Shown one piece after another: positions 1 to 64,000 of a stretch of 64,000 bases of DNA. This DNA is from a virus (Duplodnaviria > Caudoviricetes), in the IMG/VR virus record IMGVR_UViG_3300025875_000006, positions 1-64,000 of that record; one strand, written 5' to 3'. The notes below the pieces were generated by a model, which was not told the DNA's origin, ran no database searches, and was given only the letters and a program-made list of their open reading frames with translations. Numbering within the stretch: position 1 is the first letter of the stretch; the number at the start of each line of letters is the position of its first letter. A program made the translations under genes and the position numbers.

Positions 1-1
1 C

Positions 2-304
2 GTACTGGCGGTCAACGGCGGTGGCCAGTACGCCAACCTCGCGGCTGGCGGCACCATCCCGGGCTTCCCGGCCAACATGGAGTGGTCCCTGAACATCGAG
101 GGGACCTTCCTGTTCCTGGACGGCGGCCAGCTGGACCTCGGCATCGTCCGCGACTCCACGCTGGTCCGGACGAACGACTACCAGACGTTCTCGGAGACCT
201 TCGAGTCCGTCGCGCGCGTCGGCGGCGAGGCCCTGTGGATCACCACCCCGGTGGCCACCACGGGTCGCTACGCCGGTCCGGTCACCTACCCGGCCGCCGT
301 CTGA
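2..304 (+). CDS. Major capsid protein, C-terminal part (runs off the left edge)
   Basis: Open frame from base 2. The LDLGIVRDSTLVRTNDYQTFSETFE motif is typical of actinophage major capsid proteins, and it lies directly upstream of the tail genes. Confidence 0.85.
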   Translation, partial: VLAVNGGGQYANLAAGGTIPGFPANMEWSLNIEGTFLFLDGGQLDLGIVRDSTLVRTNDYQTFSETFESVARVGGEALWITTPVATTGRYAGPVTYPAAV

Positions 305-350
305 TCCTCCTCTGACTGAGGCTGGTTGACAGAGAGAGGAGGGACAGACC

Positions 351-1502
351 GTGGGCTACGTCCAGGACAACGCCGCGTCGGTCCGGGGCCGCGCGCTCCG
401 GGCCACGACGCTCGGTGCTGACGGTGCACCTGCCGTCGGCACGCTCTGCGACATCTACCTGACCGGCGGCTTCATCTCGTTCCAGTTCACCCCCGAGTAC
501 AGCGAGGGTGACGAGATCGAGGTCAAGAACGCCGCCGGTGAGACGTGCGTCTACTACAAGCTCCCCGACACCCTGAAGAACGTCGGGCTGAGCCTGAGCA
601 TCTGCGACCCGGACCCGGTCCTGACGCAGATGCTGGTGGGCGGCGTCGTGCTGGCCGAGGCGGGCAACTCCGCCTACGCCCCGGCGGGCACCGACCCGGC
701 GGACCTGGTGGCGGTCGGCTACGCCTCCGAGGTCGCTGGCCAGGCGGGCACGCCCAACGGCGTGGCCGTCGAGGTCTGGGCCGACGCCATCGTGAACTCG
801 CGGTCGGCGTCCCGGGCCCCGTTCTGGCACTACCTGTTCCCGTCGGCCCAGTTCCGGCTGGACGGTGACCGGGTGGTCGAGAACGGCAACCTGGCCACCG
901 TCTTCGCCGGGACCGGCGTCGGCAACGAGGCCTTCGGCACGGGTCCGCGCATGGACCTGGCCGGGGTGACCCCGGCTCCGCCGGTGTCGGCCTGGGACTG
1001 GCGCTTCCCCGAGTACACCGAGCGGCCGTACCTGTACGCCCGCACGATGTCCGCGCCCATCGGGCTGAAGGGTCAGTTCGACAACCTGGGGGTGGACATC
1101 GTCGCCATCCTCGCGGGCGACCCGGCCACCTTCCAGCCGGTCAACGCGACCCGTCCGGCCGACCTCGCCGCCCTCCAGGCGGCCGGGGCGCTCGGCAGCA
1201 CGTCGGCGTGGGGCGGCGGCCAGTACGTCACCCTGCGGGACGGCACGGAGGCCTACTGGGACGGGGACAGCTGGACGGCTGGCCGCGCGCCCACGCCGGT
1301 CATCGAGGCGACCGGAGCCACCGCCGGTTCGCCGGGGTCCTACACGCCGCCGGGTGCCTCGGCTCCCGCGACGCTGGCGGACCTGGACGGGGTCACCGCG
1401 AACCCGACCACGGCCTGGACCACCGGCCAGCGCGTCGTGCTGGGCAACAGCACCACGGCGCACTGGGACGGCACGGACTGGGTCGCGGGCTCCGCACCCT
1501 GA
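351..1502 (+). CDS. Major tail protein with duplicated C-terminal Trp-rich module
   Basis: 383 aa, GGAGGG RBS, GDEIEVKNAAGETCVYYK motif, position, followed by a terminator. Confidence 0.75.
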   Translation: MGYVQDNAASVRGRALRATTLGADGAPAVGTLCDIYLTGGFISFQFTPEYSEGDEIEVKNAAGETCVYYKLPDTLKNVGLSLSICDPDPVLTQMLVGGVVLAEAGNSAYAPAGTDPADLVAVGYASEVAGQAGTPNGVAVEVWADAIVNSRSASRAPFWHYLFPSAQFRLDGDRVVENGNLATVFAGTGVGNEAFGTGPRMDLAGVTPAPPVSAWDWRFPEYTERPYLYARTMSAPIGLKGQFDNLGVDIVAILAGDPATFQPVNATRPADLAALQAAGALGSTSAWGGGQYVTLRDGTEAYWDGDSWTAGRAPTPVIEATGATAGSPGSYTPPGASAPATLADLDGVTANPTTAWTTGQRVVLGNSTTAHWDGTDWVAGSAP

Positions 1503-1508
1503 TCGGAG

Positions 1509-1538
1509 CCGGGGTGCCCACTCAACTGGGCACCCCGG
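1509..1538 (+). terminator. Intrinsic terminator hairpin after major tail gene
   Basis: CCGGGGTGCCCA-ctcaac-TGGGCACCCCGG, perfect 12-bp stem. Confidence 0.8.
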
Positions 1539-1585
1539 ACCGGTTGACACAGCACTGACGACGGCGGCGAGGACTGGAGGATCGG

Positions 1586-2323
1586 ATGCTCTGGGTGGAC
1601 CCCACCGATCCCGAGGTCTTCGCCGCCGTCGCTGGTCTGGCGGACGACGAGTCCCCCGAGGACCCCACGCCCGAGGAGCAACTGGCCGTGAGCCGGGCTG
1701 TCGCGGTCGCCAGCGAGGTGCTGTTCCTGGCCACCGGGATGCGCGTGCACCCGGCCGGGGAGAACACCGAGGAGTTCATCGGGCCGAAGAACGTCCGCAG
1801 CTTCACTCTCGCCGTCGGCCCGGTGCGGCAGGTGGTCGAGATCGTCACCGTGGACCCCGCCAGCGGCGCGGAGAGCCCCCTGGAGGGCACGCACCGGCTC
1901 GTGGGCAGCACCGTCTACCGCTGGGGCGGCACGCGGCAGCTCAGCACCGGCACGTCCTCCTTCCGTCGAGCGCTGGGCAGCTCCTGCGCTCCGGGCCAGG
2001 TCATCTACCGGGTGACCTACCGCTACGCCTCCACGATCACGCTGGGCGCGCGCGCGGCCCTGCTGGCCTACGCCCGCGAGCTGTTCCTGGCCACCGAGGA
2101 CCCGAACGCCTGCTCGCTGCCCGAGCGGACCACCAGCGTCACGCGCGAGGGCCTGAGCATGGAGCTGATGACCCCGCAGGACTTCCTGGACAAGGGGCGC
2201 GTCGGCCTGCCCTTCGTGGACACCTGGCTGGCCCAGGCCAACCCGAAGCGCGCTCTGCGCCCGGCCGCCGTCTACACCCCTGACTCCCCGCCCGGGGTCG
2301 GCATCGTTCGTGGGCAGGCATGA
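1586..2323 (+). CDS. Head-to-tail adaptor
   Basis: 245 aa, LPERTTSVTREGLSM and GLPFVDTWL motifs of actinophage adaptors, position. Confidence 0.7.
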   Translation: MLWVDPTDPEVFAAVAGLADDESPEDPTPEEQLAVSRAVAVASEVLFLATGMRVHPAGENTEEFIGPKNVRSFTLAVGPVRQVVEIVTVDPASGAESPLEGTHRLVGSTVYRWGGTRQLSTGTSSFRRALGSSCAPGQVIYRVTYRYASTITLGARAALLAYARELFLATEDPNACSLPERTTSVTREGLSMELMTPQDFLDKGRVGLPFVDTWLAQANPKRALRPAAVYTPDSPPGVGIVRGQA

Positions 2324-2862
2324 CCGTGGAGAGCTTCACCCGGCTGGACCCCTTCGCCGCTGAGCAGGCCGCGCTGGAGCAGCAGGCGCTCGTGGCCGGA
2401 GGCGGCATCCGCACGCTGGCCCAGATGGGCCAGGCCCTGCTGGACATCGCCAACCAGGCGGCAGTCGCCAAGGGCGTCAAGCTGCCCGCCCGGCAGATGT
2501 TCTACCCCGCGCCGATCCCGGCCGACTGCGAGCAGGTGGCGGCGCTGTTCAGCGGCTGGACGCCGACGCCCGCACCCGACGGTCCGGTGGTCTGTTCCAC
2601 GTTCCGCTGGATGGCCGGGTTCTCCCTGATCATCACCCGGTGTGCGCCGAAGGGTGCGGTGCAGGTCAAGTCCACCGCGCCCACGCCCGCCGGGATGATG
2701 GCCAGCGCCCAGCTCGCCAGCGACGACGCCGAGGTGCTGCTGGAGGTCGTGAGCCGCCTGGACGAGGTCGGCGGGGACCTGTCGGTCACCGTGGCCCCGC
2801 CGTCGGGCGGGATGCAGACCGTCGAGCTGAACGTCCAGCTGCTGCCCGGGTCCAGCTTCTGA
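2320..2862 (+). CDS. Virion structural protein (tail terminator-like)
   Basis: 180 aa, ATGA-coupled within the head-tail module. Confidence 0.5.
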   Translation: MTVESFTRLDPFAAEQAALEQQALVAGGGIRTLAQMGQALLDIANQAAVAKGVKLPARQMFYPAPIPADCEQVAALFSGWTPTPAPDGPVVCSTFRWMAGFSLIITRCAPKGAVQVKSTAPTPAGMMASAQLASDDAEVLLEVVSRLDEVGGDLSVTVAPPSGGMQTVELNVQLLPGSSF

Positions 2863-3278
2863 TGGCCCGGGTGGACGTCACCATCGAGCTGGACGACGCG
2901 GCCATCGCCAAGTTCCAGGGCTGGGGCGGCCCGGTGGGCAGCGCGGTCGAGCGGCTGGCCAAGGAGACGGTCTTCCGGCAGCGCGCCTTCCAGAACCAGA
3001 AGACCGGCGCGATGACCGCCGGGACCCACTTCGTCAAGAAGACCTGGTCCAAGGGGATCGGTTTCGACGCGGGCTCGGACGTCCAGTACGCGGCGGCCAA
3101 CGACCAGGGCGCGAAGCCCCACAAGATCGTCGCCAAGAACGCCCCCTACCTGGCCTTCTTCTGGCCGAAGGTCGGGCGCTTCGTGCACTTCAAGAGCGTC
3201 AACCACCCCGGCAACAAGCCCTACAACTGGGCGATGCGCGGGATGGAGGCGGCCCTGCGCTTCTGGGAGCGTGGCTGA
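2862..3278 (+). CDS. Neck/minor virion protein (HK97 gp10-like)
   Basis: TGATG overlap, start MARVDVTIELDD, KSVNHPGNKP motif. Confidence 0.6.
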   Translation: MARVDVTIELDDAAIAKFQGWGGPVGSAVERLAKETVFRQRAFQNQKTGAMTAGTHFVKKTWSKGIGFDAGSDVQYAAANDQGAKPHKIVAKNAPYLAFFWPKVGRFVHFKSVNHPGNKPYNWAMRGMEAALRFWERG

Positions 3279-3311
3279 GAGACTGCGCACCGTCACTGCA
3301 CGACCCCCGAG

Positions 3312-3773
3312 ATGGAGATGCTGATGCCCCGCAAGTCGTTCGGAGTGGCCATCGCGGCCGAGCCGATCTCGTTCGACATCGACGCGCCGATCCGTGGCCC
3401 GCAGAACTTCCCCTGCCGCGACCGGCTGGCCGCCGGGTCGCTGATGCGGTTCGCCGAGCTGTTCTCGTCCATTCAGGACGACGCCACCGGCAGCGCTCAG
3501 GACGCCAAGCAGGCCGCCGCCGCCATCCCGGCCATCCGGGACTTCTTCGACTCCGCCCTCCAGCCGCAGGCCCGGGACCGCTTCTGGGACCTGATCAACA
3601 ACGACGACGAGGGCATCCCGCTGGACACGCTCGTGGAGATCGCGGGCTGGCTCGCGGAGGTGTTCAGCGGGGACCGCCCTACTGGAGCGACCTCGTCCAG
3701 TACGTCGGAGGTGACATCACCCGCCGCCGGTTCTGGGGTTTCGTACTCGCGGCCGGACACGCCGACCCCCTGA
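3312..3773 (+). CDS. Tail assembly chaperone
   Basis: 153 aa, directly upstream of tape measure, DRPT motif at the likely slip site. Confidence 0.8.
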   Translation: MEMLMPRKSFGVAIAAEPISFDIDAPIRGPQNFPCRDRLAAGSLMRFAELFSSIQDDATGSAQDAKQAAAAIPAIRDFFDSALQPQARDRFWDLINNDDEGIPLDTLVEIAGWLAEVFSGDRPTGATSSSTSEVTSPAAGSGVSYSRPDTPTP

Positions 3774-3961
3774 GCCTCCCGGCCTACGGCTTCTTCGACC
3801 TCCTGGAGCACTGGATGGAGGAGCGGGCCATCGAGACGGAGGACCAGGGCAAGGCCCGGGACAAGGTCCGAGCGGAGCTGGCCAGGGCCGCCAAGGTGGC
3901 CCAGATGCTGGAGAGCGACGAGGACATCAGCGACATCCCGCCCCACATGCTCGGCAGATAA
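3677..3961 (+). CDS. Tail assembly chaperone, -1 frameshifted extension
   Basis: The -1 frame from CGC CCT ACT reads PYWSDLVQYVGGDITRRRFWGFVLAAGHADPLSLPAYGFFDLLEHWMEE...LGR* with high-GC codon use and has no start of its own. Confidence 0.7.
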   Translation, partial: PYWSDLVQYVGGDITRRRFWGFVLAAGHADPLSLPAYGFFDLLEHWMEERAIETEDQGKARDKVRAELARAAKVAQMLESDEDISDIPPHMLGR

Positions 3962-3997
3962 CCGCAGGTCAGACCCAGGAAAGGACGGAGGCGGTCA

Positions 3998-6900
3998 GTG
4001 GCAATCGTCGGTACCGCCTTCGTCCGCCTGCGGGTGATCGGCGACAAGCTGAAAGGCGACATCGCCAAGGCGACCGAGAAGGCCGTCCAGGAGTCCGCCC
4101 CTTCGCTCCAGCAGAGCGGGGAGGACGTCGGCGAGCAGATCACCGAGGGCGTCGGACGGCAGCTGTCGGCCGGGGTGGACAGCCAGCTCGCCCGGCTGGC
4201 CGACGACATCGGCGACACCATCGGCCGCCGGATGGCCGAGAACATGGGCCGGTCGCTGCGCCGCCGGGCCGGGGACGCCATCTCGAACGGCATCACCTCG
4301 GCGCGCAGCCGTGTCAACCGGATCGGCGACGCCTTCAAGCCCGCCTTCGACCGGTTCGGCGACGAGTGGGGCAAGGCGACCAGCTTCAAGTTCGGGAAGG
4401 TGCTCCGGCAGGGGCTGATCGGTGCGCTCGCCGGGCTGATCACCGCCCTGCCCTCCGTCCTGGCCTTCGCCGGGGCGATAGCTGGGGCCCTGGTGTCCAC
4501 GGCCATCCCGGCCATCGCAGCGCTCGGGCCGGTGGCGACCGGCGCTGGGATCGCGGCGGTGGCCGCCTTCAGCGCGATCAAGATCAGCTCTGCGCTGGTC
4601 GGCATCGCCATGAAGGCCCCGACGGCCGCCCTGGAGGACTTCCAGGCGCGGGCCGAGAAGTTCAAGATCGCCATCGGCACGCCCATCCAGGCCGGGCTGC
4701 TGTCCGGGTTGAACGCCGCCATGCGGATCAGCGGGCCGATCATCACCGCGCTCCAGCCGCAGTTGGTCGGGCTCGGCCTGGCCGTCGGCGACATCGCGCT
4801 GGAGTTCGCCGCGATGCTGGCCGAGGCGTCCAACATGGACCGGCTCGGGACGATCCTTGCCAACAACAACGCCTTCATCGGCCAGGCCAACATCGGCCTG
4901 ACCGGCTTCGGCCAGGCGCTGCTGGTCCTGCTCTCCCACCTGGGCCCGGTGCTGGACTACCTGGGGACCGGGCTGGCCAGCCTCGGTCAGTGGGCCAGCG
5001 CCAGCATCCTGGCGGCCGAGGCCAGCGGGTCGCTGGACAGCTTCATCCAGCGGATGTTCAACAGCTTCCTGCGGTTCTCTGGCATCGTCGCGGACTTCGG
5101 GGCCGGTCTCTACAACGTCTTCGCCGCCGCGCTGCCGGTCGGCGGGTCGATGCTGCTGACGCTGGAGGACATCGGCCGCCGGTTCCGGGAGTGGACCGGC
5201 GACACCACGAACCAGACCCGGATGACCGACTTCTTCGAGAAGATGCGGACCATCGCGGGCGAGGTCTTCTCGATCCTGGGCGACCTCGGGCGGGTCGGCC
5301 TGGGCGCGCTGGAGAACACCGACCTGTCGGCCGTCACGCGCGGGCTGGACACCCTGCGGGCGCTCGGGCCGCCCATCGCCACGATGTTCCGGGCCATCCA
5401 GGACGCCGCTGGCCCGGCGCTGGCCGACGCCTTCTCCAACTTCGTCATCCTGATCACGAACCTGGCCGAGAGCGGGGTCATCGGCCACCTGGCCGGGGCG
5501 TTCTCGGCCTTCTTCCAGGTGCTCTCCGCGCTGCTGGCCATCCCGGGTGTCGGCCAGCTGTTGGCTCTGGCCGCCGCGCTCGGCGCGATGATGACCACCG
5601 TCCGGCTGCTGATCACCGTTCTGCGCCCGCTGGTGGCCATCATCCGGCTGGTCTGGGCCGTCCTGGGCATCCTGGTCGGGGCCTTCGGTGCGATCCCGGT
5701 GGCCATCGCCGCCGTGGTCGCCGGGCTCATCTACTTCTTCGGCTTCACCGAGACCGGCCGAGCCATCGTCATGGCCGCCGTCGAGGGCATCGTGGCCGCC
5801 TTCTGGTGGTGCCGCGACGCCATCGTGGCCGCCTTCAACTGGGTGGTCGAGAAGCTGGGCGCGGCCTGGTCGTGGATCACCACCACGGCCAGCGGGCTGT
5901 GGTCGGACCTGACCGGCATCTTCTCCGGGATCGGCGACTCCATCGCCGGGGTCTGGAACGACGTCGTGGACCGGGTCCAGTCCGCCCTGGGCACCGTGCG
6001 GGACTTCGTGGTCGGCGTCTGGGACGGCATCTACGCCGGGGTGTCAACCGCGCTCGGAGCGACCCGGGACTTCATCGTCGGTGTCTGGAACGCGGTCTGG
6101 GGCTTCATCCAGCCGATCTTGACCGGCATCCTGAACTTCTACGTGATGATCTTCAACGGCATCCGAACCGCCATCGAGTTCGCGTTGAACGTCATCTACC
6201 AGGTCTTCATCCGGATCTGGCCGTTGCTGGCGTTGCCGGTCCGGGTCTTCTACGGCCTGGTCATCCTGCTCTGGCAGCAGCTGGTCGCCGGGATCACCGG
6301 CCTGGTCAACCTGCTGTCCTCCGCGCTGACCACCGCCTGGAACTTCATCTACGGCGTGATCAGTGGCGTGATGACCGCCGTCCGAGACTTCATCGTCAAC
6401 ACCTGGAACGAGGTCTTCGCCTTCGTCTCCGGCGTGCTGTCAGCCATCGTCGCCTGGGTGTCCGACCGTTGGAACGCGGTCTACGCGGCCGTGTCAACCG
6501 CTCTGGCGGCCGTCTGGGCCGTGGTCACCTCGGTGTGGAACGCCGTCTCTGGCTTCATCGCCGGGGTGGTCGGGGCCATCGTCGGCTGGGTCGCCAACCA
6601 GTGGAACCTCATGGTGTCCTTCGTCTCGAACGGCCTCAACGCCATCTGGGGCGTGGTCACCAGCGTCTGGAACAACGTCTCCAGCTTCATCGGCGGCATC
6701 CTGTCGGCCATTTCCAGCCGGGTCAGCTCGGCCTGGAACGGCCTCACCGGGATCATCTCCGGCGCGCTCAACGCCGTCTGGGTCGCGGTGCAGACCGGCT
6801 GGAACCGCGTCGTGGACTTCGTCCAGGGTGCGCTGGACCGCATCGGCGGGATCATCACGAACATCTGGGGTGGCCTGAAAGATGTCGGGACGGGCATCGT

Positions 6901-7312
6901 GAGCGGCCTGAAGGGGGCGGTCAACGGGATCATCGGCCCGATCAACACGGTCATCGGCGGGATCAACAACGCCATCGACCTGGCGAACAAGCTGCCCGGC
7001 GCGGACATCCCGACCATCCCGACCATCCCGAAGCTGGCCAAGGGCGGCGTGGCCAAGCCGTCAGCCGGTGGCACGCTGGCCATCGTGGCCGAGGCCGGAC
7101 GTTCCGAGCGCATCGAGCCCCTGGACTCCGACGGCCTGTCCAAGCGCGACCACGCCATCTTGAAGGTGATCGCGGGCGGCGGCGGCGGCGGGAAGTCCAA
7201 CGTCAACGTCTACCTGGGCGTCGGCCAGCTGGTGCCGCTGATCGCCGAGGTGGTCGAGGAGCGCGAGGACAGCCTGGCCGACCGAGTGCTCACTGGAACG
7301 AAGGCGGGATAG
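3998..7312 (+). CDS. Tape measure protein
   Basis: 1104 aa, Ala/Gly-rich, periodic Trp repeats, follows the chaperones. Confidence 0.93.
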   Translation: MAIVGTAFVRLRVIGDKLKGDIAKATEKAVQESAPSLQQSGEDVGEQITEGVGRQLSAGVDSQLARLADDIGDTIGRRMAENMGRSLRRRAGDAISNGITSARSRVNRIGDAFKPAFDRFGDEWGKATSFKFGKVLRQGLIGALAGLITALPSVLAFAGAIAGALVSTAIPAIAALGPVATGAGIAAVAAFSAIKISSALVGIAMKAPTAALEDFQARAEKFKIAIGTPIQAGLLSGLNAAMRISGPIITALQPQLVGLGLAVGDIALEFAAMLAEASNMDRLGTILANNNAFIGQANIGLTGFGQALLVLLSHLGPVLDYLGTGLASLGQWASASILAAEASGSLDSFIQRMFNSFLRFSGIVADFGAGLYNVFAAALPVGGSMLLTLEDIGRRFREWTGDTTNQTRMTDFFEKMRTIAGEVFSILGDLGRVGLGALENTDLSAVTRGLDTLRALGPPIATMFRAIQDAAGPALADAFSNFVILITNLAESGVIGHLAGAFSAFFQVLSALLAIPGVGQLLALAAALGAMMTTVRLLITVLRPLVAIIRLVWAVLGILVGAFGAIPVAIAAVVAGLIYFFGFTETGRAIVMAAVEGIVAAFWWCRDAIVAAFNWVVEKLGAAWSWITTTASGLWSDLTGIFSGIGDSIAGVWNDVVDRVQSALGTVRDFVVGVWDGIYAGVSTALGATRDFIVGVWNAVWGFIQPILTGILNFYVMIFNGIRTAIEFALNVIYQVFIRIWPLLALPVRVFYGLVILLWQQLVAGITGLVNLLSSALTTAWNFIYGVISGVMTAVRDFIVNTWNEVFAFVSGVLSAIVAWVSDRWNAVYAAVSTALAAVWAVVTSVWNAVSGFIAGVVGAIVGWVANQWNLMVSFVSNGLNAIWGVVTSVWNNVSSFIGGILSAISSRVSSAWNGLTGIISGALNAVWVAVQTGWNRVVDFVQGALDRIGGIITNIWGGLKDVGTGIVSGLKGAVNGIIGPINTVIGGINNAIDLANKLPGADIPTIPTIPKLAKGGVAKPSAGGTLAIVAEAGRSERIEPLDSDGLSKRDHAILKVIAGGGGGGKSNVNVYLGVGQLVPLIAEVVEEREDSLADRVLTGTKAG

Positions 7313-7316
7313 TCGA

Positions 7317-8894
7317 GTGGTGCTGAGCGTGCTGAAGGCCGTGCCGGACGCCCTGCGGGGACTGGTTCGTGTCTCAGCGGTCGGTATGCCCGACGGTCAG
7401 GTGCTGGTCACCCGGACCGCCCGCCGGACGCCGGAGCAGATCAGAGGCGGCGCGTTCGCCTCCACCACCGGCGGCTTCATCCGCGAGGACCCGGAGGCCG
7501 CCTTCGGGGAGCCACTGGTCTACCGGGTCACCGACACGGTGAACGACCGGCACATCCAGTCCAACCGCATCCTGAACCCGAAGGCCAAGAACAACACGGC
7601 CAACTGGACTGCCGGGGCCAACCGCACGTTGGCGCAGGAGACCAACCTGACCCTGGCCCCGTCCCGGGACGCTCTGACGTCTCTGCGGGTCGGCCCGAAC
7701 ACCGCCGGTGTCAACCCCGGCGGCCTGCCGGAGCGCGCGCTGCTGCGGACCACGCCGTCGGGCTTCGGCCCGGGGCGCTGGTTCTTCTCCGGCCAGATGA
7801 TGTACGACAGCCCCGACATCTGGCTCTGGGACGACGTCAAGCAGCGCACCTGGTCGCAGGTCAGGGACAAGGGCGCCTGGCAGCAGGTCAAGTCGGCCAG
7901 CTCCGAGCTGGCCGGGCAGCCCTTCGCCACGCTCTGGGCCGCCGTGATGACCCCGACCGGCACCGTGGTGGTCCCGCCCTTCCAGGTACTCGGCGTCCAG
8001 GTATCCGACGGCGGCGGCTGGGCGACCTTCCAGGCCACGGTGGAGGTCCCCGCAGGTGCACCGGCCGGGGTGCAGCTGGTCTTCCTCCAGGGGCCCCTGA
8101 CGCGCGAGTACGCGGTCACCTGGTGGCTGTCCACGGTCATGGTCACCCCGGAGTCCGAGATGGACGCCGGGGCATTGCCCTACTTCGACGGCGACACCCT
8201 GGTCCCGGCCAACCCGGCGGCCAACCTGGTGCCCGGCTACGCCTGGCAGACGCTGACCAAGGACGCCAGCATCGCCTGGAACGGCACCGAGAACGCCAGC
8301 GTCTCGATCTTCACGGGCCCGTCGGTGATCTACGCCGAGGCCGAGACCCATGTCAACCAGCCAGACGCTCCCCAGCTGCCGGGGATGCGTCTGCCGGTCT
8401 TTCTGTCCGACCCCGTCGCGCCCCAGCTCAGCCAGTGGTTCGAGCTGCTGGAGATCGGCGACCTGAACTTCGCCGCGCGCGCCGCGCTCTACGACATCCT
8501 GGGCCGGGGCCCGCAGATCGCAGTCAGCCAGTTGCGTGCCTGGGCCAACGGCGAGCTGCGCCTGATGACCTACACCGTCGAGCAGGCCCGCGTGGCAGAG
8601 CGGATGTTCGAGAGTGGCCGCATCCTGTTCCTGCGCAACCCGGACCCGCGCTTCCCCGAGTCGGTCTGGTACCTGCACATCGGGGACGTCACGCAGGGGC
8701 GTGTGGGCGCGCAGGTGGCCTGGAGCCCCCAGCGCATCTGGCGGGTCCCCTTCGCCCGCGTCGAGCGCCCCGAGGGCCTGATCGCGGCATCGTCGTCGGT
8801 CACCTGGTCGGACGTGAAGAAGCTGACCTGGGGCGAGGTGCGCCAGCAGCGGGAGGACTGGCTGGACGCGGCGCTGACGAGGGTCACCACGTGA
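7317..8894 (+). CDS. Minor tail protein (distal-tail-like)
   Basis: 525 aa, first gene after TMP, W.DVK..TW..V repeats. Confidence 0.75.
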   Translation: MVLSVLKAVPDALRGLVRVSAVGMPDGQVLVTRTARRTPEQIRGGAFASTTGGFIREDPEAAFGEPLVYRVTDTVNDRHIQSNRILNPKAKNNTANWTAGANRTLAQETNLTLAPSRDALTSLRVGPNTAGVNPGGLPERALLRTTPSGFGPGRWFFSGQMMYDSPDIWLWDDVKQRTWSQVRDKGAWQQVKSASSELAGQPFATLWAAVMTPTGTVVVPPFQVLGVQVSDGGGWATFQATVEVPAGAPAGVQLVFLQGPLTREYAVTWWLSTVMVTPESEMDAGALPYFDGDTLVPANPAANLVPGYAWQTLTKDASIAWNGTENASVSIFTGPSVIYAEAETHVNQPDAPQLPGMRLPVFLSDPVAPQLSQWFELLEIGDLNFAARAALYDILGRGPQIAVSQLRAWANGELRLMTYTVEQARVAERMFESGRILFLRNPDPRFPESVWYLHIGDVTQGRVGAQVAWSPQRIWRVPFARVERPEGLIAASSSVTWSDVKKLTWGEVRQQREDWLDAALTRVTT

Positions 8895-9982
8895 TCCCCT
8901 GCTCCGACCTGTTCAAGGAGTCGATGCGCTACTCCCGGACGATGTTCACCGAGATGGACATCGTCTTCAACGGCGTCGTCCTGGAGAACAACGTCCCGGT
9001 CACCGGCGGGAACGTCACCACCGACCGGTCCCGCAACACCCGGTACGAGGCCTCTGTCGAGATCGGCATGTACCCCTGGGACAGCCTGCCGGTTGACAGC
9101 AAGGGCACCCGCATCCGGCTCCGGCGCGGGGTCGAGTCCATCGGCGTGCGCGAGGCCGTGCCGGTCGCTGAGTACCAGGTCTTCACGCACAGGCGGACCA
9201 ACCGGGGCACCGTCGGCGTCACGCTGAAGGGCCTGGAGCAGTTCCTGATCGAGGCCGAGTTCATCCGGCCGCGCACCCCGCCCTACGGGGCATCCACCAT
9301 CGCCACGATCTCCTCCCTGATCACCGAAGTGCTGCCGACGGCTGAGGTCGTGATGCAGTGCTCGGAAGACCGCCTGGTGCGCGCCACGGGGGCCTGGGAG
9401 CGGGACCGCTGGGGCGCGATCACTGCGCTGGCCAGCTCGCTGAACGCCGAGGTCTTCGCGGGCTACGACGGCCGCTGGTACATCGTGGACGCCCCGGACT
9501 TGGGCAACCTGGCGGGTCAATACCGGCTGGACGGCGGACCGACCGGCGTGTTGATCGAAGAGACCCGCAGCGACACCCGGGACGGGGTCTACAACGCCGT
9601 CAGCGTGGCGACCAACTCCAGCGACCAGACGGTGCCCTCGCTGTGGGCCTGGGCCTACGACAGCGACCCGGACAGCCCGACCTACTTCTACGGGCCCTAT
9701 GGCCAGCGCCCGCGCTTCTACAGCTCGCAGTTCTTCACGAACGTCAGCCAGTGCCAGGCCTACGCCGACCGGCTGCTGATCGAGTCCCTGACGCCCAGCC
9801 AGACGCTGAACATCGGAGGCAGTCCCATCCCGTTCCTGGAGGCCAGCGACCCGGTCACCGTCGTCTCCGAGCAGGGCTACCCGACGGCGGACTACCTGAT
9901 CCAGAAGACGGCGCTGCCGCTGGGCAACGACGCCTGGAACGCCGAGATGCAGCCCGCCGCCAGTCTCCCCACGGAAGGATGA
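8891..9982 (+). CDS. Minor tail protein (baseplate hub-like)
   Basis: GTGA overlap start, SRDGVYNAV and YGPYGQRPRFYSS-type motifs. Confidence 0.75.
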   Translation: MIPCSDLFKESMRYSRTMFTEMDIVFNGVVLENNVPVTGGNVTTDRSRNTRYEASVEIGMYPWDSLPVDSKGTRIRLRRGVESIGVREAVPVAEYQVFTHRRTNRGTVGVTLKGLEQFLIEAEFIRPRTPPYGASTIATISSLITEVLPTAEVVMQCSEDRLVRATGAWERDRWGAITALASSLNAEVFAGYDGRWYIVDAPDLGNLAGQYRLDGGPTGVLIEETRSDTRDGVYNAVSVATNSSDQTVPSLWAWAYDSDPDSPTYFYGPYGQRPRFYSSQFFTNVSQCQAYADRLLIESLTPSQTLNIGGSPIPFLEASDPVTVVSEQGYPTADYLIQKTALPLGNDAWNAEMQPAASLPTEG

Positions 9983-9986
9983 GCCC

Positions 9987-10736
9987 GTGCCTGACCTGAG
10001 CCACGTACTGGCGGGCGTCCTGGGTGACAAGGGAGCGAGCGTCTTTCAGGCCACGGTGGACGCCGTCGGCGAGGGCGTGCTGACCCTGCACCTCAACGGC
10101 GGCCAGTTCACCGAGGTGCCCTACCTGCCCGGCGGCTGGGGCTTCGCCTCGCCGAACATCGGCGACATCTGCTACGTCCTGGCCCAGAAGGACTGGGGGA
10201 TATTCGCCATCGGCAAGCCCGCCCCCGGACCGGAGCGTTCCGGGGACGACAGCGCGGTGGTCACCTGGGACCCCTTCGCCCGAGCCCGCTGGAACCAGGA
10301 GACGGGCACCTGGACCATCCCGTCCACCGACGCCATGCCGATCCGGCCGGGCACCTCCAGCTCCAGCCTGGCCGTCTACTTCTTCGATCTGGCCGACATC
10401 GACTGGCCTGGCACGGCGGTGGGCTCGGCGAGTTTCTACCTGGAGCTGGGACCGGTCGACCAGTCCGGGGCGGACGCGGACAACCCCGTTTTCGACAACG
10501 CCTACGTCGAAATCGGCCTGACCAGCTCAACCGGCCCGAACGGGGTGTTCACCGAGCTGCCGAATCTCAACGCCTACTACAAGCGGCCCGCGAACGGGTC
10601 CAGCGAGTACGTGTCGATCCCGCTGGACTGGGCGGGCCGCCTGCTGGCCGGAGAGGCGCACGGCGTCTACGTCCGGACCGAGGACTACCCGCTGACCGTC
10701 TCCGGTCCGGGCACGCTCCGGTTCACCACTCTGTGA
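9987..10736 (+). CDS. Minor tail protein
   Basis: 249 aa, N-terminal OB-like segment, position. Confidence 0.65.
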   Translation: MPDLSHVLAGVLGDKGASVFQATVDAVGEGVLTLHLNGGQFTEVPYLPGGWGFASPNIGDICYVLAQKDWGIFAIGKPAPGPERSGDDSAVVTWDPFARARWNQETGTWTIPSTDAMPIRPGTSSSSLAVYFFDLADIDWPGTAVGSASFYLELGPVDQSGADADNPVFDNAYVEIGLTSSTGPNGVFTELPNLNAYYKRPANGSSEYVSIPLDWAGRLLAGEAHGVYVRTEDYPLTVSGPGTLRFTTL

Positions 10737-10774
10737 CACCCTGATCACCGACTGACAGACGAAGGAGACCACCC

Positions 10775-11599
10775 GTGAAGCTGCTGGACGCCGCGACGGT
10801 CAAGCCGGGCACCGGCGAGTGGGAGCACGGCTGGGAGGGCGACTCCCGGGTCTGTGGCGGCATCTCGCTGTACCTGAGCGAGTGCGATCCCGCCGTCACC
10901 TCCGACATCATCGGGGACCAGGAGACCGAGGAGACGGCGGAGGAGGCCTGCACCTACCGCGTCGTGCCCTTCGGCTTCGTCGCCACGCTGCGCCGCAACG
11001 TCCGCAGCTCCAAGCCCGACGACGAGGCCTGGCTGGTCCAGGCCCTCCGGGACAGCGCTGAGATTCCCGTCTCCCGGGGCTTGCTGATCCGCCAGGGGAT
11101 GGGCATCGCCCGCCGGGACGACGCCACAGTGGTCGGCTCGGACACCTGGATCGGCAACCCCGACGTGCACACCATCCCGGCCCCGGCCCCCGGCGACAGC
11201 AACGCGGTCGCCTCGGCCGTCGCGCAGGGCCGCGCGTGGTTCTTCGGCCACACCATCGGCATCAAGCCGATCCTGCACGTCAACCCGGGCTACGCCATCA
11301 CGCTGAAGAAGGCCGGGGTGCTGGAGCTGGACCCGGCCAACGGCGAGGACCGCACTGCCTGGGGCGACCCGGTGGTCATCTCCGAGGGCTACTCCGACAT
11401 CGGCGGGCTCACCCCGGTGCCGATGGCCTTCTGGACCGGGCCCATCGAGATCACGCTGTCCGACGTGGACGTGGAAGAGTTGATCCGCGCGGTGCGCCAG
11501 AACAAGCAGATGCACCAGGTGACCATGCGGGCGGCCATCGACACCCCACCGTGCGCGATGGTCCGCATCGGCGCGGCACCGGCTCCTGTCGCTCCGTAG
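10775..11599 (+). CDS. Capsid-associated protein (capsid pentamer-protein-like)
   Basis: 274 aa, WEHGWEG..CGG / VVPFGFVA pattern recalled from actinophage capsid accessory proteins; GAAGGAG RBS. Confidence 0.4.
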   Translation: MKLLDAATVKPGTGEWEHGWEGDSRVCGGISLYLSECDPAVTSDIIGDQETEETAEEACTYRVVPFGFVATLRRNVRSSKPDDEAWLVQALRDSAEIPVSRGLLIRQGMGIARRDDATVVGSDTWIGNPDVHTIPAPAPGDSNAVASAVAQGRAWFFGHTIGIKPILHVNPGYAITLKKAGVLELDPANGEDRTAWGDPVVISEGYSDIGGLTPVPMAFWTGPIEITLSDVDVEELIRAVRQNKQMHQVTMRAAIDTPPCAMVRIGAAPAPVAP

Positions 11600-11619
11600 G
11601 GTGACGGCGGCCCTGGTCT

Positions 11620-11646
11620 GTTGAGTCCGGCGGCTATTCTCAGACC
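11620..11646 (+). promoter_or_regulatory. Leaderless promoter, proximal-motif type
   Basis: GTTGAGT-N8-TATTCT-N6-ATG. Confidence 0.55.
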
Positions 11647-11979
11647 ATGACCACGCCGCAGATCGAACTCCGCGAGCCGCCGCCCCGGGTGACGTCCGGT
11701 CGGCGGCCGATCATGGACCTGGACCGGGCCATCCTGGCCATCTCCGTCGAGCCCATGCGGCCGGTGGCCATCGCCCGCAAGCTCCGCGAGCTGCCCGCGC
11801 CGCCCGGCGTGCTGCCGAAGTGGTCCGGGATCACCTCGCAGCGGGTCGCCAGCCGACTGAAGGCGCTCGTGACGCGCGAGCTGGCCGTCCGGGTCCGTCC
11901 GGTGGGGGCTCCGGCCAACGGGCCGGGCACCAGCCTGTACCGCGCACGACGTGAAGGGGAGCAGCTGTCCGATGGGTGA
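11647..11979 (+). CDS. Hypothetical, possibly winged-helix DNA-binding
   Basis: 110 aa with a coding-like codon pattern. Confidence 0.5.
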   Translation: MTTPQIELREPPPRVTSGRRPIMDLDRAILAISVEPMRPVAIARKLRELPAPPGVLPKWSGITSQRVASRLKALVTRELAVRVRPVGAPANGPGTSLYRARREGEQLSDG

Positions 11980-12502
11980 GGTGGGCCTGCGCACGGTCAG
12001 GGACGGCGGGCGCGTCATGCGATTCCACGCCGCCGTGATCGGCGCGGCCACCGCCCAGCGGGGATCAGCGCCGCGCTGGAGCGAGCTGGTGGTCTACCGG
12101 CTCACCGACGGCACCTACCTGATCTCGAAGATCGGCCGGTCCACGGTGGCGCACCGGCCGGACTGCCTCCGTGTCAACCACCGGATGATCCCGTGGTCTC
12201 AGGCTGCCCAGCATGACGAGGCCACCATCGAGCGGGTCCCGTGCCCGGACTGTCGTCCGGACCTCTCGCACGGCATCGCGCCGGACACGATGCTGGAGGT
12301 GCAGCGGTACCGCGCCATCGCCGCCTCCACAGCAGAACGGGCCGCCCAGTCCCTCCAGGGGGACCGGGCGGCCCTGATGGTGCCGCAGCTGGTGCGCGAC
12401 ATCCTCGCGCAGTGCGCTCAGGCGGACGAGTGCTTCGCCAGGTACGCCGACGCGCTGACGGCCCCGAAGCCGCCCTTGGAGAAGACCACCCGCACCCCGT
12501 AG
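11972..12502 (+). CDS. Hypothetical protein
   Basis: Coupled ORF with a CPDC motif. Confidence 0.6.
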   Translation: MGEVGLRTVRDGGRVMRFHAAVIGAATAQRGSAPRWSELVVYRLTDGTYLISKIGRSTVAHRPDCLRVNHRMIPWSQAAQHDEATIERVPCPDCRPDLSHGIAPDTMLEVQRYRAIAASTAERAAQSLQGDRAALMVPQLVRDILAQCAQADECFARYADALTAPKPPLEKTTRTP

Positions 12503-12795
12503 CCGCCGCTGACGGCCGCCAGGAAGACCTCGCGGGTCTTCGGGCTCATCCGCCCCTCGGCGGCGTTCAGGACGGCCGCAGCGGACACCGGGTCCAGCGT
12601 GCCGCCGCCGTCCAGCGTCTGGGCGACGTGAGCCAGGATCGGGGCCGCCTGCACGCGCTGGAGGATGCCCGCGACCTCGGGGAGGCTCACGCCGGTCCAC
12701 GGGGCGTGGTCGGGGGCCCAGAAGCTCCACGCGGAGAAGTCCTCGGCCTTGCGGGTCTGGCTCTCGGGGTGGTCGGTGTAGAACTCGTAGCCCAC
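12418..12795 (-). CDS. Hypothetical protein
   Basis: GAGAGGAGG RBS before GTG; convergent overlap with the previous gene. Confidence 0.55.
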   Translation of the reverse strand: MGYEFYTDHPESQTRKAEDFSAWSFWAPDHAPWTGVSLPEVAGILQRVQAAPILAHVAQTLDGGGTLDPVSAAAVLNAAEGRMSPKTREVFLAAVSGGYGVRVVFSKGGFGAVSASAYLAKHSSA

Positions 12796-12852
12796 GGCGG
12801 GCCTCCTCTCACGTCGTCGTGCTGTTGACATCGGCAAGAATACTCACCGACC

Positions 12853-13182
12853 TTAGCGGCCAGCGCGGACTTCACCCTCCTGGGTGACGCGGTACAGCCA
12901 CGCGGTGGCGGCCACGACGGCCAGCACCAGCCGGTTGGCCGCGCGCAGCGCCAGCGTGGTGCGGGGGTCGTGCTGGCGGCCGTGCTCGATGTCGCGCCGG
13001 ACCTTCTTGCCCCAGTAGTGCAGCGACCAGAGCCCCCAGCGGATGTCGCTGCGGACGTTCTCCCACCAGGTCGGCCGGGGGTCCTCCGGCGTCCAGACGA
13101 CGCCGTACTCCCACATGCCGCGCACGACGGGCGGCTCGGCGATGCCCAGCATCTGCCAGACGGGGGTCTGCTTCTTGCCCAT
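12853..13182 (-). CDS. Hypothetical protein
   Basis: GGAGG RBS, start MGKKQTPVW. Confidence 0.6.
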   Translation of the reverse strand: MGKKQTPVWQMLGIAEPPVVRGMWEYGVVWTPEDPRPTWWENVRSDIRWGLWSLHYWGKKVRRDIEHGRQHDPRTTLALRAANRLVLAVVAATAWLYRVTQEGEVRAGR

Positions 13183-13256
13183 GATGTCCTCCAGGTGGTG
13201 CACGTAGGGGGCCCGGCCCCGCTGTGCGCGAGGCCGGGCCGTGGTAGAGCGGGCGA

Positions 13257-14060
13257 TCAGTGCCAGTAGGTGGCGCAGACCGGGCCGATGCCGTTGGCCA
13301 CGCTGACCGGGTCGGTCAGCGGAGCGCCGCAGCGGACGCAGAAGTTCAGCGCCTTGCCCTTGGCCTTGACCGCGTCCAGCGTCATCGGGGTGGCCCCGGC
13401 CTTGATCGCGGCCAGGAAGCCCGTCTTCACCCACACCTGCGTGGTGACCTGCGGCTTCTCGTACTTGCCGCCCTTGAAGGGGGTGTAGGTGCCCTCCAGC
13501 TTGATCGACGCGCCCTTGCCGGTGCCGTCGGACCAGAGGTTGACCTTCTGCCAGGTGTAGTTGACCTTGCCCCAGCCGGGGGCGGTCCAGCGGCGCAGGA
13601 CCGGCGCGCTGTCCTTGCCGGTGACGTCCCAGTAGTAGAGCTTGCCGTCGATCTCGTAGTAGCCGAACTTCGGCATCCGGGGCAGCTCCACCTTGACCGG
13701 GGCGTTGACGTCGATGGCCAGGCCGGGCTGGGCGTGGTTGCTGGGCTTCGGGGCGTCGTCGCTGATGACGCTGAGCGGGATGGCCAGGCCCTTGGCGAGG
13801 TTGTCCAGCAGCTTGGCGTGGGCGGCCTTCTTCGCGGCGTCCTTGATCTTCGGGCTGTCCAGCAGCTCGCTGATCATCTCGCTGGCGATGCCCTTGGTCA
13901 GCCCGCCCAGCGCGCCCAGCAGGCGGTACCGCTCGGCTACCCGGGGGTTCTCCCGCTCCGCTACCAGGCTGGCCAGGAAGGGGGCCTGCTTCTCGGTCAT
14001 CGGGGAGCCGGGGTCGGCGATCTTGAAGGCGGGGGACAGGTTCTCGGTGCTCTGCGTCAT
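13257..14060 (-). CDS. DUF6011-like Zn-ribbon protein (MTQ start)
   Basis: C-terminal CVRCGAPLTDPVSVANGIGPVC; leaderless promoter. Confidence 0.7.
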   Translation of the reverse strand: MTQSTENLSPAFKIADPGSPMTEKQAPFLASLVAERENPRVAERYRLLGALGGLTKGIASEMISELLDSPKIKDAAKKAAHAKLLDNLAKGLAIPLSVISDDAPKPSNHAQPGLAIDVNAPVKVELPRMPKFGYYEIDGKLYYWDVTGKDSAPVLRRWTAPGWGKVNYTWQKVNLWSDGTGKGASIKLEGTYTPFKGGKYEKPQVTTQVWVKTGFLAAIKAGATPMTLDAVKAKGKALNFCVRCGAPLTDPVSVANGIGPVCATYWH

Positions 14061-14097
14061 GGGACAAGTATGCACCGCGCTTCTCAACTCTGTCAAC
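14061..14097 (-). promoter_or_regulatory. Tandem-motif leaderless promoter
   Basis: TTGACA gag TTGAGA-N9-CATACT-N6-ATG. Confidence 0.8.
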
Positions 14098-14118
14098 ACA
14101 GACACGCCGACACGGCAG

Positions 14119-14151
14119 TGAGCCCCCGGACGGGTGACGTCCGGGGGCTCA
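14119..14151 (-). terminator. Intrinsic terminator
   Basis: TGAGCCCCCGGAC ... GTCCGGGGGCTCA hairpin. Confidence 0.75.
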
Positions 14152-14166
14152 GGTGGAGGTTGAGGG

Positions 14167-14520
14167 TCAGCCCTCGCACTCCCGGCAGCCGCAGGAGGGC
14201 TGGCACTCCAGGCACCAGAACACGTCGCGGTAGTGGTCGTCCTCCACCACGACGCACTCGCACCCGACGGTCCCGCAGGACCGGCAGCTGCGCTGGACGG
14301 CGGCGTGCGGGCGGGTTTCGGAGGCCTCAGTCGCGCACTCGGTGCAGCAGACCCCCTCCACGAACAGCAGCGCGTCGGCCACGGTTCCGCCGAACTCGTC
14401 GCGGGCGTCCTCGACGGACTCGACGGTGAAGACGTGCAGGTAGTGCGGGAGGCCGATGCGGGTGACCACCATCGCGTGCTGGACGGCGGGAGCGAGCGCG
14501 GGGGAGAGGGTCTGCGTCAT
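14167..14520 (-). CDS. Cys-rich hypothetical (MTQ start)
   Basis: MTQTLSP; several CxxC motifs; tandem-motif promoter at 14521-14556. Confidence 0.7.
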   Translation of the reverse strand: MTQTLSPALAPAVQHAMVVTRIGLPHYLHVFTVESVEDARDEFGGTVADALLFVEGVCCTECATEASETRPHAAVQRSCRSCGTVGCECVVVEDDHYRDVFWCLECQPSCGCRECEG

Positions 14521-14555
14521 GGGACCAGTATGCGCAGCCTTGTCAACAGTGTCAA

Positions 14556-14795
14556 CTACCCCAGGCAGGTGCGCGTGCCGCACATCGGGCAGGGGTCACC
14601 GATGGTGTGCAGCTCCAGCGCGGCCAGGCAGATGCGGCACAGCTCGTCCACGTGGGGTAGGTCGGTGCGGATGATCAGGTCCGCGCTGTCCTGGCCGCAC
14701 CAGGTCAGCTTGCGGCTGTCGCAGGCGATGTGAACGACGTCGTCCTCCCCGCCGTCGGTGTCAACCGGGGCGGGGAGGACGTCGGTGGAGGTCAT
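14556..14795 (-). CDS. Small Zn-finger-like protein
   Basis: 79 aa with CxxC pairs. Confidence 0.55.
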   Translation of the reverse strand: MTSTDVLPAPVDTDGGEDDVVHIACDSRKLTWCGQDSADLIIRTDLPHVDELCRICLAALELHTIGDPCPMCGTRTCLG

Positions 14796-15009
14796 CGGCG
14801 GGCCAGCAGGCGCACCAGGGCGGCCAGGAGGCCGCCCCGGCGCACCGGCGCGCGCCGGGCGAACTGGAGGTCCCAGCGGGGCTGGAGGGAGGACACCGGG
14901 GTCACCCGGTGAAGACGACGACGGCGATGACGACGGCGAGGATCAGGACCGCCTCCAGGACGATGGTGATCGTCTGGCGGCGGCTCAGGCAGGTCAGCAG
15001 GCGGGCCAC
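14792..15009 (-). other. Two coupled micro-ORFs (14902-15009 transmembrane; 14792-14905 basic)
   Basis: GTGA overlaps; hydrophobic ITIVLEAVLILAVVIAVVVF. Confidence 0.45.
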
Positions 15010-15138
15010 GGGGTCTCCGTTCTCAGGGCTGCGTCTACAGGAACGGTAAGCGGGGCCACAGACGTTCCGGTCCACCGACGTTCCGCGCGAGAGCCTTCTC
15101 GCAGTAACCACTACGCCGCGTCGTCACGCGGGCCCCGG

Positions 15139-15393
15139 CTACCCCTCCTGCACCAGGCGGTAGCCGCGCGCACCCGGGCGCATCCGGCGGACCTTGATGC
15201 GGGTGGTGCGGCCGATGCGGTCCCGGCTCACGTTGCGGGCGACGGCGACCACCGTGCACACCGCGACGTCACCGCCCAGCAGCGCCGACCAGCGGGTGAT
15301 CCGCTCGACCCGCACGCGGTGCCCGGCCATGCGCGGGTCGTCGTTCTCCCAGACCTGGCCGGGCTCGACCTCGGGGCTGTCGGTGGTGGTCAC
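15139..15393 (-). CDS. Hypothetical protein
   Basis: GGAGGA RBS, VEPGQVWENDDPR motif. Confidence 0.6.
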   Translation of the reverse strand: MTTTDSPEVEPGQVWENDDPRMAGHRVRVERITRWSALLGGDVAVCTVVAVARNVSRDRIGRTTRIKVRRMRPGARGYRLVQEG

Positions 15394-15767
15394 TCGTCCT
15401 CCTTCGTCAGCCGGAACCGGGTCTCCAGCTCCGGTGTCAACCGCCAGGACGGCAGCAGGCTGGCCACCGTCCAGTAGCTGCGCTGGACCACCTGGGCGGC
15501 CAGGCGCAGCGTGTTGGCCTCGGTCTCCAGCGTCTCGCGCTGGCGGACCAGCGCCGGGTTGGTCTCCATGCCGGAGATGCCCCCGGCGTACTCCGTGCGC
15601 CCGGCGGAGCACAGCGTCAGCAGCTCGACCAGCTCGTCGCGCTGCTCCGCGAACTTCCGGGCCAGCAGCTCGACCGCGCCGTCCTGGCTGTGCCCGCCGA
15701 AGGTCAGGTCGTCCAGCAGCGCGCTGGCCACCTCCCGGTCGTGCTTGGTCGGCTCAGCCACGGTCAT
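15390..15767 (-). CDS. Hypothetical protein
   Basis: 125 aa coupled ORF. Confidence 0.6.
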   Translation of the reverse strand: MTVAEPTKHDREVASALLDDLTFGGHSQDGAVELLARKFAEQRDELVELLTLCSAGRTEYAGGISGMETNPALVRQRETLETEANTLRLAAQVVQRSYWTVASLLPSWRLTPELETRFRLTKEDE

Positions 15768-16989
15768 CCACCTCGTGCCCGAGCGGGCGGGCCAGGGAGG
15801 CCTCCGCCAGCCGGTCCAGCCAGTTGGCCGCCGCGTCCCGGGTGTAGAGCAGGGTCGGCTCCTTCCGGAAGGCGCGAGCGGCGGCCTGGAGGGCCAGAGC
15901 GGCGTGCTGGTCGGCCACGCCGTCCAGCGTGTGCTTGTGCTCGGGCGTCATCAGGAACTGGATGGTGGCCTGCTGGCGCGCGTGCTGCTGGGCCAGCTCG
16001 TCCCGCTGGCGGCGCACGCCGTTGTTCACGGCCTCCAGGTCGTGCACGATCCCGCGCTCGTTCTCCAGCTCGGTCTCCAGGCCCTCGGCCCGCAGCTTCA
16101 GCTCGGCCAGCTCCTCCTGCGCCTCCAGCTGGAGACGACAGGCCGCCGTGACCTCCTGGCGGGCCTCGTCCCGCTGCTGGCGCAACGCCTCCTCGGCGCG
16201 CTCGAACTCCCCGCGCAGCGCGGCGGCCTGCTCCTCCAGCTGGCGGGACAGCTCACCGGCGCGCTTCAGCAGCTGGTCGCGGTCCTCGCGCATCAGCTGG
16301 AACTCCGCCACCTGGGTGCGGGCCTGCTCCAGCTCGGCCTCGATCTCCCGGACGCGGGCGTAGGCCCGGTCCTCGCTGGCCACCAGGTGGGCGGTGGCCG
16401 GGAGCCGGGCGACGCCGCCCCGGTCCAGCCAGACCAGCAACTGGTTGGCCTGCCGCCCGTAGACGTCCCGGAAGTGACCCCGGGCGCGGGAGCCCAGGCC
16501 GTTGTCCGGCACCCACTCGCTGTCGAAGTCGATCCCGGCCAGCGCGCAGATCACCCGGTCCACGGTCACCCGGGGGCTCTCCGGCTCGGGCTTCGGCTGC
16601 TCGGGCTCGGTTGACACCAGCGCCCCGTGCGCCCGCAGGTGCCAGGTCTTCAAGCCGTCGTGGTCGTTGGCGTTGACCGCCGGGACGTCCCCGCCGTGCT
16701 CGTCTCGCAGGTGCTGGGCCAGCATCGTGTGCGACCAGGCGGCGTGCACCGTGGTCAGGTCGTCGTGCTCGTGCTCGGTGCTCATGAAGGCCTCCTCGGC
16801 CTGCTGAACGGGCCCGGGACCCTGGTGGTCCTCCAGGTGGTGCAGGTGCATCCGGCCGACGTCCCAGGACATCGGCGCGACGAAGCCGTGGACGTCCTTC
16901 AGGTGCCGGGCCATGCGGGTGGCGTCCCAGCGGTGCAGGTGGTCGCCCCCGCTGGCGCTCTCGCTCTCGTCGTGGACGTGCTGGCCCAT
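15754..16989 (-). CDS. His-rich-repeat plus coiled-coil protein
   Basis: 411 aa, two W...RMARHL.D.HG modules, long heptad region. Confidence 0.65.
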   Translation of the reverse strand: MGQHVHDESESASGGDHLHRWDATRMARHLKDVHGFVAPMSWDVGRMHLHHLEDHQGPGPVQQAEEAFMSTEHEHDDLTTVHAAWSHTMLAQHLRDEHGGDVPAVNANDHDGLKTWHLRAHGALVSTEPEQPKPEPESPRVTVDRVICALAGIDFDSEWVPDNGLGSRARGHFRDVYGRQANQLLVWLDRGGVARLPATAHLVASEDRAYARVREIEAELEQARTQVAEFQLMREDRDQLLKRAGELSRQLEEQAAALRGEFERAEEALRQQRDEARQEVTAACRLQLEAQEELAELKLRAEGLETELENERGIVHDLEAVNNGVRRQRDELAQQHARQQATIQFLMTPEHKHTLDGVADQHAALALQAAARAFRKEPTLLYTRDAAANWLDRLAEASLARPLGHEVDDRG

Positions 16990-17315
16990 CAGCCCAGGTC
17001 GCCGTTCTCCACCCGGATGGCCAGGCCGTACAGCCAGGCCTGGACCTCGTCGGTGGCCACGATGGACACCGAGGCGTCGTCGCCGCCGGGCAGTGGCAGG
17101 TGCACGTGGTCCAGCTCGCCCAGGTGGTCCTTCGCCAGCTCGCGCAGCAGCGCGGCGGCGTAGGCCCGGTTGGTCGCCTGGATGCCCGCGATGCGGTCGG
17201 CGGCCGTCGGCCCCGTCGAGATGTCGGTGGGGTACTCCAGGGAGGGTGGGGGCTGCTTCCAGTGGGCGGGGAAGCTCAGCTCGGTGGGCTGGTCGTCGTC
17301 AGGGGTCTGCGCCAT
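16989..17315 (-). CDS. Hypothetical protein (MAQT start)
   Basis: Leaderless promoter TTGACA-N7-CATACT at 17316-17342. Confidence 0.65.
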   Translation of the reverse strand: MAQTPDDDQPTELSFPAHWKQPPPSLEYPTDISTGPTAADRIAGIQATNRAYAAALLRELAKDHLGELDHVHLPLPGGDDASVSIVATDEVQAWLYGLAIRVENGDLG

Positions 17316-17337
17316 GCCCCCGAGTATGTCACCTTTG

Positions 17338-18201
17338 TCAACCAGACGGGTTGAGCACGCGCAGGATGGCCTTGTCCTCGTGCGGCAAGGACGGCCGGTA
17401 CCAGCCGCCGGAGTCGCACTCCACCGGGTCGCCCGCCAGGTGCTTGGGGTGCTTGGGGTCCATGACGTGCTCGTCGTGCGCGGTGCACCAGAAGCGCTGG
17501 CTGGGCAGCAGCATCAGCACCGGCGGCGCGGTGTCGTCCAGCAGGTCGTCGGGGTCGGGCAGCTTGGCGTCCGGCGTCGTCGTGCCGAAGGTGATGCCGC
17601 CCTTGTTGACGGTGAAGTGCTCCATCGCCTTCTTGACGGCCTCGTAGGCCGTCGTCTTGCCGCCCTGCTTGGCCTGGGGCTGCATCGTCCACGTCACGCC
17701 GTGCTCGTCCTCGGTCATCTGGACCGTGCCGATGGGGCCGTCAGCGGTCCCGTCGAAGCCGTAGAGCGTCTTGACCAGGTCCGGCGACACGTTCTTCAGC
17801 TCGAAGCCGATGCTGGCGGCGTCCAGCGATGGCTTCAGCGGCTGGACGATCTGGTCCAGGATCAGCTGCTCGTCCAGCTGGGCCTGCACCTGCTGGGTGT
17901 AGCCGAAGGTCTTGATCACCGGCTGGGCCTTGCCCAGCACGTCGTACTGCTGGAGCTGGCTCAGCGAGACGTGCACGTGCTCGATGTGCGGGTCCGGGCC
18001 CTTGTACGGGCTGACGTGCTCCAGCGGGAGGGGAAAGGGCAGCGGCGGCATCTTCAGCGCGCTGGCGGCCTTGGCCAGGTTCTCGCCCAGCTGGTCGGCG
18101 GCCTCGGTGATCGGGACGAAGGCCAGGGAGATGCCCTTCAGCGTCTGGGCCATCTTCTCGGTCACCACCGTGATGTTGACCTGGGCGTTCTCGTCAGCCA
18201 C
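17338..18201 (-). CDS. Hypothetical protein
   Basis: GGAGGA RBS, GTG start, strong coding pattern. Confidence 0.65.
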   Translation of the reverse strand: MADENAQVNITVVTEKMAQTLKGISLAFVPITEAADQLGENLAKAASALKMPPLPFPLPLEHVSPYKGPDPHIEHVHVSLSQLQQYDVLGKAQPVIKTFGYTQQVQAQLDEQLILDQIVQPLKPSLDAASIGFELKNVSPDLVKTLYGFDGTADGPIGTVQMTEDEHGVTWTMQPQAKQGGKTTAYEAVKKAMEHFTVNKGGITFGTTTPDAKLPDPDDLLDDTAPPVLMLLPSQRFWCTAHDEHVMDPKHPKHLAGDPVECDSGGWYRPSLPHEDKAILRVLNPSG

Positions 18202-18454
18202 GGTTGTCCTCCGCTCGGGCGCGCTCCGCGCGGTGCGCGAAGACGCCGTTCTGGTAGCGCTTCTCGAAGTCGTTGCCGGGGCACGCGCCACGGCGCAGCT
18301 GGTCGCGGCGGTCCGGTGTCAACCACTCCACCGGCCGCCCGCAGCCGCACCCCTCCTCGGTGCAGACGCTGTCCCCATCGTGCATCAGGCCAGCATGGAG
18401 GCAGGGCGGGTCGTTCGGGCAGAGCGCCCACCCGCGATCCCTGCCGTCACCCAC
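18194..18454 (-). CDS. Small Cys/His-rich protein
   Basis: 86 aa coupled ORF. Confidence 0.5.
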   Translation of the reverse strand: MGDGRDRGWALCPNDPPCLHAGLMHDGDSVCTEEGCGCGRPVEWLTPDRRDQLRRGACPGNDFEKRYQNGVFAHRAERARAEDNRG

Positions 18455-18713
18455 GCTGGTCGTCCACGAAGTCCAGGTAGTGCTCGCGCTCCTCCGGCGG
18501 GTCCACCAGCCAGACGGCGATGCAGGGCTCCCCGATCATGCCCAGGCCCTTGCAGAGCATCGGCGCACCGCCCTGGAGAGTGCCGCGCCGGGTGTCGTCC
18601 GCGCAGCCCTCGATCACGCAGGTGTCCCCGGACGCGGGCGTGCGCGGCTCGGGCGCGGGATCGCGGTTCTCGGCCAGCAGCTGGCTGATGCGCGCGGTCG
18701 GTCCGGCGGTCAT
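18447..18713 (-). CDS. Hypothetical protein
   Basis: GAGGGGAG RBS; begins 20 nt after the CCA end of the tRNA-like RNA. Confidence 0.55.
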   Translation of the reverse strand: MTAGPTARISQLLAENRDPAPEPRTPASGDTCVIEGCADDTRRGTLQGGAPMLCKGLGMIGEPCIAVWLVDPPEEREHYLDFVDDQRG

Positions 18714-18733
18714 CGCGCGCTCCCCTCGTGGCG

Positions 18734-18891
18734 TGGTGGCTGGCAGCAGGGCGGGGAGTCGCACCCCACGTCCCGACGGTGACGGGCGGTTCCCCCGGAG
18801 GGGCAAGCACCGCACCCGGTATCCGGCCGGGCCCGTTTCAGCCGGGCCCGGTCGGCGCAGCCCCGCAGTTGCTGCCTCGCTGCTGCCAGCC
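18734..18891 (-). ncRNA. Oversized tRNA-like RNA, 158 nt, 3' ACCA
   Basis: 12-bp terminal stem plus ACCA, D-like arm, 7-nt-loop arm, long variable arm, T-like arm; promoter TTGAGT-N9-CATACT-N6 puts +1 on the first base of the stem. Confidence 0.75.
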
Positions 18892-18936
18892 GCAGCCAGT
18901 ATGCACGATCTGACTCAACACGCTAGGGGGTTGTCT

Positions 18937-18972
18937 GTTGACACTGTTGAGAAAGCCTGCCAGACTGCTCCC
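18937..18972 (+). promoter_or_regulatory. Tandem-motif leaderless promoter, divergent from the tRNA-like RNA promoter
   Basis: GTTGACA ct GTTGAGA-N8-CAGACT-N6-ATG. Confidence 0.75.
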
Positions 18973-19236
18973 ATGACGCAGACCCGCCCCGTACCCGGCC
19001 AGCCCGTCCACCCGATCAGCCAGCCGGTCCCCTACGCCTCCGACCGCGAGATCGAGCGCGAGGTCGCCCGCATCGCCGAGCTGGGCCAGCATGACCCGGA
19101 GGCCGCGCACGTCGCCGCCGACGAGCTGGTGAAGACCGTGCTGGAGACCATCGCCGGTGGCCACGCCCAGTACGCCTACCTCGCGGTCGCCGCGCTGAAG
19201 GTCTGGGACCTGGACTTCCCCCGCTGGGCCGCCTGA
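18973..19236 (+). CDS. Hypothetical protein (MTQ start), lone + gene in the - arm
   Basis: MTQTRPV; own promoter and terminator. Confidence 0.7.
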   Translation: MTQTRPVPGQPVHPISQPVPYASDREIEREVARIAELGQHDPEAAHVAADELVKTVLETIAGGHAQYAYLAVAALKVWDLDFPRWAA

Positions 19237-19255
19237 CCCCATCCCGCGCACAGCA

Positions 19256-19286
19256 GAGAGCCCCCGGCCGATGGCCGGGGGCTCTC
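19256..19286. terminator. Bidirectional terminator
   Basis: GAGAGCCCCCGGCC-gat-GGCCGGGGGCTCTC between convergent genes. Confidence 0.8.
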
Positions 19287-19292
19287 GTGCGT

Positions 19293-19532
19293 TCAGGCGA
19301 TGGGCCGGTGCTTGCGCCAGCTGCGACGCCGGGCCGCGCCCGTCTCGTCGTGCGGGCCCGTCCAGCCGCACTCGCAGAGCGCGTGGCCGAAGCCGCCCAC
19401 GCCACGTCCGCCCAGGTCGCCGCGACGGTTGACACGCTGGACGCCCGAGTGGACGTCGCAGGGCCAGTGCGAGCACGCCTGAGCGGTGTGCGGTGCGCCC
19501 CGAGCGATCAGCCGGTGGCCGGGGGAGCGCAC
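19293..19532 (-). CDS. Small Zn-binding hypothetical
   Basis: HALCECGWTG motif. Confidence 0.5.
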   Translation of the reverse strand: MRSPGHRLIARGAPHTAQACSHWPCDVHSGVQRVNRRGDLGGRGVGGFGHALCECGWTGPHDETGAARRRSWRKHRPIA

Positions 19533-19539
19533 GGGAGGT

Positions 19540-19629
19540 TCAGACCAGCGGGGTGCGCGGGGTCTGGGCCTGGGCGTGGACCAGGACCCGCGCGAGCCCG
19601 GCGAGCAGTCCGAGCGTGAGCAGCAGCAT
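19540..19629 (-). CDS. 29-aa hydrophobic peptide
   Basis: MLLLTLGLLAGLARVLVHAQAQTPRTPLV*, GAGGGG RBS. Confidence 0.45.
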   Translation of the reverse strand: MLLLTLGLLAGLARVLVHAQAQTPRTPLV

Positions 19630-19694
19630 GACGACCCCTCTACCCCGTGTTGAGGGGGTTCATGCTCCTCCATCGGGGCACAGAAGGGGGCTGC

Positions 19695-19796
19695 CTACTC
19701 CACGGTCGGGTGGATCAGCCGGATGGAGTCCCTGGTCAGGCCGCCAACGGCGAGCATGAACAGCACCGCCTGCGCCGCTTCCCAGAGGTTCATCAC
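19695..19796 (-). CDS. 32/33-aa hydrophobic peptide
   Basis: (V)MNLWEAAQAVLFMLAVGGLTRDSIRLIHPTVE*; TAAACT-N6-GTG leaderless geometry. Confidence 0.45.
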   Translation of the reverse strand: MMNLWEAAQAVLFMLAVGGLTRDSIRLIHPTVE

Positions 19797-19871
19797 ACCC
19801 TGAGTTTACCGGAGCACAGTCTGTCACCGGTAGCAACACGAGCCCGGGACAGCAAGAAGCCCCCGTCCGGG

Positions 19872-20261
19872 CTACGTGCGGAGGTAGGACGCTGCCGCCT
19901 CCAACCGCTCCGGGTCGTCTCCGAAGATGCCCAGACCGAGGTTGCAGCTGTTGCAGAGCACGCCCCGGACGTTCCCTTGACGGTGGCAGTGGTCCAGGCG
20001 GAGGTCAGCGGTGGACCCGCAGATCGCGCAGCTCCCGGCTGCCTCGACCAGCTCGCGGGCTTCGCTCACGCGCAACCCGTGCGGCTGGACACGGTCATGC
20101 CGTGCCGGGCTGTTCCGCTGGGACTGGACGGCGACTGGGCAGCGCGGTACGCGCCGCTGTTGCACCGTGCGGTAGGCGAGCACCACCGGGCCGCACGCGG
20201 CGCACCGGCCGGTACCCGCTGCGGTGTCGATGTCCGTCAACCGGTGCAGCCACTTCCCCAT
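19872..20261 (-). CDS. Endonuclease VII-family nuclease
   Basis: CAICG..LRLDHCH..VRGVLCNSCNLGLG; TACGGT-N6-ATG. Confidence 0.85.
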   Translation of the reverse strand: MGKWLHRLTDIDTAAGTGRCAACGPVVLAYRTVQQRRVPRCPVAVQSQRNSPARHDRVQPHGLRVSEARELVEAAGSCAICGSTADLRLDHCHRQGNVRGVLCNSCNLGLGIFGDDPERLEAAASYLRT

Positions 20262-20353
20262 CGACCGACCGTAGCGCAAGAAACCCCCGCACCCTGGGCG
20301 AGGGGTGACGGGGGCTTCCTGGCGGCCAGCGGGGGATGCTGGTGCTGACCACC

Positions 20354-20911
20354 CTACTGGGCGGCCGGGACCGCCTCGGGCCGCTTCGGCGGGCTGACGG
20401 TCCAGCCCAGGCCCTCCAGCAGGTTGACGGCCTGCTGGCGCTGGCTGTCGGTGCGGGAGACCTGGTCGCGGCGGATGGCCTCGTCCCGGGTGATCCGCGT
20501 GCGCTGCTCGGCCTCCAGCCAGCCCTGGGGGTCCAGGAAGTAGGCGCGGGGCACCAGCACGGTGGCGTCCTCCACCAGCTCCTCCGCGCCGTCGTAGATG
20601 GCCAGCTGGTGGAAGGCCAGCGCCTCGGACGTGCTCGCGGTCAGGTCCAGCTGGTCCAGCTCGGGCTCGAAGGGCAGGCCCCACTGGTGCGGCATCTTGC
20701 CCCGGGTGCTGCGGGCGGGCAGGAAGGCGGAGCAGAAGCGGGCGTACTGGGTCAGCAGGCGCTGGAACTCGACGCGCTCCTGGACCCGCCCGGCGACCCG
20801 GACGTTGTCCAGGGTGCGCTCGGCGGCGGCGGCGACGTCCAGCAGCTCCAGGGCGATGTTCTGGCCCTGGGCCTGCTGCTCGCGGGTGGCGGTGGAGGGG
20901 TGGAAGGTCAC
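20354..20911 (-). CDS. Hypothetical protein
   Basis: 185 aa, strong coding pattern. Confidence 0.65.
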   Translation of the reverse strand: MTFHPSTATREQQAQGQNIALELLDVAAAAERTLDNVRVAGRVQERVEFQRLLTQYARFCSAFLPARSTRGKMPHQWGLPFEPELDQLDLTASTSEALAFHQLAIYDGAEELVEDATVLVPRAYFLDPQGWLEAEQRTRITRDEAIRRDQVSRTDSQRQQAVNLLEGLGWTVSPPKRPEAVPAAQ

Positions 20912-20940
20912 GGCGGGCTCCTGGGGAGATCGGCGAGCGG

Positions 20941-21231
20941 TCAGTGGTGCAGGACGGAGAACTGGACGCCGGTGTCCTCGGTCAGCTGCTCGGCCCGGCG
21001 CATCGCCATCTCGTAGGTGCGGTAGGTCCGGGTGAAGTCGCTGGACGGGCTGGCGACCGTGAAGCCGGGGGAGGTCTTGCGGGCGGTCAGGCGGGCGACG
21101 TAGCGCTGGATCAGGAAGATCACGGCGACGATCAGTACCGCGCTGAGCGGGAAGGCGAAGGTCTTGGCCAGGCCCAGGAGGACCAGGGTCCAGTCGGTGG
21201 AGGCGGCTGCGGTGGCTGCGTTCTGCGTCAT
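20941..21231 (-). CDS. Small membrane protein (MTQ start)
   Basis: MTQNAAT, one TM segment; tandem-motif promoter at 21232-21267. Confidence 0.7.
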   Translation of the reverse strand: MTQNAATAAASTDWTLVLLGLAKTFAFPLSAVLIVAVIFLIQRYVARLTARKTSPGFTVASPSSDFTRTYRTYEMAMRRAEQLTEDTGVQFSVLHH

Positions 21232-21474
21232 GCCAGAAGTATGCGCCACAGTGTCAACAGTGTCAACACGCGACACGCCAGTCAGCTGGCGAAGTTCCGG
21301 TGCACTCCCCAGACGGTGGCGACCACCAGCACGGCGATCAGGGCCAGCGCGGTCAGCAGGACCGGTACCCCGGCCTGGTGGCCCAGGATGATCCCGGTCC
21401 AGTACGGGGCGATGCTCGCGGACAGCACGTCGTCGGCCCAGACCTGCGCGGGTGACCGCTGGTCGTCCACGCGG

Positions 21475-21753
21475 TCAGGGTAGGACGGTCGTCCCCGCGC
21501 CGGGTCCCGCCCCGAGCACCCGCAGCTCCACCGACGTGTCAACCAGGCCGCGCAGCTGGGCGGTGTGCTCCCGGGCCCAGTGCGCGGCCAGGGCGACGTC
21601 GGCCATCGTCTCGGCCAGCCCCTCGATCAGCCAGCACGTCCGGACGGTGAGGCCGTCCCAGCGCAGCGGGATCAGCGACTCCGGCGGGCCGTAGGCGGCC
21701 ACCGGGGCCCCGAAGGGGTCGTACTCCCAGTCGCAGAGCACGCACGCGCTCAC
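21475..21753 (-). CDS. Hypothetical protein
   Basis: GTGA-coupled, CVLC motif. Confidence 0.5.
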   Translation of the reverse strand: MSACVLCDWEYDPFGAPVAAYGPPESLIPLRWDGLTVRTCWLIEGLAETMADVALAAHWAREHTAQLRGLVDTSVELRVLGAGPGAGTTVLP

Positions 21754-22262
21754 GGGCCGTCCAGCCACCCGTCCACCGCGTGCGGGGCCTCGGGCTCCGG
21801 GACGTAGGGCCGGATCACGTCCGGGGCGTCGAAGAACCACCGGTTGAGCGCCAGGAAGCGGTGCAGCTGGCTCCGGGCCTCCCGGTGGTCCACCGGCACG
21901 GTGGACGCCCAGCGCCGGGGCAGGACGTCCTCCAGGTGCGTGACCGGCTCCCGGTCGCGCAGCCACACCCCGCTGTACTTCTGCTTGGCGAAGCGCCGGT
22001 GGTAGGTCTCGACCACGAGCTGGACGGCCTCGTCGCGGGTGCGGCGGTGGCCGATCTGCTCGCGGTTGACACCGTCCGGCGGTAGGTACAGCTCGGCCGT
22101 CCAGCCGCCGCCGCCGAAGACGATGCCGATGGGCTGGTCCGGCCACTTCGGCAGCACGACCTCGGCCCAGCCCCTGCCCGCCCGGGTGATGACGCCCTTG
22201 TAGACGAAGATCGGGTCATCGGTCAGGCGGCCCGGCTCCCGGATCGGGATGTCGCGGGGCAT
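21750..22262 (-). CDS. Hypothetical protein
   Basis: MPRDIPIREP start, coupled. Confidence 0.6.
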   Translation of the reverse strand: MPRDIPIREPGRLTDDPIFVYKGVITRAGRGWAEVVLPKWPDQPIGIVFGGGGWTAELYLPPDGVNREQIGHRRTRDEAVQLVVETYHRRFAKQKYSGVWLRDREPVTHLEDVLPRRWASTVPVDHREARSQLHRFLALNRWFFDAPDVIRPYVPEPEAPHAVDGWLDGP

Positions 22263-23026
22263 CAGCTCGGCCTCCCCTGGCGCAGCTCGTAGTCCTGCTC
22301 CGGCATCCGGCCGGGCACCCGCAGGCGGTTGATCTCGGCGGGCCCCAGGTCCACCGTGGCGACGTAGCGGTAGGGGTCGTCCTCGCGCTTGCGGTCGCGG
22401 TTCAGGTAGCCCTCCACCCACGGCCGGTAGGCCTCGGCCTGCTCCTGGGTCTGGCACGCCAGGTAGCACCAGCCCTCCGGGTCCTTGCCGGGGAACGGGT
22501 GCGGCTCGTTGGGCTGGCGGACCATGACGCGCCAGCACTCGACCTTCGGCCAGTTCCGTGTCAACTGCTGGGTCAGCGCGATGGCGGCGGCCAGCCGGGG
22601 TGCGCGCTCCAGCGGCACGACGTCGTCGTCCTCGCCCAATGCCGCGTCCAGCTCCTCGCTGATGGCGTCGGTCAGCTGGAGGTAGGTGGTGCCCTTGGCC
22701 AGGCCCCCGGCCTCCAGCGGCACGTGGTGCCGGGCGTGCTCCCCGGTGACCAGGTCGCCGTGCCAGCCGCCCAGCAGCGGGTGCAGGTCGTTGGCGTCCT
22801 CCGGCCAGCTCGGCGTGGCCGTCAGCACGGTGGCGTGGATGTGGTGGTCGGCGCGCACCAGCGCCTTGTACTCGTCGCTGTCGGCGTCGAAGCGGTGCAC
22901 CTCGCGCGTCCAGCCGCCGCACGAGCACGTGCCCGTCAGCAGCGGCAGGGGTCGGTAGGGCGGCTGGCCCGCGTGGTAGTCGCGGGAGCCCTTCACCAGG
23001 GTCAGGCAGTGGCCGACGGCGCTCAC
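22262..23026 (-). CDS. Hypothetical protein
   Basis: 254 aa, CSCGGW motif. Confidence 0.6.
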   Translation of the reverse strand: MSAVGHCLTLVKGSRDYHAGQPPYRPLPLLTGTCSCGGWTREVHRFDADSDEYKALVRADHHIHATVLTATPSWPEDANDLHPLLGGWHGDLVTGEHARHHVPLEAGGLAKGTTYLQLTDAISEELDAALGEDDDVVPLERAPRLAAAIALTQQLTRNWPKVECWRVMVRQPNEPHPFPGKDPEGWCYLACQTQEQAEAYRPWVEGYLNRDRKREDDPYRYVATVDLGPAEINRLRVPGRMPEQDYELRQGRPS

Positions 23027-23132
23027 GCGGTCCTCCGGGAACGGACGGTGCCGACGGCCAGCGCGAAGGGCAGCCAGAGCGGCAGGGTGAAGACCAGCAC
23101 CAGCTGGCGAGTCAGGGACATCGGGCGCTCGG

Positions 23133-23474
23133 TCACGCGGCGTAGCCCATGTAGACCGAGCCCTGGAGGATGGCCCAGCGCGCGAAGCTGGCGTCCAGCT
23201 TGCCCGCCTCGGCGGCCTCGCTGATCTCCCGGCAGGCGAAGTCGCAGGTGGCCTTCCAGTGCGCCGTGCGGCCCAGCGCCGGGCCCTCGGTGGTCATCCG
23301 GTTGGCGATGGCCTTCAGCTCGTCCAGGGTCGGCTCGGCCGGGAGCGGGAGGCCGGTGCCCTTCAGCGCGCTGACCAGCAGGATGTGCTCGTTGATCGGG
23401 TCGATGCAGGACTTCACGAAGGCGTAGCGGCGGTCGGTGGGGGAGAGCTTCGGGGTGGTGAGCGTCTGCGTCAT
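23133..23474 (-). CDS. Hypothetical protein (MTQ start)
   Basis: MTQTLTT; tandem-motif promoter at 23475-23510. Confidence 0.7.
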   Translation of the reverse strand: MTQTLTTPKLSPTDRRYAFVKSCIDPINEHILLVSALKGTGLPLPAEPTLDELKAIANRMTTEGPALGRTAHWKATCDFACREISEAAEAGKLDASFARWAILQGSVYMGYAA

Positions 23475-23552
23475 GGCACAAGTATGAAGCCCCGTGTCAA
23501 CAGTGTCAACACGGGGCCCCATCAGCGTGTCCCGGACACCCGGGCGGGTGAA

Positions 23553-24422
23553 TCAGCCGCGCTGGTTGTGGCGGTTCTTCCGGCCGCGACGGCGGCCCTT
23601 GCGCCCGCCACCGTTGCCGGTCGGCTGCTGGCCCGACCGCAGGGACGCGGCCCGGTCGCGGTCGTGCGCCCGACGGTCGGCCTCGACCTGCGCCCAGTCC
23701 CGGGGACCCGGCAGCGTGTCGGAGAACCCGATGGCGGCCAGCCCGCCCTCGTCCCGGGCGTCCAGCGCGCGGGCGTTGTCCTCGGCCTCGTCCAGGTGCA
23801 CCTGCTGCTCCTCCGGCGTCAGGCTGTTCCACCAGGCGGCGTCGTCCTCGATGACCGATCCCAGCTCGATCAGCTCGTCGGCCAGCGACGACATCGGCTC
23901 CGGGTCGCGGGCCGGGTCGCCACCCTGCCAGCTGCGGTTGTCCCAGTCGTAGTCCCCGGCGCGCAGCGCGCCCCGGCTCTCGCTGCCGGTGTAGGGCAGC
24001 GAGGTCTGACCGGTGCCCGGCCGGGTGTCGCGCTTCGGCGGCGTCCAGGGCTTGACCACGGACTTCAGGCGCGGGGTCCGGGAGTAGGGCGCGTAGGGCT
24101 GGAGAGCGGCCATCGCGGTCCAGAAGCCGTAGTAGGCCGACCGGCGGTTGCCGTGCTCGGTGGGGGAGGACTTGGCCAGCGCGACGTCCTTGAAGTGCCC
24201 CTTGATCGTGTCGTCCATGATCATCTGGGTCATGCGCTCGGCCAGCTGGACCTTCGTGATCTTGGCCCGGAAGTAGTAGTCCGCGCCCGGCTTCTCGATC
24301 ACCTCGACGCCGGGGAAGTTGCGCTCCAGGTCTTCCCGGACGCGGGCCCGGAGGTGGACGACGGTGTCGTCCTTGCGGTCAACGACGAAGGTGAAGAAGC
24401 CGTGCTCGGTGACGATCCACAT
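23553..24422 (-). CDS. Hypothetical phage protein
   Basis: MWIVTEHGFF..LRAR..DY.FRA pattern; promoter at 24470-24489. Confidence 0.7.
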   Translation of the reverse strand: MWIVTEHGFFTFVVDRKDDTVVHLRARVREDLERNFPGVEVIEKPGADYYFRAKITKVQLAERMTQMIMDDTIKGHFKDVALAKSSPTEHGNRRSAYYGFWTAMAALQPYAPYSRTPRLKSVVKPWTPPKRDTRPGTGQTSLPYTGSESRGALRAGDYDWDNRSWQGGDPARDPEPMSSLADELIELGSVIEDDAAWWNSLTPEEQQVHLDEAEDNARALDARDEGGLAAIGFSDTLPGPRDWAQVEADRRAHDRDRAASLRSGQQPTGNGGGRKGRRRGRKNRHNQRG

Positions 24423-24534
24423 GGCGGGGGGTCCAATCGGTCGGTGCGCTGCTGCTGCGTCTGAATGAGAGTATGTCACGTTTGTCAACAGAGTGTGGGA
24501 GGGGGCCCCGTAGAGCCCCCTCCCGCGTGCCGGG

Positions 24535-25167
24535 CTACTCGCCCAGCAGGGCAGCCACGGCGCGGTCCCGGATGTCCTGGAGGGCGCTGACGCGGGCCTC
24601 GGCGTCCTCGGCCAGGGCCTGCCACTCGGCGACCTCGGCGCGCAGCCGGTAGACCTCGGCCAGCACGGCTTCGGGGTCCTCCAGCTCACGGCGGTGTGTC
24701 GCGCGGTGGCGGTCCAGGTTGCCCGGCGAGAAGGGCTGGAGGCAGACCGGGCAGTTGACCCGGACGTGCACCCGGACGTGATGGACGCTCAGGGCCTGCT
24801 TTGTGGCGAAGGGCCGCAGGCACTCCGGGCACAGCTGCGGGACCTCGACGGGTACGGCGACCGTGTCAACCGGGTCTGCTGCGGGCTCCGGCTCGGGAGC
24901 CGCTTCCGTCTGAATCGGCTCGGTCTCGGATTCGGCGACGGCCTGCTCGCGCAGCCAGCGGCGGTAGACGGCCACCTGGTTGGTCATGTGCCGTCGGCTG
25001 CCCGCCTTCGGCGTGATGGAGCACGTCGTGACGCCATCGGGGGCGAACATGAACACGTGGCCGCTGGCCCCCAGTCGGCCGGTCCAGCCGCTGGCCTCCA
25101 TCTGGCGTACCAGGGCCACACCGTCCTTGTGGAAGCTGCTGGGCAGCTTCACCGCCTCGGCGGTCAT
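24535..25167 (-). CDS. HicA-like N-terminus, C2H2 Zn fingers, coiled coil
   Basis: GWTGRLGASGHVFMFAPDG; CPEC..H..H and CPVC..H..H. Confidence 0.55.
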   Translation of the reverse strand: MTAEAVKLPSSFHKDGVALVRQMEASGWTGRLGASGHVFMFAPDGVTTCSITPKAGSRRHMTNQVAVYRRWLREQAVAESETEPIQTEAAPEPEPAADPVDTVAVPVEVPQLCPECLRPFATKQALSVHHVRVHVRVNCPVCLQPFSPGNLDRHRATHRRELEDPEAVLAEVYRLRAEVAEWQALAEDAEARVSALQDIRDRAVAALLGE

Positions 25168-25349
25168 CGTCCGGCCGCCAGGACTCCCAGGACAGCCGCG
25201 CCGCCCAGGGTCACAGCCAGCGCGATCAGCGCGACGACCGGAGCAGGAAGTACCGGAGCGAGGACGATGCCCAGCAGGATGGCCAGGCCGAACAGGCCCA
25301 GGAAGCACAGGGCGATGAGTACGGGGTGAGGGCTGCGGCTCTGCGTCAT
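25164..25349 (-). CDS. Two-TM small membrane protein (MTQ start)
   Basis: 61 aa; tandem-motif promoter at 25350-25386. Confidence 0.65.
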   Translation of the reverse strand: MTQSRSPHPVLIALCFLGLFGLAILLGIVLAPVLPAPVVALIALAVTLGGAAVLGVLAAGR

Positions 25350-25393
25350 GGGAGAAGTATGACACAGCTATCTCAACAGTGTCAACACGGGGC

Positions 25394-25924
25394 CTACCCC
25401 GGCGTGGCGGCTGCCTCCGCGTCGTCGCCGCGCGCTGCCTCGATGTCGGTCTGCGCCTGGGCGCTGGCCTTCTCCGAGCGGGTGGGCGTCCCCCAGGGCA
25501 CGCGCAGCGGGGGCGGCGTGGGGATGCTCTCCGGCGGCACACCCCGGCTGATGGCGTCCTGCTGCATCATGTAGTCCCAGCCCATGTGGGCGTTGATCAG
25601 CCGGTCCATCGCGTCCCGGTGCTCGAACAGCTCGCCCACCTGGCTCTCCAGCCCGGCCATCTTCCGGGCCAGGAACTCCTGGCCCTCGGTGGCCTCGCTG
25701 AGCATCTTCTGGCGGCGCGCGCGGCGCTCCTCGGCCTCGCGGTTCTCCCGGGCCTCGCCGAACGACCGGACCCACCGGGCGAACTTCCCGACCGGGCCGG
25801 ACAGCTTCTCGGCCGTCTGCGTGCCCATGATCAGGATGAAGATGACGATGAGGACCCACTGGACGATGACGTTGTCCTTGATGGCCTCGAACATCTCGGC
25901 TGGCAGCCCTGCCAGTCCGCCCAT
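25394..25924 (-). CDS. Membrane protein with coiled coil (lysis-cassette type)
   Basis: N-terminal TM segment followed by a charged helix. Confidence 0.6.
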   Translation of the reverse strand: MGGLAGLPAEMFEAIKDNVIVQWVLIVIFILIMGTQTAEKLSGPVGKFARWVRSFGEARENREAEERRARRQKMLSEATEGQEFLARKMAGLESQVGELFEHRDAMDRLINAHMGWDYMMQQDAISRGVPPESIPTPPPLRVPWGTPTRSEKASAQAQTDIEAARGDDAEAAATPG

Positions 25925-25947
25925 CGGGTCCTCCTCGACAGCCAGCA

Positions 25948-26616
25948 TCAGGCGAGCCCGAGGCGGTGGAAGTCCTCCTCCTCCTCGCGCCGCAGCCGCT
26001 CCTCGCGCCGGGCCAACACCTGGGTGCCGAAGCCGAAGACGAAGTGCAGGACCGCCGCGCCCAGGAAGCCGTTGCCGGTGCGGTACCCGTCGCCGAGCCC
26101 GTAGGCCGCGATCCACCCGCCCAGCACCAGCGCCACGATCCCGAAGATGAAGGCCGCGATGTCGGGGATGTAGCGGGAGTCGGTGGCCAGCAGGAAGGCG
26201 GCCAGGATCAGCAGGGCGCTCCCGCCTCCGGCCTTCAGCCAGCTGTCAACCGGGCTCTCGCGCAGGAACGTGATGCCCAGGACCAGGTAGGCCGCACCGA
26301 CGAACAGGTGGCCCATGCTCAGCGGCTTGGCCCAGCCGGTGGCCAGGCCGAAGAAGGCGACCCCGGCCGGGATCAGGAAGGCCAGGCCCAGCACCTCCAG
26401 CGGGATGTCCTGCTCGATGCCCACCAGCGTCGCCGACGCGGCCTCCGTGTCGCTGCCGGAGGTGGCGTAGTCCATCCCGCGCTGGGCGGCCGTCCAGATG
26501 ATGACCACCTGGGCGATGAGCAGGACGGCGTTGTAGCTGCCCGGCCGCCAGGTGCCGCGCAGGTGGAGCCCGCACAGACGCGCCCAGGCGGAGCGCAGGC
26601 GGGTGGCGATGGTCAT
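25948..26616 (-). CDS. Multi-pass membrane protein
   Basis: 222 aa, about 6 hydrophobic segments, next to the holin. Confidence 0.7.
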   Translation of the reverse strand: MTIATRLRSAWARLCGLHLRGTWRPGSYNAVLLIAQVVIIWTAAQRGMDYATSGSDTEAASATLVGIEQDIPLEVLGLAFLIPAGVAFFGLATGWAKPLSMGHLFVGAAYLVLGITFLRESPVDSWLKAGGGSALLILAAFLLATDSRYIPDIAAFIFGIVALVLGGWIAAYGLGDGYRTGNGFLGAAVLHFVFGFGTQVLARREERLRREEEEDFHRLGLA

Positions 26617-27086
26617 GTGCCCTCGGGGGTGAGTCGGTTCCCGGCAGCGTCCCGGGGATCGGACAGGGGAGTGACCTTGTTGCGGGCCTTGATCCAGGCC
26701 ATGAAGTACGGGCCCATCAGCGCCCAGGCACCGCCGATGGCCAGGATGGCGTTGGACGCCTGGAGGGCGATGCCCTCGACGTCCAGGCCCTGGATGCTCG
26801 CGGGGAGCAACGGAGCGAACAGCCGCAGCAGTCCGCCGACGGCGAGGATCACACCGGAGACGGCTCCGGCGATCTTCGCGGCGTTCAGGACCGGCTCGGG
26901 GCGCTTGCCGTCGGCGGGAGCGGGGGGTGTCTCCTGCGCAAGGGTGGGGGTCTCTCCGCCAGGAACAGGGGGTTGCTCCGCTGGGAGCGCGGGGTCGGCC
27001 ATCTCGATGTCCTCCGTGTCAACCGCTGGCTCGGGCTCCGGAGCGAAGGCCGTAGCCCCCGCGTCCGGAGCCCGGTGCCGACCCAT
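26613..27086 (-). CDS. Holin-like protein
   Basis: EPVLNAAK...two TM segments...ARNKVTP, a pattern common in actinophage holins. Confidence 0.65.
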   Translation of the reverse strand: MGRHRAPDAGATAFAPEPEPAVDTEDIEMADPALPAEQPPVPGGETPTLAQETPPAPADGKRPEPVLNAAKIAGAVSGVILAVGGLLRLFAPLLPASIQGLDVEGIALQASNAILAIGGAWALMGPYFMAWIKARNKVTPLSDPRDAAGNRLTPEGT

Positions 27087-27676
27087 CAGGCGTCGGCGGC
27101 CTGGGCGGAGCGCTCGCGGGCGGCGGCCAGCTGCTGCTGGCGGCGCTCGTCGGACAGGCCCTGGAGCACGTTCGCGTGCTCGCCGGTGCGGACCCGGTCC
27201 AGCGCGATGCCGCCGTTGGCGTAGACGTCGGGGTTGACCGTCGTGCGGGCGACGCCGTCCTCGGACTCGCTGGCCGGGGTCTCCGGACCCTCGCCGCCGG
27301 TGGACGCCTTGGCGTCGGGGCTGGTGACGCTGGAGGTCTTGGCGGCCTCGGCCGTGCGGATGCGCTCGATCAGCTCCTCGCGCTTCCCCCGGCCGTTGAC
27401 GTCCAGGTCACCGGCGCGCTCCTGGAGCGCGCGGTAGGGCCACTTCTCCTCGTCGTCGTACTCGTCGGCCACCGGGGCCACGGCGGCACCGACCACCGGG
27501 TCCTGGTTGATGGTCACGTCGGCCTGCTGCTTCTCCCCCTCGGAGGCCTCGGTGACGTTGGCCGCCAGGGAGGACGCGCTGGCGGCCTCGGGGTGGTTGG
27601 CCGACGTGTCGTCGGGGGTGGCCGACAGGGTGGCCGTGGTCGGTTCGGTCTGCTGGTCCAGGGACTGGTCGGGCAC
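27086..27676 (-). CDS. Low-complexity protein with a small HeH/SAP-like module
   Basis: YRALQERAGDLDVNGRGKREELIERI; GAGGTG RBS. Confidence 0.55.
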   Translation of the reverse strand: MPDQSLDQQTEPTTATLSATPDDTSANHPEAASASSLAANVTEASEGEKQQADVTINQDPVVGAAVAPVADEYDDEEKWPYRALQERAGDLDVNGRGKREELIERIRTAEAAKTSSVTSPDAKASTGGEGPETPASESEDGVARTTVNPDVYANGGIALDRVRTGEHANVLQGLSDERRQQQLAAARERSAQAADA

Positions 27677-27753
27677 AGGGCACCTCGCTGGTTGCTGATG
27701 GTGGGCACGCGCGTGCTCACGGTACCGGCGGGGCATAGCACAGCGCCCCCGCG

Positions 27754-28158
27754 CTACCCCTCCAGGTAGACGGCAGCGCGGCGCAGAAGTTCAGGGTCGT
27801 CCCCGAAGTTGCCCAGGCCGTGGTTGCACCCTCGACAGAGCCAGCCACGCACCCGGCCGGTGCTGTGGCAATGGTCCACGTGCAGCGCCTTCTCGGTGGA
27901 CCCGCAGATGCGGCACCCCTGTGAGCGCTCGGCCAGCAGCTTGTCGTGCTGCTCCCGTGTCAACCCGTACTTCATCATGCGCTGCCGCCGCTGGCGGGAC
28001 TCCTCGGTTCCGCGCGGCTCCTTCGGGCGGCGGCAGACCCACGTCGTCACCCCGGCAGGCGTCTTGCGTGGCCGGATCGGAATGTCGGGTCCGCAGTGCT
28101 CGCAGGTGCCCCGGCGCTTCACGGTGTCGCGGCTGGTCAGAACATGCAAACGCCCCAT
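27754..28158 (-). CDS. Endonuclease VII-family nuclease
   Basis: CRICG..LHVDHCHSTGRVRGWLCRGCNHGLG; TAAGGT-N6-ATG. Confidence 0.85.
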   Translation of the reverse strand: MGRLHVLTSRDTVKRRGTCEHCGPDIPIRPRKTPAGVTTWVCRRPKEPRGTEESRQRRQRMMKYGLTREQHDKLLAERSQGCRICGSTEKALHVDHCHSTGRVRGWLCRGCNHGLGNFGDDPELLRRAAVYLEG

Positions 28159-28204
28159 GCCATGACCTTACGGTCTGGCATGGGACGTTGGCGGGATCGT
28201 CCGG

Positions 28205-28522
28205 TCAGCTGGCCTTGGCGGGCTTCACGGGCACGAAGCGCAGGAAGACCTCCACCGGGTACTCGCGCTCGACGCGCTTGTCGGTGCTGACCTGCACCTC
28301 CCAGTAGCCGCCCTGGGGGTCGGCGAAGGCCTTGATCTGCCCGCGCCGGATGCGGTAGGCGGTCTGGCTGAACACGCTCAGCCGGTCCTCCTCGCCGCCG
28401 CCCACCCGGAACCACTGACCCGGCATGGCCTGGACGGTCTCGGCGACCTTCTCGAAGTCCTCGAACAGCACCCGGGACCGGGTACGCCGGGGCCCCTGCT
28501 CGGTCACGGTTGCAATCGTCAT
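28205..28522 (-). CDS. Hypothetical, possibly DNA-binding
   Basis: MTIATV; tandem-motif promoter at 28523-28558 overlapping the helicase stop codon. Confidence 0.65.
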   Translation of the reverse strand: MTIATVTEQGPRRTRSRVLFEDFEKVAETVQAMPGQWFRVGGGEEDRLSVFSQTAYRIRRGQIKAFADPQGGYWEVQVSTDKRVEREYPVEVFLRFVPVKPAKAS

Positions 28523-28557
28523 GGGGCCAGTATGGGGCACTTGGTCAACAGTGTCAA

Positions 28558-30645
28558 CTAGGCCGGGTCCTCGGCGGGCTCCGCCGGGGTGACCTTGGCC
28601 GCCGCCTTCTTCTTCGCCTTGGCCGGAGCCCCGGTGGCGAACAGCGCCTGGAGCTTCTTCTGGTCCTGGACCAGCTCCTCCAGCTTCATCGCGTTCTCGC
28701 CGAACCGGTCGATCTGGCGCTCCTCCACCGTGCCGGTGGTGACGTAGTCGTAGACCTTGACCGCCTTGTGCTTCTCCGAGCCGATGCGGTGCACCCGGTC
28801 CAGCCCCTGCTTCCAGAGGATCGGGGACCAGCTGCGCTCCAGCCGCAGCAGCGAGCTGGCCGCCGTCAGCGTCACCCCGGTGCCCCCGGCCGCGTAGGTG
28901 TAGAGCATCCAGCGCTTCTTGCCCTGCTGGAAGTCGGTGATGGCCAGGTCGCACTGCTGGTCGGTCCGGTCCCCGGCGACGCTCACGATCTCGGTGGGGT
29001 CCAGCCCGAGCGTGTCAACCAGGGCCTGCTCGACCAGCCGCAAGAACCGGCGGCTGACGAAGCTCATGGCCACCTGCTCGCCCTCGAACTCCCCGGCCCG
29101 GATGTCGTCCACCAGGGAGTCGATCTTGCAGCTGGGCATCCGCAGCAGCATCTTCACCGGGACGTCGTCGGCGTCCGGGCCCGGGTTGAAGGCCTCGGGG
29201 TCGTCGGGGTAGCCCGTGGCGCTGGCCAGCATGGACAGCCGCCCGGTGGCCACCATGCTGTTGGCCGCGACGATCTTGCCCTCCTGGACCATCAGGACCA
29301 TCTCGTCGCGCATCTGGCTGTAGGCGGCGGCCTGCTCCCGGCCCATCTCGCACTCGCGGATGAACTCCCCGCCGGTCAGCAGCGGCGGCAGGTCCAGCAC
29401 CTCGGCCTTCAGACGGCGGCGCGACATCGCGCTGAAGACCTGCTGGAACTCCTCGCGCCGGGTCGGCTTGAAGCCGAACACCTGCGGGAACCCGGCCATG
29501 CTGTAGCCGCGCTCCAGGTAGTAGTCCACGTAGGTGGTCTTCACCGGCCAGGCGTCGGCGTCGGCGGTGTGCAGCACCGTCCAGCTGGCCTCGGAGTCCG
29601 AGCTGATGGGCGTGCCGGTCAGCCCCCAGCGCAGGGCGTCCGGCGCGCTCCGGATGAGCCCCCAGAGCGCCTGGGTGGTCTGGGAGAGGTTGTTCAGCAC
29701 GCGGTGCAGCTCGTCGGCCACGATCAGGCTGAAGTCGATGGCGTTCAGCTCGCGCTCGTGGCGCTGGCACTTCGCCTCGGTGACGTGCTCCTCGTCGGAC
29801 TGCGGCGGGCCGCCGTGGGCCTCGCACTTCTTCAGCGCGTGCCCGGGGGCGGCGGCGTACCGGGTGTGGCTGCGCAGGGCCTCCCAGCCGATGATGCCGA
29901 TGTCGGCCTCGCCGGTGGCCAGCCGCTCGATGGCCGCACGCCGCTGGGTGGACGTGCCCCGGATGATCTCCACCCGCGCCCAGGGGATGAACGTGGCCAG
30001 GTCGTCGGCCCAGGCGGTCTTCAGCGTCTTCTTCGGCGCGATGACCAGGATCGGCCGGTGGGGCGGCTCGTGGCCGGTGCCCTCCGGGTCGGGGTCCGTG
30101 CTCGGGTCCGGGACCAGGTCCAGCTTCAGGATGCCGTTGAGCACGGCGGCCGTCTTTCCGGTGCCGGTCTCGTTCAGCAGCAGCCGCCCGCGCGTGGGCA
30201 CGATCCCACCGCCGTAGGACAGCCACTCGCCGTCGTCCTCCTGGTGGGGGTAGAAGACGTCGTCCTCGGCCTTGACGGCCGTGGGGTCCACGCGGGCCGC
30301 CAGCTCGCGCATCCGCTCCCAGTGCCCGGCCTGCTCGTTGACCCACGCCTTCAGCGCCGGGTGCGGCAGCAGCTTCAGGCCGGTCTCCACCGACATCGTC
30401 TTCAGGGCCAGCACGGCGGGCCAGGCCTTCGGCAGCGTCCAGACCTGGTCGGCCTTCGAGTACAGCGCGCCGGGGATCAGCTGGAGGCGCGGCATGAACG
30501 TGGCGGGCACGTAGACGGCCATGCGCCCGGCGTACTTGCCCACGACGACGTCGTAGGGGTAGATGCCCGGCTTGGCCCCGGCCAGCTTCACCGTGTCAAC
30601 CGGCGGGCTGAGCTGGGCGGGGGCGTCGGTCAGGGTGGCGGTCAT
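28558..30645 (-). CDS. SNF2-like (SF2) DNA helicase
   Basis: NETGTGKT (I), VADELH (II), LTGTP (III), GGTGVTL and DRVHRIG (V/VI). Confidence 0.9.
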   Translation of the reverse strand: MTATLTDAPAQLSPPVDTVKLAGAKPGIYPYDVVVGKYAGRMAVYVPATFMPRLQLIPGALYSKADQVWTLPKAWPAVLALKTMSVETGLKLLPHPALKAWVNEQAGHWERMRELAARVDPTAVKAEDDVFYPHQEDDGEWLSYGGGIVPTRGRLLLNETGTGKTAAVLNGILKLDLVPDPSTDPDPEGTGHEPPHRPILVIAPKKTLKTAWADDLATFIPWARVEIIRGTSTQRRAAIERLATGEADIGIIGWEALRSHTRYAAAPGHALKKCEAHGGPPQSDEEHVTEAKCQRHERELNAIDFSLIVADELHRVLNNLSQTTQALWGLIRSAPDALRWGLTGTPISSDSEASWTVLHTADADAWPVKTTYVDYYLERGYSMAGFPQVFGFKPTRREEFQQVFSAMSRRRLKAEVLDLPPLLTGGEFIRECEMGREQAAAYSQMRDEMVLMVQEGKIVAANSMVATGRLSMLASATGYPDDPEAFNPGPDADDVPVKMLLRMPSCKIDSLVDDIRAGEFEGEQVAMSFVSRRFLRLVEQALVDTLGLDPTEIVSVAGDRTDQQCDLAITDFQQGKKRWMLYTYAAGGTGVTLTAASSLLRLERSWSPILWKQGLDRVHRIGSEKHKAVKVYDYVTTGTVEERQIDRFGENAMKLEELVQDQKKLQALFATGAPAKAKKKAAAKVTPAEPAEDPA

Positions 30646-30944
30646 CGGGTCTCCTCGGCGATGCGCTGGATGCGGTGGGCGATGCCCTTCAGCAGCGGGT
30701 GGTCCCCGGGCTGCTCGGTCTCGAACTCGGTGGCCAACGCCAGGAACCCGGCCTTGACCCGGTCGCGTTCCGCGCGGCGCATCCGGGCGGCGCGGTCCAC
30801 CAGCTTCAGCCGGTCGTCGGGCAGCTGGTGCACCTTCCGGCCCTCGGCCGCCAGGCCGGGGTACAGGGCCTCGTAGGCGGCGAGGTAGTCCAGGCCGGTC
30901 GGGCCGGGCAGCAGGTCGTCGTTCGTGGTCACTCGGGGCTCCAT
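30642..30944 (-). CDS. Hypothetical protein
   Basis: Coupled ORF, start MEPRVTT. Confidence 0.55.
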   Translation of the reverse strand: MEPRVTTNDDLLPGPTGLDYLAAYEALYPGLAAEGRKVHQLPDDRLKLVDRAARMRRAERDRVKAGFLALATEFETEQPGDHPLLKGIAHRIQRIAEETR

Positions 30945-31435
30945 CGGGTGTTCAGCCAGAGGATGGCGTGCTGGAGGGCCTTCACGGCGTGGCCGTTCCC
31001 GCCCTTGCCGACGTTGTTGGGTGGCTCGCGGTCGCGGCGGTAGCTGCCGATCTTCGCCGGGGTGCCGAAGCTGTTGGCGTGGCTGACCTGCTGGACGAAG
31101 AACCGGGCGGGGTCGTCGGCCATGACCCACCGGCAGAAGCCGATGATCTCCACGGCCTCGGGCTGCCAGGTCGCTGCGCCCTCGCGCGGCCACCAGCCCT
31201 CGATGACGATCCCGTCCAGGCCCCGCTTCGTGGTCGGGTGCTGCTGGGTGGCCAGCGACCAGACCCGGTTGCAGAAGGCCAGCTGCGAGCGCTCCTCGCC
31301 CCACTCGATGACGTCGATGCCGACGCCGGTCAGCTGCTCGGTGTCAACCACCGGCCGGAACAGGACCCACCCGGTCTCGCCCCCGGGGTCCACGGCCAGC
31401 CAGAGCCCGTCTCCGCGTGCCACGACCTGTCTCAC
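30929..31435 (-). CDS. RuvC-like Holliday junction resolvase/nuclease
   Basis: LAVDPGGETGW, VIEGW, HAVKALQHA. Confidence 0.7.
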   Translation of the reverse strand: MRQVVARGDGLWLAVDPGGETGWVLFRPVVDTEQLTGVGIDVIEWGEERSQLAFCNRVWSLATQQHPTTKRGLDGIVIEGWWPREGAATWQPEAVEIIGFCRWVMADDPARFFVQQVSHANSFGTPAKIGSYRRDREPPNNVGKGGNGHAVKALQHAILWLNTRWSPE

Positions 31436-31827
31436 GCTGCCTGCTCCGTTCGGCAGGTCGGACAGGTCATGCGATAGCGCCTCTGCGGCATCTCGTGCCC
31501 CCTCGTGCAGTGCGTCCGTCGTTGGCGGCGGGGCGGCATCTTGGCCCGCTGGCGCTCGATGGCGTCCTGGATGTTCTGGGCCTGCGTGCCCCAGCGCAGG
31601 TGCGTCGGGTTGCAGCACGGTGGGTTGTCGCAGCGGTGCAACGCCTTCCGTGGGTCAGACAGCGGAACACCAGTGGCCAGCGAGAGCGCCAGACGGTGGG
31701 TGTAGATCAGCTTGCCGCTGACCTTGATGTGCCCGTAGCCCTTGGTCAGCGTGCCTGTCCACGGCCAGCATTCGGACGGACCTCCGCGTTCGACTTTGGC
31801 CCAGAGACGGTCTTCAGCCGTGATCAT
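31432..31827 (-). CDS. HNH homing endonuclease
   Basis: CWPWTG..GYG..HRCDNPPCCNPTHLRWGT. Confidence 0.9.
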   Translation of the reverse strand: MITAEDRLWAKVERGGPSECWPWTGTLTKGYGHIKVSGKLIYTHRLALSLATGVPLSDPRKALHRCDNPPCCNPTHLRWGTQAQNIQDAIERQRAKMPPRRQRRTHCTRGHEMPQRRYRMTCPTCRTEQAA

Positions 31828-33626
31828 TTTGCCTCTGCCCAGTTGTTGCCAGCGCCCGGTTCAGCTGTCACATCGACCTTCCAGCCCGTCTTTTCCGTGA
31901 CGATCTGGTTCATCACCTCGGCGATCTCCTGCATGGCGTCGGGGACCTCGGGCTCGGGGATGGAGAACAGCACCTCGTCGTGGACGGGCAGCATCATGTA
32001 GGGCCCGAAGCCAGCGGCGTCCAGGCCGACCATCGCCTTCTTCAGCGCGATGGCGGCCGAGCCCTGGCAGACGTAGTTGCCCAGCTTGCGGCGCTCCTGC
32101 GGGTCCCGGACCTTGAACTCCCGGCCCCACGGGCTGGTGATCACGTGCTCCAGCTCGCCGCGCTCGATCTTGCGGGTCTGGACCAGCTCCGCGCCCAGGG
32201 TCTTCAGCGACGGGTAGGTGTTCTCCAGCGCCTTCCACGTCGGGACCAGGTCGTAGACGCCGACCCCCGCCTGCGCCGCTGCGGTCTCGATCCCGCCGCC
32301 GAATAGCTTGGTGTAGGTGGTGGCCTTCAGCAGGCGACGGCGCGCGTCCTTCTTCTTGAAGTCCGGCTCGTGGTAGACGTCGCGGCCCACCTGGACGAAG
32401 AAGTCGTCGCCGGTGGCGTCGGCCAGCTTCAGCGCCTTGATCATCGCCTCGTCGCCGGTGATGGACGCCCACATGCGCAGCTCGATCTGGCCGAAGTCGG
32501 CGGTGACCACCTTCTCGCCGTCCTCGCGCGCCACGACCGCCCGGCGGACCGTGGGGTCCTCGTCGGCGCTGGGCAGCTGCTGGAGCGGTGGGTTCTCGAT
32601 GCTCATCCGGCCGGTGCGGGCCTCGACCGGCTTGATGCCGGGGTGGATGATCCCGCGCCCCAGCTGGCCGCCAGAGGCGTTGAACATCGCCTCCAGGTAG
32701 CTGGTGCGGGTCTTGTAGAGCCCCCGGAAGGCCAGGACGTCCCGGGCGGCCGGGTGGTCGATCTGGGCCAGCACCTCGCCGTCCAGCTTGGTCTTGCCCT
32801 TGTCCGTCTTGCCCGGGAGCTTCACGCCGTCGTTGGTCAGCACCAGCTCCAGCTGGCCGCCCTGGTGCGGGTTCGTGATCCCGAGCGCGGTGAGCCGGGC
32901 GCGGACCTCGGCCTCCCGGCCGGTGAAGTCCTCGATGCTCTCGTAGAGGTAGGCCCCGTCCACGGGCAGCCCGCGCCAGGACATCTCGTTCGTGATCCGG
33001 ACGCTGGCCATCTCCAGCGCGTGGTCGTTCGCCCAGCGCTTCCGGCGGCCCTGCGCCTCGTAGACCTCCCACAGCGCGGCGGTGCCGCACGTGTCAACCA
33101 CGCCGTAGAGCGGGTAGGGCTTCCAGCCCATCGGCACGGTGGACCAGTCCCAGCCGCCGTTCTTCATGCCCTCGTGCAGCACCCGCTGGCCTGCGCCGTA
33201 CCAGGGACCGAACTCCTGCATCCCGAGGTTCTTCAGCTGGCGGTTCTGGTCGGCGTAGCCGCTCACGGCCGCCCAGGCGAACGTGTCCTCCACGATGGAC
33301 CAGTCCAGCTCGATGCCCTGGCTGCGCAGCGCGAGGCCGTCGTAGCCGACGTTGTGCCAGACGATGGGCACGCGGTGCTGCGAGCACCAGTCCAGCGCCC
33401 CGGCGACCAGGGCGGGCCACCCCTCGAAAGGGATGGCCCACCCGCCGGTCACGTCCCCGAACTGCATCATCCGGACCTTGAACCGAGGGTTCCACCAGTC
33501 CAGGCCGGTGGTCTCGGTGTCAGCTGCGACCATGCGGCGGCCGGGGGTGGTCAGCCACTCCCAGAACTGGGACACCTGGTCGATGCTGGTCAGGACCCTG
33601 ATCCGGAGGTTCGGCACCTCAGACAC
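31824..33626 (-). CDS. DNA polymerase I family (3'-5' exonuclease plus PolA domain)
   Basis: ADTETTG, RTGRMS..NPPLQQLP, DFGQIELR, LPVHDEV. Confidence 0.93.
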   Translation of the reverse strand: MSEVPNLRIRVLTSIDQVSQFWEWLTTPGRRMVAADTETTGLDWWNPRFKVRMMQFGDVTGGWAIPFEGWPALVAGALDWCSQHRVPIVWHNVGYDGLALRSQGIELDWSIVEDTFAWAAVSGYADQNRQLKNLGMQEFGPWYGAGQRVLHEGMKNGGWDWSTVPMGWKPYPLYGVVDTCGTAALWEVYEAQGRRKRWANDHALEMASVRITNEMSWRGLPVDGAYLYESIEDFTGREAEVRARLTALGITNPHQGGQLELVLTNDGVKLPGKTDKGKTKLDGEVLAQIDHPAARDVLAFRGLYKTRTSYLEAMFNASGGQLGRGIIHPGIKPVEARTGRMSIENPPLQQLPSADEDPTVRRAVVAREDGEKVVTADFGQIELRMWASITGDEAMIKALKLADATGDDFFVQVGRDVYHEPDFKKKDARRRLLKATTYTKLFGGGIETAAAQAGVGVYDLVPTWKALENTYPSLKTLGAELVQTRKIERGELEHVITSPWGREFKVRDPQERRKLGNYVCQGSAAIALKKAMVGLDAAGFGPYMMLPVHDEVLFSIPEPEVPDAMQEIAEVMNQIVTEKTGWKVDVTAEPGAGNNWAEAK

Positions 33627-34077
33627 TGGCGCTCTCCTTCTCGGGCTGTCGGCTGTTGATGCGCTGCTCGGAGCGGGTCGCCCACCGGACGTTGTCCGGG
33701 GCGTAGGGGCCGTCGTTGTCGATGCGGTCCAGGGAGCGGCCTTCAGGGCGCTCACCCACGTCCGCGACGAAGTCCCAGAAGCTGTCGCGCCAGCGCTGGC
33801 ACACGGTGATGCCCCGGCCACCGTAGTTCTTCCAGGCGGGGTTCTTCACGCGCGTGCACCGGTCCAGCATCGAGTGGTAGGTCGGGTAGAGCGGGTGAGC
33901 GGTCGTCCCGCCCTGCCAGCGCCCGTGAGCGCTACCGGTGAGAACCGGCGGTGTGCCCTGGTGCTCCCGGCCCCGAGCGGCGCACTGACGGCCGCAGAAG
34001 CGGCGTCGGTAGTCGCGGGTCAGGAAGGTCTCACCGCAGTGCTCGCAGGTGCGATCACGGGCGCTGGCGTAGGTCAC
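33619..34077 (-). CDS. HNH-family endonuclease
   Basis: YGGRGITVC..SLDRIDNDGPYAPDNVRWAT. Confidence 0.85.
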   Translation of the reverse strand: MTYASARDRTCEHCGETFLTRDYRRRFCGRQCAARGREHQGTPPVLTGSAHGRWQGGTTAHPLYPTYHSMLDRCTRVKNPAWKNYGGRGITVCQRWRDSFWDFVADVGERPEGRSLDRIDNDGPYAPDNVRWATRSEQRINSRQPEKESASV

Positions 34078-34271
34078 GGGATGGTGATCTCCAGCTTCTT
34101 CATCACGGGGAAGCGGACACCGGCGGTGCCTCGGACGACCGGGAAGATCGTGGCCGGGTCCACGCCGTTCTGTGTGGCCTCCTGCATCGCCCGCTCGACC
34201 GCCTGCCCGAGGGCGGCCAGGGACACGCCCTGGTCGCCCTCGGCGCGCTCAGCGGTGACGACGAGGCTCAC
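34074..34271 (-). CDS. Hypothetical protein
   Basis: Coupled 65-aa ORF. Confidence 0.5.
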   Translation of the reverse strand: MSLVVTAERAEGDQGVSLAALGQAVERAMQEATQNGVDPATIFPVVRGTAGVRFPVMKKLEITIP

Positions 34272-34900
34272 GCCCAGGGGTCCGAACCGGCGGCGGCCGG
34301 AGCAGGCTCGGAGCCGGTGCCGACACCGGCACCCACGGCCTCGGCCGGGGTGTCGGCGGGAGCGGCAGCCGTCGGCGTCGCCACGTTGTCCGGCGCAGCG
34401 GCGGCCTGCTCCTCGCTGGTCTCGTCGTCCAGGGAGACGGCAGCGGCAGCGGCGGCCGACACGTTCTTCACCCCGGTGGTCGGCTTGACGCTGACCGACT
34501 TCCGGTAGTTGACCCGGGTGGTCGGCTGGTTGTTGAACTCGTCGGGCTTCAGCGCGGCCAGGAACACCGCGCCGGTGATCTGCTCGGCGATCTGGTCGGG
34601 GGTCGGCCGGGTCTGCATGATCCACTCCTGCGTCGCCCCGAGGCAGCGCAGGTTCTGGCTGAAGATGCGGGCCGCGACGTCGGACTCGGGCGACCAGATC
34701 AGCCGGTCGGTGATCGTCTTGCCCTTGGCCCCGTAGACGCCGCCGGTGAAGGCCAGGGTCAGCGTGAACTGCTGCTTGCCCTTGGCCGTGGTCCCGGCGA
34801 CCGCCTTGGTCACGCGCATCTCGTGCTCGCCCTCGTAGCTGACGCCCTTCAGGTCGTCGCCGAAGGCTGCAAACTCCGCCCCGAAATCGAACTCAGACAT
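34268..34900 (-). CDS. Putative ssDNA-binding protein (DUF669-like)
   Basis: OB-like core with an acidic/low-complexity tail ending DPWA; sits in the recombination module. Confidence 0.6.
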   Translation of the reverse strand: MSEFDFGAEFAAFGDDLKGVSYEGEHEMRVTKAVAGTTAKGKQQFTLTLAFTGGVYGAKGKTITDRLIWSPESDVAARIFSQNLRCLGATQEWIMQTRPTPDQIAEQITGAVFLAALKPDEFNNQPTTRVNYRKSVSVKPTTGVKNVSAAAAAAVSLDDETSEEQAAAAPDNVATPTAAAPADTPAEAVGAGVGTGSEPAPAAAGSDPWA

Positions 34901-35357
34901 GCTGTTCTCCTCTGATCTTGCGGTTCCGGGAAGTCGCCCGGTCGATGGCACAGCGGCGGCACTGGCGGCCACTGCCGGTCTTGCTCGGTGGGTAGGTGTT
35001 CTCCGGCGTCATCTCGTGGCCCTTGCCGCAGTGGCTCTGCGGTCCGGGGTGAGCGCGCCGGTTGTTCTCGGCCTGGGTCACGGCCTCCAGATGGTCCGGG
35101 CGCACGCAGTGCCGGTTGACGCAGCCGCGCGCTCGGACGTGATCCACATGCTGGCTGTCCGGGATGGTCCCGAAATGCAGCTCGTAGCTCACCCGGTGGG
35201 CCAGTAGGTGCCTGCCCTGCTTGCCACCGCTGGAGATAGAGCCGTAGCCAGTCTTCTTGTTGACGTAGCCGGTCCAGAGCCAGCAGCCGTCGTCCGTCTT
35301 CTGCACCTTGGCCCAGAATCGCTCGGACAGTGGCTTGGGCTTGGGACCGGTGACCAT
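34893..35357 (-). CDS. HNH homing endonuclease
   Basis: RFWAKVQK..CWLWTG..VDH..CVRPDHLEAVTQAEN. Confidence 0.9.
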   Translation of the reverse strand: MVTGPKPKPLSERFWAKVQKTDDGCWLWTGYVNKKTGYGSISSGGKQGRHLLAHRVSYELHFGTIPDSQHVDHVRARGCVNRHCVRPDHLEAVTQAENNRRAHPGPQSHCGKGHEMTPENTYPPSKTGSGRQCRRCAIDRATSRNRKIRGEQHV

Positions 35358-36214
35358 CAGCTGGCCGCTGCGCCCTCGGTTGACACGGTCTCGCCCGCCG
35401 GAGCGGCCGGGGGAGTCGTCTGGGTCTGCGCGGGGGCAGAGATGCCCTTGCCCTTGTAGACCATCTTGATCAGCTTCTCGAAGGTGGTGTTCTTCGCCCG
35501 GATGGCGTCCTCGGTGTCCCCCACGACCTGGGGGAGCGCGATGATCGCGGGGATGCGCCCGCCGACGCGCTCGCCCGCCTCCTTCTGGTTCATCCGGCGG
35601 GTCTGGAGGTACCGGGTCTCCACGCCCTCGGCGTCCGGCTCGACGTACAGCCAGGCCGTGACGTCCATCAGGTAGGGAATCTGGGTCCCCAGCTGGCCCT
35701 GGAGGTAGGGGCGCATCCACCCCTGCTGGTCCTCCTTGGTCATCGCGGTGATGACCACGGCCTCCAGGGGCTTGGTCGGGTGCATCGTGAGGTCCCGGAG
35801 GTCCCGGACGAAGCCGCCGACCTCCCGGAGCGCCGAGCCCCAGTCCTGGATCTTCATCTGGTCGCGGCCAGCGGCCTGCTCGACGTACCGGTACTGCAAC
35901 TCCGAGATGGAGTCCACGGTCGCCGAGCGGAAGGGGTGGTCCCCCTGCTTCAGCCAGCCCAGGACGTGGATGGCGTCCTGCCAGGTGCGGATCGGGACGA
36001 CGGCCGTGTCCCACTCGGGCTGGCCGTTCGTGATCTTCGGGGCGGCGGGAGGCGGCTGGTCCGGCTCCCAGTGCGTGGCCTTGATCGGCAGGAAGCGGGC
36101 GGCGCTCTCGACGTCCAGGATGACGCGCGGCCACGGGGTGGACGCGCCCATCAGGGACTTGCCCGCCTTGCTGGGCCCGTGGACCAGCATCGACAGAGCG
36201 TTGACGGGTGGCAT
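35357..36214 (-). CDS. AAA-family ATPase (AAA_24/Sak4-like)
   Basis: HGPSKAGKS Walker A, TVDSISE. Confidence 0.85.
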   Translation of the reverse strand: MPPVNALSMLVHGPSKAGKSLMGASTPWPRVILDVESAARFLPIKATHWEPDQPPPAAPKITNGQPEWDTAVVPIRTWQDAIHVLGWLKQGDHPFRSATVDSISELQYRYVEQAAGRDQMKIQDWGSALREVGGFVRDLRDLTMHPTKPLEAVVITAMTKEDQQGWMRPYLQGQLGTQIPYLMDVTAWLYVEPDAEGVETRYLQTRRMNQKEAGERVGGRIPAIIALPQVVGDTEDAIRAKNTTFEKLIKMVYKGKGISAPAQTQTTPPAAPAGETVSTEGAAAS

Positions 36215-36378
36215 GGGACTCCGGTCTCCGAGCCCTCGGAGCGGTCACAAGGGCGGAGGCATCCCACAGGAATCTCGGCTCAGATGATCGTTTCGGAAGG
36301 CTCAGGTGTGAGGGGTTTGTGTTGATAGAACCTACCGCACTTGGCGGCAGAATGGGGGACCTCAGCGAGGTCCAGGTG

Positions 36379-36717
36379 TCACGGTCCCCAGACCAGGAAC
36401 GGGGTGTCCGGCGGGTAGGTGGAGACGCCGCTGGCAGTGCAGACGTAGACGCCGCTGTCGGCACGCTGGGCGTTCCGGAAGTAACCCCGGTGGCCGGGCG
36501 TCTGGATGATCCGGCCGACGTACTCGGACCCGATCAGCAGCTCGGCCGCCACGATCCTGTCAACCGCCTCGCCCGCCCGGCGCGCCCGGGGGACGCCCCG
36601 CTCGCGGCCGACGATGAGCCAGCTCGCCGCCATCCGGCAGCCCGCGCACGTGACGTGCCCGTCGCCGGGGTGGTGCTGGGCGTGCAGCTCCCGCGCCCGC
36701 TCGCTGACGGCGCTCAC
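36379..36717 (-). CDS. Hypothetical protein
   Basis: GTGA-coupled. Confidence 0.5.
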   Translation of the reverse strand: MSAVSERARELHAQHHPGDGHVTCAGCRMAASWLIVGRERGVPRARRAGEAVDRIVAAELLIGSEYVGRIIQTPGHRGYFRNAQRADSGVYVCTASGVSTYPPDTPFLVWGP

Positions 36718-36868
36718 CGGAGCACCAGCACGGTCAGGGCCAGCGGCTGGCGCTTGCCGCCCATCGGCCGGTAGTCGGGCAGCCGGACAGCGAAGCCGAC
36801 CCGGCCGCGCAGCCGCCACCAGCGCGGCATCGTGCTGGTGATGCTCACCGTGGCCAGCTGGAGCCGCA

Positions 36869-37879
36869 TCAGACCGGCCCCGACGACTCGGCGTCCTCGC
36901 CCTGGTCGGAGAGGTACCGGGCCCACGGGTCGCCCTCGGTGTAGAGGTCGGCCAGCATCGCCTCGGCCCCCAGCGGGGTCGTCTGCATCAGGTCGCACGG
37001 GAGCTTGAACGGGCACGTCGCGCACTGCCAGCCGGGCTGGAAGAACGCCACGCGGTGCGGGTCCTGGCCACGGTCCAGGCGGACCCGGGCGCTGGCCAGC
37101 GTCTCCACCGCGCCGTGGAGGCGGACGCGGTAGGCCTCCTTCATCGCCGGAGAGATGTCGATGGTCAGCCGCTTGAAGAACGGCGGCTTGGACGTCGGGC
37201 CGCGCAGCACCTTCCGGAGGAGGGTGTAGACCACCCCGGCCGACCACTGCTCCTGCGGGGCCTGGGCCTCCTCCAGCATCAGGTACATCGGGCCCTGCGG
37301 GGACTTCTCCAGGCTGAGCAGCGCGGGCTCGCCGAAGTTCTGCATGGTCTTGAAGTCGTCCACGTAGACCGCGCCGTCGGTGATCCGGCGCTTCTTCCGG
37401 TCCAGCTTGCCGCGCATCAGGACGGAGACGACGTGCTCGATGCCGTCGATGTCAACCGGCAGCTCCAGCCAGTGGTGCAGCTGCTTCTCGACCTCCACGA
37501 CCTCCCAGTAGGCGTCCTCGCCCTCGGCCTCCAGCCACTCCATGTAGCCCTCCAGCATCCGGTGGCCCAGCTTGGACTCCTTGTCCAGGGCCTCGGTGAA
37601 GGGGTTGCCGTTGGCGTCGGCCACGGCGAACTCGTGGGCCATCAGCTGGGACCAGGCGTCGGCCGGGGAGTCCACGGTGCCGTCGTAGTAGGCCTCCAGC
37701 GCGGAGTGGACGCGGCTGCCGAAGGGCAGTGGGCCGACCGGCGGCTCGTCCAGGCGGCGGAGCTTCCGGTAGGTCTGAAGCCACCAGCGGCGGCGGCACT
37801 GGCTGAAAACGCCCAGGTCGCTGAAGCTGGCGATGGTGTTGCCCGGGATGGCCACGGGCGGTGGGGTCGCAAGGGTCAC
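36869..37879 (-). CDS. Cas4-like / PD-(D/E)XK exonuclease
   Basis: SFSDL..QCRRRWW, GKLD..VDDFKT, C..CPF..PC. Confidence 0.85.
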   Translation of the reverse strand: MTLATPPPVAIPGNTIASFSDLGVFSQCRRRWWLQTYRKLRRLDEPPVGPLPFGSRVHSALEAYYDGTVDSPADAWSQLMAHEFAVADANGNPFTEALDKESKLGHRMLEGYMEWLEAEGEDAYWEVVEVEKQLHHWLELPVDIDGIEHVVSVLMRGKLDRKKRRITDGAVYVDDFKTMQNFGEPALLSLEKSPQGPMYLMLEEAQAPQEQWSAGVVYTLLRKVLRGPTSKPPFFKRLTIDISPAMKEAYRVRLHGAVETLASARVRLDRGQDPHRVAFFQPGWQCATCPFKLPCDLMQTTPLGAEAMLADLYTEGDPWARYLSDQGEDAESSGPV

Positions 37880-37948
37880 GGACCCTCCTATCACGTTGAG
37901 CTAGTAGAGAAAACGAACCATACCCGTTAGAGTGACGTCTATGTCAAC
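37880..37948. promoter_or_regulatory. Overlapping divergent promoters at the main strand switch
   Basis: + strand: TTGAGC-N17-CATACC-N7-GTG; - strand: TTGACA-N19-TATGGT; AT-rich. Confidence 0.55.
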
Positions 37949-38222
37949 TCCCCGGCCTCTGCGCAGCGTGCCACCGACCACCGACAAGACCGCCGTCAAC
38001 CGCTTCCCCCGGCTGCGCCGGGTGCTCCAGACGACCCGGACGGACTACCGGCGCTACGGCATCCCGCCGGTGCTGGCGCTCTACGCGCACCCGGGCGGGA
38101 AGACCGTCCTGAAGGAGGAGGCGACCACGCTGGCCGCGCGGCTGCGGCTGCTGTGCGGGGTGCAGGTGGCCACACGCTGGGGCACGGTCCAGCTCCAGTG
38201 GCGTGCTTTCCCGCGCGGCTGA
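37932..38222 (+). CDS. Hypothetical basic protein
   Basis: 96 aa, first gene of the right arm. Confidence 0.55.
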   Translation: MTSMSTPRPLRSVPPTTDKTAVNRFPRLRRVLQTTRTDYRRYGIPPVLALYAHPGGKTVLKEEATTLAARLRLLCGVQVATRWGTVQLQWRAFPRG

Positions 38223-38866
38223 TGGGAGCCGCCAAGACCCCGCCCGGCCCGTCGCTGTACCCCAACTGCGGCGGGCTGGACGCCTACAAGCGCCACCTGA
38301 CCGAGGGCACCGCGACGTGCGCGGCGTGCCGGGAGGCAGCGCGCGTCGGCGAGGCGGCCTATCGGAAGTACCGCTACCTGCACGGGCCCCGGAAGGTGTC
38401 CCCGGTCGGGACCCGTCGGCGGGTCCAGGCGCTGGTCGCCATCGGTCACACGATGAAGGACCTGGCCGCCGCCCTGGACCCGCCGATCAGCGACACCGCG
38501 CTCCAGAAGGTGATGAAGCGCGAGTTCGTCTACCGGGAGAAGGCCGCCCAGATCGCGGCCCTCTACGACCAGCTCTGGGAGACTCCCGGGGGCTCGGTGA
38601 AGTCCCGGCGGCGGGCGCTGAAGTTCGGCTGGCTGCCGCCGATGGCGTGGGACGACGAGCGCCTGGACGACCCCGACTACGTTCCCCTGGAGCAGGTGCT
38701 GCGGGACTGGGACGAGGCGCTGGCCATCCACCGCGAGTGGGTCAAGGCCGAGCGCAAGCGCCTGGCGCGCGCGGCCCGGACAGCTGAGCAGATCGAGCGG
38801 GACCGGGCGGCCAAGCGCGGGCGGCGTCAGCGGCCTGAACTGGCCGCCCAGACGCAGGCCGCGTGA
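38222..38866 (+). CDS. HTH DNA-binding protein with Zn-ribbon-like N-terminus
   Basis: GTRRRVQALVAIGHTMKDLAAAL; AWDDERLDDP. Confidence 0.7.
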   Translation: MGAAKTPPGPSLYPNCGGLDAYKRHLTEGTATCAACREAARVGEAAYRKYRYLHGPRKVSPVGTRRRVQALVAIGHTMKDLAAALDPPISDTALQKVMKREFVYREKAAQIAALYDQLWETPGGSVKSRRRALKFGWLPPMAWDDERLDDPDYVPLEQVLRDWDEALAIHREWVKAERKRLARAARTAEQIERDRAAKRGRRQRPELAAQTQAA

Positions 38867-39004
38867 CCGGGGTAGGCGTGGCGACACCGCCCTGACCTGG
38901 GCAAACACCATCAGCAGGAACCGGGGTGCCGACCTTCGGCACGCTGTGATCAACCACTGCCCCTGCGTGACAGCGGGGATAGTGTCGGGACCCCACGCCG
39001 TGCG

Positions 39005-40180
39005 GTGGCGGGGGTGATCAGGGGGACGATCTTGAAGGTGACAGCAGAGAAGCCGCTGGCGGCAGGCTGGCCAGGGCGCACGATGCTGGCCGAGCAGCTG
39101 GCCACCGGGACGGCCGGGCCGGTGCCGGGTGTGCACCCGCTGGACGGCGCGCGGTGGCTGCTGGTGTGGAACCGGGGACCGCTGGGGGACTGCTGCTGCT
39201 GGCGGGGCACGGTCCGGTCGGAGCACAGCGGGGTGTCGGTCGCGGCCGAGGGCAACTGCACGAACCCCGGCAAGCACCCGTGGGTCACCCGGGTGGAGGG
39301 CGAGCCCTACGGCTTCCTGCACGGGGCGGCCGACGCGCTGGAGTACGACGAGCTGGCCGACCTCTACGGCCCGCCGGGCGGCTCCCGGCAGCTGGCCGTG
39401 GTGCTGGACGACCTGCTGGTCATCGACCTGGACGGCCCGCGCGCGCTGCGGGACTTCGCCCGGATGTCGTACACGATCCCGAAAGACAAGATCATCGGCG
39501 TCAGCACGACGCCGCGCGGCTACCACGTCTGGCTGGACGTCCCGGGCTGGAACCAGAAGGCGCTCAACACCTGGATGGCCGGGTGGCTGGGGCCCTTCGG
39601 CGGCTGGGACGGCACGGACGAGCGCAAGGCCGGGCGGCGGGGCTTCCTGGTGGACGTCCGCACCGGGTCCAACCGGTACGTCGTCTGGCCCGGGATGCAC
39701 CCGGACCGGCGCTGGATCGCGCGGCCGGAGTTCGGCCGGGTCCTCCAGCAGGCGCTGGTCGGGATGCCGCCGTGGCGGATGGTCAACGGCGGCCGGGCCC
39801 CGTGGTCACCGGTTGACACGGACGAGGACAGCAGCTGGCTGGCGGGCTGGATCGCCGAGCACCAGGGCGGCACCGACATTCCGACCGAGGGGCTGACGTT
39901 CGAGGGCGGCGACGCCGAGCTGGAGAGCACCTGGGCCGAGCTGGAGCGCTGGCTGGCCAGGCTGGAGCAGATGGCCCCGGGCACGGGCCGCAACAACCTC
40001 CTGAACGCCGTCAGCTTTCACAGCGGAGCGAAATGCGTCCTGGCCGGTCACCCGGTGAACACCGTCCGCGCCCGCATCATCGAGGTCGGAGAGTCCGTGG
40101 GAACCCATGGTGTTGGGGCCACGGTGGACTCCGGTCTGCACGCGGGCACCACGCAGCTGCGGAAGCAGCTGGGGCTGTGA
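39005..40180 (+). CDS. Bifunctional primase/polymerase (start uncertain)
   Basis: CTNPGKHP, LLVIDLD, TPRGYHVW, VDVRTG..YVV. Confidence 0.8.
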   Translation: MAGVIRGTILKVTAEKPLAAGWPGRTMLAEQLATGTAGPVPGVHPLDGARWLLVWNRGPLGDCCCWRGTVRSEHSGVSVAAEGNCTNPGKHPWVTRVEGEPYGFLHGAADALEYDELADLYGPPGGSRQLAVVLDDLLVIDLDGPRALRDFARMSYTIPKDKIIGVSTTPRGYHVWLDVPGWNQKALNTWMAGWLGPFGGWDGTDERKAGRRGFLVDVRTGSNRYVVWPGMHPDRRWIARPEFGRVLQQALVGMPPWRMVNGGRAPWSPVDTDEDSSWLAGWIAEHQGGTDIPTEGLTFEGGDAELESTWAELERWLARLEQMAPGTGRNNLLNAVSFHSGAKCVLAGHPVNTVRARIIEVGESVGTHGVGATVDSGLHAGTTQLRKQLGL

Positions 40181-40716
40181 GGACGTGCACCATCTGCACC
40201 ACGACCAAGCCGCTGGAGGAGTTCGTTCCTGACCGGCGGTACACCGCCGACCGGCGGCCGGAGTGCAAGCCGTGCTTCAGCCGGATCGGACTGCGGAACC
40301 GGCGGCGCGGTCTGGTCCTGCCAGAGAGCAAGACCTGCGGAGCGTGCGGTCTGGCCAAGCCGTCGCTGGACTTCGGGCTGGACAAACGCAACGCCGACCA
40401 GCTGCGCAACAACTGCCTGGCGTGTGCGGGCAAGCCGACGACCGACCAGCTGCGTGCACGCAGCCTGCGCTTCCACTACGGGATGACGGTCGAGGAGTAC
40501 GACGCGCTGCTGACAGCGCAGGGCGGCGTCTGTGCCGTGTGCAAGGCAGGGCCTCCCACCGAGGGACGGCAGAAGTACCTGGCGGTGGACCACTGCCACC
40601 AGGACGGGCACGTGCGCGGGTTGCTGTGCAACAGCTGCAACACCGCGCTGGGGCTGCTGGGGGACGACGTGGACAGGATCAACGCACTGGCCGAGTACCT
40701 GAAGACGCAGGGCTGA
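40177..40716 (+). CDS. Endonuclease VII-family nuclease
   Basis: QGGVCAVC..LAVDHCH..VRGLLCNSCNTALG. Confidence 0.88.
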   Translation: MRTCTICTTTKPLEEFVPDRRYTADRRPECKPCFSRIGLRNRRRGLVLPESKTCGACGLAKPSLDFGLDKRNADQLRNNCLACAGKPTTDQLRARSLRFHYGMTVEEYDALLTAQGGVCAVCKAGPPTEGRQKYLAVDHCHQDGHVRGLLCNSCNTALGLLGDDVDRINALAEYLKTQG

Positions 40717-40719
40717 GCC

Positions 40720-42441
40720 ATGGCGCTGGGGGAGAGCGGGGACTGGGCGTCCGCGACATCGCGGATCGTCAAGATGGTCAACGGGGAGGCCGACCCACTG
40801 GAGGGCGCGCTGCCCGAGGGCTACGGCTCGGCCAGGCTGCTGGAGCGCTTCGCCCGGCAGTTCGAGGCCGACTACGGGGTCGAGCTGGGGATGAGCATCC
40901 CGACGCTGCTGGCCGGGTTCTCCGGCGCCTTGCAGGGCGGGTTCCAAGTCCCCATCGTGCGGACGGTCAACCCGGCACCGCAGTTCATCTGGGTGTCCAC
41001 CGTCGTCCAGTTCATCGGGATCGCCGAGGCCGGGCAGCAAAAGTCCACGTTGCTGGATGAGGTGCTGCACCCGCTGAAGCGCGCGCTGGACCGCGATGCC
41101 GTGGCCAGCCGCAGGCAGACGGTGGAGAACTGGCGCAAGGAGGCGATGGACGCCTTCGGCGCGACCGGGGTGGCCGTGGACGCCGAGGCCGGGGCCTGGG
41201 ACAAGGTCTACCTGGGCGGGGTCTGTCCGTCGTCCCTGACCGACCAGGGGACGCCGGAGGGCATCCGCAACAACCTGGTGCGGCACGGCGGCCACCGGGT
41301 GATCCTCACCGCCGAGCCCGACGTGCTGCGCGACGTGTCCGCCTACGCCTCCAAGGGCGCTGGCGGCTCGGTGGGCCTGTTCCTGCGGGGCTGGAACCAG
41401 GAAGACCTGATGGTGGACCGGGCGGGCACCGACGCGCTGGTGGTGCGTGAGCCGTCGCTGCCCTGCGTGATCATGCTCCAGCCGGACAGCTTCAAGAAGT
41501 ACACCGGCGGGTCGGACGGGTCCGATGACTTCGTGGACCGGGGCGTGTTCTCCCGGATGCTGCTGTGGCGGGCGGAGAAGACCCCGGAGTCCGAGGAGTT
41601 CCCGGACCTGGACGACCTGGTGGAGTGGGATCCCAGCGCACCGGTGGCCACCGTGCTGGGGTCGCTGCGGGAGAAGCTGGAGGACCGCATGACCACGGTG
41701 GCCATGCGCTCCAACGACTACCGCATCTCCAAGGGCCTGGAGCAGGCCTGGAAGGAGAGCAAGTACCTCTGGATGCCCACGCCGAAGGAGGTCCAGCGTG
41801 AGCGGCTGAGCCTGGACGGGCTGGCCGGGATCAAGGCGGGCATCCGGGTCCAGCAGATGCGCGCGGCCGTGATCAACGCCGTGCGCGCGGCCGACGCGGT
41901 CAACCCCGGCATCGCCGCCGTGCTGGAGCCGCTGGCCCAGCGTCTGTCGGCGCACGTGATGCGGATGGCGGGCATCTTCACCCTGGCCGACGACCCGGGC
42001 GCGACGACGGTTGACACGGGCCACGTGATCGACGTGGCCACCCGGCTGATGCCGTGGCTGTGGGCCGGGTGGTGGCAGGTCATGCGCGAGCGTCTGGAGG
42101 CCAACGCGCAGGCCAGCGTGTCCGAGGGCCTGCTGAAGAACGCCAAGGGCGCGGACCTGACCGGCGGGAACCTGCTGCTGAAGGTGCTCTCGGACCTGGA
42201 CGCCAGCAACGGCCCGGCCGCGATGGGCGGGTTCACCCCGTCGGAGGTGATCAAGAAGGTCGAGAACAGGATGCCGCACGCCCAGCGCGGCGGAGCCCTG
42301 CGGGGACACCTGCGCAACGTGCTGGCCGGGATGGCCGCCGAGGGCCTGGTGAGCATCGTGGGGCAGGCGTCGGACGCCACCGGCAAGCCGAGCGCCCGGT
42401 ACCGGATCACCGAGGCCGGGCGGGCGATGGTGAAGCAGTAG
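40720..42441 (+). CDS. DUF3987/YfjI-like P-loop helicase
   Basis: AEAGQQKSTL, QGTPEG, RGVFSRML; follows the prim-pol. Confidence 0.75.
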   Translation: MALGESGDWASATSRIVKMVNGEADPLEGALPEGYGSARLLERFARQFEADYGVELGMSIPTLLAGFSGALQGGFQVPIVRTVNPAPQFIWVSTVVQFIGIAEAGQQKSTLLDEVLHPLKRALDRDAVASRRQTVENWRKEAMDAFGATGVAVDAEAGAWDKVYLGGVCPSSLTDQGTPEGIRNNLVRHGGHRVILTAEPDVLRDVSAYASKGAGGSVGLFLRGWNQEDLMVDRAGTDALVVREPSLPCVIMLQPDSFKKYTGGSDGSDDFVDRGVFSRMLLWRAEKTPESEEFPDLDDLVEWDPSAPVATVLGSLREKLEDRMTTVAMRSNDYRISKGLEQAWKESKYLWMPTPKEVQRERLSLDGLAGIKAGIRVQQMRAAVINAVRAADAVNPGIAAVLEPLAQRLSAHVMRMAGIFTLADDPGATTVDTGHVIDVATRLMPWLWAGWWQVMRERLEANAQASVSEGLLKNAKGADLTGGNLLLKVLSDLDASNGPAAMGGFTPSEVIKKVENRMPHAQRGGALRGHLRNVLAGMAAEGLVSIVGQASDATGKPSARYRITEAGRAMVKQ

Positions 42442-42486
42442 GGCGTGTTTGTTGACACTGTTGAGAAGACCTGTCATAGTCATCCC

Positions 42487-42954
42487 ATGACGCAGACAAC
42501 CACCACCGCCACCGCCCGGCACACCTGCCCGACCTGCGGGCAGCGCCCCACCGTGGACCACAAGGGGTGCCCGCGCTGCGGCACCTCGCTGGTGCCCGAG
42601 ACCTACACCGAGAAGCGCTCCCGCATCGCGGCCGAAGCTGACACCCACCGCAAGCGCGGGTCGAAGCTGGCGCACAAGCTGCTGGCGCTGCACCTGGCCA
42701 TGGAGGATGCCGTCCGCCCGGTGGACCGCAAGACCGCTGCCGCCCGGCTGGGTGGCGCGTGCGACGTCCTGGCGGCACTGCACGGCTGGACGGAGACCGC
42801 GTGGCACCTGGCGGTCCTGGACAGCTACCGCTCGCTGGCGATGGTGCGGCCGGTGCTGAACCACAACCTGGGCGGCAACCTGGCCTACCTGAGCTGGGAG
42901 GCCGAAGTGGTCGAGGCCATCGACGCGCAGCTGGCGAAGCTGGTGCAGGCGTGA
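42487..42954 (+). CDS. Hypothetical protein (MTQ start)
   Basis: MTQTTTT, CPTC/CPRC; tandem-motif promoter at 42451-42486. Confidence 0.7.
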   Translation: MTQTTTTATARHTCPTCGQRPTVDHKGCPRCGTSLVPETYTEKRSRIAAEADTHRKRGSKLAHKLLALHLAMEDAVRPVDRKTAAARLGGACDVLAALHGWTETAWHLAVLDSYRSLAMVRPVLNHNLGGNLAYLSWEAEVVEAIDAQLAKLVQA

Positions 42955-43247
42955 ACGCGGTGGAGATGCTCGGCGGCACCGCCGTGCTGACCATGACGCC
43001 CGGCAGCCTGAGCCACCTGACCGGTGGCGACATCGAGGTCGAGCTGAGCACGGCCGACGCCAACGCGCTGATGCTGGCGCTGGCCAAGCAGCTGGGCGTG
43101 ACCGTGGTCGCCGGGGACCCGGTGAAGGTGCTGGACGCGCTGGTGATCGACCAGCGCGAGAAGGGCAACCACACCTACGCCGACGGCATCGAGCGGGCTG
43201 CCACCCGGCTGAGCCGGACCGTGGTGCAGGCGGCGCCGCACAGCTGA
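42951..43247 (+). CDS. Hypothetical protein
   Basis: GTGA-coupled, followed by a terminator. Confidence 0.55.
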   Translation: MNAVEMLGGTAVLTMTPGSLSHLTGGDIEVELSTADANALMLALAKQLGVTVVAGDPVKVLDALVIDQREKGNHTYADGIERAATRLSRTVVQAAPHS

Positions 43248-43256
43248 GAGGCAGAA

Positions 43257-43294
43257 CGAGGAAGGGCCCCGCACCGATGGTGTGGGGCCCTTCG
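43257..43294. terminator. Bidirectional terminator
   Basis: GAAGGGCCCCGCACC-gat-GGTGTGGGGCCCTTC. Confidence 0.75.
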
Positions 43295-43298
43295 TGTG

Positions 43299-43715
43299 TC
43301 AACCGCCGATGGCTGAGTGTGGGAAGACTGCGCGGAACATCTGGAACTCTCTGTCCATCCGGGCGACGTGCAGGAGTGAGATGGCCTCCTGCGAGTCGAG
43401 ATCGTCGTAGGGGTTCGGACCGTCCGGGGTCAGCTCCATCTCCACCCGCTGCTGCCAGGTCAGTTCGGACGACTTCTGCCAGGTGTTGGTCACCGGGTCG
43501 CGGTTGGACTCGTAGTCGCGCGCGGGCCGGGACGCCTTCCATGTCAGCAGGTCTGCACGCCGGTACCGGTTCTGCCCGCCGGGAGTAAGCAGAGCCACGG
43601 GCGGAGCGCCGCCGACCGGTGGACGCCGGTGGTAGTGGGACAGGGTGCCGGGCTTGATGCCGAGGATCTTGGCGGCTTCAGACGGAGGGAGCAGCGCTTC
43701 TGTCATGTGCTGCAT
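43299..43715 (-). CDS. HTH DNA-binding protein (excisionase/MerR-like)
   Basis: LLPPSEAAKILGIKPGTL...TPGGQNRYRRADL. Confidence 0.8.
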   Translation of the reverse strand: MQHMTEALLPPSEAAKILGIKPGTLSHYHRRPPVGGAPPVALLTPGGQNRYRRADLLTWKASRPARDYESNRDPVTNTWQKSSELTWQQRVEMELTPDGPNPYDDLDSQEAISLLHVARMDREFQMFRAVFPHSAIGG

Positions 43716-43819
43716 CGTGTCATGGATTAGTCCGTAGGTACAGTCTGTCCAAAGTTCACTGACAGTGACGGATTTGCAAGATCATTTAGCTGGTGGCGCC
43801 GCTCAGAACCAAGATCAAA

Positions 43820-44140
43820 CAAGCAAAACCGCAGGTCAGACGATGTCGCCATCGTGTCTCCGCCGGGTCGCCACTAAAACCGCAGGTCAGGTCCCGAGTC
43901 GCCCGTCGCGCCGTGTCGCCACCCCTGTCAGAGAGACGGACGGACAGTCACAGAAAGTGATCACTACACGGGGGTAGGTCCTCTACGCGCAGACACTCAA
44001 TACTGCGCGCGCGTGGACGTTACATTGTTGAGAGAGTGTGTAATACTTGTCAGATATCTGGGGGCGACACGGCGACGCGGGAGATCCGGCGTCTGACCTG
44101 GACTTTCTCTGGCGACACGGTTGGCGACACGGCGGCGACA
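43820..44140. other. Probable replication origin (inverted iterons around an AT-richer core)
   Basis: GTCGCC iterons on the left, GGCGAC on the right, AAAACCGCAGGTCAG x2; ORF-free. Confidence 0.6.
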
Positions 44141-44152
44141 GGGAGGCTGGGA

Positions 44153-45500
44153 GTGGCGGTGAGGACGGGAAAGCGCAGGTCAGCGGGCCGAGGTCCCGTG
44201 TCGCCGCTGACGCCGGGGCAGCTGGCGGTGCGCAGGGTCGGGGACTGGCCCGGTGACCGGGTGTCCCGGGTGCCGGGTGGCCTGGCCAGGCAGCACGCGG
44301 CCGGGGTCTGGGGGGACGCCCGGCTGGGGATGGTCAACCGGGCCGAGGGGCTGTGGCGCCACGTCGGCCGGGACCGGCGGGCGTTCGAGGGGCAGGTGGA
44401 CCTGGCGTTCCTGGCCACGGTCGCCGGGCACCTGGAGCGCTGCGAGGTGTGCTGGCGGACGTGGGTGGACGGGGAGATGCCGGTGGAGATGCTGAGCGCC
44501 GCTGTGGCGCGCATCCCGGCCGGTCAGGTCTTCCGGGTGCTGGTGAAGGAGATCAGGGCGCAGCGGCGCGCTGGCGGAGCTGGAGGGGGACTGTGATGAC
44601 GAGAGCGCAGGAGCGGGTGGACGCCCGGCAGGAGCTGGCTGAGCTGGCGGAGCACCGGGCGGAGGACGAGCTGCCCGAGCACCGGAGCACCTACCTGGAG
44701 CGGATGGTGCTGGCCACGACGCCGAACGCCGTGGTGGACGAGGACGGGGCGCTGAGCCTCACGACCGAGACGCCGCCGTGCGACCCGACCAAGCCCGACG
44801 CGCAGTCCCCGGTGCCGCACGACTACGAGGAGACGGGCGAGGACTACGGGTCGCTGGGTGAGGGCGGGAGCTACACCGAGCTGACGTGCCGTCGCTGCCG
44901 CCGGGTGGCCTACACCCCGATGGCCGACTGATGGCCGTGCGCGAGCTGAAGCCGGACGAGGAGTGCCGTGCGCAGTACGGCACCGGTGGCACGGGGCTGG
45001 ACAGCATCGCCACCTGCCTGCGGCGCAAGGATCACCCTCCGGTGAGCGTGGACGGCATCGGGCACGCACCCCATGCGGTGGTGGCCGACCTGTACCCGGA
45101 GACGGTGGCCAGGGCGGTTGACACCGGGAGCGGCGGCGGGCGACTGGTCAGCAGCCGGAAGGGCCCGCTGTCCGAGGCCGAGAGCGCTGCGGTGCGGGAG
45201 CGCCAGGCCGAGGCCCGTGAGGTCGGCGAGCTGTGGGAGGGCTGGGAGGTGCAGGAGGTCGCCGTGGTGGTCTTCGTCCGGGCCCGGGGTGCGGATGCGG
45301 CCGACGCACGGGACCGGGCCGTGCAGGCCGTCAGCCGGGCTGTGCGGGGCGAGCGGCACGACCAGACCCTCCCGGTGACCCACCGGGGCCTGGAGGTGCC
45401 TGGAGCGCGGATCGTGGCGGCCGACGTCGCCGAGCTGGGCACGGCCGGAGCCAGCGGCAAGCTGGCGGTCACGGTGACCCGGCGGGCGTTCAAGCGGTGA
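44153..45500 (+). other. Three coupled hypothetical genes (44153-44596, 44596-44931, 44931-45500)
   Basis: TGATG overlaps and a coding-like codon pattern. Confidence 0.6.
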
Positions 45501-45620
45501 TCGACGCTTTCCAGCACAGCGGCTAGGCTGCCCGCGAAGTCCAAGTAGCGAGCCCCCAGGACGTTGGCGCGTCTGAGGAGGCTCTGACCCTGCCCGATCC
45601 CTACATCGAGGAGAGCTGCC

Positions 45621-46502
45621 ATGCAGCCTAGTGAAGTGCTGTCCGTGACCCCGAAGATGGCGCACGAGTGGCTGGACAGTCTGAGTTCCCACCAGCGTTC
45701 GGTGAGCCCGAACTACGTCACACAGCTGGCACGCAAGATGCGCAATGGCCAGTGGCGGTTGACAGCCGAACCGATCACTTTCGACACCGACGGCAAGCTG
45801 ATCGAGGGGCAGCACCGGCTCCGTGCAGTGATCGAGAGCGGCGTCGCCGTGGAGTTCATGGTGGTGCGCGGTGCACCGGCCGAGTCCTTCGCGGTGATCG
45901 ACCAGGGCCGTCGCCGTAACGCGGCGCAGTTCTACGACGGCAAGTACGCCGGTCAGGTCATGGCCGGTGCCCGGTTCTTGCGGCACATCGAGGTTCACCT
46001 GCCCTACAACACCGCTGCCAGTGCCGGATCGTGGAACCAGCTGTCGATGGACGACCAGCTGGAGTACGTCACCACGTGGCCTGAGCTGGCTGAAGCTGCG
46101 CCTCTCGTGGAGCCGCTGTCCCGACGGTCGGCCTTGATCCAGGTCCCCAGCAGGTACGTGCTGCCGGTGGTGGCACAGGCCATGCGGACCGAGCACGCTG
46201 ACCGCATCGCCGGGTTCCTGACCGGGATGCACACCGGTCAAGGACTGGACGGGGACAACGACCCCCGGATGCTGCTGCACCGCCGGTTCACATCCATGCT
46301 GCGGGCCCAGCTGATGTCGTCGCAGGGCGCAGACCTGGCGTACTCGCTGACGGCCAAGGCCTGGAACTTCTACGTCGAGGGCGCTCAGATGAAGCTGCTG
46401 AAGATGGTGGTCAACGAGCGCCGGACCACTGTGCTGGGCAGCAAGGCAGCCACGGAGTGGCAGTTGGAGCCGGTCATCGTCACGTCCAAGACGACGATCT
46501 GA
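45621..46502 (+). CDS. ParB-like / DGQHR-motif protein
   Basis: QRSVSPNYV..W....EPITFDTDGKLIEGQHRLRAVI. Confidence 0.75.
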   Translation: MQPSEVLSVTPKMAHEWLDSLSSHQRSVSPNYVTQLARKMRNGQWRLTAEPITFDTDGKLIEGQHRLRAVIESGVAVEFMVVRGAPAESFAVIDQGRRRNAAQFYDGKYAGQVMAGARFLRHIEVHLPYNTAASAGSWNQLSMDDQLEYVTTWPELAEAAPLVEPLSRRSALIQVPSRYVLPVVAQAMRTEHADRIAGFLTGMHTGQGLDGDNDPRMLLHRRFTSMLRAQLMSSQGADLAYSLTAKAWNFYVEGAQMKLLKMVVNERRTTVLGSKAATEWQLEPVIVTSKTTI

Positions 46503-46507
46503 CACAG

Positions 46508-49500
46508 GTGAACGAGCTGATCGAGGTGCTGGACACGCCGATCACCGGGCTGGACCTGGTGATCGTGCTGGGCGTGTGGCTGGCGTACCGCCTGCTGCGG
46601 ATCGTGGGCGAGCTGCTGGGCGCGGTGTTGAGCGGCAGGCACAGCGACGACGGTGGAGCCGAGCGGCGGCGCATCGAGGCGCAGGACGCCGCGCTGCGGG
46701 AGCAGGCGGCACGGGACCGGCAGGCTGAGCAGTGAGCGACCTGGACCGAGACGAGGAGATGAGCGCGATGAGCGAGCAAGCCCCTGAGCAGGCCACGGGG
46801 CCGGAGAACCGCTGCCCGGCCACCAGCAGCGGCGACGACGCGGTGCCGACGTTCCGGCTGCCGCTGAGCGACGACCCGATGGCCACGCTGGACCGCCGCG
46901 TGCTGGACGCCTGGGCCGAAGCCGAGGAGCTGGGCCGGGACGTGGGTGACCAGCACGCCGAGCAGGTGGTGCGCGCCCGGATGTACGCGATGGGCCTGAG
47001 CATCGCCGCTGCCGCCGTCGGCCGCCCTGAGAGCGTCTGGGCCAGCCCTGAACGGCGTGAGGCTGTCCGGGCCTGGGCCAAGGACCGCGCGACGCTCAGG
47101 GACAGGCTGACGGGGCTGGCGGCCGACCTGGACGCTGACGCTGCCAGCGGGATGTACGCCGGAGGTGGCTACGCCCGAGAGGTGCTGACCGACGTGGCCC
47201 GCCGGATGCGGGCGCTGCTGGAGGTGCCGCAGTGACCGACCCGCAGCCCGGAGACGAGGAGGTCTGCCAGACGTTGGGGTGTGGTCACCGGCGTGACCAG
47301 CACCGCGAGTTCCCTGGCCTCGGTCTCGGATGCGCCGTCACCGCGCCGGGTGACTACTGGGCGGACACCTGCAACGAGTTCCGCCCCGCCGCGCCGTCCG
47401 AGCCCCCGGCCGTGTGCACCGACCCGTGGTGTCCGCCGATCCCGGGGGTGGCCAAGCACCTGCATCACAGCGGCCCGCCACCGGTCCCGGGGCCTCCCGA
47501 GCAGCCCGACGGCATGAAGCGCAAGGCGGCCACCTGCCCGCACTGCGCCGAGACCGGACCCTGCCACCCCGGATGCGCGGCCGTGGGACAGGACGACGAC
47601 ACGGACTGGCTCTACAACGAGGCCAGCGGGATCTTGTATGCACCTTGGCCTAGCAAGCCCGGGATGCGTATGGCTATCGCTACCCAGGTGGACCAGTCGT
47701 TTGGGCACGCTATCGCCGCCACCATGAACGCCGCCACCCGGCCGTCCGCTGACGCGGAGAAGCTGCGACTCCTGCGTGGGCTGGCTGAGTGGCTGGTTGC
47801 GATGGACGACGACGACCCCGAGTCCATCGGTCGCCAGGACCGCCGCACGGTCACGTTGACCGCGATCATCGACCGCGCCCTCGCCGCCCTGGACGGTGAG
47901 CGGCGTGGGTGAGCTGATGCGCCTGCACTGGACCCATCCGAACATCGGCGACATCGCGGAGGTCATCTGTCCAGCGCACGAGGCCGAGGTCCGGACCGCG
48001 CTCGCAGTGCTCGGCATGGGCAGCATCAGCAGCGACGGCAGCGTGGCCTTCGACGGTATCGACGGACCCGGTGAGGTCGCCGCCTGTCTGCGCTGCCAGG
48101 CACACCCAACCAAGCTGCCGCGCGAGCTGCTGCGGCAGTGGTTCGGCGGCACCCGGTGACCGCCGTGGACCGGCCCGACAACGGGCAGCAGGTGCAGGGC
48201 GCAGCCCTCGTGAACGTGCACGGCCCGTCGATGTGCGAGGGCCGGCCGTGCGTCATGCACCACCCGTCCGACCACCACATGTTGCAGTGGCCGACGAACT
48301 GGCGGGACGACGCCAGGCTCATGGAGCGGCTGTGCCCGCACGGCATCGGCCACCCCGACCCCGACGACGTGGCCTATCAAGCGACGGTGGGGCGCGAGTG
48401 GGTCGCTGTGCACGGCTGCGACGGCTGTTGCGCCCTCCGCGCCGCCCTGGACGGCACCCGATGAGCACCCTGGGCGAGGTCGAGCGGGCGCAGCACCGCG
48501 TCGCCGTGAAGGCCGAGGGGGTGACCCACGACGGCGTGCCGGTCGCGCTGCTGGACGTCACCTTCGAGTACGGGGACTGGACGGGCTGGGCGTGGGAGAC
48601 CGCCGCGCTGCGGGTGACGTTCGCGGACGGCAAGAAGTCCCGCTGGGAGAAGGGCTACGGCGACGGGAAGTGGGTCGGCGACCAGCACCCGCCGTCGGAC
48701 CTGATGGCGCTGGTCAAGCCCCTGAAGCCGACCGACGAGCCAGGTGCGGCCGTGTCAACCGACCAGCCCCCGGCCGAGATCGAGGCAGCGCTGGACCAGG
48801 CAGCCGAGCAGCTGGGCGTGAGCCTGTCCCAGACGCTGACCGAGGCGCTGATCACCGCCACCCGGTCGGCGTACCAGGCCGGGCTGCTGGCGGGCCAGGC
48901 CAAGGCGCTGGACGGCGTGGTCGCGCCCGCGTCGGGGAAGCCGATGAAGTGGAACGGGACCGTGTGGGAGACCCTGGACTGATGGACGCCGAGGAGCGGG
49001 GCATCCGGATGGCCAGCGCGGCACTGAAGGCCAACGTCACGCTGGCTGCCCTGGGCGTGACCCTGGGCGTGCGCGACGGGGATGTTCCGGGGTGGATGGC
49101 GCCGGGCGTGGGGATCGCGTTCGTGCTGGCCGTGCTGGCCAGCGCGGTGGTGATCTTCTGCCAGGCAGTCGAGCTGCCGCCCTGCCGGTGCGGCACGGAC
49201 TTCTGTCGGTGCACACGGCATGGCTGACCGCGAGAAGGGCATCGTGCTGGACGGAGACCGGACGCCGCACTTCCACGACCTCCCCGCCGTGCCCACTGAG
49301 GAGGTCCCGCTGACCGAGGGGGCCAGGGCTGCCGGGCTCACGCGGGCACGCACCCGGGAGCTGGCCAACGCAGTGGCTGCGTGCTCTGGCTGCGGGCAGT
49401 TGTTCGTGTCCCGGGCGTGGGACGACGGCATCGGGTGGGTGCCGCTGCGCTGGTGGCACCGGAAGGCCAAGCGGAAGCTGGCCGAGCGGATGGGGAGCTG

Positions 49501-49889
49501 ATGGCCGACCAGCTGAGCAACAGCGGGCACGACGTCGAGGTGCTGGTGGACTCCGGCATCCCCGGTGCGCCGCCGCTGATCGCCATCGCCATGACCGTCG
49601 GGGACGCTGACCTGGCGCACCAGCAGGCGATGCGCGAGCGGTCGGTGGAGCTGGCCCGGCAGCGCGGGCACCTGCGCTCGTGAGCAGCTGCCAGCCGGTC
49701 GAGGTCACCTGGGCCGAGCCCAGCGCGGACGACATCGACGGCGGGTACTCCGGCTGGTGGCTGCTGGCGCTGTGCCGGGGGTGCCAGCACTACCTGCGGG
49801 TGCGGGTGCACGTGACGGTGGCGCTGGACCCCGATGGGGCCGAGGCGATGGAGCGCGAGGTGCTGGAGCACCTGCACCAGGCTGGTTGA
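46508..49889 (+). other. Run of coupled small hypothetical genes (46508-46735, 46732-47235, 47232-47912, 47896-48159, 48156-48464, 48461-48982, 48982-49227, 49220-49501, 49501-49683, 49680-49889)
   Basis: Overlapping start/stop codons; several Cys/His motifs such as CPHGIGHPDPD; two TM proteins. Confidence 0.6.
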
Positions 49890-49910
49890 CACGCCTGACA
49901 TAGTGGGACC
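49885..49910 (+). promoter_or_regulatory. Promoter of the putative ncRNA
   Basis: TTGACA-N7-CATAGT-N6, +1 = G49911. Confidence 0.65.
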
Positions 49911-50110
49911 GCTCCCCGGGCGAGCGAGCGTTCGTACCCAAGCCCGCGCGGCCCGGACGACGACGAACTGTCCCGGGGAGCCCCCAAGCACTGCGCGAGG
50001 AGGGGCCGCTCTCCACGAGCCAGGGTTGCGCAGCTGGCCAGGCCGGGTCGTCCGCCCTGAAGACCTGAGGGGCCGCCACCGCCGGACAGCGGGAGGCGGC
50101 CCCTTCGTCT
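49911..50110 (+). ncRNA. Putative structured non-coding RNA
   Basis: ORF-free; 10-bp stem starting at +1; further stems; terminator at the end. Confidence 0.55.
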
Positions 50111-50166
50111 GTCCAGGGTCAGCGTGTCCCGTTGACATTGTTGACACGCGGGCGCATACTCGCCCC

Positions 50167-50448
50167 ATGACGCAGAACACCACCGACGCCGACCGCGAGA
50201 TCGCAGCGCGGATCGTCGCTGCCTACGACGACCAGAACGCGCAGGAGCAGATGATCATGCAAGCGCTGGCCGACCAGCGCGAGCAGTTGACACGGTCCGC
50301 CGTGCCCAGCGCGCTGGAGCAGCTGGCCCAGGCCGTGCTGGACGGGCGGGTCTACCTGGAGGCCAACGACACCTGGAGCAACGGCGAGCGGTCGGGCACC
50401 AGCACGGCCGTCTACGTCCAGCCCCTGCCACCGGAGGAGAAGGTCTGA
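50167..50448 (+). CDS. Hypothetical protein (MTQ start)
   Basis: MTQNTT; tandem-motif promoter at 50131-50166. Confidence 0.7.
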   Translation: MTQNTTDADREIAARIVAAYDDQNAQEQMIMQALADQREQLTRSAVPSALEQLAQAVLDGRVYLEANDTWSNGERSGTSTAVYVQPLPPEEKV

Positions 50449-51531
50449 TGCCCGAGATCACCGAGGACGACCGACGTCGTGCGCGCGTGGCGCTGGGCTT
50501 CGGGGCCAGCATCTCCACCCGCGCGCTGAGCTTCGAGAGCAACAGCCGGATCGAGGGCGTGGCGGAGGTGCTGGCCGAGCTGCGCGCGGAGCTGTCAACC
50601 GACCGCACCGAGGACATCCGGATGGTGCGCGAGCACGCCTGGAGCGACGGCTACGCCGCCTGCCACCGGGGCGAGCAGCCGCACAACCCCTACCGCGCGC
50701 CCCGGCCGGGGGTGGCGGGCTGATGGCCCACCTGACCGGCGATGACCTGAAGGCCGCTCACGCGCTGCTGGACAGTGAGCTGTTCGACGTGGACCCGCAG
50801 CTGGCCGTGGCCAAGATGCGAGCCGAGCTGCGCGAGGAGCTGCTGGCCGGGCTGGTCAGCGGCCCGGTGACCGAGCAGTACGCCATCGAGCTGCACTACC
50901 TGCCCGGCGAGGACGGCTGGCGGCTCTGGACCGACGCGGGCTGGCCGCGTCAGCGCGAGGGGCATGAGGGCAACCCGTTCCCCTACGCCGACCGGGCGGA
51001 GGCCGAGCGGTCCTTGGAGTACATCCGGCGCGGCTACGGCAACGGCGGCCGGGACTGGGCACGGCTGGTGCGCCGCACCGTCGGCCCGTGGGAGCAGGTG
51101 GAGGGCTGATGCGCGCACCCGAGATGCTGGACCACAAGGCCGACCTGATGGTCCGGCTGGACAACCCGGTGCTGCGCCGGGCCTGGCGCAGCCAGGTGGC
51201 CGAGGACGTCGTCCGGCCGCGCTCCGCCGTGCAGGAGGCCATCCCCGAGACGATGGCGCGCTCGGACCCGGAGATGGCTGAGACGGTCCGCGAGGCCCAG
51301 GACCGGGGCATCGACACCCTGCTCCAGCCGGTCATGTGGACCGACGGCGGGCCGTTCGCGGTGCACAACATGCCGTGCGCGGTCTGCCGTCAGCGGCACG
51401 CCATCATCGACCTGTCCGAGGGGGCCTTCGGTCCCTGCTGGGAGTGCCGTCGGCTGGGCTGGCGGTTGACACCGCCGCCACGCACGCTGCTCCAGCGGCT
51501 GGCCAACAAGCTCTGGGGGGACCGATGGTGA
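50448..51531 (+). other. Three coupled hypothetical genes (50448-50723, 50723-51109, 51109-51531)
   Basis: TGATG overlaps. Confidence 0.6.
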
Positions 51532-52121
51532 CCGCCGGACTGCCGCACCCGTCCGTGGCCGGGTGCCCGTTCTGCGAGATCATGGCCGGGCGCGCTCCGG
51601 CGACGGTGCTGCGCGAGTGGAGCTTCGACGGGATCACCGGGCTGGTGCCGCTGCGCCCGGTCGCGCTGGGGCACACGCTGTTCATCCCGAACGGCCACAT
51701 CCCCAGCGCGCTGGCCGACCCGGTCATGGCCGGGCGGGTGTTCGAGCGGGCCGCGCGGTTCGCGGCCTGGCAAGGCGCGCACGGCTACAACCTGATCACC
51801 AGCGCCGGGGTGGCCGCCACGCAGACGGTGTTCCACCTGCACGTCCACGTCGTCCCCCGGCGGCCCGAGGACGGCCTGCCGCTGCCCTGGACCGGCCAGC
51901 AGCTGCGCGAGCCCGACCAGACCCTGGCCACCCTGGCCAAGGTGCCGCCGGAGCTGGTGAGCGGCCGGGACGAGGTCCGGATGGTCACCTGCCCGCGTTG
52001 CGGGCACCCGGCCGTGGTGACCCCGGAGAACACCCTGGGCGAGCACCCGCTGCCGCCGGACCTGCCCGAGGACGCCCCGCGCTGGGTCTGCTCCGGCGTC
52101 GGCCTGACGGTGCCGCGCTGA
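51525..52121 (+). CDS. HIT-family hydrolase
   Basis: CPFC..I; AGVAATQTVFHLHVHVVPR histidine triad. Confidence 0.88.
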   Translation: MVTAGLPHPSVAGCPFCEIMAGRAPATVLREWSFDGITGLVPLRPVALGHTLFIPNGHIPSALADPVMAGRVFERAARFAAWQGAHGYNLITSAGVAATQTVFHLHVHVVPRRPEDGLPLPWTGQQLREPDQTLATLAKVPPELVSGRDEVRMVTCPRCGHPAVVTPENTLGEHPLPPDLPEDAPRWVCSGVGLTVPR

Positions 52122-52593
52122 TGGGCACGGCCACCGTGCCGATGGCCCGCCTGCACGCGCACTGCACGTGTGGGTCCAGCTGGACGGCCGCGCTGCCCGA
52201 GGCCCCGGAGGGCATGGTCTGGAAGCTCCGCCACGACGACGCCCGGGGCATCTGGCTGGCCTGGCCGGGGCGGCCGTCGTGAAGCGGGACCGGAGCCACC
52301 TGCGCGTGGTGCCAGACCTCCCCCCTGATGAGGACGTCGCACCGGACCCGGTTGTCCGGTCCGAGCCCGCAGAAGACCCGGGCTGGTGGGAGTGCCCGAC
52401 CTGCCACAACCGGATCGACCGGGCCGGGGACCGGTGCACGCGGCGCTGGTGCCTGGGCGCGAACGCCTACAGCAGCTACCGCGAGCACTCCCCCGCCGAG
52501 ATGGAGATCAAGCACGCCAAGCCCGGCCGGTTCCCGACGCCCCCGCCGCCGTGGGGGCCCGCATCTGGTTGACCCGGTTGACACACTCGTGCC

Positions 52594-53091
52594 ATGCCAC
52601 AGTCCCGGGGGGCCAAGCCGCGCACGGTGATCGACCTGCGGGGAGGGCCGCGAGCGGCCATCCCGACGGTGCACGCCGGGGTGCTGATGCGGTCGAGGCT
52701 GGAGGCCCGCTGGGCCGGGGTGCTGGACCGGGAGCGGATCGGCTGGGCCTACGAGCCGAAGACGCTCCGGCTGGGCAGCACCCGGTACATCCCGGACTTC
52801 TGGCTGCCGGGCCAGCGCACCTGGCTGGAGGTCAAGGGCCCGCACTGGGAGCGGTTCGAGAAGACGCAGGCGCTGGCACGCGCCGGAGGCCAGGTGCTGG
52901 TGGCCACCGCCAGCGGCGTGTGCTGGCGCGTGCCGCGCTCGGGCAAGCCCAGCCAGGTCGAGGTCCAGGTGGGCCGCTGCGGGACCTGTGGGACGACGGC
53001 ACTGGGGGTGCCGAGCAGGGGGACACTGGCGTGCAGGGCGCCGGGGTGCGGAGCGCGGGGCGTGCGGCCGGAGGCGGTGCTGGGATGGTGA
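52594..53091 (+). CDS. PD-(D/E)XK nuclease
   Basis: MRSRLEARWA..WAYEP..YIPDFWLP..WLEVKG. Confidence 0.8.
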   Translation: MPQSRGAKPRTVIDLRGGPRAAIPTVHAGVLMRSRLEARWAGVLDRERIGWAYEPKTLRLGSTRYIPDFWLPGQRTWLEVKGPHWERFEKTQALARAGGQVLVATASGVCWRVPRSGKPSQVEVQVGRCGTCGTTALGVPSRGTLACRAPGCGARGVRPEAVLGW

Positions 53092-53474
53092 GCGGGATGG
53101 GTGCGGCCGACGACAACACGGTCTGGATGGACCTGGACGTGCTGGCGGCCAGCTACGAGCGGGTCAACGGTGTGCGGCCGAACCAGCTCACCCTGGGCCG
53201 GGTGGTGGCCGAGGAGCTGGAGCCTGAGGAGAGCCGCCGAGCACGGCCGGACTGGCCTGCCCACCCGCCGCACCAGCACTGGGAGAGTCCGGTGTCGGGC
53301 ATCTGGCGCGTCCGGGTCGGACCGGTGCCGGGGGGCTGGTGGCACCGGTTCAAGGTCCACCGCGCGTGCCGGAAGTCCGGCGGCCACTACTGGCACCCGG
53401 CCGACGCCATGATCGAGTGGTTCTGCTGCAACTGCGGGGCTGACCGAGACGGGATGCCGAGGGACGGCCGGTGA
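53088..53474 (+). CDS. Hypothetical protein
   Basis: GTGA-coupled, C-terminal Cys/His motif. Confidence 0.5.
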   Translation: MSGMGAADDNTVWMDLDVLAASYERVNGVRPNQLTLGRVVAEELEPEESRRARPDWPAHPPHQHWESPVSGIWRVRVGPVPGGWWHRFKVHRACRKSGGHYWHPADAMIEWFCCNCGADRDGMPRDGR

Positions 53475-53875
53475 ACCTGACGCAGCCCTGCAAGCCGTGG
53501 CAGGGCGCGACGAACAAGCAGGGCTACGGCCGGGTCTACGTCCCGGGCCAAGGTACGCAGCTGGTGCACCGGGTGGCCTGGGCGGAGGAGCATGGTCCGA
53601 TACCGGCGGGCGTCGTCATCCGGCACCGGTGTGACAACCCGCCCTGCACGCAGCTGGAGCACCTGACCGATGGCACGCAGGCGGACAACGTCCAGGACGC
53701 CGTGGAGCGTGCACGGATGACTGGACCACGTACTGGCGAGCAGTGCGGTCGGGGGCACACCTACACCGCCCAGGACTGGCAGACCAGCCGTCGAGGTAGC
53801 CGGGTCCGAGACTGCAAGAAGTGCCGGGCGACGACCAGGAAGCTCCGACGAGCAGCGAAGGTGGAAGCAGCGTGA
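53471..53875 (+). CDS. HNH homing endonuclease
   Basis: GYGRV..HRVAW..RHRCDNPPC..HLTDGTQADN. Confidence 0.9.
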   Translation: MNLTQPCKPWQGATNKQGYGRVYVPGQGTQLVHRVAWAEEHGPIPAGVVIRHRCDNPPCTQLEHLTDGTQADNVQDAVERARMTGPRTGEQCGRGHTYTAQDWQTSRRGSRVRDCKKCRATTRKLRRAAKVEAA

Positions 53876-54324
53876 CCAACGAGGCGAAGACCAGCGTGGC
53901 GAAGACCGGCGGCCCGGCCGACATCCAGTCGGCCTGGGGCATCCTGGCCAAGGGGTCACCGGCTGCTGCGACCGCGCTGGTTGACATCGCGGAGAACGGG
54001 AAGTCGGAAGTGGCGCGCGTCCAGGCTGCGACTGCCGTCTTGGACCGGGTGGGTCTGGCGACTCCCAAGGAGCGTCCGCAGGTGACGTTCAATGTGATTC
54101 CCAAGGAGGTGGCCGAGGCGGGCATCGACCAGATCGTCAGCCCGGCCGAGATCATCCGGAACCGCCTGAAGGAGCTGAAGGCCCCCACGCAGGCCGTGGC
54201 CGGGCCGCCGCTGCCCGACGAGGAGTGGGCGGCCCAGCAGAGCGACGACGGGCAGGTCTACGACGCCGAGCTGGTGATGGAGGGCGACGGCGACTGGCAG
54301 ACCGGTGGCGAGGGATGGGGATGA
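53872..54324 (+). CDS. Terminase small subunit-like protein
   Basis: SEVARVQAATAVLDRVG helical motif. Confidence 0.45.
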   Translation: MTNEAKTSVAKTGGPADIQSAWGILAKGSPAAATALVDIAENGKSEVARVQAATAVLDRVGLATPKERPQVTFNVIPKEVAEAGIDQIVSPAEIIRNRLKELKAPTQAVAGPPLPDEEWAAQQSDDGQVYDAELVMEGDGDWQTGGEGWG

Positions 54325-55157
54325 TGGCCGCCTTCAGCGTCGGATGCTGGGTCGGAGGCCTGATCGGCATCGTCGTCGGCGCGACCGTAGTGTCAGGGTG
54401 GGTGCTCGCGCGCCGGTCCTACCGGCCCGAGCCCGTGTCAACCGGGTCTGCGGAGGAGGAGACGGCGTGCTCTGGTGGCTGATCGGGGGCGGCTGGCTGC
54501 TGCTGGCCATCGTCGCGGCGCTGTGGATCGCAGCCGCGATGCGCTGGGCGGACACCGGCGGCAAGCAGGAGACGGTGGAGGCCGAGCACCGGCGGCTCCA
54601 CCTCGTGCGTTCGTGACGACGCCGCGCAACCCGCCAGAGCCCGGCGAGCGGCCCTACAGCGAGCGCCCGCCCTGGGAGCTGTCCGCGATCCTCCTGGGCG
54701 GCCTGGGCGTGATGACGTGGCTGCTGTTCGGCTGGGCCGACCACTGGACGGTCTTCATCCCGGCCCTGGTCTTCTTCGTCGGCTTCATCTGCCTGATCGG
54801 GTGACCATCCAGCTCTCCGGCCTCTGGGGAGCGCTCACCGTCGTCCTGGCGGTCGTGCTGCTGGCCGTGACGTTCTGGTCGGGCTGGTACTGGCGCGGGA
54901 CGGTGGAGATCGCCCGGCAGAGCCACCGGCAAACGAGCTTGGACCGTCAGGCCGACGTGCCAAGTCCAGAGCCCGTTCCGTTGGAGCGTCGGCCGGTTCC
55001 ACACCCGCGTCCCCAGGCTGTGGAGGACCCGCCGACCGAGGTCATCGACCTGCCGATGCCCCAGCTGGACCTGCCGCCGGTGCCCAGCTCGGAGCCGGGA
55101 CGGCACAGCTGGGAGGGGCGCTGGCCGGACCTGCCCCGGCCGGAGGGGTACCGGTAG
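54321..55157 (+). other. Cluster of small membrane proteins (54467-54616, 54613-54804, 54801-55157 and upstream ORF)
   Basis: Each has a strong hydrophobic segment; coupled starts. Confidence 0.55.
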
Positions 55158-55272
55158 CCTGAGCGGGCCAAGTAGATGCGCCCGGTACGCGGCCGGACAC
55201 ACAGAAGGGCCCGCCTCCCTGTCGGGGAGACGGGCCCTTCGTCATGCAGATCGGGTCGCTGTAGCGACGCTG

Positions 55273-55584
55273 TCAGTCGTCCTCGGCGTCCGGGATGGGC
55301 TGCGCCTGCGGGCCCGTGCCGGGCTCGGTCTGGGCGTCGCCGTCGTCGGTGCACAGCGGGGAGTCGTAGACGATGAACTCGTACTCGTCCTCCTCGCCGG
55401 ACCGGCCGGGGGTCCAGTAGATCAGGATGTTGCCGTCGCAGAACTTCTGGAGGGCGTGGTCACCGCCGGTACCCTCCACGGCGACGGAGCCGGTGGTCTC
55501 CGGGTCGATCTGGCGCTTCGCGCAGCCGGTCGCGGTCACCGCGACGGTCAGGCCCAGCAGGACGGCGGCGGTCTTCTTCATCAT
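55273..55584 (-). CDS. Lipoprotein
   Basis: MMKK + hydrophobic stretch + lipobox VTATGC. Confidence 0.75.
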   Translation of the reverse strand: MMKKTAAVLLGLTVAVTATGCAKRQIDPETTGSVAVEGTGGDHALQKFCDGNILIYWTPGRSGEEDEYEFIVYDSPLCTDDGDAQTEPGTGPQAQPIPDAEDD

Positions 55585-55991
55585 CGGGTCTCCTCGGTGG
55601 GGGTCCAGGGCAGGGCGGTCTGCTGCATGACGTGCACGCGGTGCTCGGAGCCGTAGACCAGCCGGGCCTGAGCCTGCCCGTGCTTGCGCGCCAGGTCGGC
55701 GTCGGCGAACGGGCCGTGCGAGTGGTCCACCCGGAACCGGCGGCGCGGCGACCGGCAGTACGAGCAGAAGTCCTGCGTGCACTCCAGCTCGGCGCGGAAC
55801 TGCTGCGTGCCCAGCGCGGCTGCGCGCTCCAGCACCAGCTGGTCGATCTCGTCCATCGCCTTGGCCTTGGCCGTGCGCGCGCCCCGGGACATCGGCCGGT
55901 CGCTGCCGTCGTCCTTGCCCTGCGACATCCGGACCACGTAGGTGGGCCGGAGCATCCGGGACAGGAAGCTGTCCCCGCTCATCTGCGTCAT
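55581..55991 (-). CDS. Hypothetical protein (MTQ start)
   Basis: MTQMSG; tandem-motif promoter at 55992-56027. Confidence 0.65.
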   Translation of the reverse strand: MTQMSGDSFLSRMLRPTYVVRMSQGKDDGSDRPMSRGARTAKAKAMDEIDQLVLERAAALGTQQFRAELECTQDFCSYCRSPRRRFRVDHSHGPFADADLARKHGQAQARLVYGSEHRVHVMQQTALPWTPTEETR

Positions 55992-56040
55992 GGGGCAAGT
56001 ATGCCGTACTGTGTCAACAGTGTCAACGCAACGCGCTGGG

Positions 56041-56583
56041 TCAGCGCCAGGTGCCGAAGCCGCCGAAGAAGCGCTGGAGGAGCGCGATCAGGTTGGCGAA
56101 GGCCTGGTCGAAGGCGTCCACCGTGACGACGGGCGCGGCCGGGGCAGCGGCGGTCGGGCGGTTGACACTGGTCGGCGCGGCGGCCGTGGGCACCGGGCGC
56201 GGGGCGGGAGCGGTCGCCACCGGGGCGGGAGCCGGGGCCGGGGCCTCGGTCACGTTCTCCGGGGCCGGGGCGGGCTGGTCGTCACCGGGCACCGGCGCGT
56301 GGTCGTAGCACTCGATGTCCTGCCGGAAGCAGGTGTCGTTCTCCGGCAGCTCGGTGACCGGTGTCGGGACGTAGGGCTCCACGTCCCAGATGACCTCGCC
56401 GGTCTCCGGGTCGGTGTGGAAGCAGTCGATGGCGACGAAGCCGCCGGGGACCGACGGGTCATCGAACCCGCAGATGCCGCCGGGGCCAGCCGGGGCGGCC
56501 AGCGCACTGGGCGCGAGGGCGACCGGGCCGAGCACGGCGGTGGCGGCGAGGAGGGCGGTGGCGGCGAGCTTCTTGATGTCCAT
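56041..56583 (-). CDS. Secreted Pro/Ala-rich protein
   Basis: Signal peptide MDIKKLAATALLAATAVLGPVALAPSALA; promoter TTGACA-N8-GATACT. Confidence 0.7.
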   Translation of the reverse strand: MDIKKLAATALLAATAVLGPVALAPSALAAPAGPGGICGFDDPSVPGGFVAIDCFHTDPETGEVIWDVEPYVPTPVTELPENDTCFRQDIECYDHAPVPGDDQPAPAPENVTEAPAPAPAPVATAPAPRPVPTAAAPTSVNRPTAAAPAAPVVTVDAFDQAFANLIALLQRFFGGFGTWR

Positions 56584-56673
56584 GCCCTGAGTATCGGCGG
56601 TCTTGTCAACAACCTTGACCCCGACGCGCCAGATTCTTTCTCGGGCCACCCGGAAGGGTGGCCCGGGCCCCGC

Positions 56674-57042
56674 TCAGCAGTCGGGGGAGAGCAGGGCGTG
56701 GCCGTCCTGCACGCCGGTCCAGCCCGCGTTGACCAGCACGATGTAGGCCGGGTCTGTGAGGTCCGCGATCTGGATGATCAGGCAGGTCTCGTGCTCGCCG
56801 GGCGCGGGGTCGGAGTCCATCGCCGGGGCCTCGGGGGTCTGGGTCATGCCGTAGCCGTGGCTGACCTCGGGGGTCTGGCCGACGGGGGCGTCCATGTCCA
56901 CCGAGGTGCCGGTGTGCGAGAGCTGGCCGACGGTGTTGCTCACGCCCTGGGTCCCGCCCGGGGCCATGAAGCCCACCAGGAAGGCCAGTGCGAGGAGGGC
57001 GCGGAGGGCGGCGGTGGCTGCGATCTTGCGTGTCTGCGTCAT
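56674..57042 (-). CDS. Exported/membrane-anchored protein (MTQ start)
   Basis: MTQTRKIAATAALRALLALAFLVGFM; promoter at 57043-57078. Confidence 0.7.
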   Translation of the reverse strand: MTQTRKIAATAALRALLALAFLVGFMAPGGTQGVSNTVGQLSHTGTSVDMDAPVGQTPEVSHGYGMTQTPEAPAMDSDPAPGEHETCLIIQIADLTDPAYIVLVNAGWTGVQDGHALLSPDC

Positions 57043-57161
57043 GCCTGAAGTATCGGCTGCCGTCTCAACAGTGTGAACTAGAAACGCCGATGTTCTTGAA
57101 ACTCGCTGCCGACCTGCGTCATCGCGTGAGCTGGCAGACACCCTGTGCGACCCTGGGGGCC

Positions 57162-57737
57162 ATGACGGTGCTGCGCCATCAGGTGCCCACGCCCGGGACG
57201 ACGGTCACGGCCCGTCCCTACTCCGGCAACAAGTACGCGCCCTCCAGCGGAGGCCAGCCAGTCACGGCCGTGTCCGATGCCCAGGGCGTCGCCACGCTCA
57301 CGCTCCCGGATCCGAGCTCGGCCAAGGCGTACTGGGCGCTGAGCCGCCCGGGTGCCGCACCGGTGGTCGTGGCCATCAAGCGCGGCGCGAGCTCGGTGAG
57401 CAGCGCCGCCGCCCAGCTGGGCATGCTGGACGCCGGGTCCGATCTCGTGTCAACCAGGCCGGTCTACGACTCCACGCCGGACACCGACGACGAGCGCGAG
57501 CTGATGGTGCCGTCCCGGCTCAGCTCGGCGGCACTGAAGGCGGCCTTGGGGTCAGCTGACCCGGTGCTCTCGGCGTTCGTCTACGACGGCTTGGGCAACC
57601 TCACCTCCTACAAGGAGGATGGGGTCACGATCACCCTGACCTACAACGCTGATGGCACGGTGGCGACCTCTCAGCGCGGCACTGGTCCGGTCCGTGCGTT
57701 CAGCTACAGCGGCGGCAACCTCGCGGGCGTGGCCTGA
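57162..57737 (+). CDS. Probable virion protein with YD-like C-terminal strands
   Basis: FVYDGLGNLTSY..LTYNADG; coupled to the tailspike gene. Confidence 0.55.
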   Translation: MTVLRHQVPTPGTTVTARPYSGNKYAPSSGGQPVTAVSDAQGVATLTLPDPSSAKAYWALSRPGAAPVVVAIKRGASSVSSAAAQLGMLDAGSDLVSTRPVYDSTPDTDDERELMVPSRLSSAALKAALGSADPVLSAFVYDGLGNLTSYKEDGVTITLTYNADGTVATSQRGTGPVRAFSYSGGNLAGVA

Positions 57738-59641
57738 TGGACGTCGTCAGCTTGGGCCTGGCCAAGTCCGACGCGCGCAAGAGGTACGCCCCGGGCGTCT
57801 CCCCCGACGCCTACGGAGCCAAGGGCGACGGCACCACCAACGACACCGCCGCGATCCAGGCAGCCCTGGACTCCGGCGCCAAGCGCATCGTCTTTCGGCA
57901 CGGCGGCACCTACATCATCTCCGCCGACCTGGCCGTCCACTCCGGGCAGACCATCGAGGCCTACGGCGCGACCATCCGACGCGCCCCGGGGACGAACACC
58001 GAACTGAACCTGCTGTCCATCGCGGGCTCGGTCAACACCTTCATCACCGACGTCACTGTCCGCGGCGGCACCTGGGACGGCAACCGTCCCAACGTCACCA
58101 TCCCGCAGCTGGAGAACTACCCGACCAACAACGGCATCCGCGTGTTCTGGGCCCGCAACGTCCTCATCGAGGACGCGACCATACAGAACTGCTGGGGCGG
58201 CGGCATCCTCGCCGGGGACGGCATCGTTCTCGGCATCCGGATCGACAACTGCACCGCCCGGTACAACTACGACAACGGGCTGTGGTTCCGGCCCGGGGTC
58301 TGGGACGGGATGATCAGCAACTCCCGCGCCCACGGCCAGACCTACCACGGCATCGACGCGATCCGCTGCGACTACATCACCTTCTCCAACTGCCACGCCT
58401 GGGACAACGGGCCCGCCAAGACCGGCGAGGGCGCCGGTTTCCGCATGGAAGGCTGCCGCTGGTCGCAGATGACCGACTGCACCGCCTGGTCCAACGGCGT
58501 CCTGGCCGGGTTCGCCCTCACCTACACCAACGAGGGCAAGTTCGGCTGGACCTGGACCGGCGCCTACTCCGACGCCACCAGCTACACCGCAGGCCAGACC
58601 GTGCAGTGGCCGCCACAGGCGAACCCCAACCACGCCAGCGAGCTCGGCGCCTACTACTGCATCGCCGCCCCACCCGGCCCCGGGTACGCGCCCAGCCGCA
58701 ACTCTCCGTACTGGGTCCCCTGCTCCTACGACAACGCGCAGGGCGGCAACCGCAACAACTACGCGATCAAGCTGGTTGGCTGCCGCGCGAAGAACAACTA
58801 CGGCTTGGGCACCTCCGGTAGTTGGCAGTCTGGCGCGAGCTACCAGCCCCAGGAGTCGGTCTGGTACCTCAACGGCACGAACTGGCAGTTCTACGTCTGC
58901 ACCACCGCCGTCACCAGCACGACCGCGCCCCCCTCGGACGCCGCGCACTGGCTCGGCCCGGCCACCCCATCCGGCTTCCTGATCAACGACAGCACCCACG
59001 TCGAACTGCTCGGCTGCCAGGCGGAGCACGGCTACAACGGGGTCTCCGTCGGTGGCACCAATGGCGGCTCGGCCGACATCAGGATCCGTAACAGCGACTT
59101 GCGGAACAACGCCTGGGACGGCGTCGCCTTCGGTGCGATGGTGTCGGGCACCAGCGCCGAGGTCTCCGGCTGCCACTTCGACGGCAACCGGAACAACGGC
59201 ATAGAGACCCCGGGCGGCTACACCTTCGCCCTGGACGTGCACGACAACGTGTTCACCGGTGCGGTCCAGCAGGCCAGGGCGCTGTACGAGAACGGCACGA
59301 CGACCACAGTGGCCTTCCGTCGCAACAGAGTGAACGGGCAGGCGACCGAGACGCTGCGGCTGCTGTCGGCCACGTCCTACATGGACGGCACGAACGACAT
59401 GACGGGCACCGTAGACCACGCCTCCGGCGCGGGAAGCTTCGCCGGGGCGACCACGGCGACGGTCACCTTCGCAACAGCGTTCCGCGTCGCCCCCGTCGCG
59501 GCCGGCATCAGCATCACGCCGACCGGTGCCCCGGCAGGTGACTACTACGTGTCGGCGGTCTCAGCGACCGGCTTCACCGTCACCTGCGCTGTGTCGGGCA
59601 CCTGGGGCTTCTCCTGGACTGCCCGCAACGTCATGCCCTGA
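57737..59641 (+). CDS. Tailspike/depolymerase, right-handed beta-helix (pectate-lyase-3-like)
   Basis: YGAKGDGTTNDTAAIQAAL; repeated N..A.DN / GI parallel-beta-helix motifs. Confidence 0.85.
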   Translation: MDVVSLGLAKSDARKRYAPGVSPDAYGAKGDGTTNDTAAIQAALDSGAKRIVFRHGGTYIISADLAVHSGQTIEAYGATIRRAPGTNTELNLLSIAGSVNTFITDVTVRGGTWDGNRPNVTIPQLENYPTNNGIRVFWARNVLIEDATIQNCWGGGILAGDGIVLGIRIDNCTARYNYDNGLWFRPGVWDGMISNSRAHGQTYHGIDAIRCDYITFSNCHAWDNGPAKTGEGAGFRMEGCRWSQMTDCTAWSNGVLAGFALTYTNEGKFGWTWTGAYSDATSYTAGQTVQWPPQANPNHASELGAYYCIAAPPGPGYAPSRNSPYWVPCSYDNAQGGNRNNYAIKLVGCRAKNNYGLGTSGSWQSGASYQPQESVWYLNGTNWQFYVCTTAVTSTTAPPSDAAHWLGPATPSGFLINDSTHVELLGCQAEHGYNGVSVGGTNGGSADIRIRNSDLRNNAWDGVAFGAMVSGTSAEVSGCHFDGNRNNGIETPGGYTFALDVHDNVFTGAVQQARALYENGTTTTVAFRRNRVNGQATETLRLLSATSYMDGTNDMTGTVDHASGAGSFAGATTATVTFATAFRVAPVAAGISITPTGAPAGDYYVSAVSATGFTVTCAVSGTWGFSWTARNVMP

Positions 59642-59645
59642 CGCT

Positions 59646-59743
59646 GGCACAGAGGGGGCGCTGCGCCACTTCCAGTCCAACGCCGATCGCTTGACGCTTC
59701 ACCCCGCCCGGTCAAGTGATCTTGACGGCACAGAGGGGGCGCT
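59646..59743 (+). repeat. 17-bp direct repeat pair flanking a palindrome
   Basis: GGCACAGAGGGGGCGCT at 59646 and 59727; GTCAAG-tgat-CTTGAC at 59711-59726. Confidence 0.75.
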
Positions 59744-59819
59744 TCGTCCCGGCACGCAGAAGGGCCCCAGACAGCGGGGGAGTGCTGCCTGGGGCCCTTC
59801 CAGCGTGGGACCGTTCTGC

Positions 59820-60179
59820 TCAGCCGTCCAGGGCAGCGCGCCGTCGCTCCACGTAGTCCAGCGGGTCGCCGCCGACACGCTCGGCGATCTCCAGCCCGTA
59901 GGACAGGTGCCGGGTCACCGGCTGCCCGCAGCCGGGCACCACGCAGTCCGACGTCGTCCGGTAGGCGGCGGCCAGGATCCCCTTGCTGCGGTCCACCTCC
60001 TCGCGCTGGAGCGCGTGGTCACAGATGAGCTCGGCCATCGCGTCCGCGCAGCGCTGCTCGCGCGCCCGGTGGACCCTGTCAACCGTCACGCCGGTTGTGA
60101 CGTCCCGGCAGCGCACCAGCGGGGCGGCGTGGCAGACCGGGCAGCGGGTCTGCGGGGCGACGATCTTGACCTCAGCCAT
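59820..60179 (-). CDS. Zn-finger-like hypothetical
   Basis: CPVC..C..H and C..PGC motifs; GAGAGG RBS. Confidence 0.55.
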   Translation of the reverse strand: MAEVKIVAPQTRCPVCHAAPLVRCRDVTTGVTVDRVHRAREQRCADAMAELICDHALQREEVDRSKGILAAAYRTTSDCVVPGCGQPVTRHLSYGLEIAERVGGDPLDYVERRRAALDG

Positions 60180-60263
60180 TGGTGGTTCCTCTCGGGAAGG
60201 GGTGAAGGCCCTCCCCCGGGGAAGCGGGAGAGGGCCTTCGTGTCAACCGTGCCAGGGAGTCGG

Positions 60264-60380
60264 TCAGGAGTGCCCGGCGGTGACGGCCGGGCAGCCGGGC
60301 CGCAGGCACCGGTAGGTGTGCGGGACGTCGGTCCCCCACCACTGGTGGAGGCCCATCTGGCAGAGCAGGCGGCCGATCAC
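60264..60380 (-). CDS. 38-aa Cys/His peptide (DUF1660-like)
   Basis: MIGRLLCQMGLHQWW..YRCLRPGC. Confidence 0.5.
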   Translation of the reverse strand: MIGRLLCQMGLHQWWGTDVPHTYRCLRPGCPAVTAGHS

Positions 60381-61012
60381 CGCTGCGAGCTGGTGATCAG
60401 CTGTGCGCCCATCTTGCGCAGGTCGTCCAGCGACCTGCCGACCGTGGTAGGGCTGACCCCGGCGCAGAGGTCGGTGATCACCCGCACCTCGCGCAGCGCC
60501 GGGAGCCGCAGAGCGTCCAGCGTGGACTGGTAGACGCAGTAGTCCGTCGCCAGGCCCACGACGTCCAGGGCGTCGATGTTCCGGCGCTCCAGCTCACCGG
60601 CCAGACCGTGGTCCAGGCCCGCGTCCAGGGAGCCGTAGGACGGACGGCCCTGGAAGGCGGAGTAGTCCGGCTGGCCGTTGCCCTTCAGCACCTCGGTGAA
60701 CCGGCCCAGGCGCTCCCGGAGCTTCGGCAGCAACTCGGGGTGGAACTCCGCGCCCCGGGTGCCCTGGACGCAGTGCACGGGCCAGGTGGCCAGGAAGTCC
60801 GGGTCGAAGCCCGGCGCGGCGAAGTGGCCGCCGTTGAGGTCGGGCATCGGCCGGTGCCAGTCCCGGCTGGCGAAGACCATCGGGTAGAAGCCGGTGGTCA
60901 TCTCCAGCAGCTCGGCCGTGCGGGCGGCGACCTCGTTGCCACCCTCCACGGCGAGCGCGCCGCCCTCGGTGAAGTCCTGCTGCACGTCCACGATCAAGAG
61001 ACCACGTGTCAT
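60377..61012 (-). CDS. pncA: Nicotinamidase/pyrazinamidase (isochorismatase family)
   Basis: LLIVDVQQDF.EGGALAV.GG, SRDWH, WPVHCVQGT.GAEFHP, VVGLATDYCV. Confidence 0.88.
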   Translation of the reverse strand: MTRGLLIVDVQQDFTEGGALAVEGGNEVAARTAELLEMTTGFYPMVFASRDWHRPMPDLNGGHFAAPGFDPDFLATWPVHCVQGTRGAEFHPELLPKLRERLGRFTEVLKGNGQPDYSAFQGRPSYGSLDAGLDHGLAGELERRNIDALDVVGLATDYCVYQSTLDALRLPALREVRVITDLCAGVSPTTVGRSLDDLRKMGAQLITSSQR

Positions 61013-61014
61013 GG

Positions 61015-61476
61015 TCACCATCCCCTCTCGGTTCGGGCAGTTGCTGCTGCCTCGGCTGCTGCGTCCGGGGTGTCGAACACCCCGAGGTGCTGGGAGCCCA
61101 TGAAGGCCCGCCAGCGTTTGCCGCTGGGCATCACGCCCGGCGGCAGGTCGTGCTTGCGGGGCCTGCGCCCCACGTTGCGGTTGTTCTGCTGCTGCGTGCC
61201 GCCGCGCAGGTTCGCGCGGCGGTTGTCCAGCCGGTCTCGGTTGACGTGGTCGGTGTGGACCTTGTCGCCGTGCTGGAGGCCCAAGATCAGGCGGTGCATC
61301 AGCACGGCACGACCGCCGACGTAGCTGTGCGCGTAGCCAGCGGAGTGCAGGCGCCAGGTCTGAGTGCTCACCAGTGCGGCGTCTTCGTCGTCCACCAGGG
61401 CGTGCTGACCGGTGGGCTCGTCCTGCCCCCACCGGCCGTTGCCGACGTGCCGGTACAGCGGAATCTGCGTCGTCAC
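61015..61476 (-). CDS. HNH endonuclease with AP2-like C-terminus
   Basis: MHRLIL..TDHVNRDRLDNRRANLR; GV..KRWRA..HLGVFDT. Confidence 0.88.
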   Translation of the reverse strand: MTTQIPLYRHVGNGRWGQDEPTGQHALVDDEDAALVSTQTWRLHSAGYAHSYVGGRAVLMHRLILGLQHGDKVHTDHVNRDRLDNRRANLRGGTQQQNNRNVGRRPRKHDLPPGVMPSGKRWRAFMGSQHLGVFDTPDAAAEAAATARTERGW

Positions 61477-61481
61477 AGAAA

Positions 61482-61672
61482 CTACTGTAGGGCTACTTCG
61501 TCACCTCGGACAGGACGGGCCAGCCGTGCTGGTCGCGGACCACGAACGCGCGCCGGTCTGCCCAGTCCAGGCAGGCGTCGGCCGAGCCCGTGAACGTCGT
61601 CCACTCGTCGGACATCCGGTCCTTGCCCCGGACCGTGAAGGTCTGCTCGATGGTGCTGGTGCTCTGCGTCAT
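61482..61672 (-). CDS. Small hypothetical (MTQ start)
   Basis: MTQSTSTIEQ; TATGCT-N6-ATG. Confidence 0.6.
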
Positions 61673-61728
61673 GGGACGAGCATAGTTGAGACTGTTGAGA
61701 TACGCAAGACATACTTCGGTGTGTCAAC

Positions 61729-62007
61729 ATGGATGGCATGAGCATGAAGCAGGGGGACGCCGCCATCGCCGCCGACTGGGCCGCGAAGGGCTGGCTGAAC
61801 TACGTCCTGAACGTCACCCGCGAGCTGCCCGCCACCCACCCGGTGGACGACCGGATGCAGCAGGCCCTGGCCGGGGAGGAGCTGCCGCAGTGGCTGGAGG
61901 ACGCCGTCCGCGTCCGGCTGGTCGCGCTGCGCGGCGAAGCGCTGGTCGCCCAGGTGCACGCCCGAGCGGGCTGGCAGCCGGGTACCGATCTGGTTGACAC
62001 GCACTGA
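61729..62007 (+). CDS. Hypothetical protein
   Basis: 92 aa; promoter GTTGAGA ct GTTGAGA-N9-CATACT upstream. Confidence 0.55.
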   Translation: MDGMSMKQGDAAIAADWAAKGWLNYVLNVTRELPATHPVDDRMQQALAGEELPQWLEDAVRVRLVALRGEALVAQVHARAGWQPGTDLVDTH

Positions 62008-62020
62008 CAGACTCGCGCCC

Positions 62021-62467
62021 ATGACCAGCATCCCCGAGCCGAGCGCACCACCGCCCGCGTTCCAGCCGCCTGCGCCGGAGCTGCCACCCTTCGAGGACGT
62101 CCCGCCGCACCTGGCCAACCAGCCGATGCAGGCCGCCATCCCGCGCCCCATCGAGGCCGCCGCCGTGCACTTCCGGTCCCACGACCGGTGCCTGGCCGCG
62201 ATGGTGGTGGGCGTCAACGCCGAGGACCCGATGTCCCCGGTGTTCACGCTGGACCTGGTGGTCTTCGTCCCTGCGAAGGCCACTCGCAAGGCCGACCGGT
62301 TCACCGACCTCAACCGGCTGCCGGGCATCGTCCGCTGGGCGAACAACGTCAGCCACGCGCTGCCGGACCCGCACGACCCCGAGCGCGTCTGGCCGTCCAC
62401 GACCTGGCACTACGCCGGGCGCGACTGCCTGCCGGAGGTGGTCCTGCGTGGAGCAGAGCAGGGCTGA
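62021..62467 (+). CDS. Hypothetical protein
   Basis: TTGACA-N8-CAGACT-N7-ATG; Pro-rich N-terminus. Confidence 0.6.
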   Translation: MTSIPEPSAPPPAFQPPAPELPPFEDVPPHLANQPMQAAIPRPIEAAAVHFRSHDRCLAAMVVGVNAEDPMSPVFTLDLVVFVPAKATRKADRFTDLNRLPGIVRWANNVSHALPDPHDPERVWPSTTWHYAGRDCLPEVVLRGAEQG

Positions 62468-62759
62468 GCTGCCCAACCTGTCCGAGCTGAGTCACGAGCC
62501 CGTGGACGGGCCGACGCCGCTGAAGAAGGCGCACGCCAACGGTCTGCGCAAGACGGTCGCTCGGGTGAAGTCCTGGCTGAAGCCCGGCCAGGACCCGGAG
62601 ACGGCCGTGAAGGTCGCGCTGCTGACCTACCTGGGGGAGTGGAAGGTCACGTTCAACGAGGGCTCCCGTATCTCCCAGCTGACCAGCACCGAGCGGACGA
62701 TCTTCATGATCCGCGAGGACACCGTGGACAAGATCATCACGGAGATCAGCCGAGCCTGA
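62448..62759 (+). CDS. Hypothetical protein
   Basis: 103 aa coupled ORF. Confidence 0.55.
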   Translation: MEQSRAELPNLSELSHEPVDGPTPLKKAHANGLRKTVARVKSWLKPGQDPETAVKVALLTYLGEWKVTFNEGSRISQLTSTERTIFMIREDTVDKIITEISRA

Positions 62760-62830
62760 GACACTGGCTGGCCACACCCCGGCGGGTCCTGAGCCTGCAC
62801 CGCCGGGGTGTGGCCTGTCACGATGGTGGC

Positions 62831-63115
62831 ATGGCCATCGGCAAGCAGGAGATCGACAACCGCTTCGGATTCCACCCGGCCACACCGGAGACGATCCCGC
62901 TGCACGAGCAGGTGCGGACGCGCTTCGCCGAGCTGGCGTACTGGCTGGACGAGACGCTGCCTGACAGCCGGGAGAAGTCGCTGACCTTCACCGAACTTCA
63001 GGTGACGGCGATGCACGCCAACGCCACCATCGCCTGCAACCTGGCGCCCCTGGAGAAGCGGGCGGCTCCGCTGACGGGTTCCGAGGACGAGCCGCCGGGT
63101 TCGCACCTCGGGTGA
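62831..63115 (+). CDS. Acb2/Tad1-like anti-defence sponge protein
   Basis: IDNRFGFH...PDSREKSLTFTELQVTAMHANATIA. Confidence 0.65.
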   Translation: MAIGKQEIDNRFGFHPATPETIPLHEQVRTRFAELAYWLDETLPDSREKSLTFTELQVTAMHANATIACNLAPLEKRAAPLTGSEDEPPGSHLG

Positions 63116-63170
63116 GGCCCGGTAGCGTGGTGGTGCCGTCTGGTAACCCCGCGCAATCCTGGAGGCCCGT

Positions 63171-64000
63171 GTGGGCGCAACCGATGCCCTGAAGCTGCCG
63201 ATCCCCGAACTCACCGAGACAGCGGACGGGCCCGACGCCTTCAGCGACCTGGCCAACGCGGTCGAGGATTATGTCTACGACCGGGTCCTGCCCATCGGCG
63301 TCTCTCGTGCACCTTCGCACCACTGGGGTTCGGGCACTGCGCTCCCGACGGCCGCTGGTGGTCTGAAGGTCGGGGACACCTACACGCACACGGGTCTGGG
63401 AACCGACGGTTGCCTGATGCGCTACAGCGTTGCTGGCTGGCGGCAGGCCGAGGTGCCGCGCTTCGCCTCGATAGCAGCATTGACGGCGGCGGTGACCAAC
63501 TACGCTGCGCTGTTCTACCGGGGGTTCGATGCTTTCCAGGAGGACCGTCTCTACCGTCGGAAGTACGACGGTCAAGCCTGGATCTACGCCGGAACCTACG
63601 CCGACCCCGATACGGCAGATGCGGCACCGGGTGACTACCCGACGGCTTCTTGGCGGAGCACCGCTTTCCCTGCTCCGCACAACACAGTCACGCCCATCAA
63701 AAACTGGGACGCAGGTCGGGTCGATTCGTCAGTCGCCACCTATGACAACGTCACAGGTCTGTTCACGTTCGCAGAACGGGGACTGTACCGAGTACATCTG
63801 GAAGTTTTTTCTGATGCCGGGTACAAGCGCAACTCGATCATCTTCTCGCCCATGCCTGGCAACGCTCAGAGCGGCAACGGTGGGGTTCTGGAGGACTGCC
63901 GGTACGTGGATGGCACAGCGGCGTTCCCGAACTGCGGTCAACTTCGACAGACACTGACCGATTCCTACTACGCCGAGCAGGGCTGGACGATGAACTGGAG
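63171..64000 (+). CDS. Tail fibre / minor tail protein (runs off the right edge; missing from the ORF track)
   Basis: GGAGG RBS, GTG start, MGATDALKLPIPELTETADGPDAFSDLANAVE N-terminus, frame open to the window end. Confidence 0.7.
   Translation, partial: MGATDALKLPIPELTETADGPDAFSDLANAVEDYVYDRVLPIGVSRAPSHHWGSGTALPTAAGGLKVGDTYTHTGLGTDGCLMRYSVAGWRQAEVPRFASIAALTAAVTNYAALFYRGFDAFQEDRLYRRKYDGQAWIYAGTYADPDTADAAPGDYPTASWRSTAFPAPHNTVTPIKNWDAGRVDSSVATYDNVTGLFTFAERGLYRVHLEVFSDAGYKRNSIIFSPMPGNAQSGNGGVLEDCRYVDGTAAFPNCGQLRQTLTDSYYAEQGWTMNW

Follow-up and report, generated by a model that had tools for sequence, protein, structure and literature searches.

Dispersed site arrays in phage and bacterial genomes

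The best-described arrays of one short site spread over a phage genome are the repressor-stoperator systems of cluster A mycobacteriophages (L5, with its repressor gp71), of Rhodococcus cluster CA phages, and of Streptomyces phage R4. In these phages, dozens of copies of an asymmetric site, presumably read by a monomer, occur at about one per 1.5-2 kb. The site contains a TTGACA-like core, the −35 hexamer of the phage early promoter. The L5 site is GGTGGMTGTCAAG. The cluster CA consensus is TGTCTATTGTCAAG (PMC13313380). Stoperators are 13-14 bp long, lie in promoters and short intergenic spaces, point one way relative to transcription, lose function when inverted, and belong to temperate phages with an identifiable immunity repressor (PMC9283540). 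The repressor of the Streptomyces phage phiC31 binds many dispersed conserved inverted repeats (CIRs), some inside ORFs, which are 17-bp palindromes, and this phage is also temperate. In bacterial chromosomes, the DNA uptake sequences of Neisseria (DUS) and Pasteurellaceae (USS) are non-palindromic words found about once per kb, mostly inside ORFs in several frames, with a relative excess in non-coding DNA and no orientation bias; they act as self-tags read by a cell-surface uptake receptor, mismatched forms are also enriched, and evenness of spacing is reported as weak (PMC1939737). Chi sites and other oriented words (KOPS/SRS) are short, exact, over-represented genome-wide, and read by a DNA-processing machine, can distinguish self from foreign DNA, and are read on one strand and orientation-skewed.

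Here, we analyzed the heptamer GTTGACA/TGTCAAC in a 64,000-nucleotide stretch (the window), which is the first 64 kb of an 89,613-bp record of an apparently lytic, uncultured phage of a high-GC actinobacterium. The original prediction, that this word is written into coding sequence about once per kb throughout the genome, was confirmed. Its interpretation, a protein-loading code for transcription timing or roadblocking, or for coating, organizing or protecting phage DNA, was only partly supported. Compared with stoperators, the array has a similar density and more than 20 dispersed copies, and likewise contains the −35 hexamer. However, the informative length of its site is 8-10 bp (flanks beyond this are uninformative), the word is exact, 81% of the free-standing copies lie inside genes in either orientation, they are evenly spaced, and the main promoter copies lack the flank that the free-standing sites require. 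Compared with the phiC31 CIRs, the word is short and asymmetric. It shares with uptake sequences the density, the majority of copies in ORFs, the relative excess in non-coding DNA, and the absence of orientation bias, but near-cognates are not enriched and spacing is strongly regular, and in this phage genome no competence or uptake machinery is expected or was seen. In contrast to Chi-type words, strand labels are random and evenness exists only when the strands are pooled. The array is unlike any described phage site array.

Two classes of GTTGACA copies

There are 67 exact copies of the heptamer in the window, against 3.7 ± 1.9 (maximum 9) in dinucleotide-preserving shuffles, and 84 copies in the whole record. 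GTTGACA is the most over-represented 7-mer, and CGGTTGACAC is the most over-represented 10-mer, with 33 copies against 0.2 expected. Disappearance of the enrichment under a codon-preserving null had been named beforehand as grounds for rejecting the observation. A synonymous-codon shuffle that keeps every protein and the codon usage of each gene gave 4.4 genic copies (maximum 13) against 50 observed, and a codon-order shuffle gave 1.9. The claim that the word forces rare codons was also confirmed: 21 of 52 GTT codons and 12 of 30 TCA codons (40% of both) lie in the motif. The sites use four of the five stop-free frames, VD(T) in 21 cases, xLT in 8, VST in 12 and xVN in 9, on both strands. Thus, selection acts on the DNA word itself.

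Not all copies are free-standing sites. Twenty of the 67 window copies, about a third, are parts of promoters. The heptamer is the extended −35 element of about 17 host-type (σ70-like) promoters of leaderless mRNAs, TTGACA-N17-CATACT, and a second copy or near-copy usually sits 9 bp downstream, in the spacer. A search for TTGACA-17/18-CATACT found six matches against 0.4 expected in the 12.5-29 kb region, which confirms the tandem sites as promoters; the −35 hexamer, spacer and −10 hexamer together are present for the tandem or distal copies only. A tandem-heptamer leaderless promoter at 14527..14556 (minus strand) reads GTTGACA-CT-GTTGACA-N8-CATACT, followed by ATGACGCAGA (TTGACA-17-CATACT, 10 of 12 matches). 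Other tandem-heptamer leaderless promoters lie at 21238..21267 (minus), 23481..23510 (minus), 50131..50160 (plus) and 55998..56027 (minus). Promoters with a degenerate proximal copy are found on the minus strand at 14067..14097 (GTTGACA-GA-GTTGAGA ... CATACT), 25356..25386 (GTTGAGA) and 28529..28558 (GTTGACC). On the plus strand, the promoter at 18937..18966 reads GTTGACA-CT-GTTGAGA ... CAGACT, then a leaderless ATGACGCAGA, and the leaderless promoter at 42451..42480 reads GTTGACA-CT-GTTGAGA ... CATAGT. A second register, in which one heptamer lies only 7 nt from CATACT, is seen in the promoter-like site at 17316..17342 (minus), where the heptamer carries the flank TG-GTTGACA of the free-standing sites; others of this register start at 12824 (plus), 24483 (minus), 49885 (plus) and 56604 (minus). 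Two second-register promoters (17336 and 49885) carry the full single-site flank.

The other 47 window copies (62 in the whole genome) are single sites with the consensus YG-GTTGACA-C. The first base and strand of the heptamer are 325+, 1543+, 4312−, 6042−, 6492−, 7709−, 8351−, 9092+, 12172−, 14759−, 15435−, 16610+, 18317−, 19428+, 21537−, 22065+, 22559−, 24864−, 26244−, 27017−, 27958−, 29013−, 30594−, 31342−, 33092−, 35379+, 36558−, 37450−, 37942−, 39812+, 42010+, 43297−, 45117+, 45758+, 48753−, 50286+, 50593−, 51465+, 52577+, 53980+, 54436−, 56161+, 57448−, 60077−, 60241−, 61722− and 61993+. G precedes the heptamer in 57 of 62 singles, the base before that is C or T in 57 of 62, and C follows in 49 of 62. 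Sites 37942 and 61722 lack the preceding G and may be promoter −35 elements instead. Of the 62 singles, 50 are genic, spread uniformly along genes of every class, and 12 are intergenic. No conserved −10-like positions were found downstream of genic singles, and 21 of 50 point against the gene. The two classes are sharply separate: G precedes the heptamer in 0 of 16 tandem-promoter copies in this genome (G0) and 0 of 21 in its relative G001, against 57 of 62 and 64 of 66 singles, respectively. Every TTGACA in both genomes is GTTGACA. Recognition appears strict, since there are 59 exact GGTTGACA against 1.3 expected, while all one-mismatch variants are at background except the promoter forms T/A-GTTGACA.

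Spacing, orientation and conservation of the single sites

The single sites are far more evenly spaced than expected by chance. In G0, the mean gap is 1445-1469 bp (minimum 164, maximum 4233), with a CV of 0.56-0.57 against 0.97 for random placement (P < 0.0002; 0.53-0.57 across the analyses made). Even spacing of the pooled sites was also seen in three of four relatives tested, with CVs of 0.48-0.50 in G001, 0.59 in G002 and 0.58 in G004, each against about 0.97 (P ≤ 0.002); minimum gaps were 147-198 bp. In the fourth relative, G003, the word is denser (102 copies) but not significantly even (CV 0.85). The complete or near-complete relatives G001, G002 and G003 contain 66, 79 and 102 copies of GGTTGACA, respectively. 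The largest site-free gap in G0 (61993-66226) contains a low-GC3, apparently recently acquired gene at 63171..64000 (plus).

Strand is irrelevant to spacing: per-strand CVs equal those obtained after shuffling strand labels, and runs tests were not significant. Sites with the same orientation as the gene and those opposed to it number 29 to 21 in G0 and 24 to 27 in G001. The orientation bias that had been predicted, sense in the early arms and antisense in the virion operon, is real in this genome (early genes, 21 sense to 6 antisense; late genes, 6 to 13; Fisher p = 0.0025). In early genes, however, it equals the ratio of coding opportunities (104 to 40), and it is nearly absent in G001. The orientation rule, on which the transcription-timing or roadblocking reading had leaned, is mostly a by-product of which peptides can encode the word, although a mild antisense excess in late genes (against opportunities of 76 to 50) is not accounted for. 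The predicted adjacency to terminators is not specific: 3 of 7 perfect-stem hairpins lying outside genes have a copy nearby, partly promoter copies, which short intergenic spaces would give anyway.

The word is the top 7- or 8-mer in relatives of 43-77% PolA identity (and remains the top k-mer down to 44% DNA polymerase identity). Of G0 sites, 17 of 36 are at orthologous positions in G001 (chance 10%) and 6 of 17 in G003, and the rest have turned over; shifts of a few codons are seen in PDDEXK, AAA_24 and PrimPol. One lineage has the variant CCG-AATGACA and others have none, which argues for a lineage-specific binder. In 61 sampled Actinomycetes genomes (seven of them, G019, G027, G036, G042, G044, G048 and G055, unpublished) and 4 others, the word is at background, with 0-13 CGGTTGACAC per genome, like the reversed control, against 33 in the phage.

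Candidate readers and possible roles of the word

While the two uses of the heptamer, as a promoter element and as ca. 62 free-standing sites, are established by the sequence analysis, what follows on binding and function is inferred from sequence alone. In our preferred but tentative reading (probability about 0.45), the free-standing sites are exact recognition sites on duplex DNA for one sequence-specific protein. This protein would probably be phage-encoded, with a specificity probably derived from, or competing with, recognition of the −35 heptamer, and would prefer YGGTTGACAC to TGTTGACAC. It would dock about every 1.4 kb and act on its DNA neighborhood within roughly 1 kb, whichever way the site points, so that selection would keep at least one site per stretch, drop redundant neighbors, and replace lost sites nearby. 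The likeliest use would be to mark, coat or organize the phage chromosome, and so set it apart from host DNA, where the word is 100 times or more rarer per base. The even spacing irrespective of strand, which the original prediction did not include, fits a coating, organizing, protecting or coverage-type role better than anything else. Exact, non-degenerate words are, however, more typical of enzymes (restriction-modification, nickases) or of Chi- and DUS-type signals than of transcription factor sites. A more far-reaching version, which we consider doubtful, is a phage “self” tag of a kind not described before, kept at regular intervals of about 1.3 kb through all genes of a deep clade of lytic actinophages. 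It would be read by a dedicated phage protein so that some phage machinery (nuclease sparing, coating or compaction, or recruitment of replication or packaging factors) acts on phage and not on host DNA, the functional counterpart, for a virus, of Chi or DNA uptake sequences.

The nearest alternative, though an unlikely one, is stoperator-type control, in which a phage regulator of the −35 heptamer also binds the dispersed sites and blocks elongating RNA polymerase, silencing or timing all operons, for example by shutting off early genes or enforcing dependence on antitermination. The shared −35 heptamer, a density like that of cluster A phages, and the two second-register promoters with the full single-site flank are consistent with this, and tandem heptamers in promoters could bind two copies cooperatively. 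Length, genic location, lack of a tie between orientation and transcription, and avoidance by the main promoter copies of the G that singles require speak against it, and roadblocks do not need even spacing. Pfam and PHROGs searches of about 85 proteins gave no integrase, ParA/B, sigma, repressor or similar family, though most early proteins have no family at all and a novel regulator cannot be excluded; no prophage copy was found, the clade’s marker protein having no copy in about 185,000 species genomes. Less likely still, the word could be the recognition site of a nickase (as in T5- or phiKMV-type nicked genomes) or of a base-modifying enzyme. All-or-none recognition is typical of such enzymes, the genome carries many HNH and endonuclease VII genes, and the word contains a GTYRAC core. 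Yet these genes vary between relatives while the word does not, no methyltransferase or base-modification gene was seen in this genome, known nick arrays are strand-specific, and a need for a modification target does not explain accumulation or even spacing.

Strand-specific signals, such as priming sites for the phage primase or Chi-like signals that stop a helicase-nuclease entering from DNA ends, appear improbable. Spacing of 1-1.5 kb is like Okazaki fragment length, a replication-recombination module (PolA, PrimPol, DUF3987 helicase, PD-(D/E)XK nuclease, AAA_24) lies in the window, and most sites are on the minus strand left of about 38 kb and on the plus strand for about 16 kb to the right. 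But per-strand spacing is no more regular than after random labeling, the 54-73 kb region contradicts a two-replichore pattern, G001 shows no regional strand pattern, and G003, with 102 sites, has no PrimPol or DUF3987 homologue. Equally improbable are landing pads for host RNA polymerase holoenzyme, perfect −35 elements without a −10 that would bind sigma region 4 and concentrate polymerase on phage DNA. The core is identical to the phage’s own −35 heptamer, every TTGACA is part of it, and the word is rare in host-like genomes. However, real promoters avoid the preceding G, and the Y before it, that singles require, so something other than sigma seems to read the flanks; one lineage uses GAATGACA, a poor −35, and a short-range sliding benefit is speculative. 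Least likely is a DUS/USS-like word without cellular function, spread by molecular drive, for example by preferential rescue or recombination of fragments carrying it during co-infection. The similarities to uptake sequences listed above agree with this, but a drive still needs a reader, the evenness seen here is strong while uptake sequences are described as not especially evenly spaced, and no such process is known for phages.

If the sites are what they appear to be, a whole clade of uncultured 80-90 kb actinophages pays a measurable coding cost (rare codons, and about half of all V-D-T-type tripeptides in early genes) to keep one exact word every 1-1.5 kb. That would imply a genome-wide DNA-protein system absent from any family database, and its reader would define a new way for a lytic phage to organize, protect or regulate its chromosome, and provide a compact orthogonal DNA tag and binder pair for high-GC hosts. 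For annotation, the rule that G before the heptamer means a single site and no G a promoter, together with the leaderless promoter consensus, allows transcription maps of these phages to be drawn from sequence alone.

No protein that binds the word was identified among the phage proteins searched. The candidates originally put forward, 43299-43715 (MerR/HTH_17), 38222-38866 (partly WhiB-like) and 45621-46502, are not conserved across the genomes that carry the word. The gene at 23553..24422 (minus) encodes a 289-aa protein of no known family and was the only one found in every relative carrying the word that was examined, as well as in the one relative with a variant word. It is a candidate by co-occurrence only: no fold match and no recognizable DNA-binding fold were found, and it may simply be a marker of the clade. 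The neighboring gene at 24535..25167 (minus) encodes a 210-aa protein with a HicA-like N-domain, two C2H2-type zinc fingers and a coiled coil. It is a weaker candidate binder. The zinc fingers were not found in L013, L015 or L018. The gene pair is conserved in G001 and G003.

Genome organization and over-representation of the heptamer

The 89,613-bp IMG/VR record, of which the window is the first 64 kb, is rated 100% complete and has 70% G+C. A gene map was built from third-position GC, and it contains 133 genes and 93% coding sequence. A late operon on the plus strand runs from about 64 kb through the record's end to 12.5 kb, and holds a T4-type large terminase, a portal, a 2988-aa protein (record positions 72377-81343), a zeta-toxin/AAA_33-domain protein (record positions 82260-83747), and tail genes; the 2988-aa and zeta-toxin/AAA_33-domain proteins lie inside the virion operon, between the portal and the tail genes. 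A leftward early arm spans 12.8-37.9 kb, a rightward arm spans 38-55 kb, and a mixed region spans 55-63 kb. The replication module comprises PolA, an SNF2 helicase, a PD-(D/E)XK nuclease, AAA_24, PrimPol, and a DUF3987 helicase. Scattered among the replication genes are at least seven free-standing homing-endonuclease-type genes, of the endonuclease VII (19872-20261, 27754-28158, and 40177-40716) and HNH_3 (31432-31827, 34893-35357, 53471-53875, and 61015-61476) types. Most of them are absent at the same places in relatives, and they thus appear mobile.

No isolate phage is close. Megablast of 8 kb against 50,697 isolate phages returned no match, and the nearest isolates share only about 35% amino-acid identity in the helicase, which is at most 37% identical to those of Actinomycetia, Microbacterium, and Gordonia phages. 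A single-protein scan of IMG/VR found nothing, and an alignment was needed. No integrase, partition, or repressor family was found in about 85 proteins scanned, and a profile of the clade's marker protein, a 289-aa protein described below, matched no relative in one genome each of about 185,000 species, revealing neither a prophage form nor a host clue. The phage therefore looks lytic. A scan of the same collection for the 16-base tandem promoter core gave only scattered matches in unrelated phyla, which by a rough estimate is about the number expected by chance for a 16-mer in 596 Gb, and also gave no host clue.

The original prediction of a GTTGACA/TGTCAAC motif repeated about once per kb and written into coding sequence held. 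The heptamer occurs exactly 67 times in the window, against 3.7 +/- 1.9 in dinucleotide shuffles, and 84 times in the genome. It is the top 7-mer, and CGGTTGACAC is the top 10-mer, with 33 copies against 0.2 expected. Fifty copies are genic. A codon-preserving null had been set beforehand as a test of the enrichment; shuffling synonymous codons within each gene gave 4.4 copies (maximum 13), while shuffling codon order gave 1.9. The genic copies use four frames: sense GTT-GAC-A (21), sense xxG-TTG-ACA (8), antisense xTG-TCA-AC (12), and antisense xxT-GTC-AAC (9), while the sense frame that would create a TGA stop is never used. In the genome, 40% of all GTT codons and 40% of all TCA codons lie in the word, and in early genes 16 of 31 V-D-[T/S/R/I...] tripeptides are encoded by it. 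Selection is therefore on the DNA and not on the protein or the mRNA.

Promoter-associated and free-standing copies

Inspection of the intergenic copies showed that about 22 copies (20 in the window) belong to promoters. The typical form is [not G]-GTTGACA-CT-GTTGA(C/G)A-N8/9-CATACT-N6-ATGACGCAGA, with the upstream TTGACA lying 17-18 bp from CATACT. An independent consensus scan found six such promoters in 12.5-29 kb, against 0.4 expected. The promoters at 14067-14556, 18937-18966, 21238-21267, 23481-23510, 25356-25386, 28529-28558, 42451-42480, 50131-50160, and 55998-56027 form a family of near-identical sigma-70-type elements, whose transcripts are predicted to start at or next to a conserved ATGACGCAGA. 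The spacer holds the second GTTGA(C/G)A 9 bp after the −35 heptamer; in G003, a distant relative, the same layout recurs with a 10-bp offset. The ATG sits 6-7 nt after the −10 element, and the mRNAs are thus inferred to be leaderless; the proteins all begin M-T-Q. In a second register (12824, 17336, 24483, 49885, and 56604), one heptamer lies only 7-8 nt from the −10 element.

The other 62 copies (47 in the window) are singles with the consensus YG-GTTGACA-C. G precedes the heptamer in 57 of 62, and C or T precedes that in 57 of 62. By contrast, G precedes none of the 16 tandem-promoter copies. In the relative G001, the corresponding figures are 64 of 66 singles and 0 of 21 tandem-promoter copies. 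Every TTGACA hexamer in both genomes is preceded by G (84 and 95 GTTGACA, and no A-, C-, or T-TTGACA), while another relative, G002, has 111 against 1. Singles show no conserved −10-like positions downstream. Recognition appears all-or-none by sequence: 59 exact GGTTGACA were found against 1.3 expected, while every one-mismatch variant except the promoter forms is at or below background. The idea that degenerate sites fill the large gaps was rejected on this basis.

The singles are much more evenly spaced than random points. The mean gap is 1445-1469 bp (minimum 164, maximum 4233), with a CV of 0.56-0.57 against 0.97, and none of 5000 simulations was as low. We tested GGTTGACA sites in four relatives, for which a random CV is about 0.97, and the result was repeated in three of them: G001 (complete, 70% PolA identity, 66 sites, CV 0.48, P < 0.0002), G002 (94% complete, 65% identity, 79 sites, CV 0.59, P < 0.0003), and G004 (a 39-kb fragment, 45% identity, 28 sites, CV 0.58, P = 0.002). 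In G003 (complete, 45% identity), the 102 sites are denser and the CV of 0.85 is not significant. The regularity belongs to the pooled sites. Per-strand CVs (about 0.8) equal those obtained by shuffling strand labels over the same positions, and the order of strands along the genome passes a runs test in all three whole genomes.

Relative to genes, the split is 29 same to 21 anti in the genome studied here, 24 to 27 in G001, and 63 to 35 in G003. The regional orientation bias claimed in the original prediction exists in this genome (early genes 21 to 6, late genes 6 to 13; p = 0.0025), but in early genes it matches the ratio of peptides able to encode each orientation (104 to 40), and only a mild antisense excess in late genes remains. 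A two-replichore pattern around 38 kb fits 0-54 kb but fails at 54-73 kb, and is absent in G001. The largest gap (61993-66226) contains a gene (63171-64000 in the window, continuing to about 64090 of the record) with clearly lower third-position GC than the rest of the genome, which was missed by our GC3-based gene finder. The gene looks like a recent acquisition, and its location is as expected if newly acquired DNA has not yet gained a site.

The word in related phages and in bacterial genomes

PolA homologues at 43-77% identity are common in soil and other metagenomes. In ca. 22-kb loci around them (designated L), GTTGACA or GGTTGACA is again the top k-mer, with 17-32 copies against about 1 expected. 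This holds for L009-L013, L015-L018, and L021, including genomes of only 62-64% G+C. Three loci at 43-44% identity, from two distinct contigs (L014 and L020, which are the same contig, and L019), lack it. The word differs among lineages (GGTTGACA, GAATGACA, or none). L022 (IMGVR_UViG_3300026067_000016, positions 1-14289; 48% identity) has no GTTGACA at all but has 16 AATGACA copies, some of which are part of a start-associated GGAG-AATGAC-ATG sequence, while eight are intragenic CCG-AATGACA singles; this looks like a switch of the word. On a PolA tree, the lineages with the word occupy at least three deep branches, in an unresolved radiation with the variant lineage and the lineages without it.

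In a more distant group of PolA phages of about 71% GC (L052, L057, and L059), the word (G)CGTTTACAC(G), one letter away from the core studied here, is the top 8-mer. It occurs both as singles and inside a longer promoter-like repeat, and the 10 copies in L059 are evenly spaced (CV 0.37), possibly representing the same phenomenon in another phage group. A different, operator- or terminator-like repeat was seen in another distant PolA phage, L049 (IMGVR_UViG_2873306619_000001), which has eleven copies of a perfect 22-bp palindrome, CACCTCCCAACGTTGGGAGGTG, in 19 kb.

Sites persist and also turn over. Of 36 genic sites in the genome studied here, 17 have a site within 45 nt of the orthologous position in G001 (15 within 8 nt; chance 10%), and 16 of the 17 keep their orientation. 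In G003, the figure is 6 of 17 (chance 14%). In several genes the site moves by a few codons between relatives (PDDEXK codons 137/142/147/151, AAA_24 264/270/277, and PrimPol 270/272), which is what selection for a site somewhere in the vicinity would give.

In four actinobacterial genomes reached by chance matches, YGGTTGACA occurs 19-56 times per 1.2-8.4 Mb, in the same range as the reversed control word. In 61 genomes sampled across the Actinomycetes, CGGTTGACAC occurs 0-13 times per genome, again like the control, against 33 in the 89.6-kb phage; seven of the 61 are unpublished genomes (our designations G019, G027, G036, G042, G044, G048, and G055), and this claim rests partly on them. The word is therefore not a chromosomal architecture word in the genomes sampled, and it discriminates phage from bacterial DNA about 100-fold or more per base.

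Candidate readers and interpretation

To look for a protein that might read the word, we compared gene content. One non-structural gene of unknown function, encoding a 289-aa protein (23553-24422, minus strand), was found in every relative carrying the word that could be examined, and in the variant L022 record. It is absent from four records without the word, including two that are 87-95% complete. Its family of 39 metagenomic proteins has no name, Pfam, or PHROG; it has a very conserved 115-aa N-domain, an acidic helix, and a basic RKNRHNQ tail. A PDB profile search gave only E >= 0.05. AlphaFold models (pLDDT 72 for the whole protein and 87.5, i.e., confident, for the N-domain) match no solved fold: Foldseek returned no hit at E <= 0.001 (E >= 0.16), and the best VIA-align Z was 5.0 on the helices and 3.8 on the N-domain. 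Recurrent weak LAGLIDADG and Pur-alpha rows are not trustworthy. The ESM Atlas shows only unnamed phage clusters. The upstream neighbour (24535-25167, minus strand) encodes an unusual phage protein, a HicA-like N-domain fused to two classical C2H2-type zinc fingers and a coiled coil, from a family with 13 metagenomic members. The gene pair is kept in G001 and G003, but the fingers were not found in L013, L015, or L018. Co-occurrence within one clade is weak evidence, and both proteins are therefore named only as first candidates.

Otherwise, Pfam and PHROGs gave no DNA-binding regulator apart from a weak MerR/HTH_17 hit (43299-43715), a partly WhiB-like protein (38198-38866), and small zinc-finger proteins, none of which is conserved across the genomes that carry the word. 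PrimPol and DUF3987 are both absent from G003, so the word is not the priming site of this pair. DnaA boxes were likewise rejected, since by eye only 6 of 9 positions match TTGTCCACA and the CACA end is missing, and a specific link to terminators was rejected as well.

The original prediction's reading of the motif as a protein-loading code, for transcription timing or roadblocking or for coating, organizing, or protecting phage DNA, is partly supported. The results show that an exact word is selected at the DNA level, that its copies fall into two classes separated by the flanking G, that coverage is even irrespective of strand, that the word is deeply conserved with local turnover, and that it is rare in bacterial genomes. 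They suggest, as an inference from sequence alone, that the word is read on the duplex and that one sequence-specific protein docks at each single site and acts on the surrounding kilobase or so (probability ca. 0.45). In this view, the specificity of the protein overlaps the promoters' −35 heptamer but needs the YG flank, so that binding would be specific for CGGTTGACACGG as against TGTTGACACTG and would depend on the preceding G. The coverage pattern, the absence of any link to gene boundaries or direction, and the 100-fold contrast with cellular DNA favour marking, coating, or organizing of the phage chromosome, a part of the reading that remains doubtful on its own, over stoperator-like roadblocking, which as a separate explanation is less likely still. 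Enzyme sites, strand-specific signals, landing pads for polymerase, and pure drive are retained as rivals.

In number, density, asymmetry, and −35 core, the array works most like a stoperator array. However, of six defining stoperator features considered, it lacks three, namely the site length, the intergenic location, and the orientation, and for a fourth, no identifiable repressor or temperate lifestyle was found among about 85 proteins scanned, although most early proteins have no family at all and a novel regulator is not excluded; we therefore do not classify it as one. In its statistics it looks most like DNA uptake sequences. Literature searches found no paper describing this word or an evenly spaced intragenic word in phages. 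Two promoter-like sites of the second register, at 17316-17342 and 49885-49910, carry the full single-site flank (TG-GTTGACA) only 7 nt from the −10 element; if a protein reads the singles, these promoters would be its direct targets.

Follow-up and report, generated by a model that had tools for sequence, protein, structure and literature searches.

A putative tRNA-shaped accessory small RNA gene in a high-G+C phage distantly resembling actinobacteriophages

Genomic setting of the RNA element

The analyzed stretch of DNA (hereafter the window) comprises the first 64 kb of a phage record from IMG/VR, which is 89.6 kb long, has a CheckV completeness of 100% and contains about 70% G+C. The replication genes of this phage encode a family A DNA polymerase, an SNF2 helicase, a primase-polymerase, a DUF3987 protein and a PD-(D/E)XK nuclease. 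The best GenBank match of the polymerase has 34% identity and all top matches belong to actinobacteriophages, i.e. the likeness to actinophages is distant. No DNA match was found among GenBank phages. ARAGORN reported 0 tRNA genes and 0 tmRNA genes in the whole 89.6-kb genome.

The element lies on the minus strand, within a 259-bp gap separating two divergent small genes, P0001 (minus strand) and P0002 (plus strand; Table 1). In the flanking genes, G+C content at the third codon position is 0.9-1.0, and this signal is lost at about 18720-18970. Because the periodicity vanishes there, the stretch is non-coding; the lengths of the element and its homologues (158, 160, 161 and 135 nt, see below), whose differences are not multiples of three, were also counted for its non-coding nature. 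As for the neighbouring proteins, searches of Pfam and PHROGs yielded no function, P0001 matched no family, no homologue was found for P0003, direct peptide scans of IMG/VR with P0001 and P0002 returned nothing, and the conserved neighbour genes pointed to no partner protein. P0001 has four conserved cysteines and is possibly zinc-binding. Homologue searches with P0001 and P0002 reached loci without the RNA, which could be used as empty sites.

Table 1. Positions of the RNA element, its parts and its surroundings in the window
Feature	Position	Strand	Description
P0001	18447..18713	-	88 aa, ATG at 18713, four Cys; downstream, co-transcribed, outside the RNA module
Spacer with Shine-Dalgarno GAGGGGA for P0001	18714..18733	-	20 nt; absent where the P0001 orthologue is leaderless (L194, L277)
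Whole tRNA-shaped RNA	18734..18891	-	158 nt; fold, covariance model, covariation
Closing stem, 3' strand, and tail	18734..18749	-	nt 143-154, then ACCA at nt 155-158
T-like arm	18751..18769	-	nt 123-141; GUGGGG-UGCGACU-CCCCGC
Variable-arm-like hairpin	18786..18813	-	nt 79-106; GCGGU/ACCGC, inner C-rich CCCC/GGGG hairpin
Anticodon-like arm	18823..18855	-	nt 37-69; 3 + 9 bp, loop GCUGAAA; not conserved
D-like arm	18857..18875	-	nt 17-35; 5-bp GCAGC/GCUGC, 9-nt loop AACUGCGGG
Closing (acceptor-like) stem, 5' strand	18880..18891	-	nt 1-12, 12 bp
Promoter	18892..18919	-	GTTGAGT (18919-18913), 9-nt spacer, CATACT (18903-18898), 6 nt, predicted +1 at 18891
Divergent leaderless promoter and P0002	18937..19236	+	87 aa, ATG at 18973, matches phrog_10733

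Predicted fold

The original prediction described a 12-bp closing stem followed by D-like, anticodon-like, variable and T-like arms, and every one of these helices is present in the sequence. Nucleotides 1-12 (GGCUGGCAGCAG) are perfectly complementary to nucleotides 143-154 (CUGCUGCCAGCC), after which ACCA follows; the 9-bp hairpin of the anticodon-like arm, capped by the loop GCUGAAA, spans nucleotides 41-65. When the terminal helix and the D-like and T-like stems were enforced, the cloverleaf reached -99.9 kcal/mol as compared with a minimum free energy (MFE) of -100.4 kcal/mol, i.e. within 0.5 kcal/mol. The MFE has a z-score of -4.0 relative to dinucleotide shuffles, none of 200 shuffles folding as well. 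Among the homologous RNAs, L097 gave a z-score of -3.1, while L130, with a z-score of -0.9, was not more stable than its shuffles. The proposed class II tRNA-like cloverleaf topology is thus borne out by the constrained fold close to the MFE together with conservation of the core helices.

The T-loop UGCGACU carries U54, C56, G57 and A58, with G at position 55, and the D-like loop bears GGG; both loops are invariant in all four members. As the UGCGA of the T-loop fits the T-loop motif, the RNA would probably form a tRNA-type elbow with the D-like loop.

Homologues and scope of the searches

Three homologues were found, two in IMG/VR phage contigs and one in a soil metagenome contig. These are L097:4045-4204 (160 nt, in the 50-kb IMG/VR contig G001), L036:6455-6589 (135 nt, in the 85-kb contig G006, which is 99% complete and has a gene order like that of our phage) and L130:1404-1564 (in a 1973-nt soil contig sharing the promoter family of our phage). 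There is one copy of the RNA per phage. A covariance model built from three members, with L036 left out of the build, scored 139.8 bits for our phage, 153.2 bits for L130, 120.6 bits for L097 and 84.8 bits for L036.

The T-arm 18-mer first matched phage tmRNA genes (110 bits with RF00023) and also phage tRNAs sharing the unusual T loop. Since it occurs in phage tmRNAs and tRNAs as well, this T arm is a recurrent phage tRNA/tmRNA variant and not the mark of a single family. Many IMG/VR loci, for example L039, L054, L055, L078 and L083, hold phage tRNA genes of ordinary appearance whose T loop is UGCGACU (G for U at position 55). Screening of all 99 T-arm loci with the covariance model gave no further member. 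Scans with patterns of the acceptor strand, of the acceptor plus D-loop and of the promoter produced mostly chance matches, the only informative ones being L097, L130, L036 and L277. The T-arm/3'-strand motif had no host copy in the genomes of 185,579 species, where only chance or unrelated matches were obtained; about 25 matches in Streptomyces were rejected as a coincidence inside a protein-coding gene (VVCDSPDLLP). Likewise, GGCUGA(A/G)A was considered as a motif common with L097 and rejected as a misalignment, the true shared motif being the D-loop CUGCGGG.

Conserved and variable parts

Covariation was examined on a model-based alignment of the four members, using 23 core pairs (closing stem, D-like and T-like arms) and 500 shuffles. 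Standard pairs occupied 94.5% of the cells as compared with 85% in the shuffles, none of which reached the observed value. Seven of the 23 pairs were changed on both sides (1 of 500 shuffles), and the covariation score was 0.341 versus 0.140 in the shuffles (0 of 500). When pairing partners were slid by 1-3 columns, pairing fell to 31-59%. With four members, three of them from one phage group, the statistics are weak, and we regard the result as good support, but not as statistical proof, that the three core helices have been kept by compensatory changes. To this extent, the homologue and covariation check suggested by the original prediction turned out in its favour: all three homologues keep the closing stem, the D-like helix and the T-like helix with compensatory changes.

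As for the individual helices, the terminal helix reads GGCUGGCAGCAG in our phage, GCUGGGCAGCAG in L097 and GGGCGGCAGUGG in L036, each of 12 bp with a matching 3' strand; its outer sequence thus differs among these three, and four of its pairs are changed on both sides. Two members have A-U as the third pair of the D stem and the other two have G-C, and the two basal pairs of the T stem covary (G-C/A-U and U.G/C-G/U-A). The inner helix GGCAG...CUGCC, the junction CGA, the D-loop CUGCGGG and the T arm GGGG-UGCGACU-CCCC are identical in all four members.

The remainder of the molecule is much less uniform. The anticodon-like hairpin with the loop GCUGAAA is found in our phage only; L036 has a 5-bp hairpin ACCGG-GCAA-CCGGU at this place, and L130 and L097 have nothing alignable. 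Because the anticodon-like region is free to vary in this way, the RNA cannot decode. The variable-arm block (U/C)CC-loop-GG(A/G)-AACCG, pairing with CGGU, is kept in our phage as well as in L130 and L036, and L097 lacks it. The tail following the helix is ACCA in our phage and L097, GAUA in L036 and AAC in L130. An encoded CCA end, originally pointed out for this RNA, is therefore not a feature of the family, since ACCA occurs in only two of the four members. What is common to both phage groups is the top half alone, i.e. the terminal helix, the D-like arm and the T-like arm.

Promoter and predicted transcription start

The base G18891 is both the first base of the 12-bp stem and the seventh nucleotide after the -10 hexamer CATACT. 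Searching the genome with the script pattern GTTGA(C/G)N-N7-9-(C/G/T)A(T/G/C)A(C/G)T gave about 20 sites, and in most of them (about 15 leaderless genes) a start codon, ATG or GTG, begins at the seventh base after the -10 element, usually as ATGACGCA. The predicted promoter TTGAGT-N9-CATACT-N6 with +1 on G18891 is hence supported by the geometry of some 15 leaderless promoters of the same genome, from which we infer the transcription start at G18891. The same promoter precedes the RNA in L036, where the predicted +1 again falls on the first base of the stem, and the divergent leaderless promoter upstream of the RNA is arranged there in the same way. A promoter family was also sought in the phage carrying L097 in order to place the start, and no clear one was found; a TAGGCT-N6-G geometry in front of this homologue is only suggestive.

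Some further observations were made on these promoters. The leaderless sites (e.g. 14520, 21231, 23474, 25349, 28522, 42487, 50167, 55991 and 57042) often contain a tandem GTTGACA motif, and four related phages have kept a promoter sub-type GTTGAGT devoid of upstream TTGACA as their RNA/P0001 promoter. A second structured RNA was noticed at 49885-50107 (plus strand) of the window. Its promoter GTTGACA-N7-CATAGT-N6 places the predicted +1 on 49911, where a 10-bp stem (GCUCCCCGGG/CCCGGGGAGC) begins, and CCCCA comes after this stem; a G+C-rich hairpin resembling a terminator closes the unit near 50070-50107, and Rfam has no match to the RNA.

Comparison with empty sites in related phages

At two loci reached by the homologue searches, L194 (a Logan contig) and L277 (in IMG/VR record G005), the same promoter drives a leaderless homologue of P0001, with ATG at +1. 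From its upstream motif to the -10 element, this promoter is identical to that of the RNA element in 20 of 22 positions. A homologue of P0001 with 60% protein identity, P0004, thus occurs without the RNA. When compared with the empty site, our phage is longer by 178 bases, all of which lie precisely between +1 and the ATG, namely the 158-nt element and 20 nt with a Shine-Dalgarno sequence. Through the RNA placed ahead of it, P0001 would accordingly be a leadered gene with a Shine-Dalgarno sequence here.

The presence of the RNA does not follow the relatedness of the phages. G005, which is 100% complete and whose PolA is 71% identical to that of our phage, has no copy of the RNA, whereas G006, less close by its PolA (65% identity), carries one. 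The RNA is also carried by G001, which has no PolA homologue and no GTTGACA-type promoters. From this distribution, optional in one phage group and present in another, it can be concluded that the RNA is an accessory and mobile gene.

The sequences downstream of the RNA vary as well, the following genes being different in all four loci. In L036, the RNA is succeeded by a different gene with no terminator in between; in L130, a G+C-rich hairpin of terminator type and a convergent gene come directly after it. Since this terminator follows directly, the L130 RNA appears to be a separate transcription unit. The original proposal that the RNA is cleaved from a polycistronic transcript would consequently fit our phage and L036, where genes follow, but not L130.

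Comparison with known RNA classes

Searching the 64-kb window against Rfam 15 at gathering thresholds (including YrlA/Y RNA, 6C and 6S) gave 0 matches, and ARAGORN found 0 genes in the window. With the tRNA model RF00005, no match was obtained on 701 nt at E <= 10. At E <= 10, the only sub-threshold Rfam matches were Tymo_tRNA-like (15.6 bits) and sul1 (13.6 bits), and strongly relaxed ARAGORN settings produced only mutually inconsistent calls on both strands. In agreement with the original prediction, the RNA is thus claimed by no canonical tRNA or tmRNA class and by no Rfam family. The exclusion of a permuted YrlA/Y-RNA type by that prediction is likewise borne out, no Rfam Y-RNA match being present, and so is that of a tmRNA (no call by ARAGORN or RF00023, and a length of 158 nt versus about 360 nt).

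The RNA shares with class II tRNAs (e.g. tRNA-Ser) the order of the arms, the long variable arm and, in two members, the 3' end composed of a purine and CCA. It differs in its acceptor (12 bp versus 7 bp), in its linkers of 4 nt and 1 nt and in the G at position 55 of the T-loop. Whereas canonical tRNAs stack a 7-bp acceptor on a 5-bp T stem and have a 2-nt link to the D arm, all members of this family have a 12-bp stem, a 1-nt linker and a T stem of 5-6 bp, with 4-5 nt leading to the D arm. A canonical 7-nt anticodon loop contains U33; in our phage, this position of the loop GCUGAAA is a C, the hairpin of L036 is capped by the tetraloop GCAA, and an equivalent hairpin is missing from L130 and L097. 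RNase P, RNase Z and the CCA-adding enzyme recognise the 12-bp acceptor/T stack of tRNAs. The 12-bp stem and the 5-6-bp T stem, forming a combined stack of 18 bp, exceed this by 5-6 bp; because this stack and the 1-nt and 4-nt linkers depart from tRNA geometry, tRNA enzymes may not accept the RNA.

A particular likeness exists to the tRNA-like domain of tmRNA, as phage-encoded tmRNAs have at their 3' ends almost the same sequence as the T arm GGGG-UGCGACU-CCCC with the GGAC in front of it. Unlike tmRNA, however, the RNA has a real D stem and lacks G3.U70, a tag reading frame and pseudoknots. The equivalent of pair 3-70 is C-G, U-A or G-C among the members, G3.U70 occurring in none of them, and no acceptor identity pair common to the members was found. 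The sole in-frame stop codon would yield an atypical tag, AAPTGPG, and lies within a non-conserved arm. Identity as a tmRNA was rejected, with the acceptor, the size and the detectors all against it. Separately, tRNA-like RNAs of 80-95 nt were noticed in three other high-GC phage contigs, at L003:7860-7945 (minus strand; the same as L005), L013:1990-2080 (minus strand) and L030:6810-6925 (plus strand). They have a 7-bp acceptor with G3.U70, the T arm GCGGGG-UGCGACU-CCCCGC and an ACCA end, with a single central hairpin replacing the D and anticodon arms. ARAGORN and Rfam report nothing for these RNAs, even at E <= 1; they look like stand-alone tRNA-like domains of tmRNA.

The tRNA-like 3' structure of tymoviruses (RF00233) aligns through the T arm GGGGUGC(G/A)ACUCCCC and the ACCA end. 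Its score of 15.6 bits, compared with a gathering threshold of 40, and its E-value of 1.2 are at chance level and reflect the T arm only; the pseudoknotted acceptor of tymoviruses is absent here. A more general parallel is offered by the engineered tRNA scaffold, which likewise keeps the tRNA frame with the decoding region swapped for other hairpins.

The nearest described things are two other phage-encoded small RNAs, RNAC (rnaC, 139 nt) and RNAD (rnaD, 119 nt) of phage T4. These are small stable RNAs with roles still unassigned (PMC3014915, PMC9697503). RNAC has a tRNA-type T arm beside a terminal helix, and large hairpins in place of the decoding part. By its sequence and fold, the present RNA has the RNAC-type features of being phage-encoded and non-decoding and of combining a terminal helix with a T arm. 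In contrast to RNAC and RNAD, which lie in a tRNA gene cluster and have the T loop UUCGAAU, it has the T loop UGCGACU, a 12-bp helix and its own promoter with the predicted start at +1, and its phage contains no tRNA genes. The tRNA gene cluster of T4 is processed from a long precursor. By eye, no sequence similarity between the T4 RNAs and this RNA is apparent.

Alternative explanations

Several other explanations for the element have to be weighed. It could be a cis-acting 5' leader of the leftward operon that protects the transcript from 5'-end-dependent decay by RNase J/E, acts by put-like antitermination or controls translation of the first gene. The helix does start at the first transcribed base, our phage and L036 have no terminator and have a gene with a Shine-Dalgarno sequence 20-30 nt downstream, and CCCCUC at nucleotides 89-94 is complementary to the GAGGGG of the Shine-Dalgarno sequence of P0001 and could pair with it. 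Nevertheless, we consider a leader unlikely: the other members lack the CCCCUC motif, the genes downstream are different at each of the four loci, L130 has a terminator and a convergent gene directly after the RNA, and orthologues of P0001 do well as leaderless genes in the absence of the RNA. Moreover, a mere stabiliser would not need the sequences of the T-loop and D-loop that are kept across unrelated phages. Alternatively, the RNA might be a natural tRNA scaffold, whose frame provides processing or stability and whose variable central hairpins are the effector; in one variant of this explanation, the C-rich loop of the variable arm would make the molecule a small RNA of the antisense or anti-SD-like type, with a parallel in the 6C RNA of actinobacteria. 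A central domain that varies within a kept frame would be expected from this, and the C-rich hairpin block is indeed conserved in the three close relatives. Yet the distant L097 has only the frame in common with them, with GNRA-capped hairpins and no C-rich loop, and no target was identified, so that the scaffold appears to us a rather unlikely solution.

Two explanations that dispense with a functional RNA are far less probable than these. An element acting at the DNA level (a mini-transposon with 12-bp terminal inverted repeats, a phage attachment site derived from a host tRNA or tmRNA gene's 3' end, or an operator pair) would account for the perfect 12-bp inverted repeats, for the filled site here as compared with the empty site in relatives and for the resemblance of the T arm and the preceding GGAC to tmRNA 3' ends. 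We regard it as highly improbable, as the internal helices covary as RNA pairs including G.U, the start coincides with the promoter-predicted transcription start in two phages, each genome contains one copy with no target-site duplication seen at the flanks, and no attB-like host copy of the T-arm/3'-strand motif was present among the 185,579 species' genomes. Equally improbable is a tRNA or tmRNA gene in decay that no longer has a function. The tRNA-like topology of the element, escaping every detector, would be compatible with such decay, but its helices are maintained by compensatory changes, the same T and D loops recur in phages without a common polymerase, and the placement of its own promoter is conserved.

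Proposed role of the RNA

Our tentative preference, held with confidence a little short of even, is for an accessory gene of the phage whose product, a small RNA of about 135-160 nt, is stand-alone, tRNA-shaped and non-decoding and most likely acts in trans via its top half. The model assumes that host RNA polymerase would start at the first base of the 12-bp terminal helix. Since this predicted start is also the first helix base, no 5' trimming would be needed and the 5' end would be buried in the helix. The RNA would then fold as a class-II-tRNA-like cloverleaf, the conserved top half of which likely makes a tRNA-type elbow. Because the top half is the sole part kept across both phage groups, the function is expected to reside there, and some protein of the host or the phage that recognises tRNA shape may bind the RNA as a stable, tRNA-shaped ligand or decoy. 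Owing to the 18-bp stack and the extra linker bases, the RNA would presumably not be handled like a normal tRNA. In our phage and L036, it would be the first part of an operon transcript, being either separated from the downstream mRNA or coexisting with it. In this model, we infer the transcription start, the elbow, the 3' end, the action in trans and the partner.

The role of a tRNA mimic had been illustrated in the original prediction by several examples, and those which need the anticodon-like loop (a decoy for anticodon nucleases, action at the A site or on RelA, or a T-box specifier) are contradicted by the replacement of this arm in L036 and by its unalignable counterparts in L130 and L097. 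A decoy role in a more general sense may still apply. One special form of it, which we find doubtful, is that of a mobile anti-defence decoy: the tRNA-shaped RNA, made from an early promoter, would block an actinobacterial effector that recognises the tRNA acceptor end or elbow, and, owing to its over-long helix, would be poorly accepted by the normal tRNA enzymes. Candidate targets of such a decoy are nucleotidyltransferase toxins of the MenT/AbiE type and other tRNA-directed nucleases. If true, this would represent an RNA-only counter-defence spreading between unrelated actinophages.

The element offers a clean experimental case, as only one gene is involved, its promoter is defined and its exact 5' end can be predicted, and the sister genomes with and without the RNA provide natural controls. 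As far as can be judged from the predicted start, promoters of the leaderless type may be able to set RNA 5' ends without RNase P. If the conserved core is a decoy or ligand of a host tRNA-binding factor, the RNA would reveal an RNA-based way in which actinophages handle host translation or immunity; if it is not, the element would still constitute a new structured RNA family for the databases.
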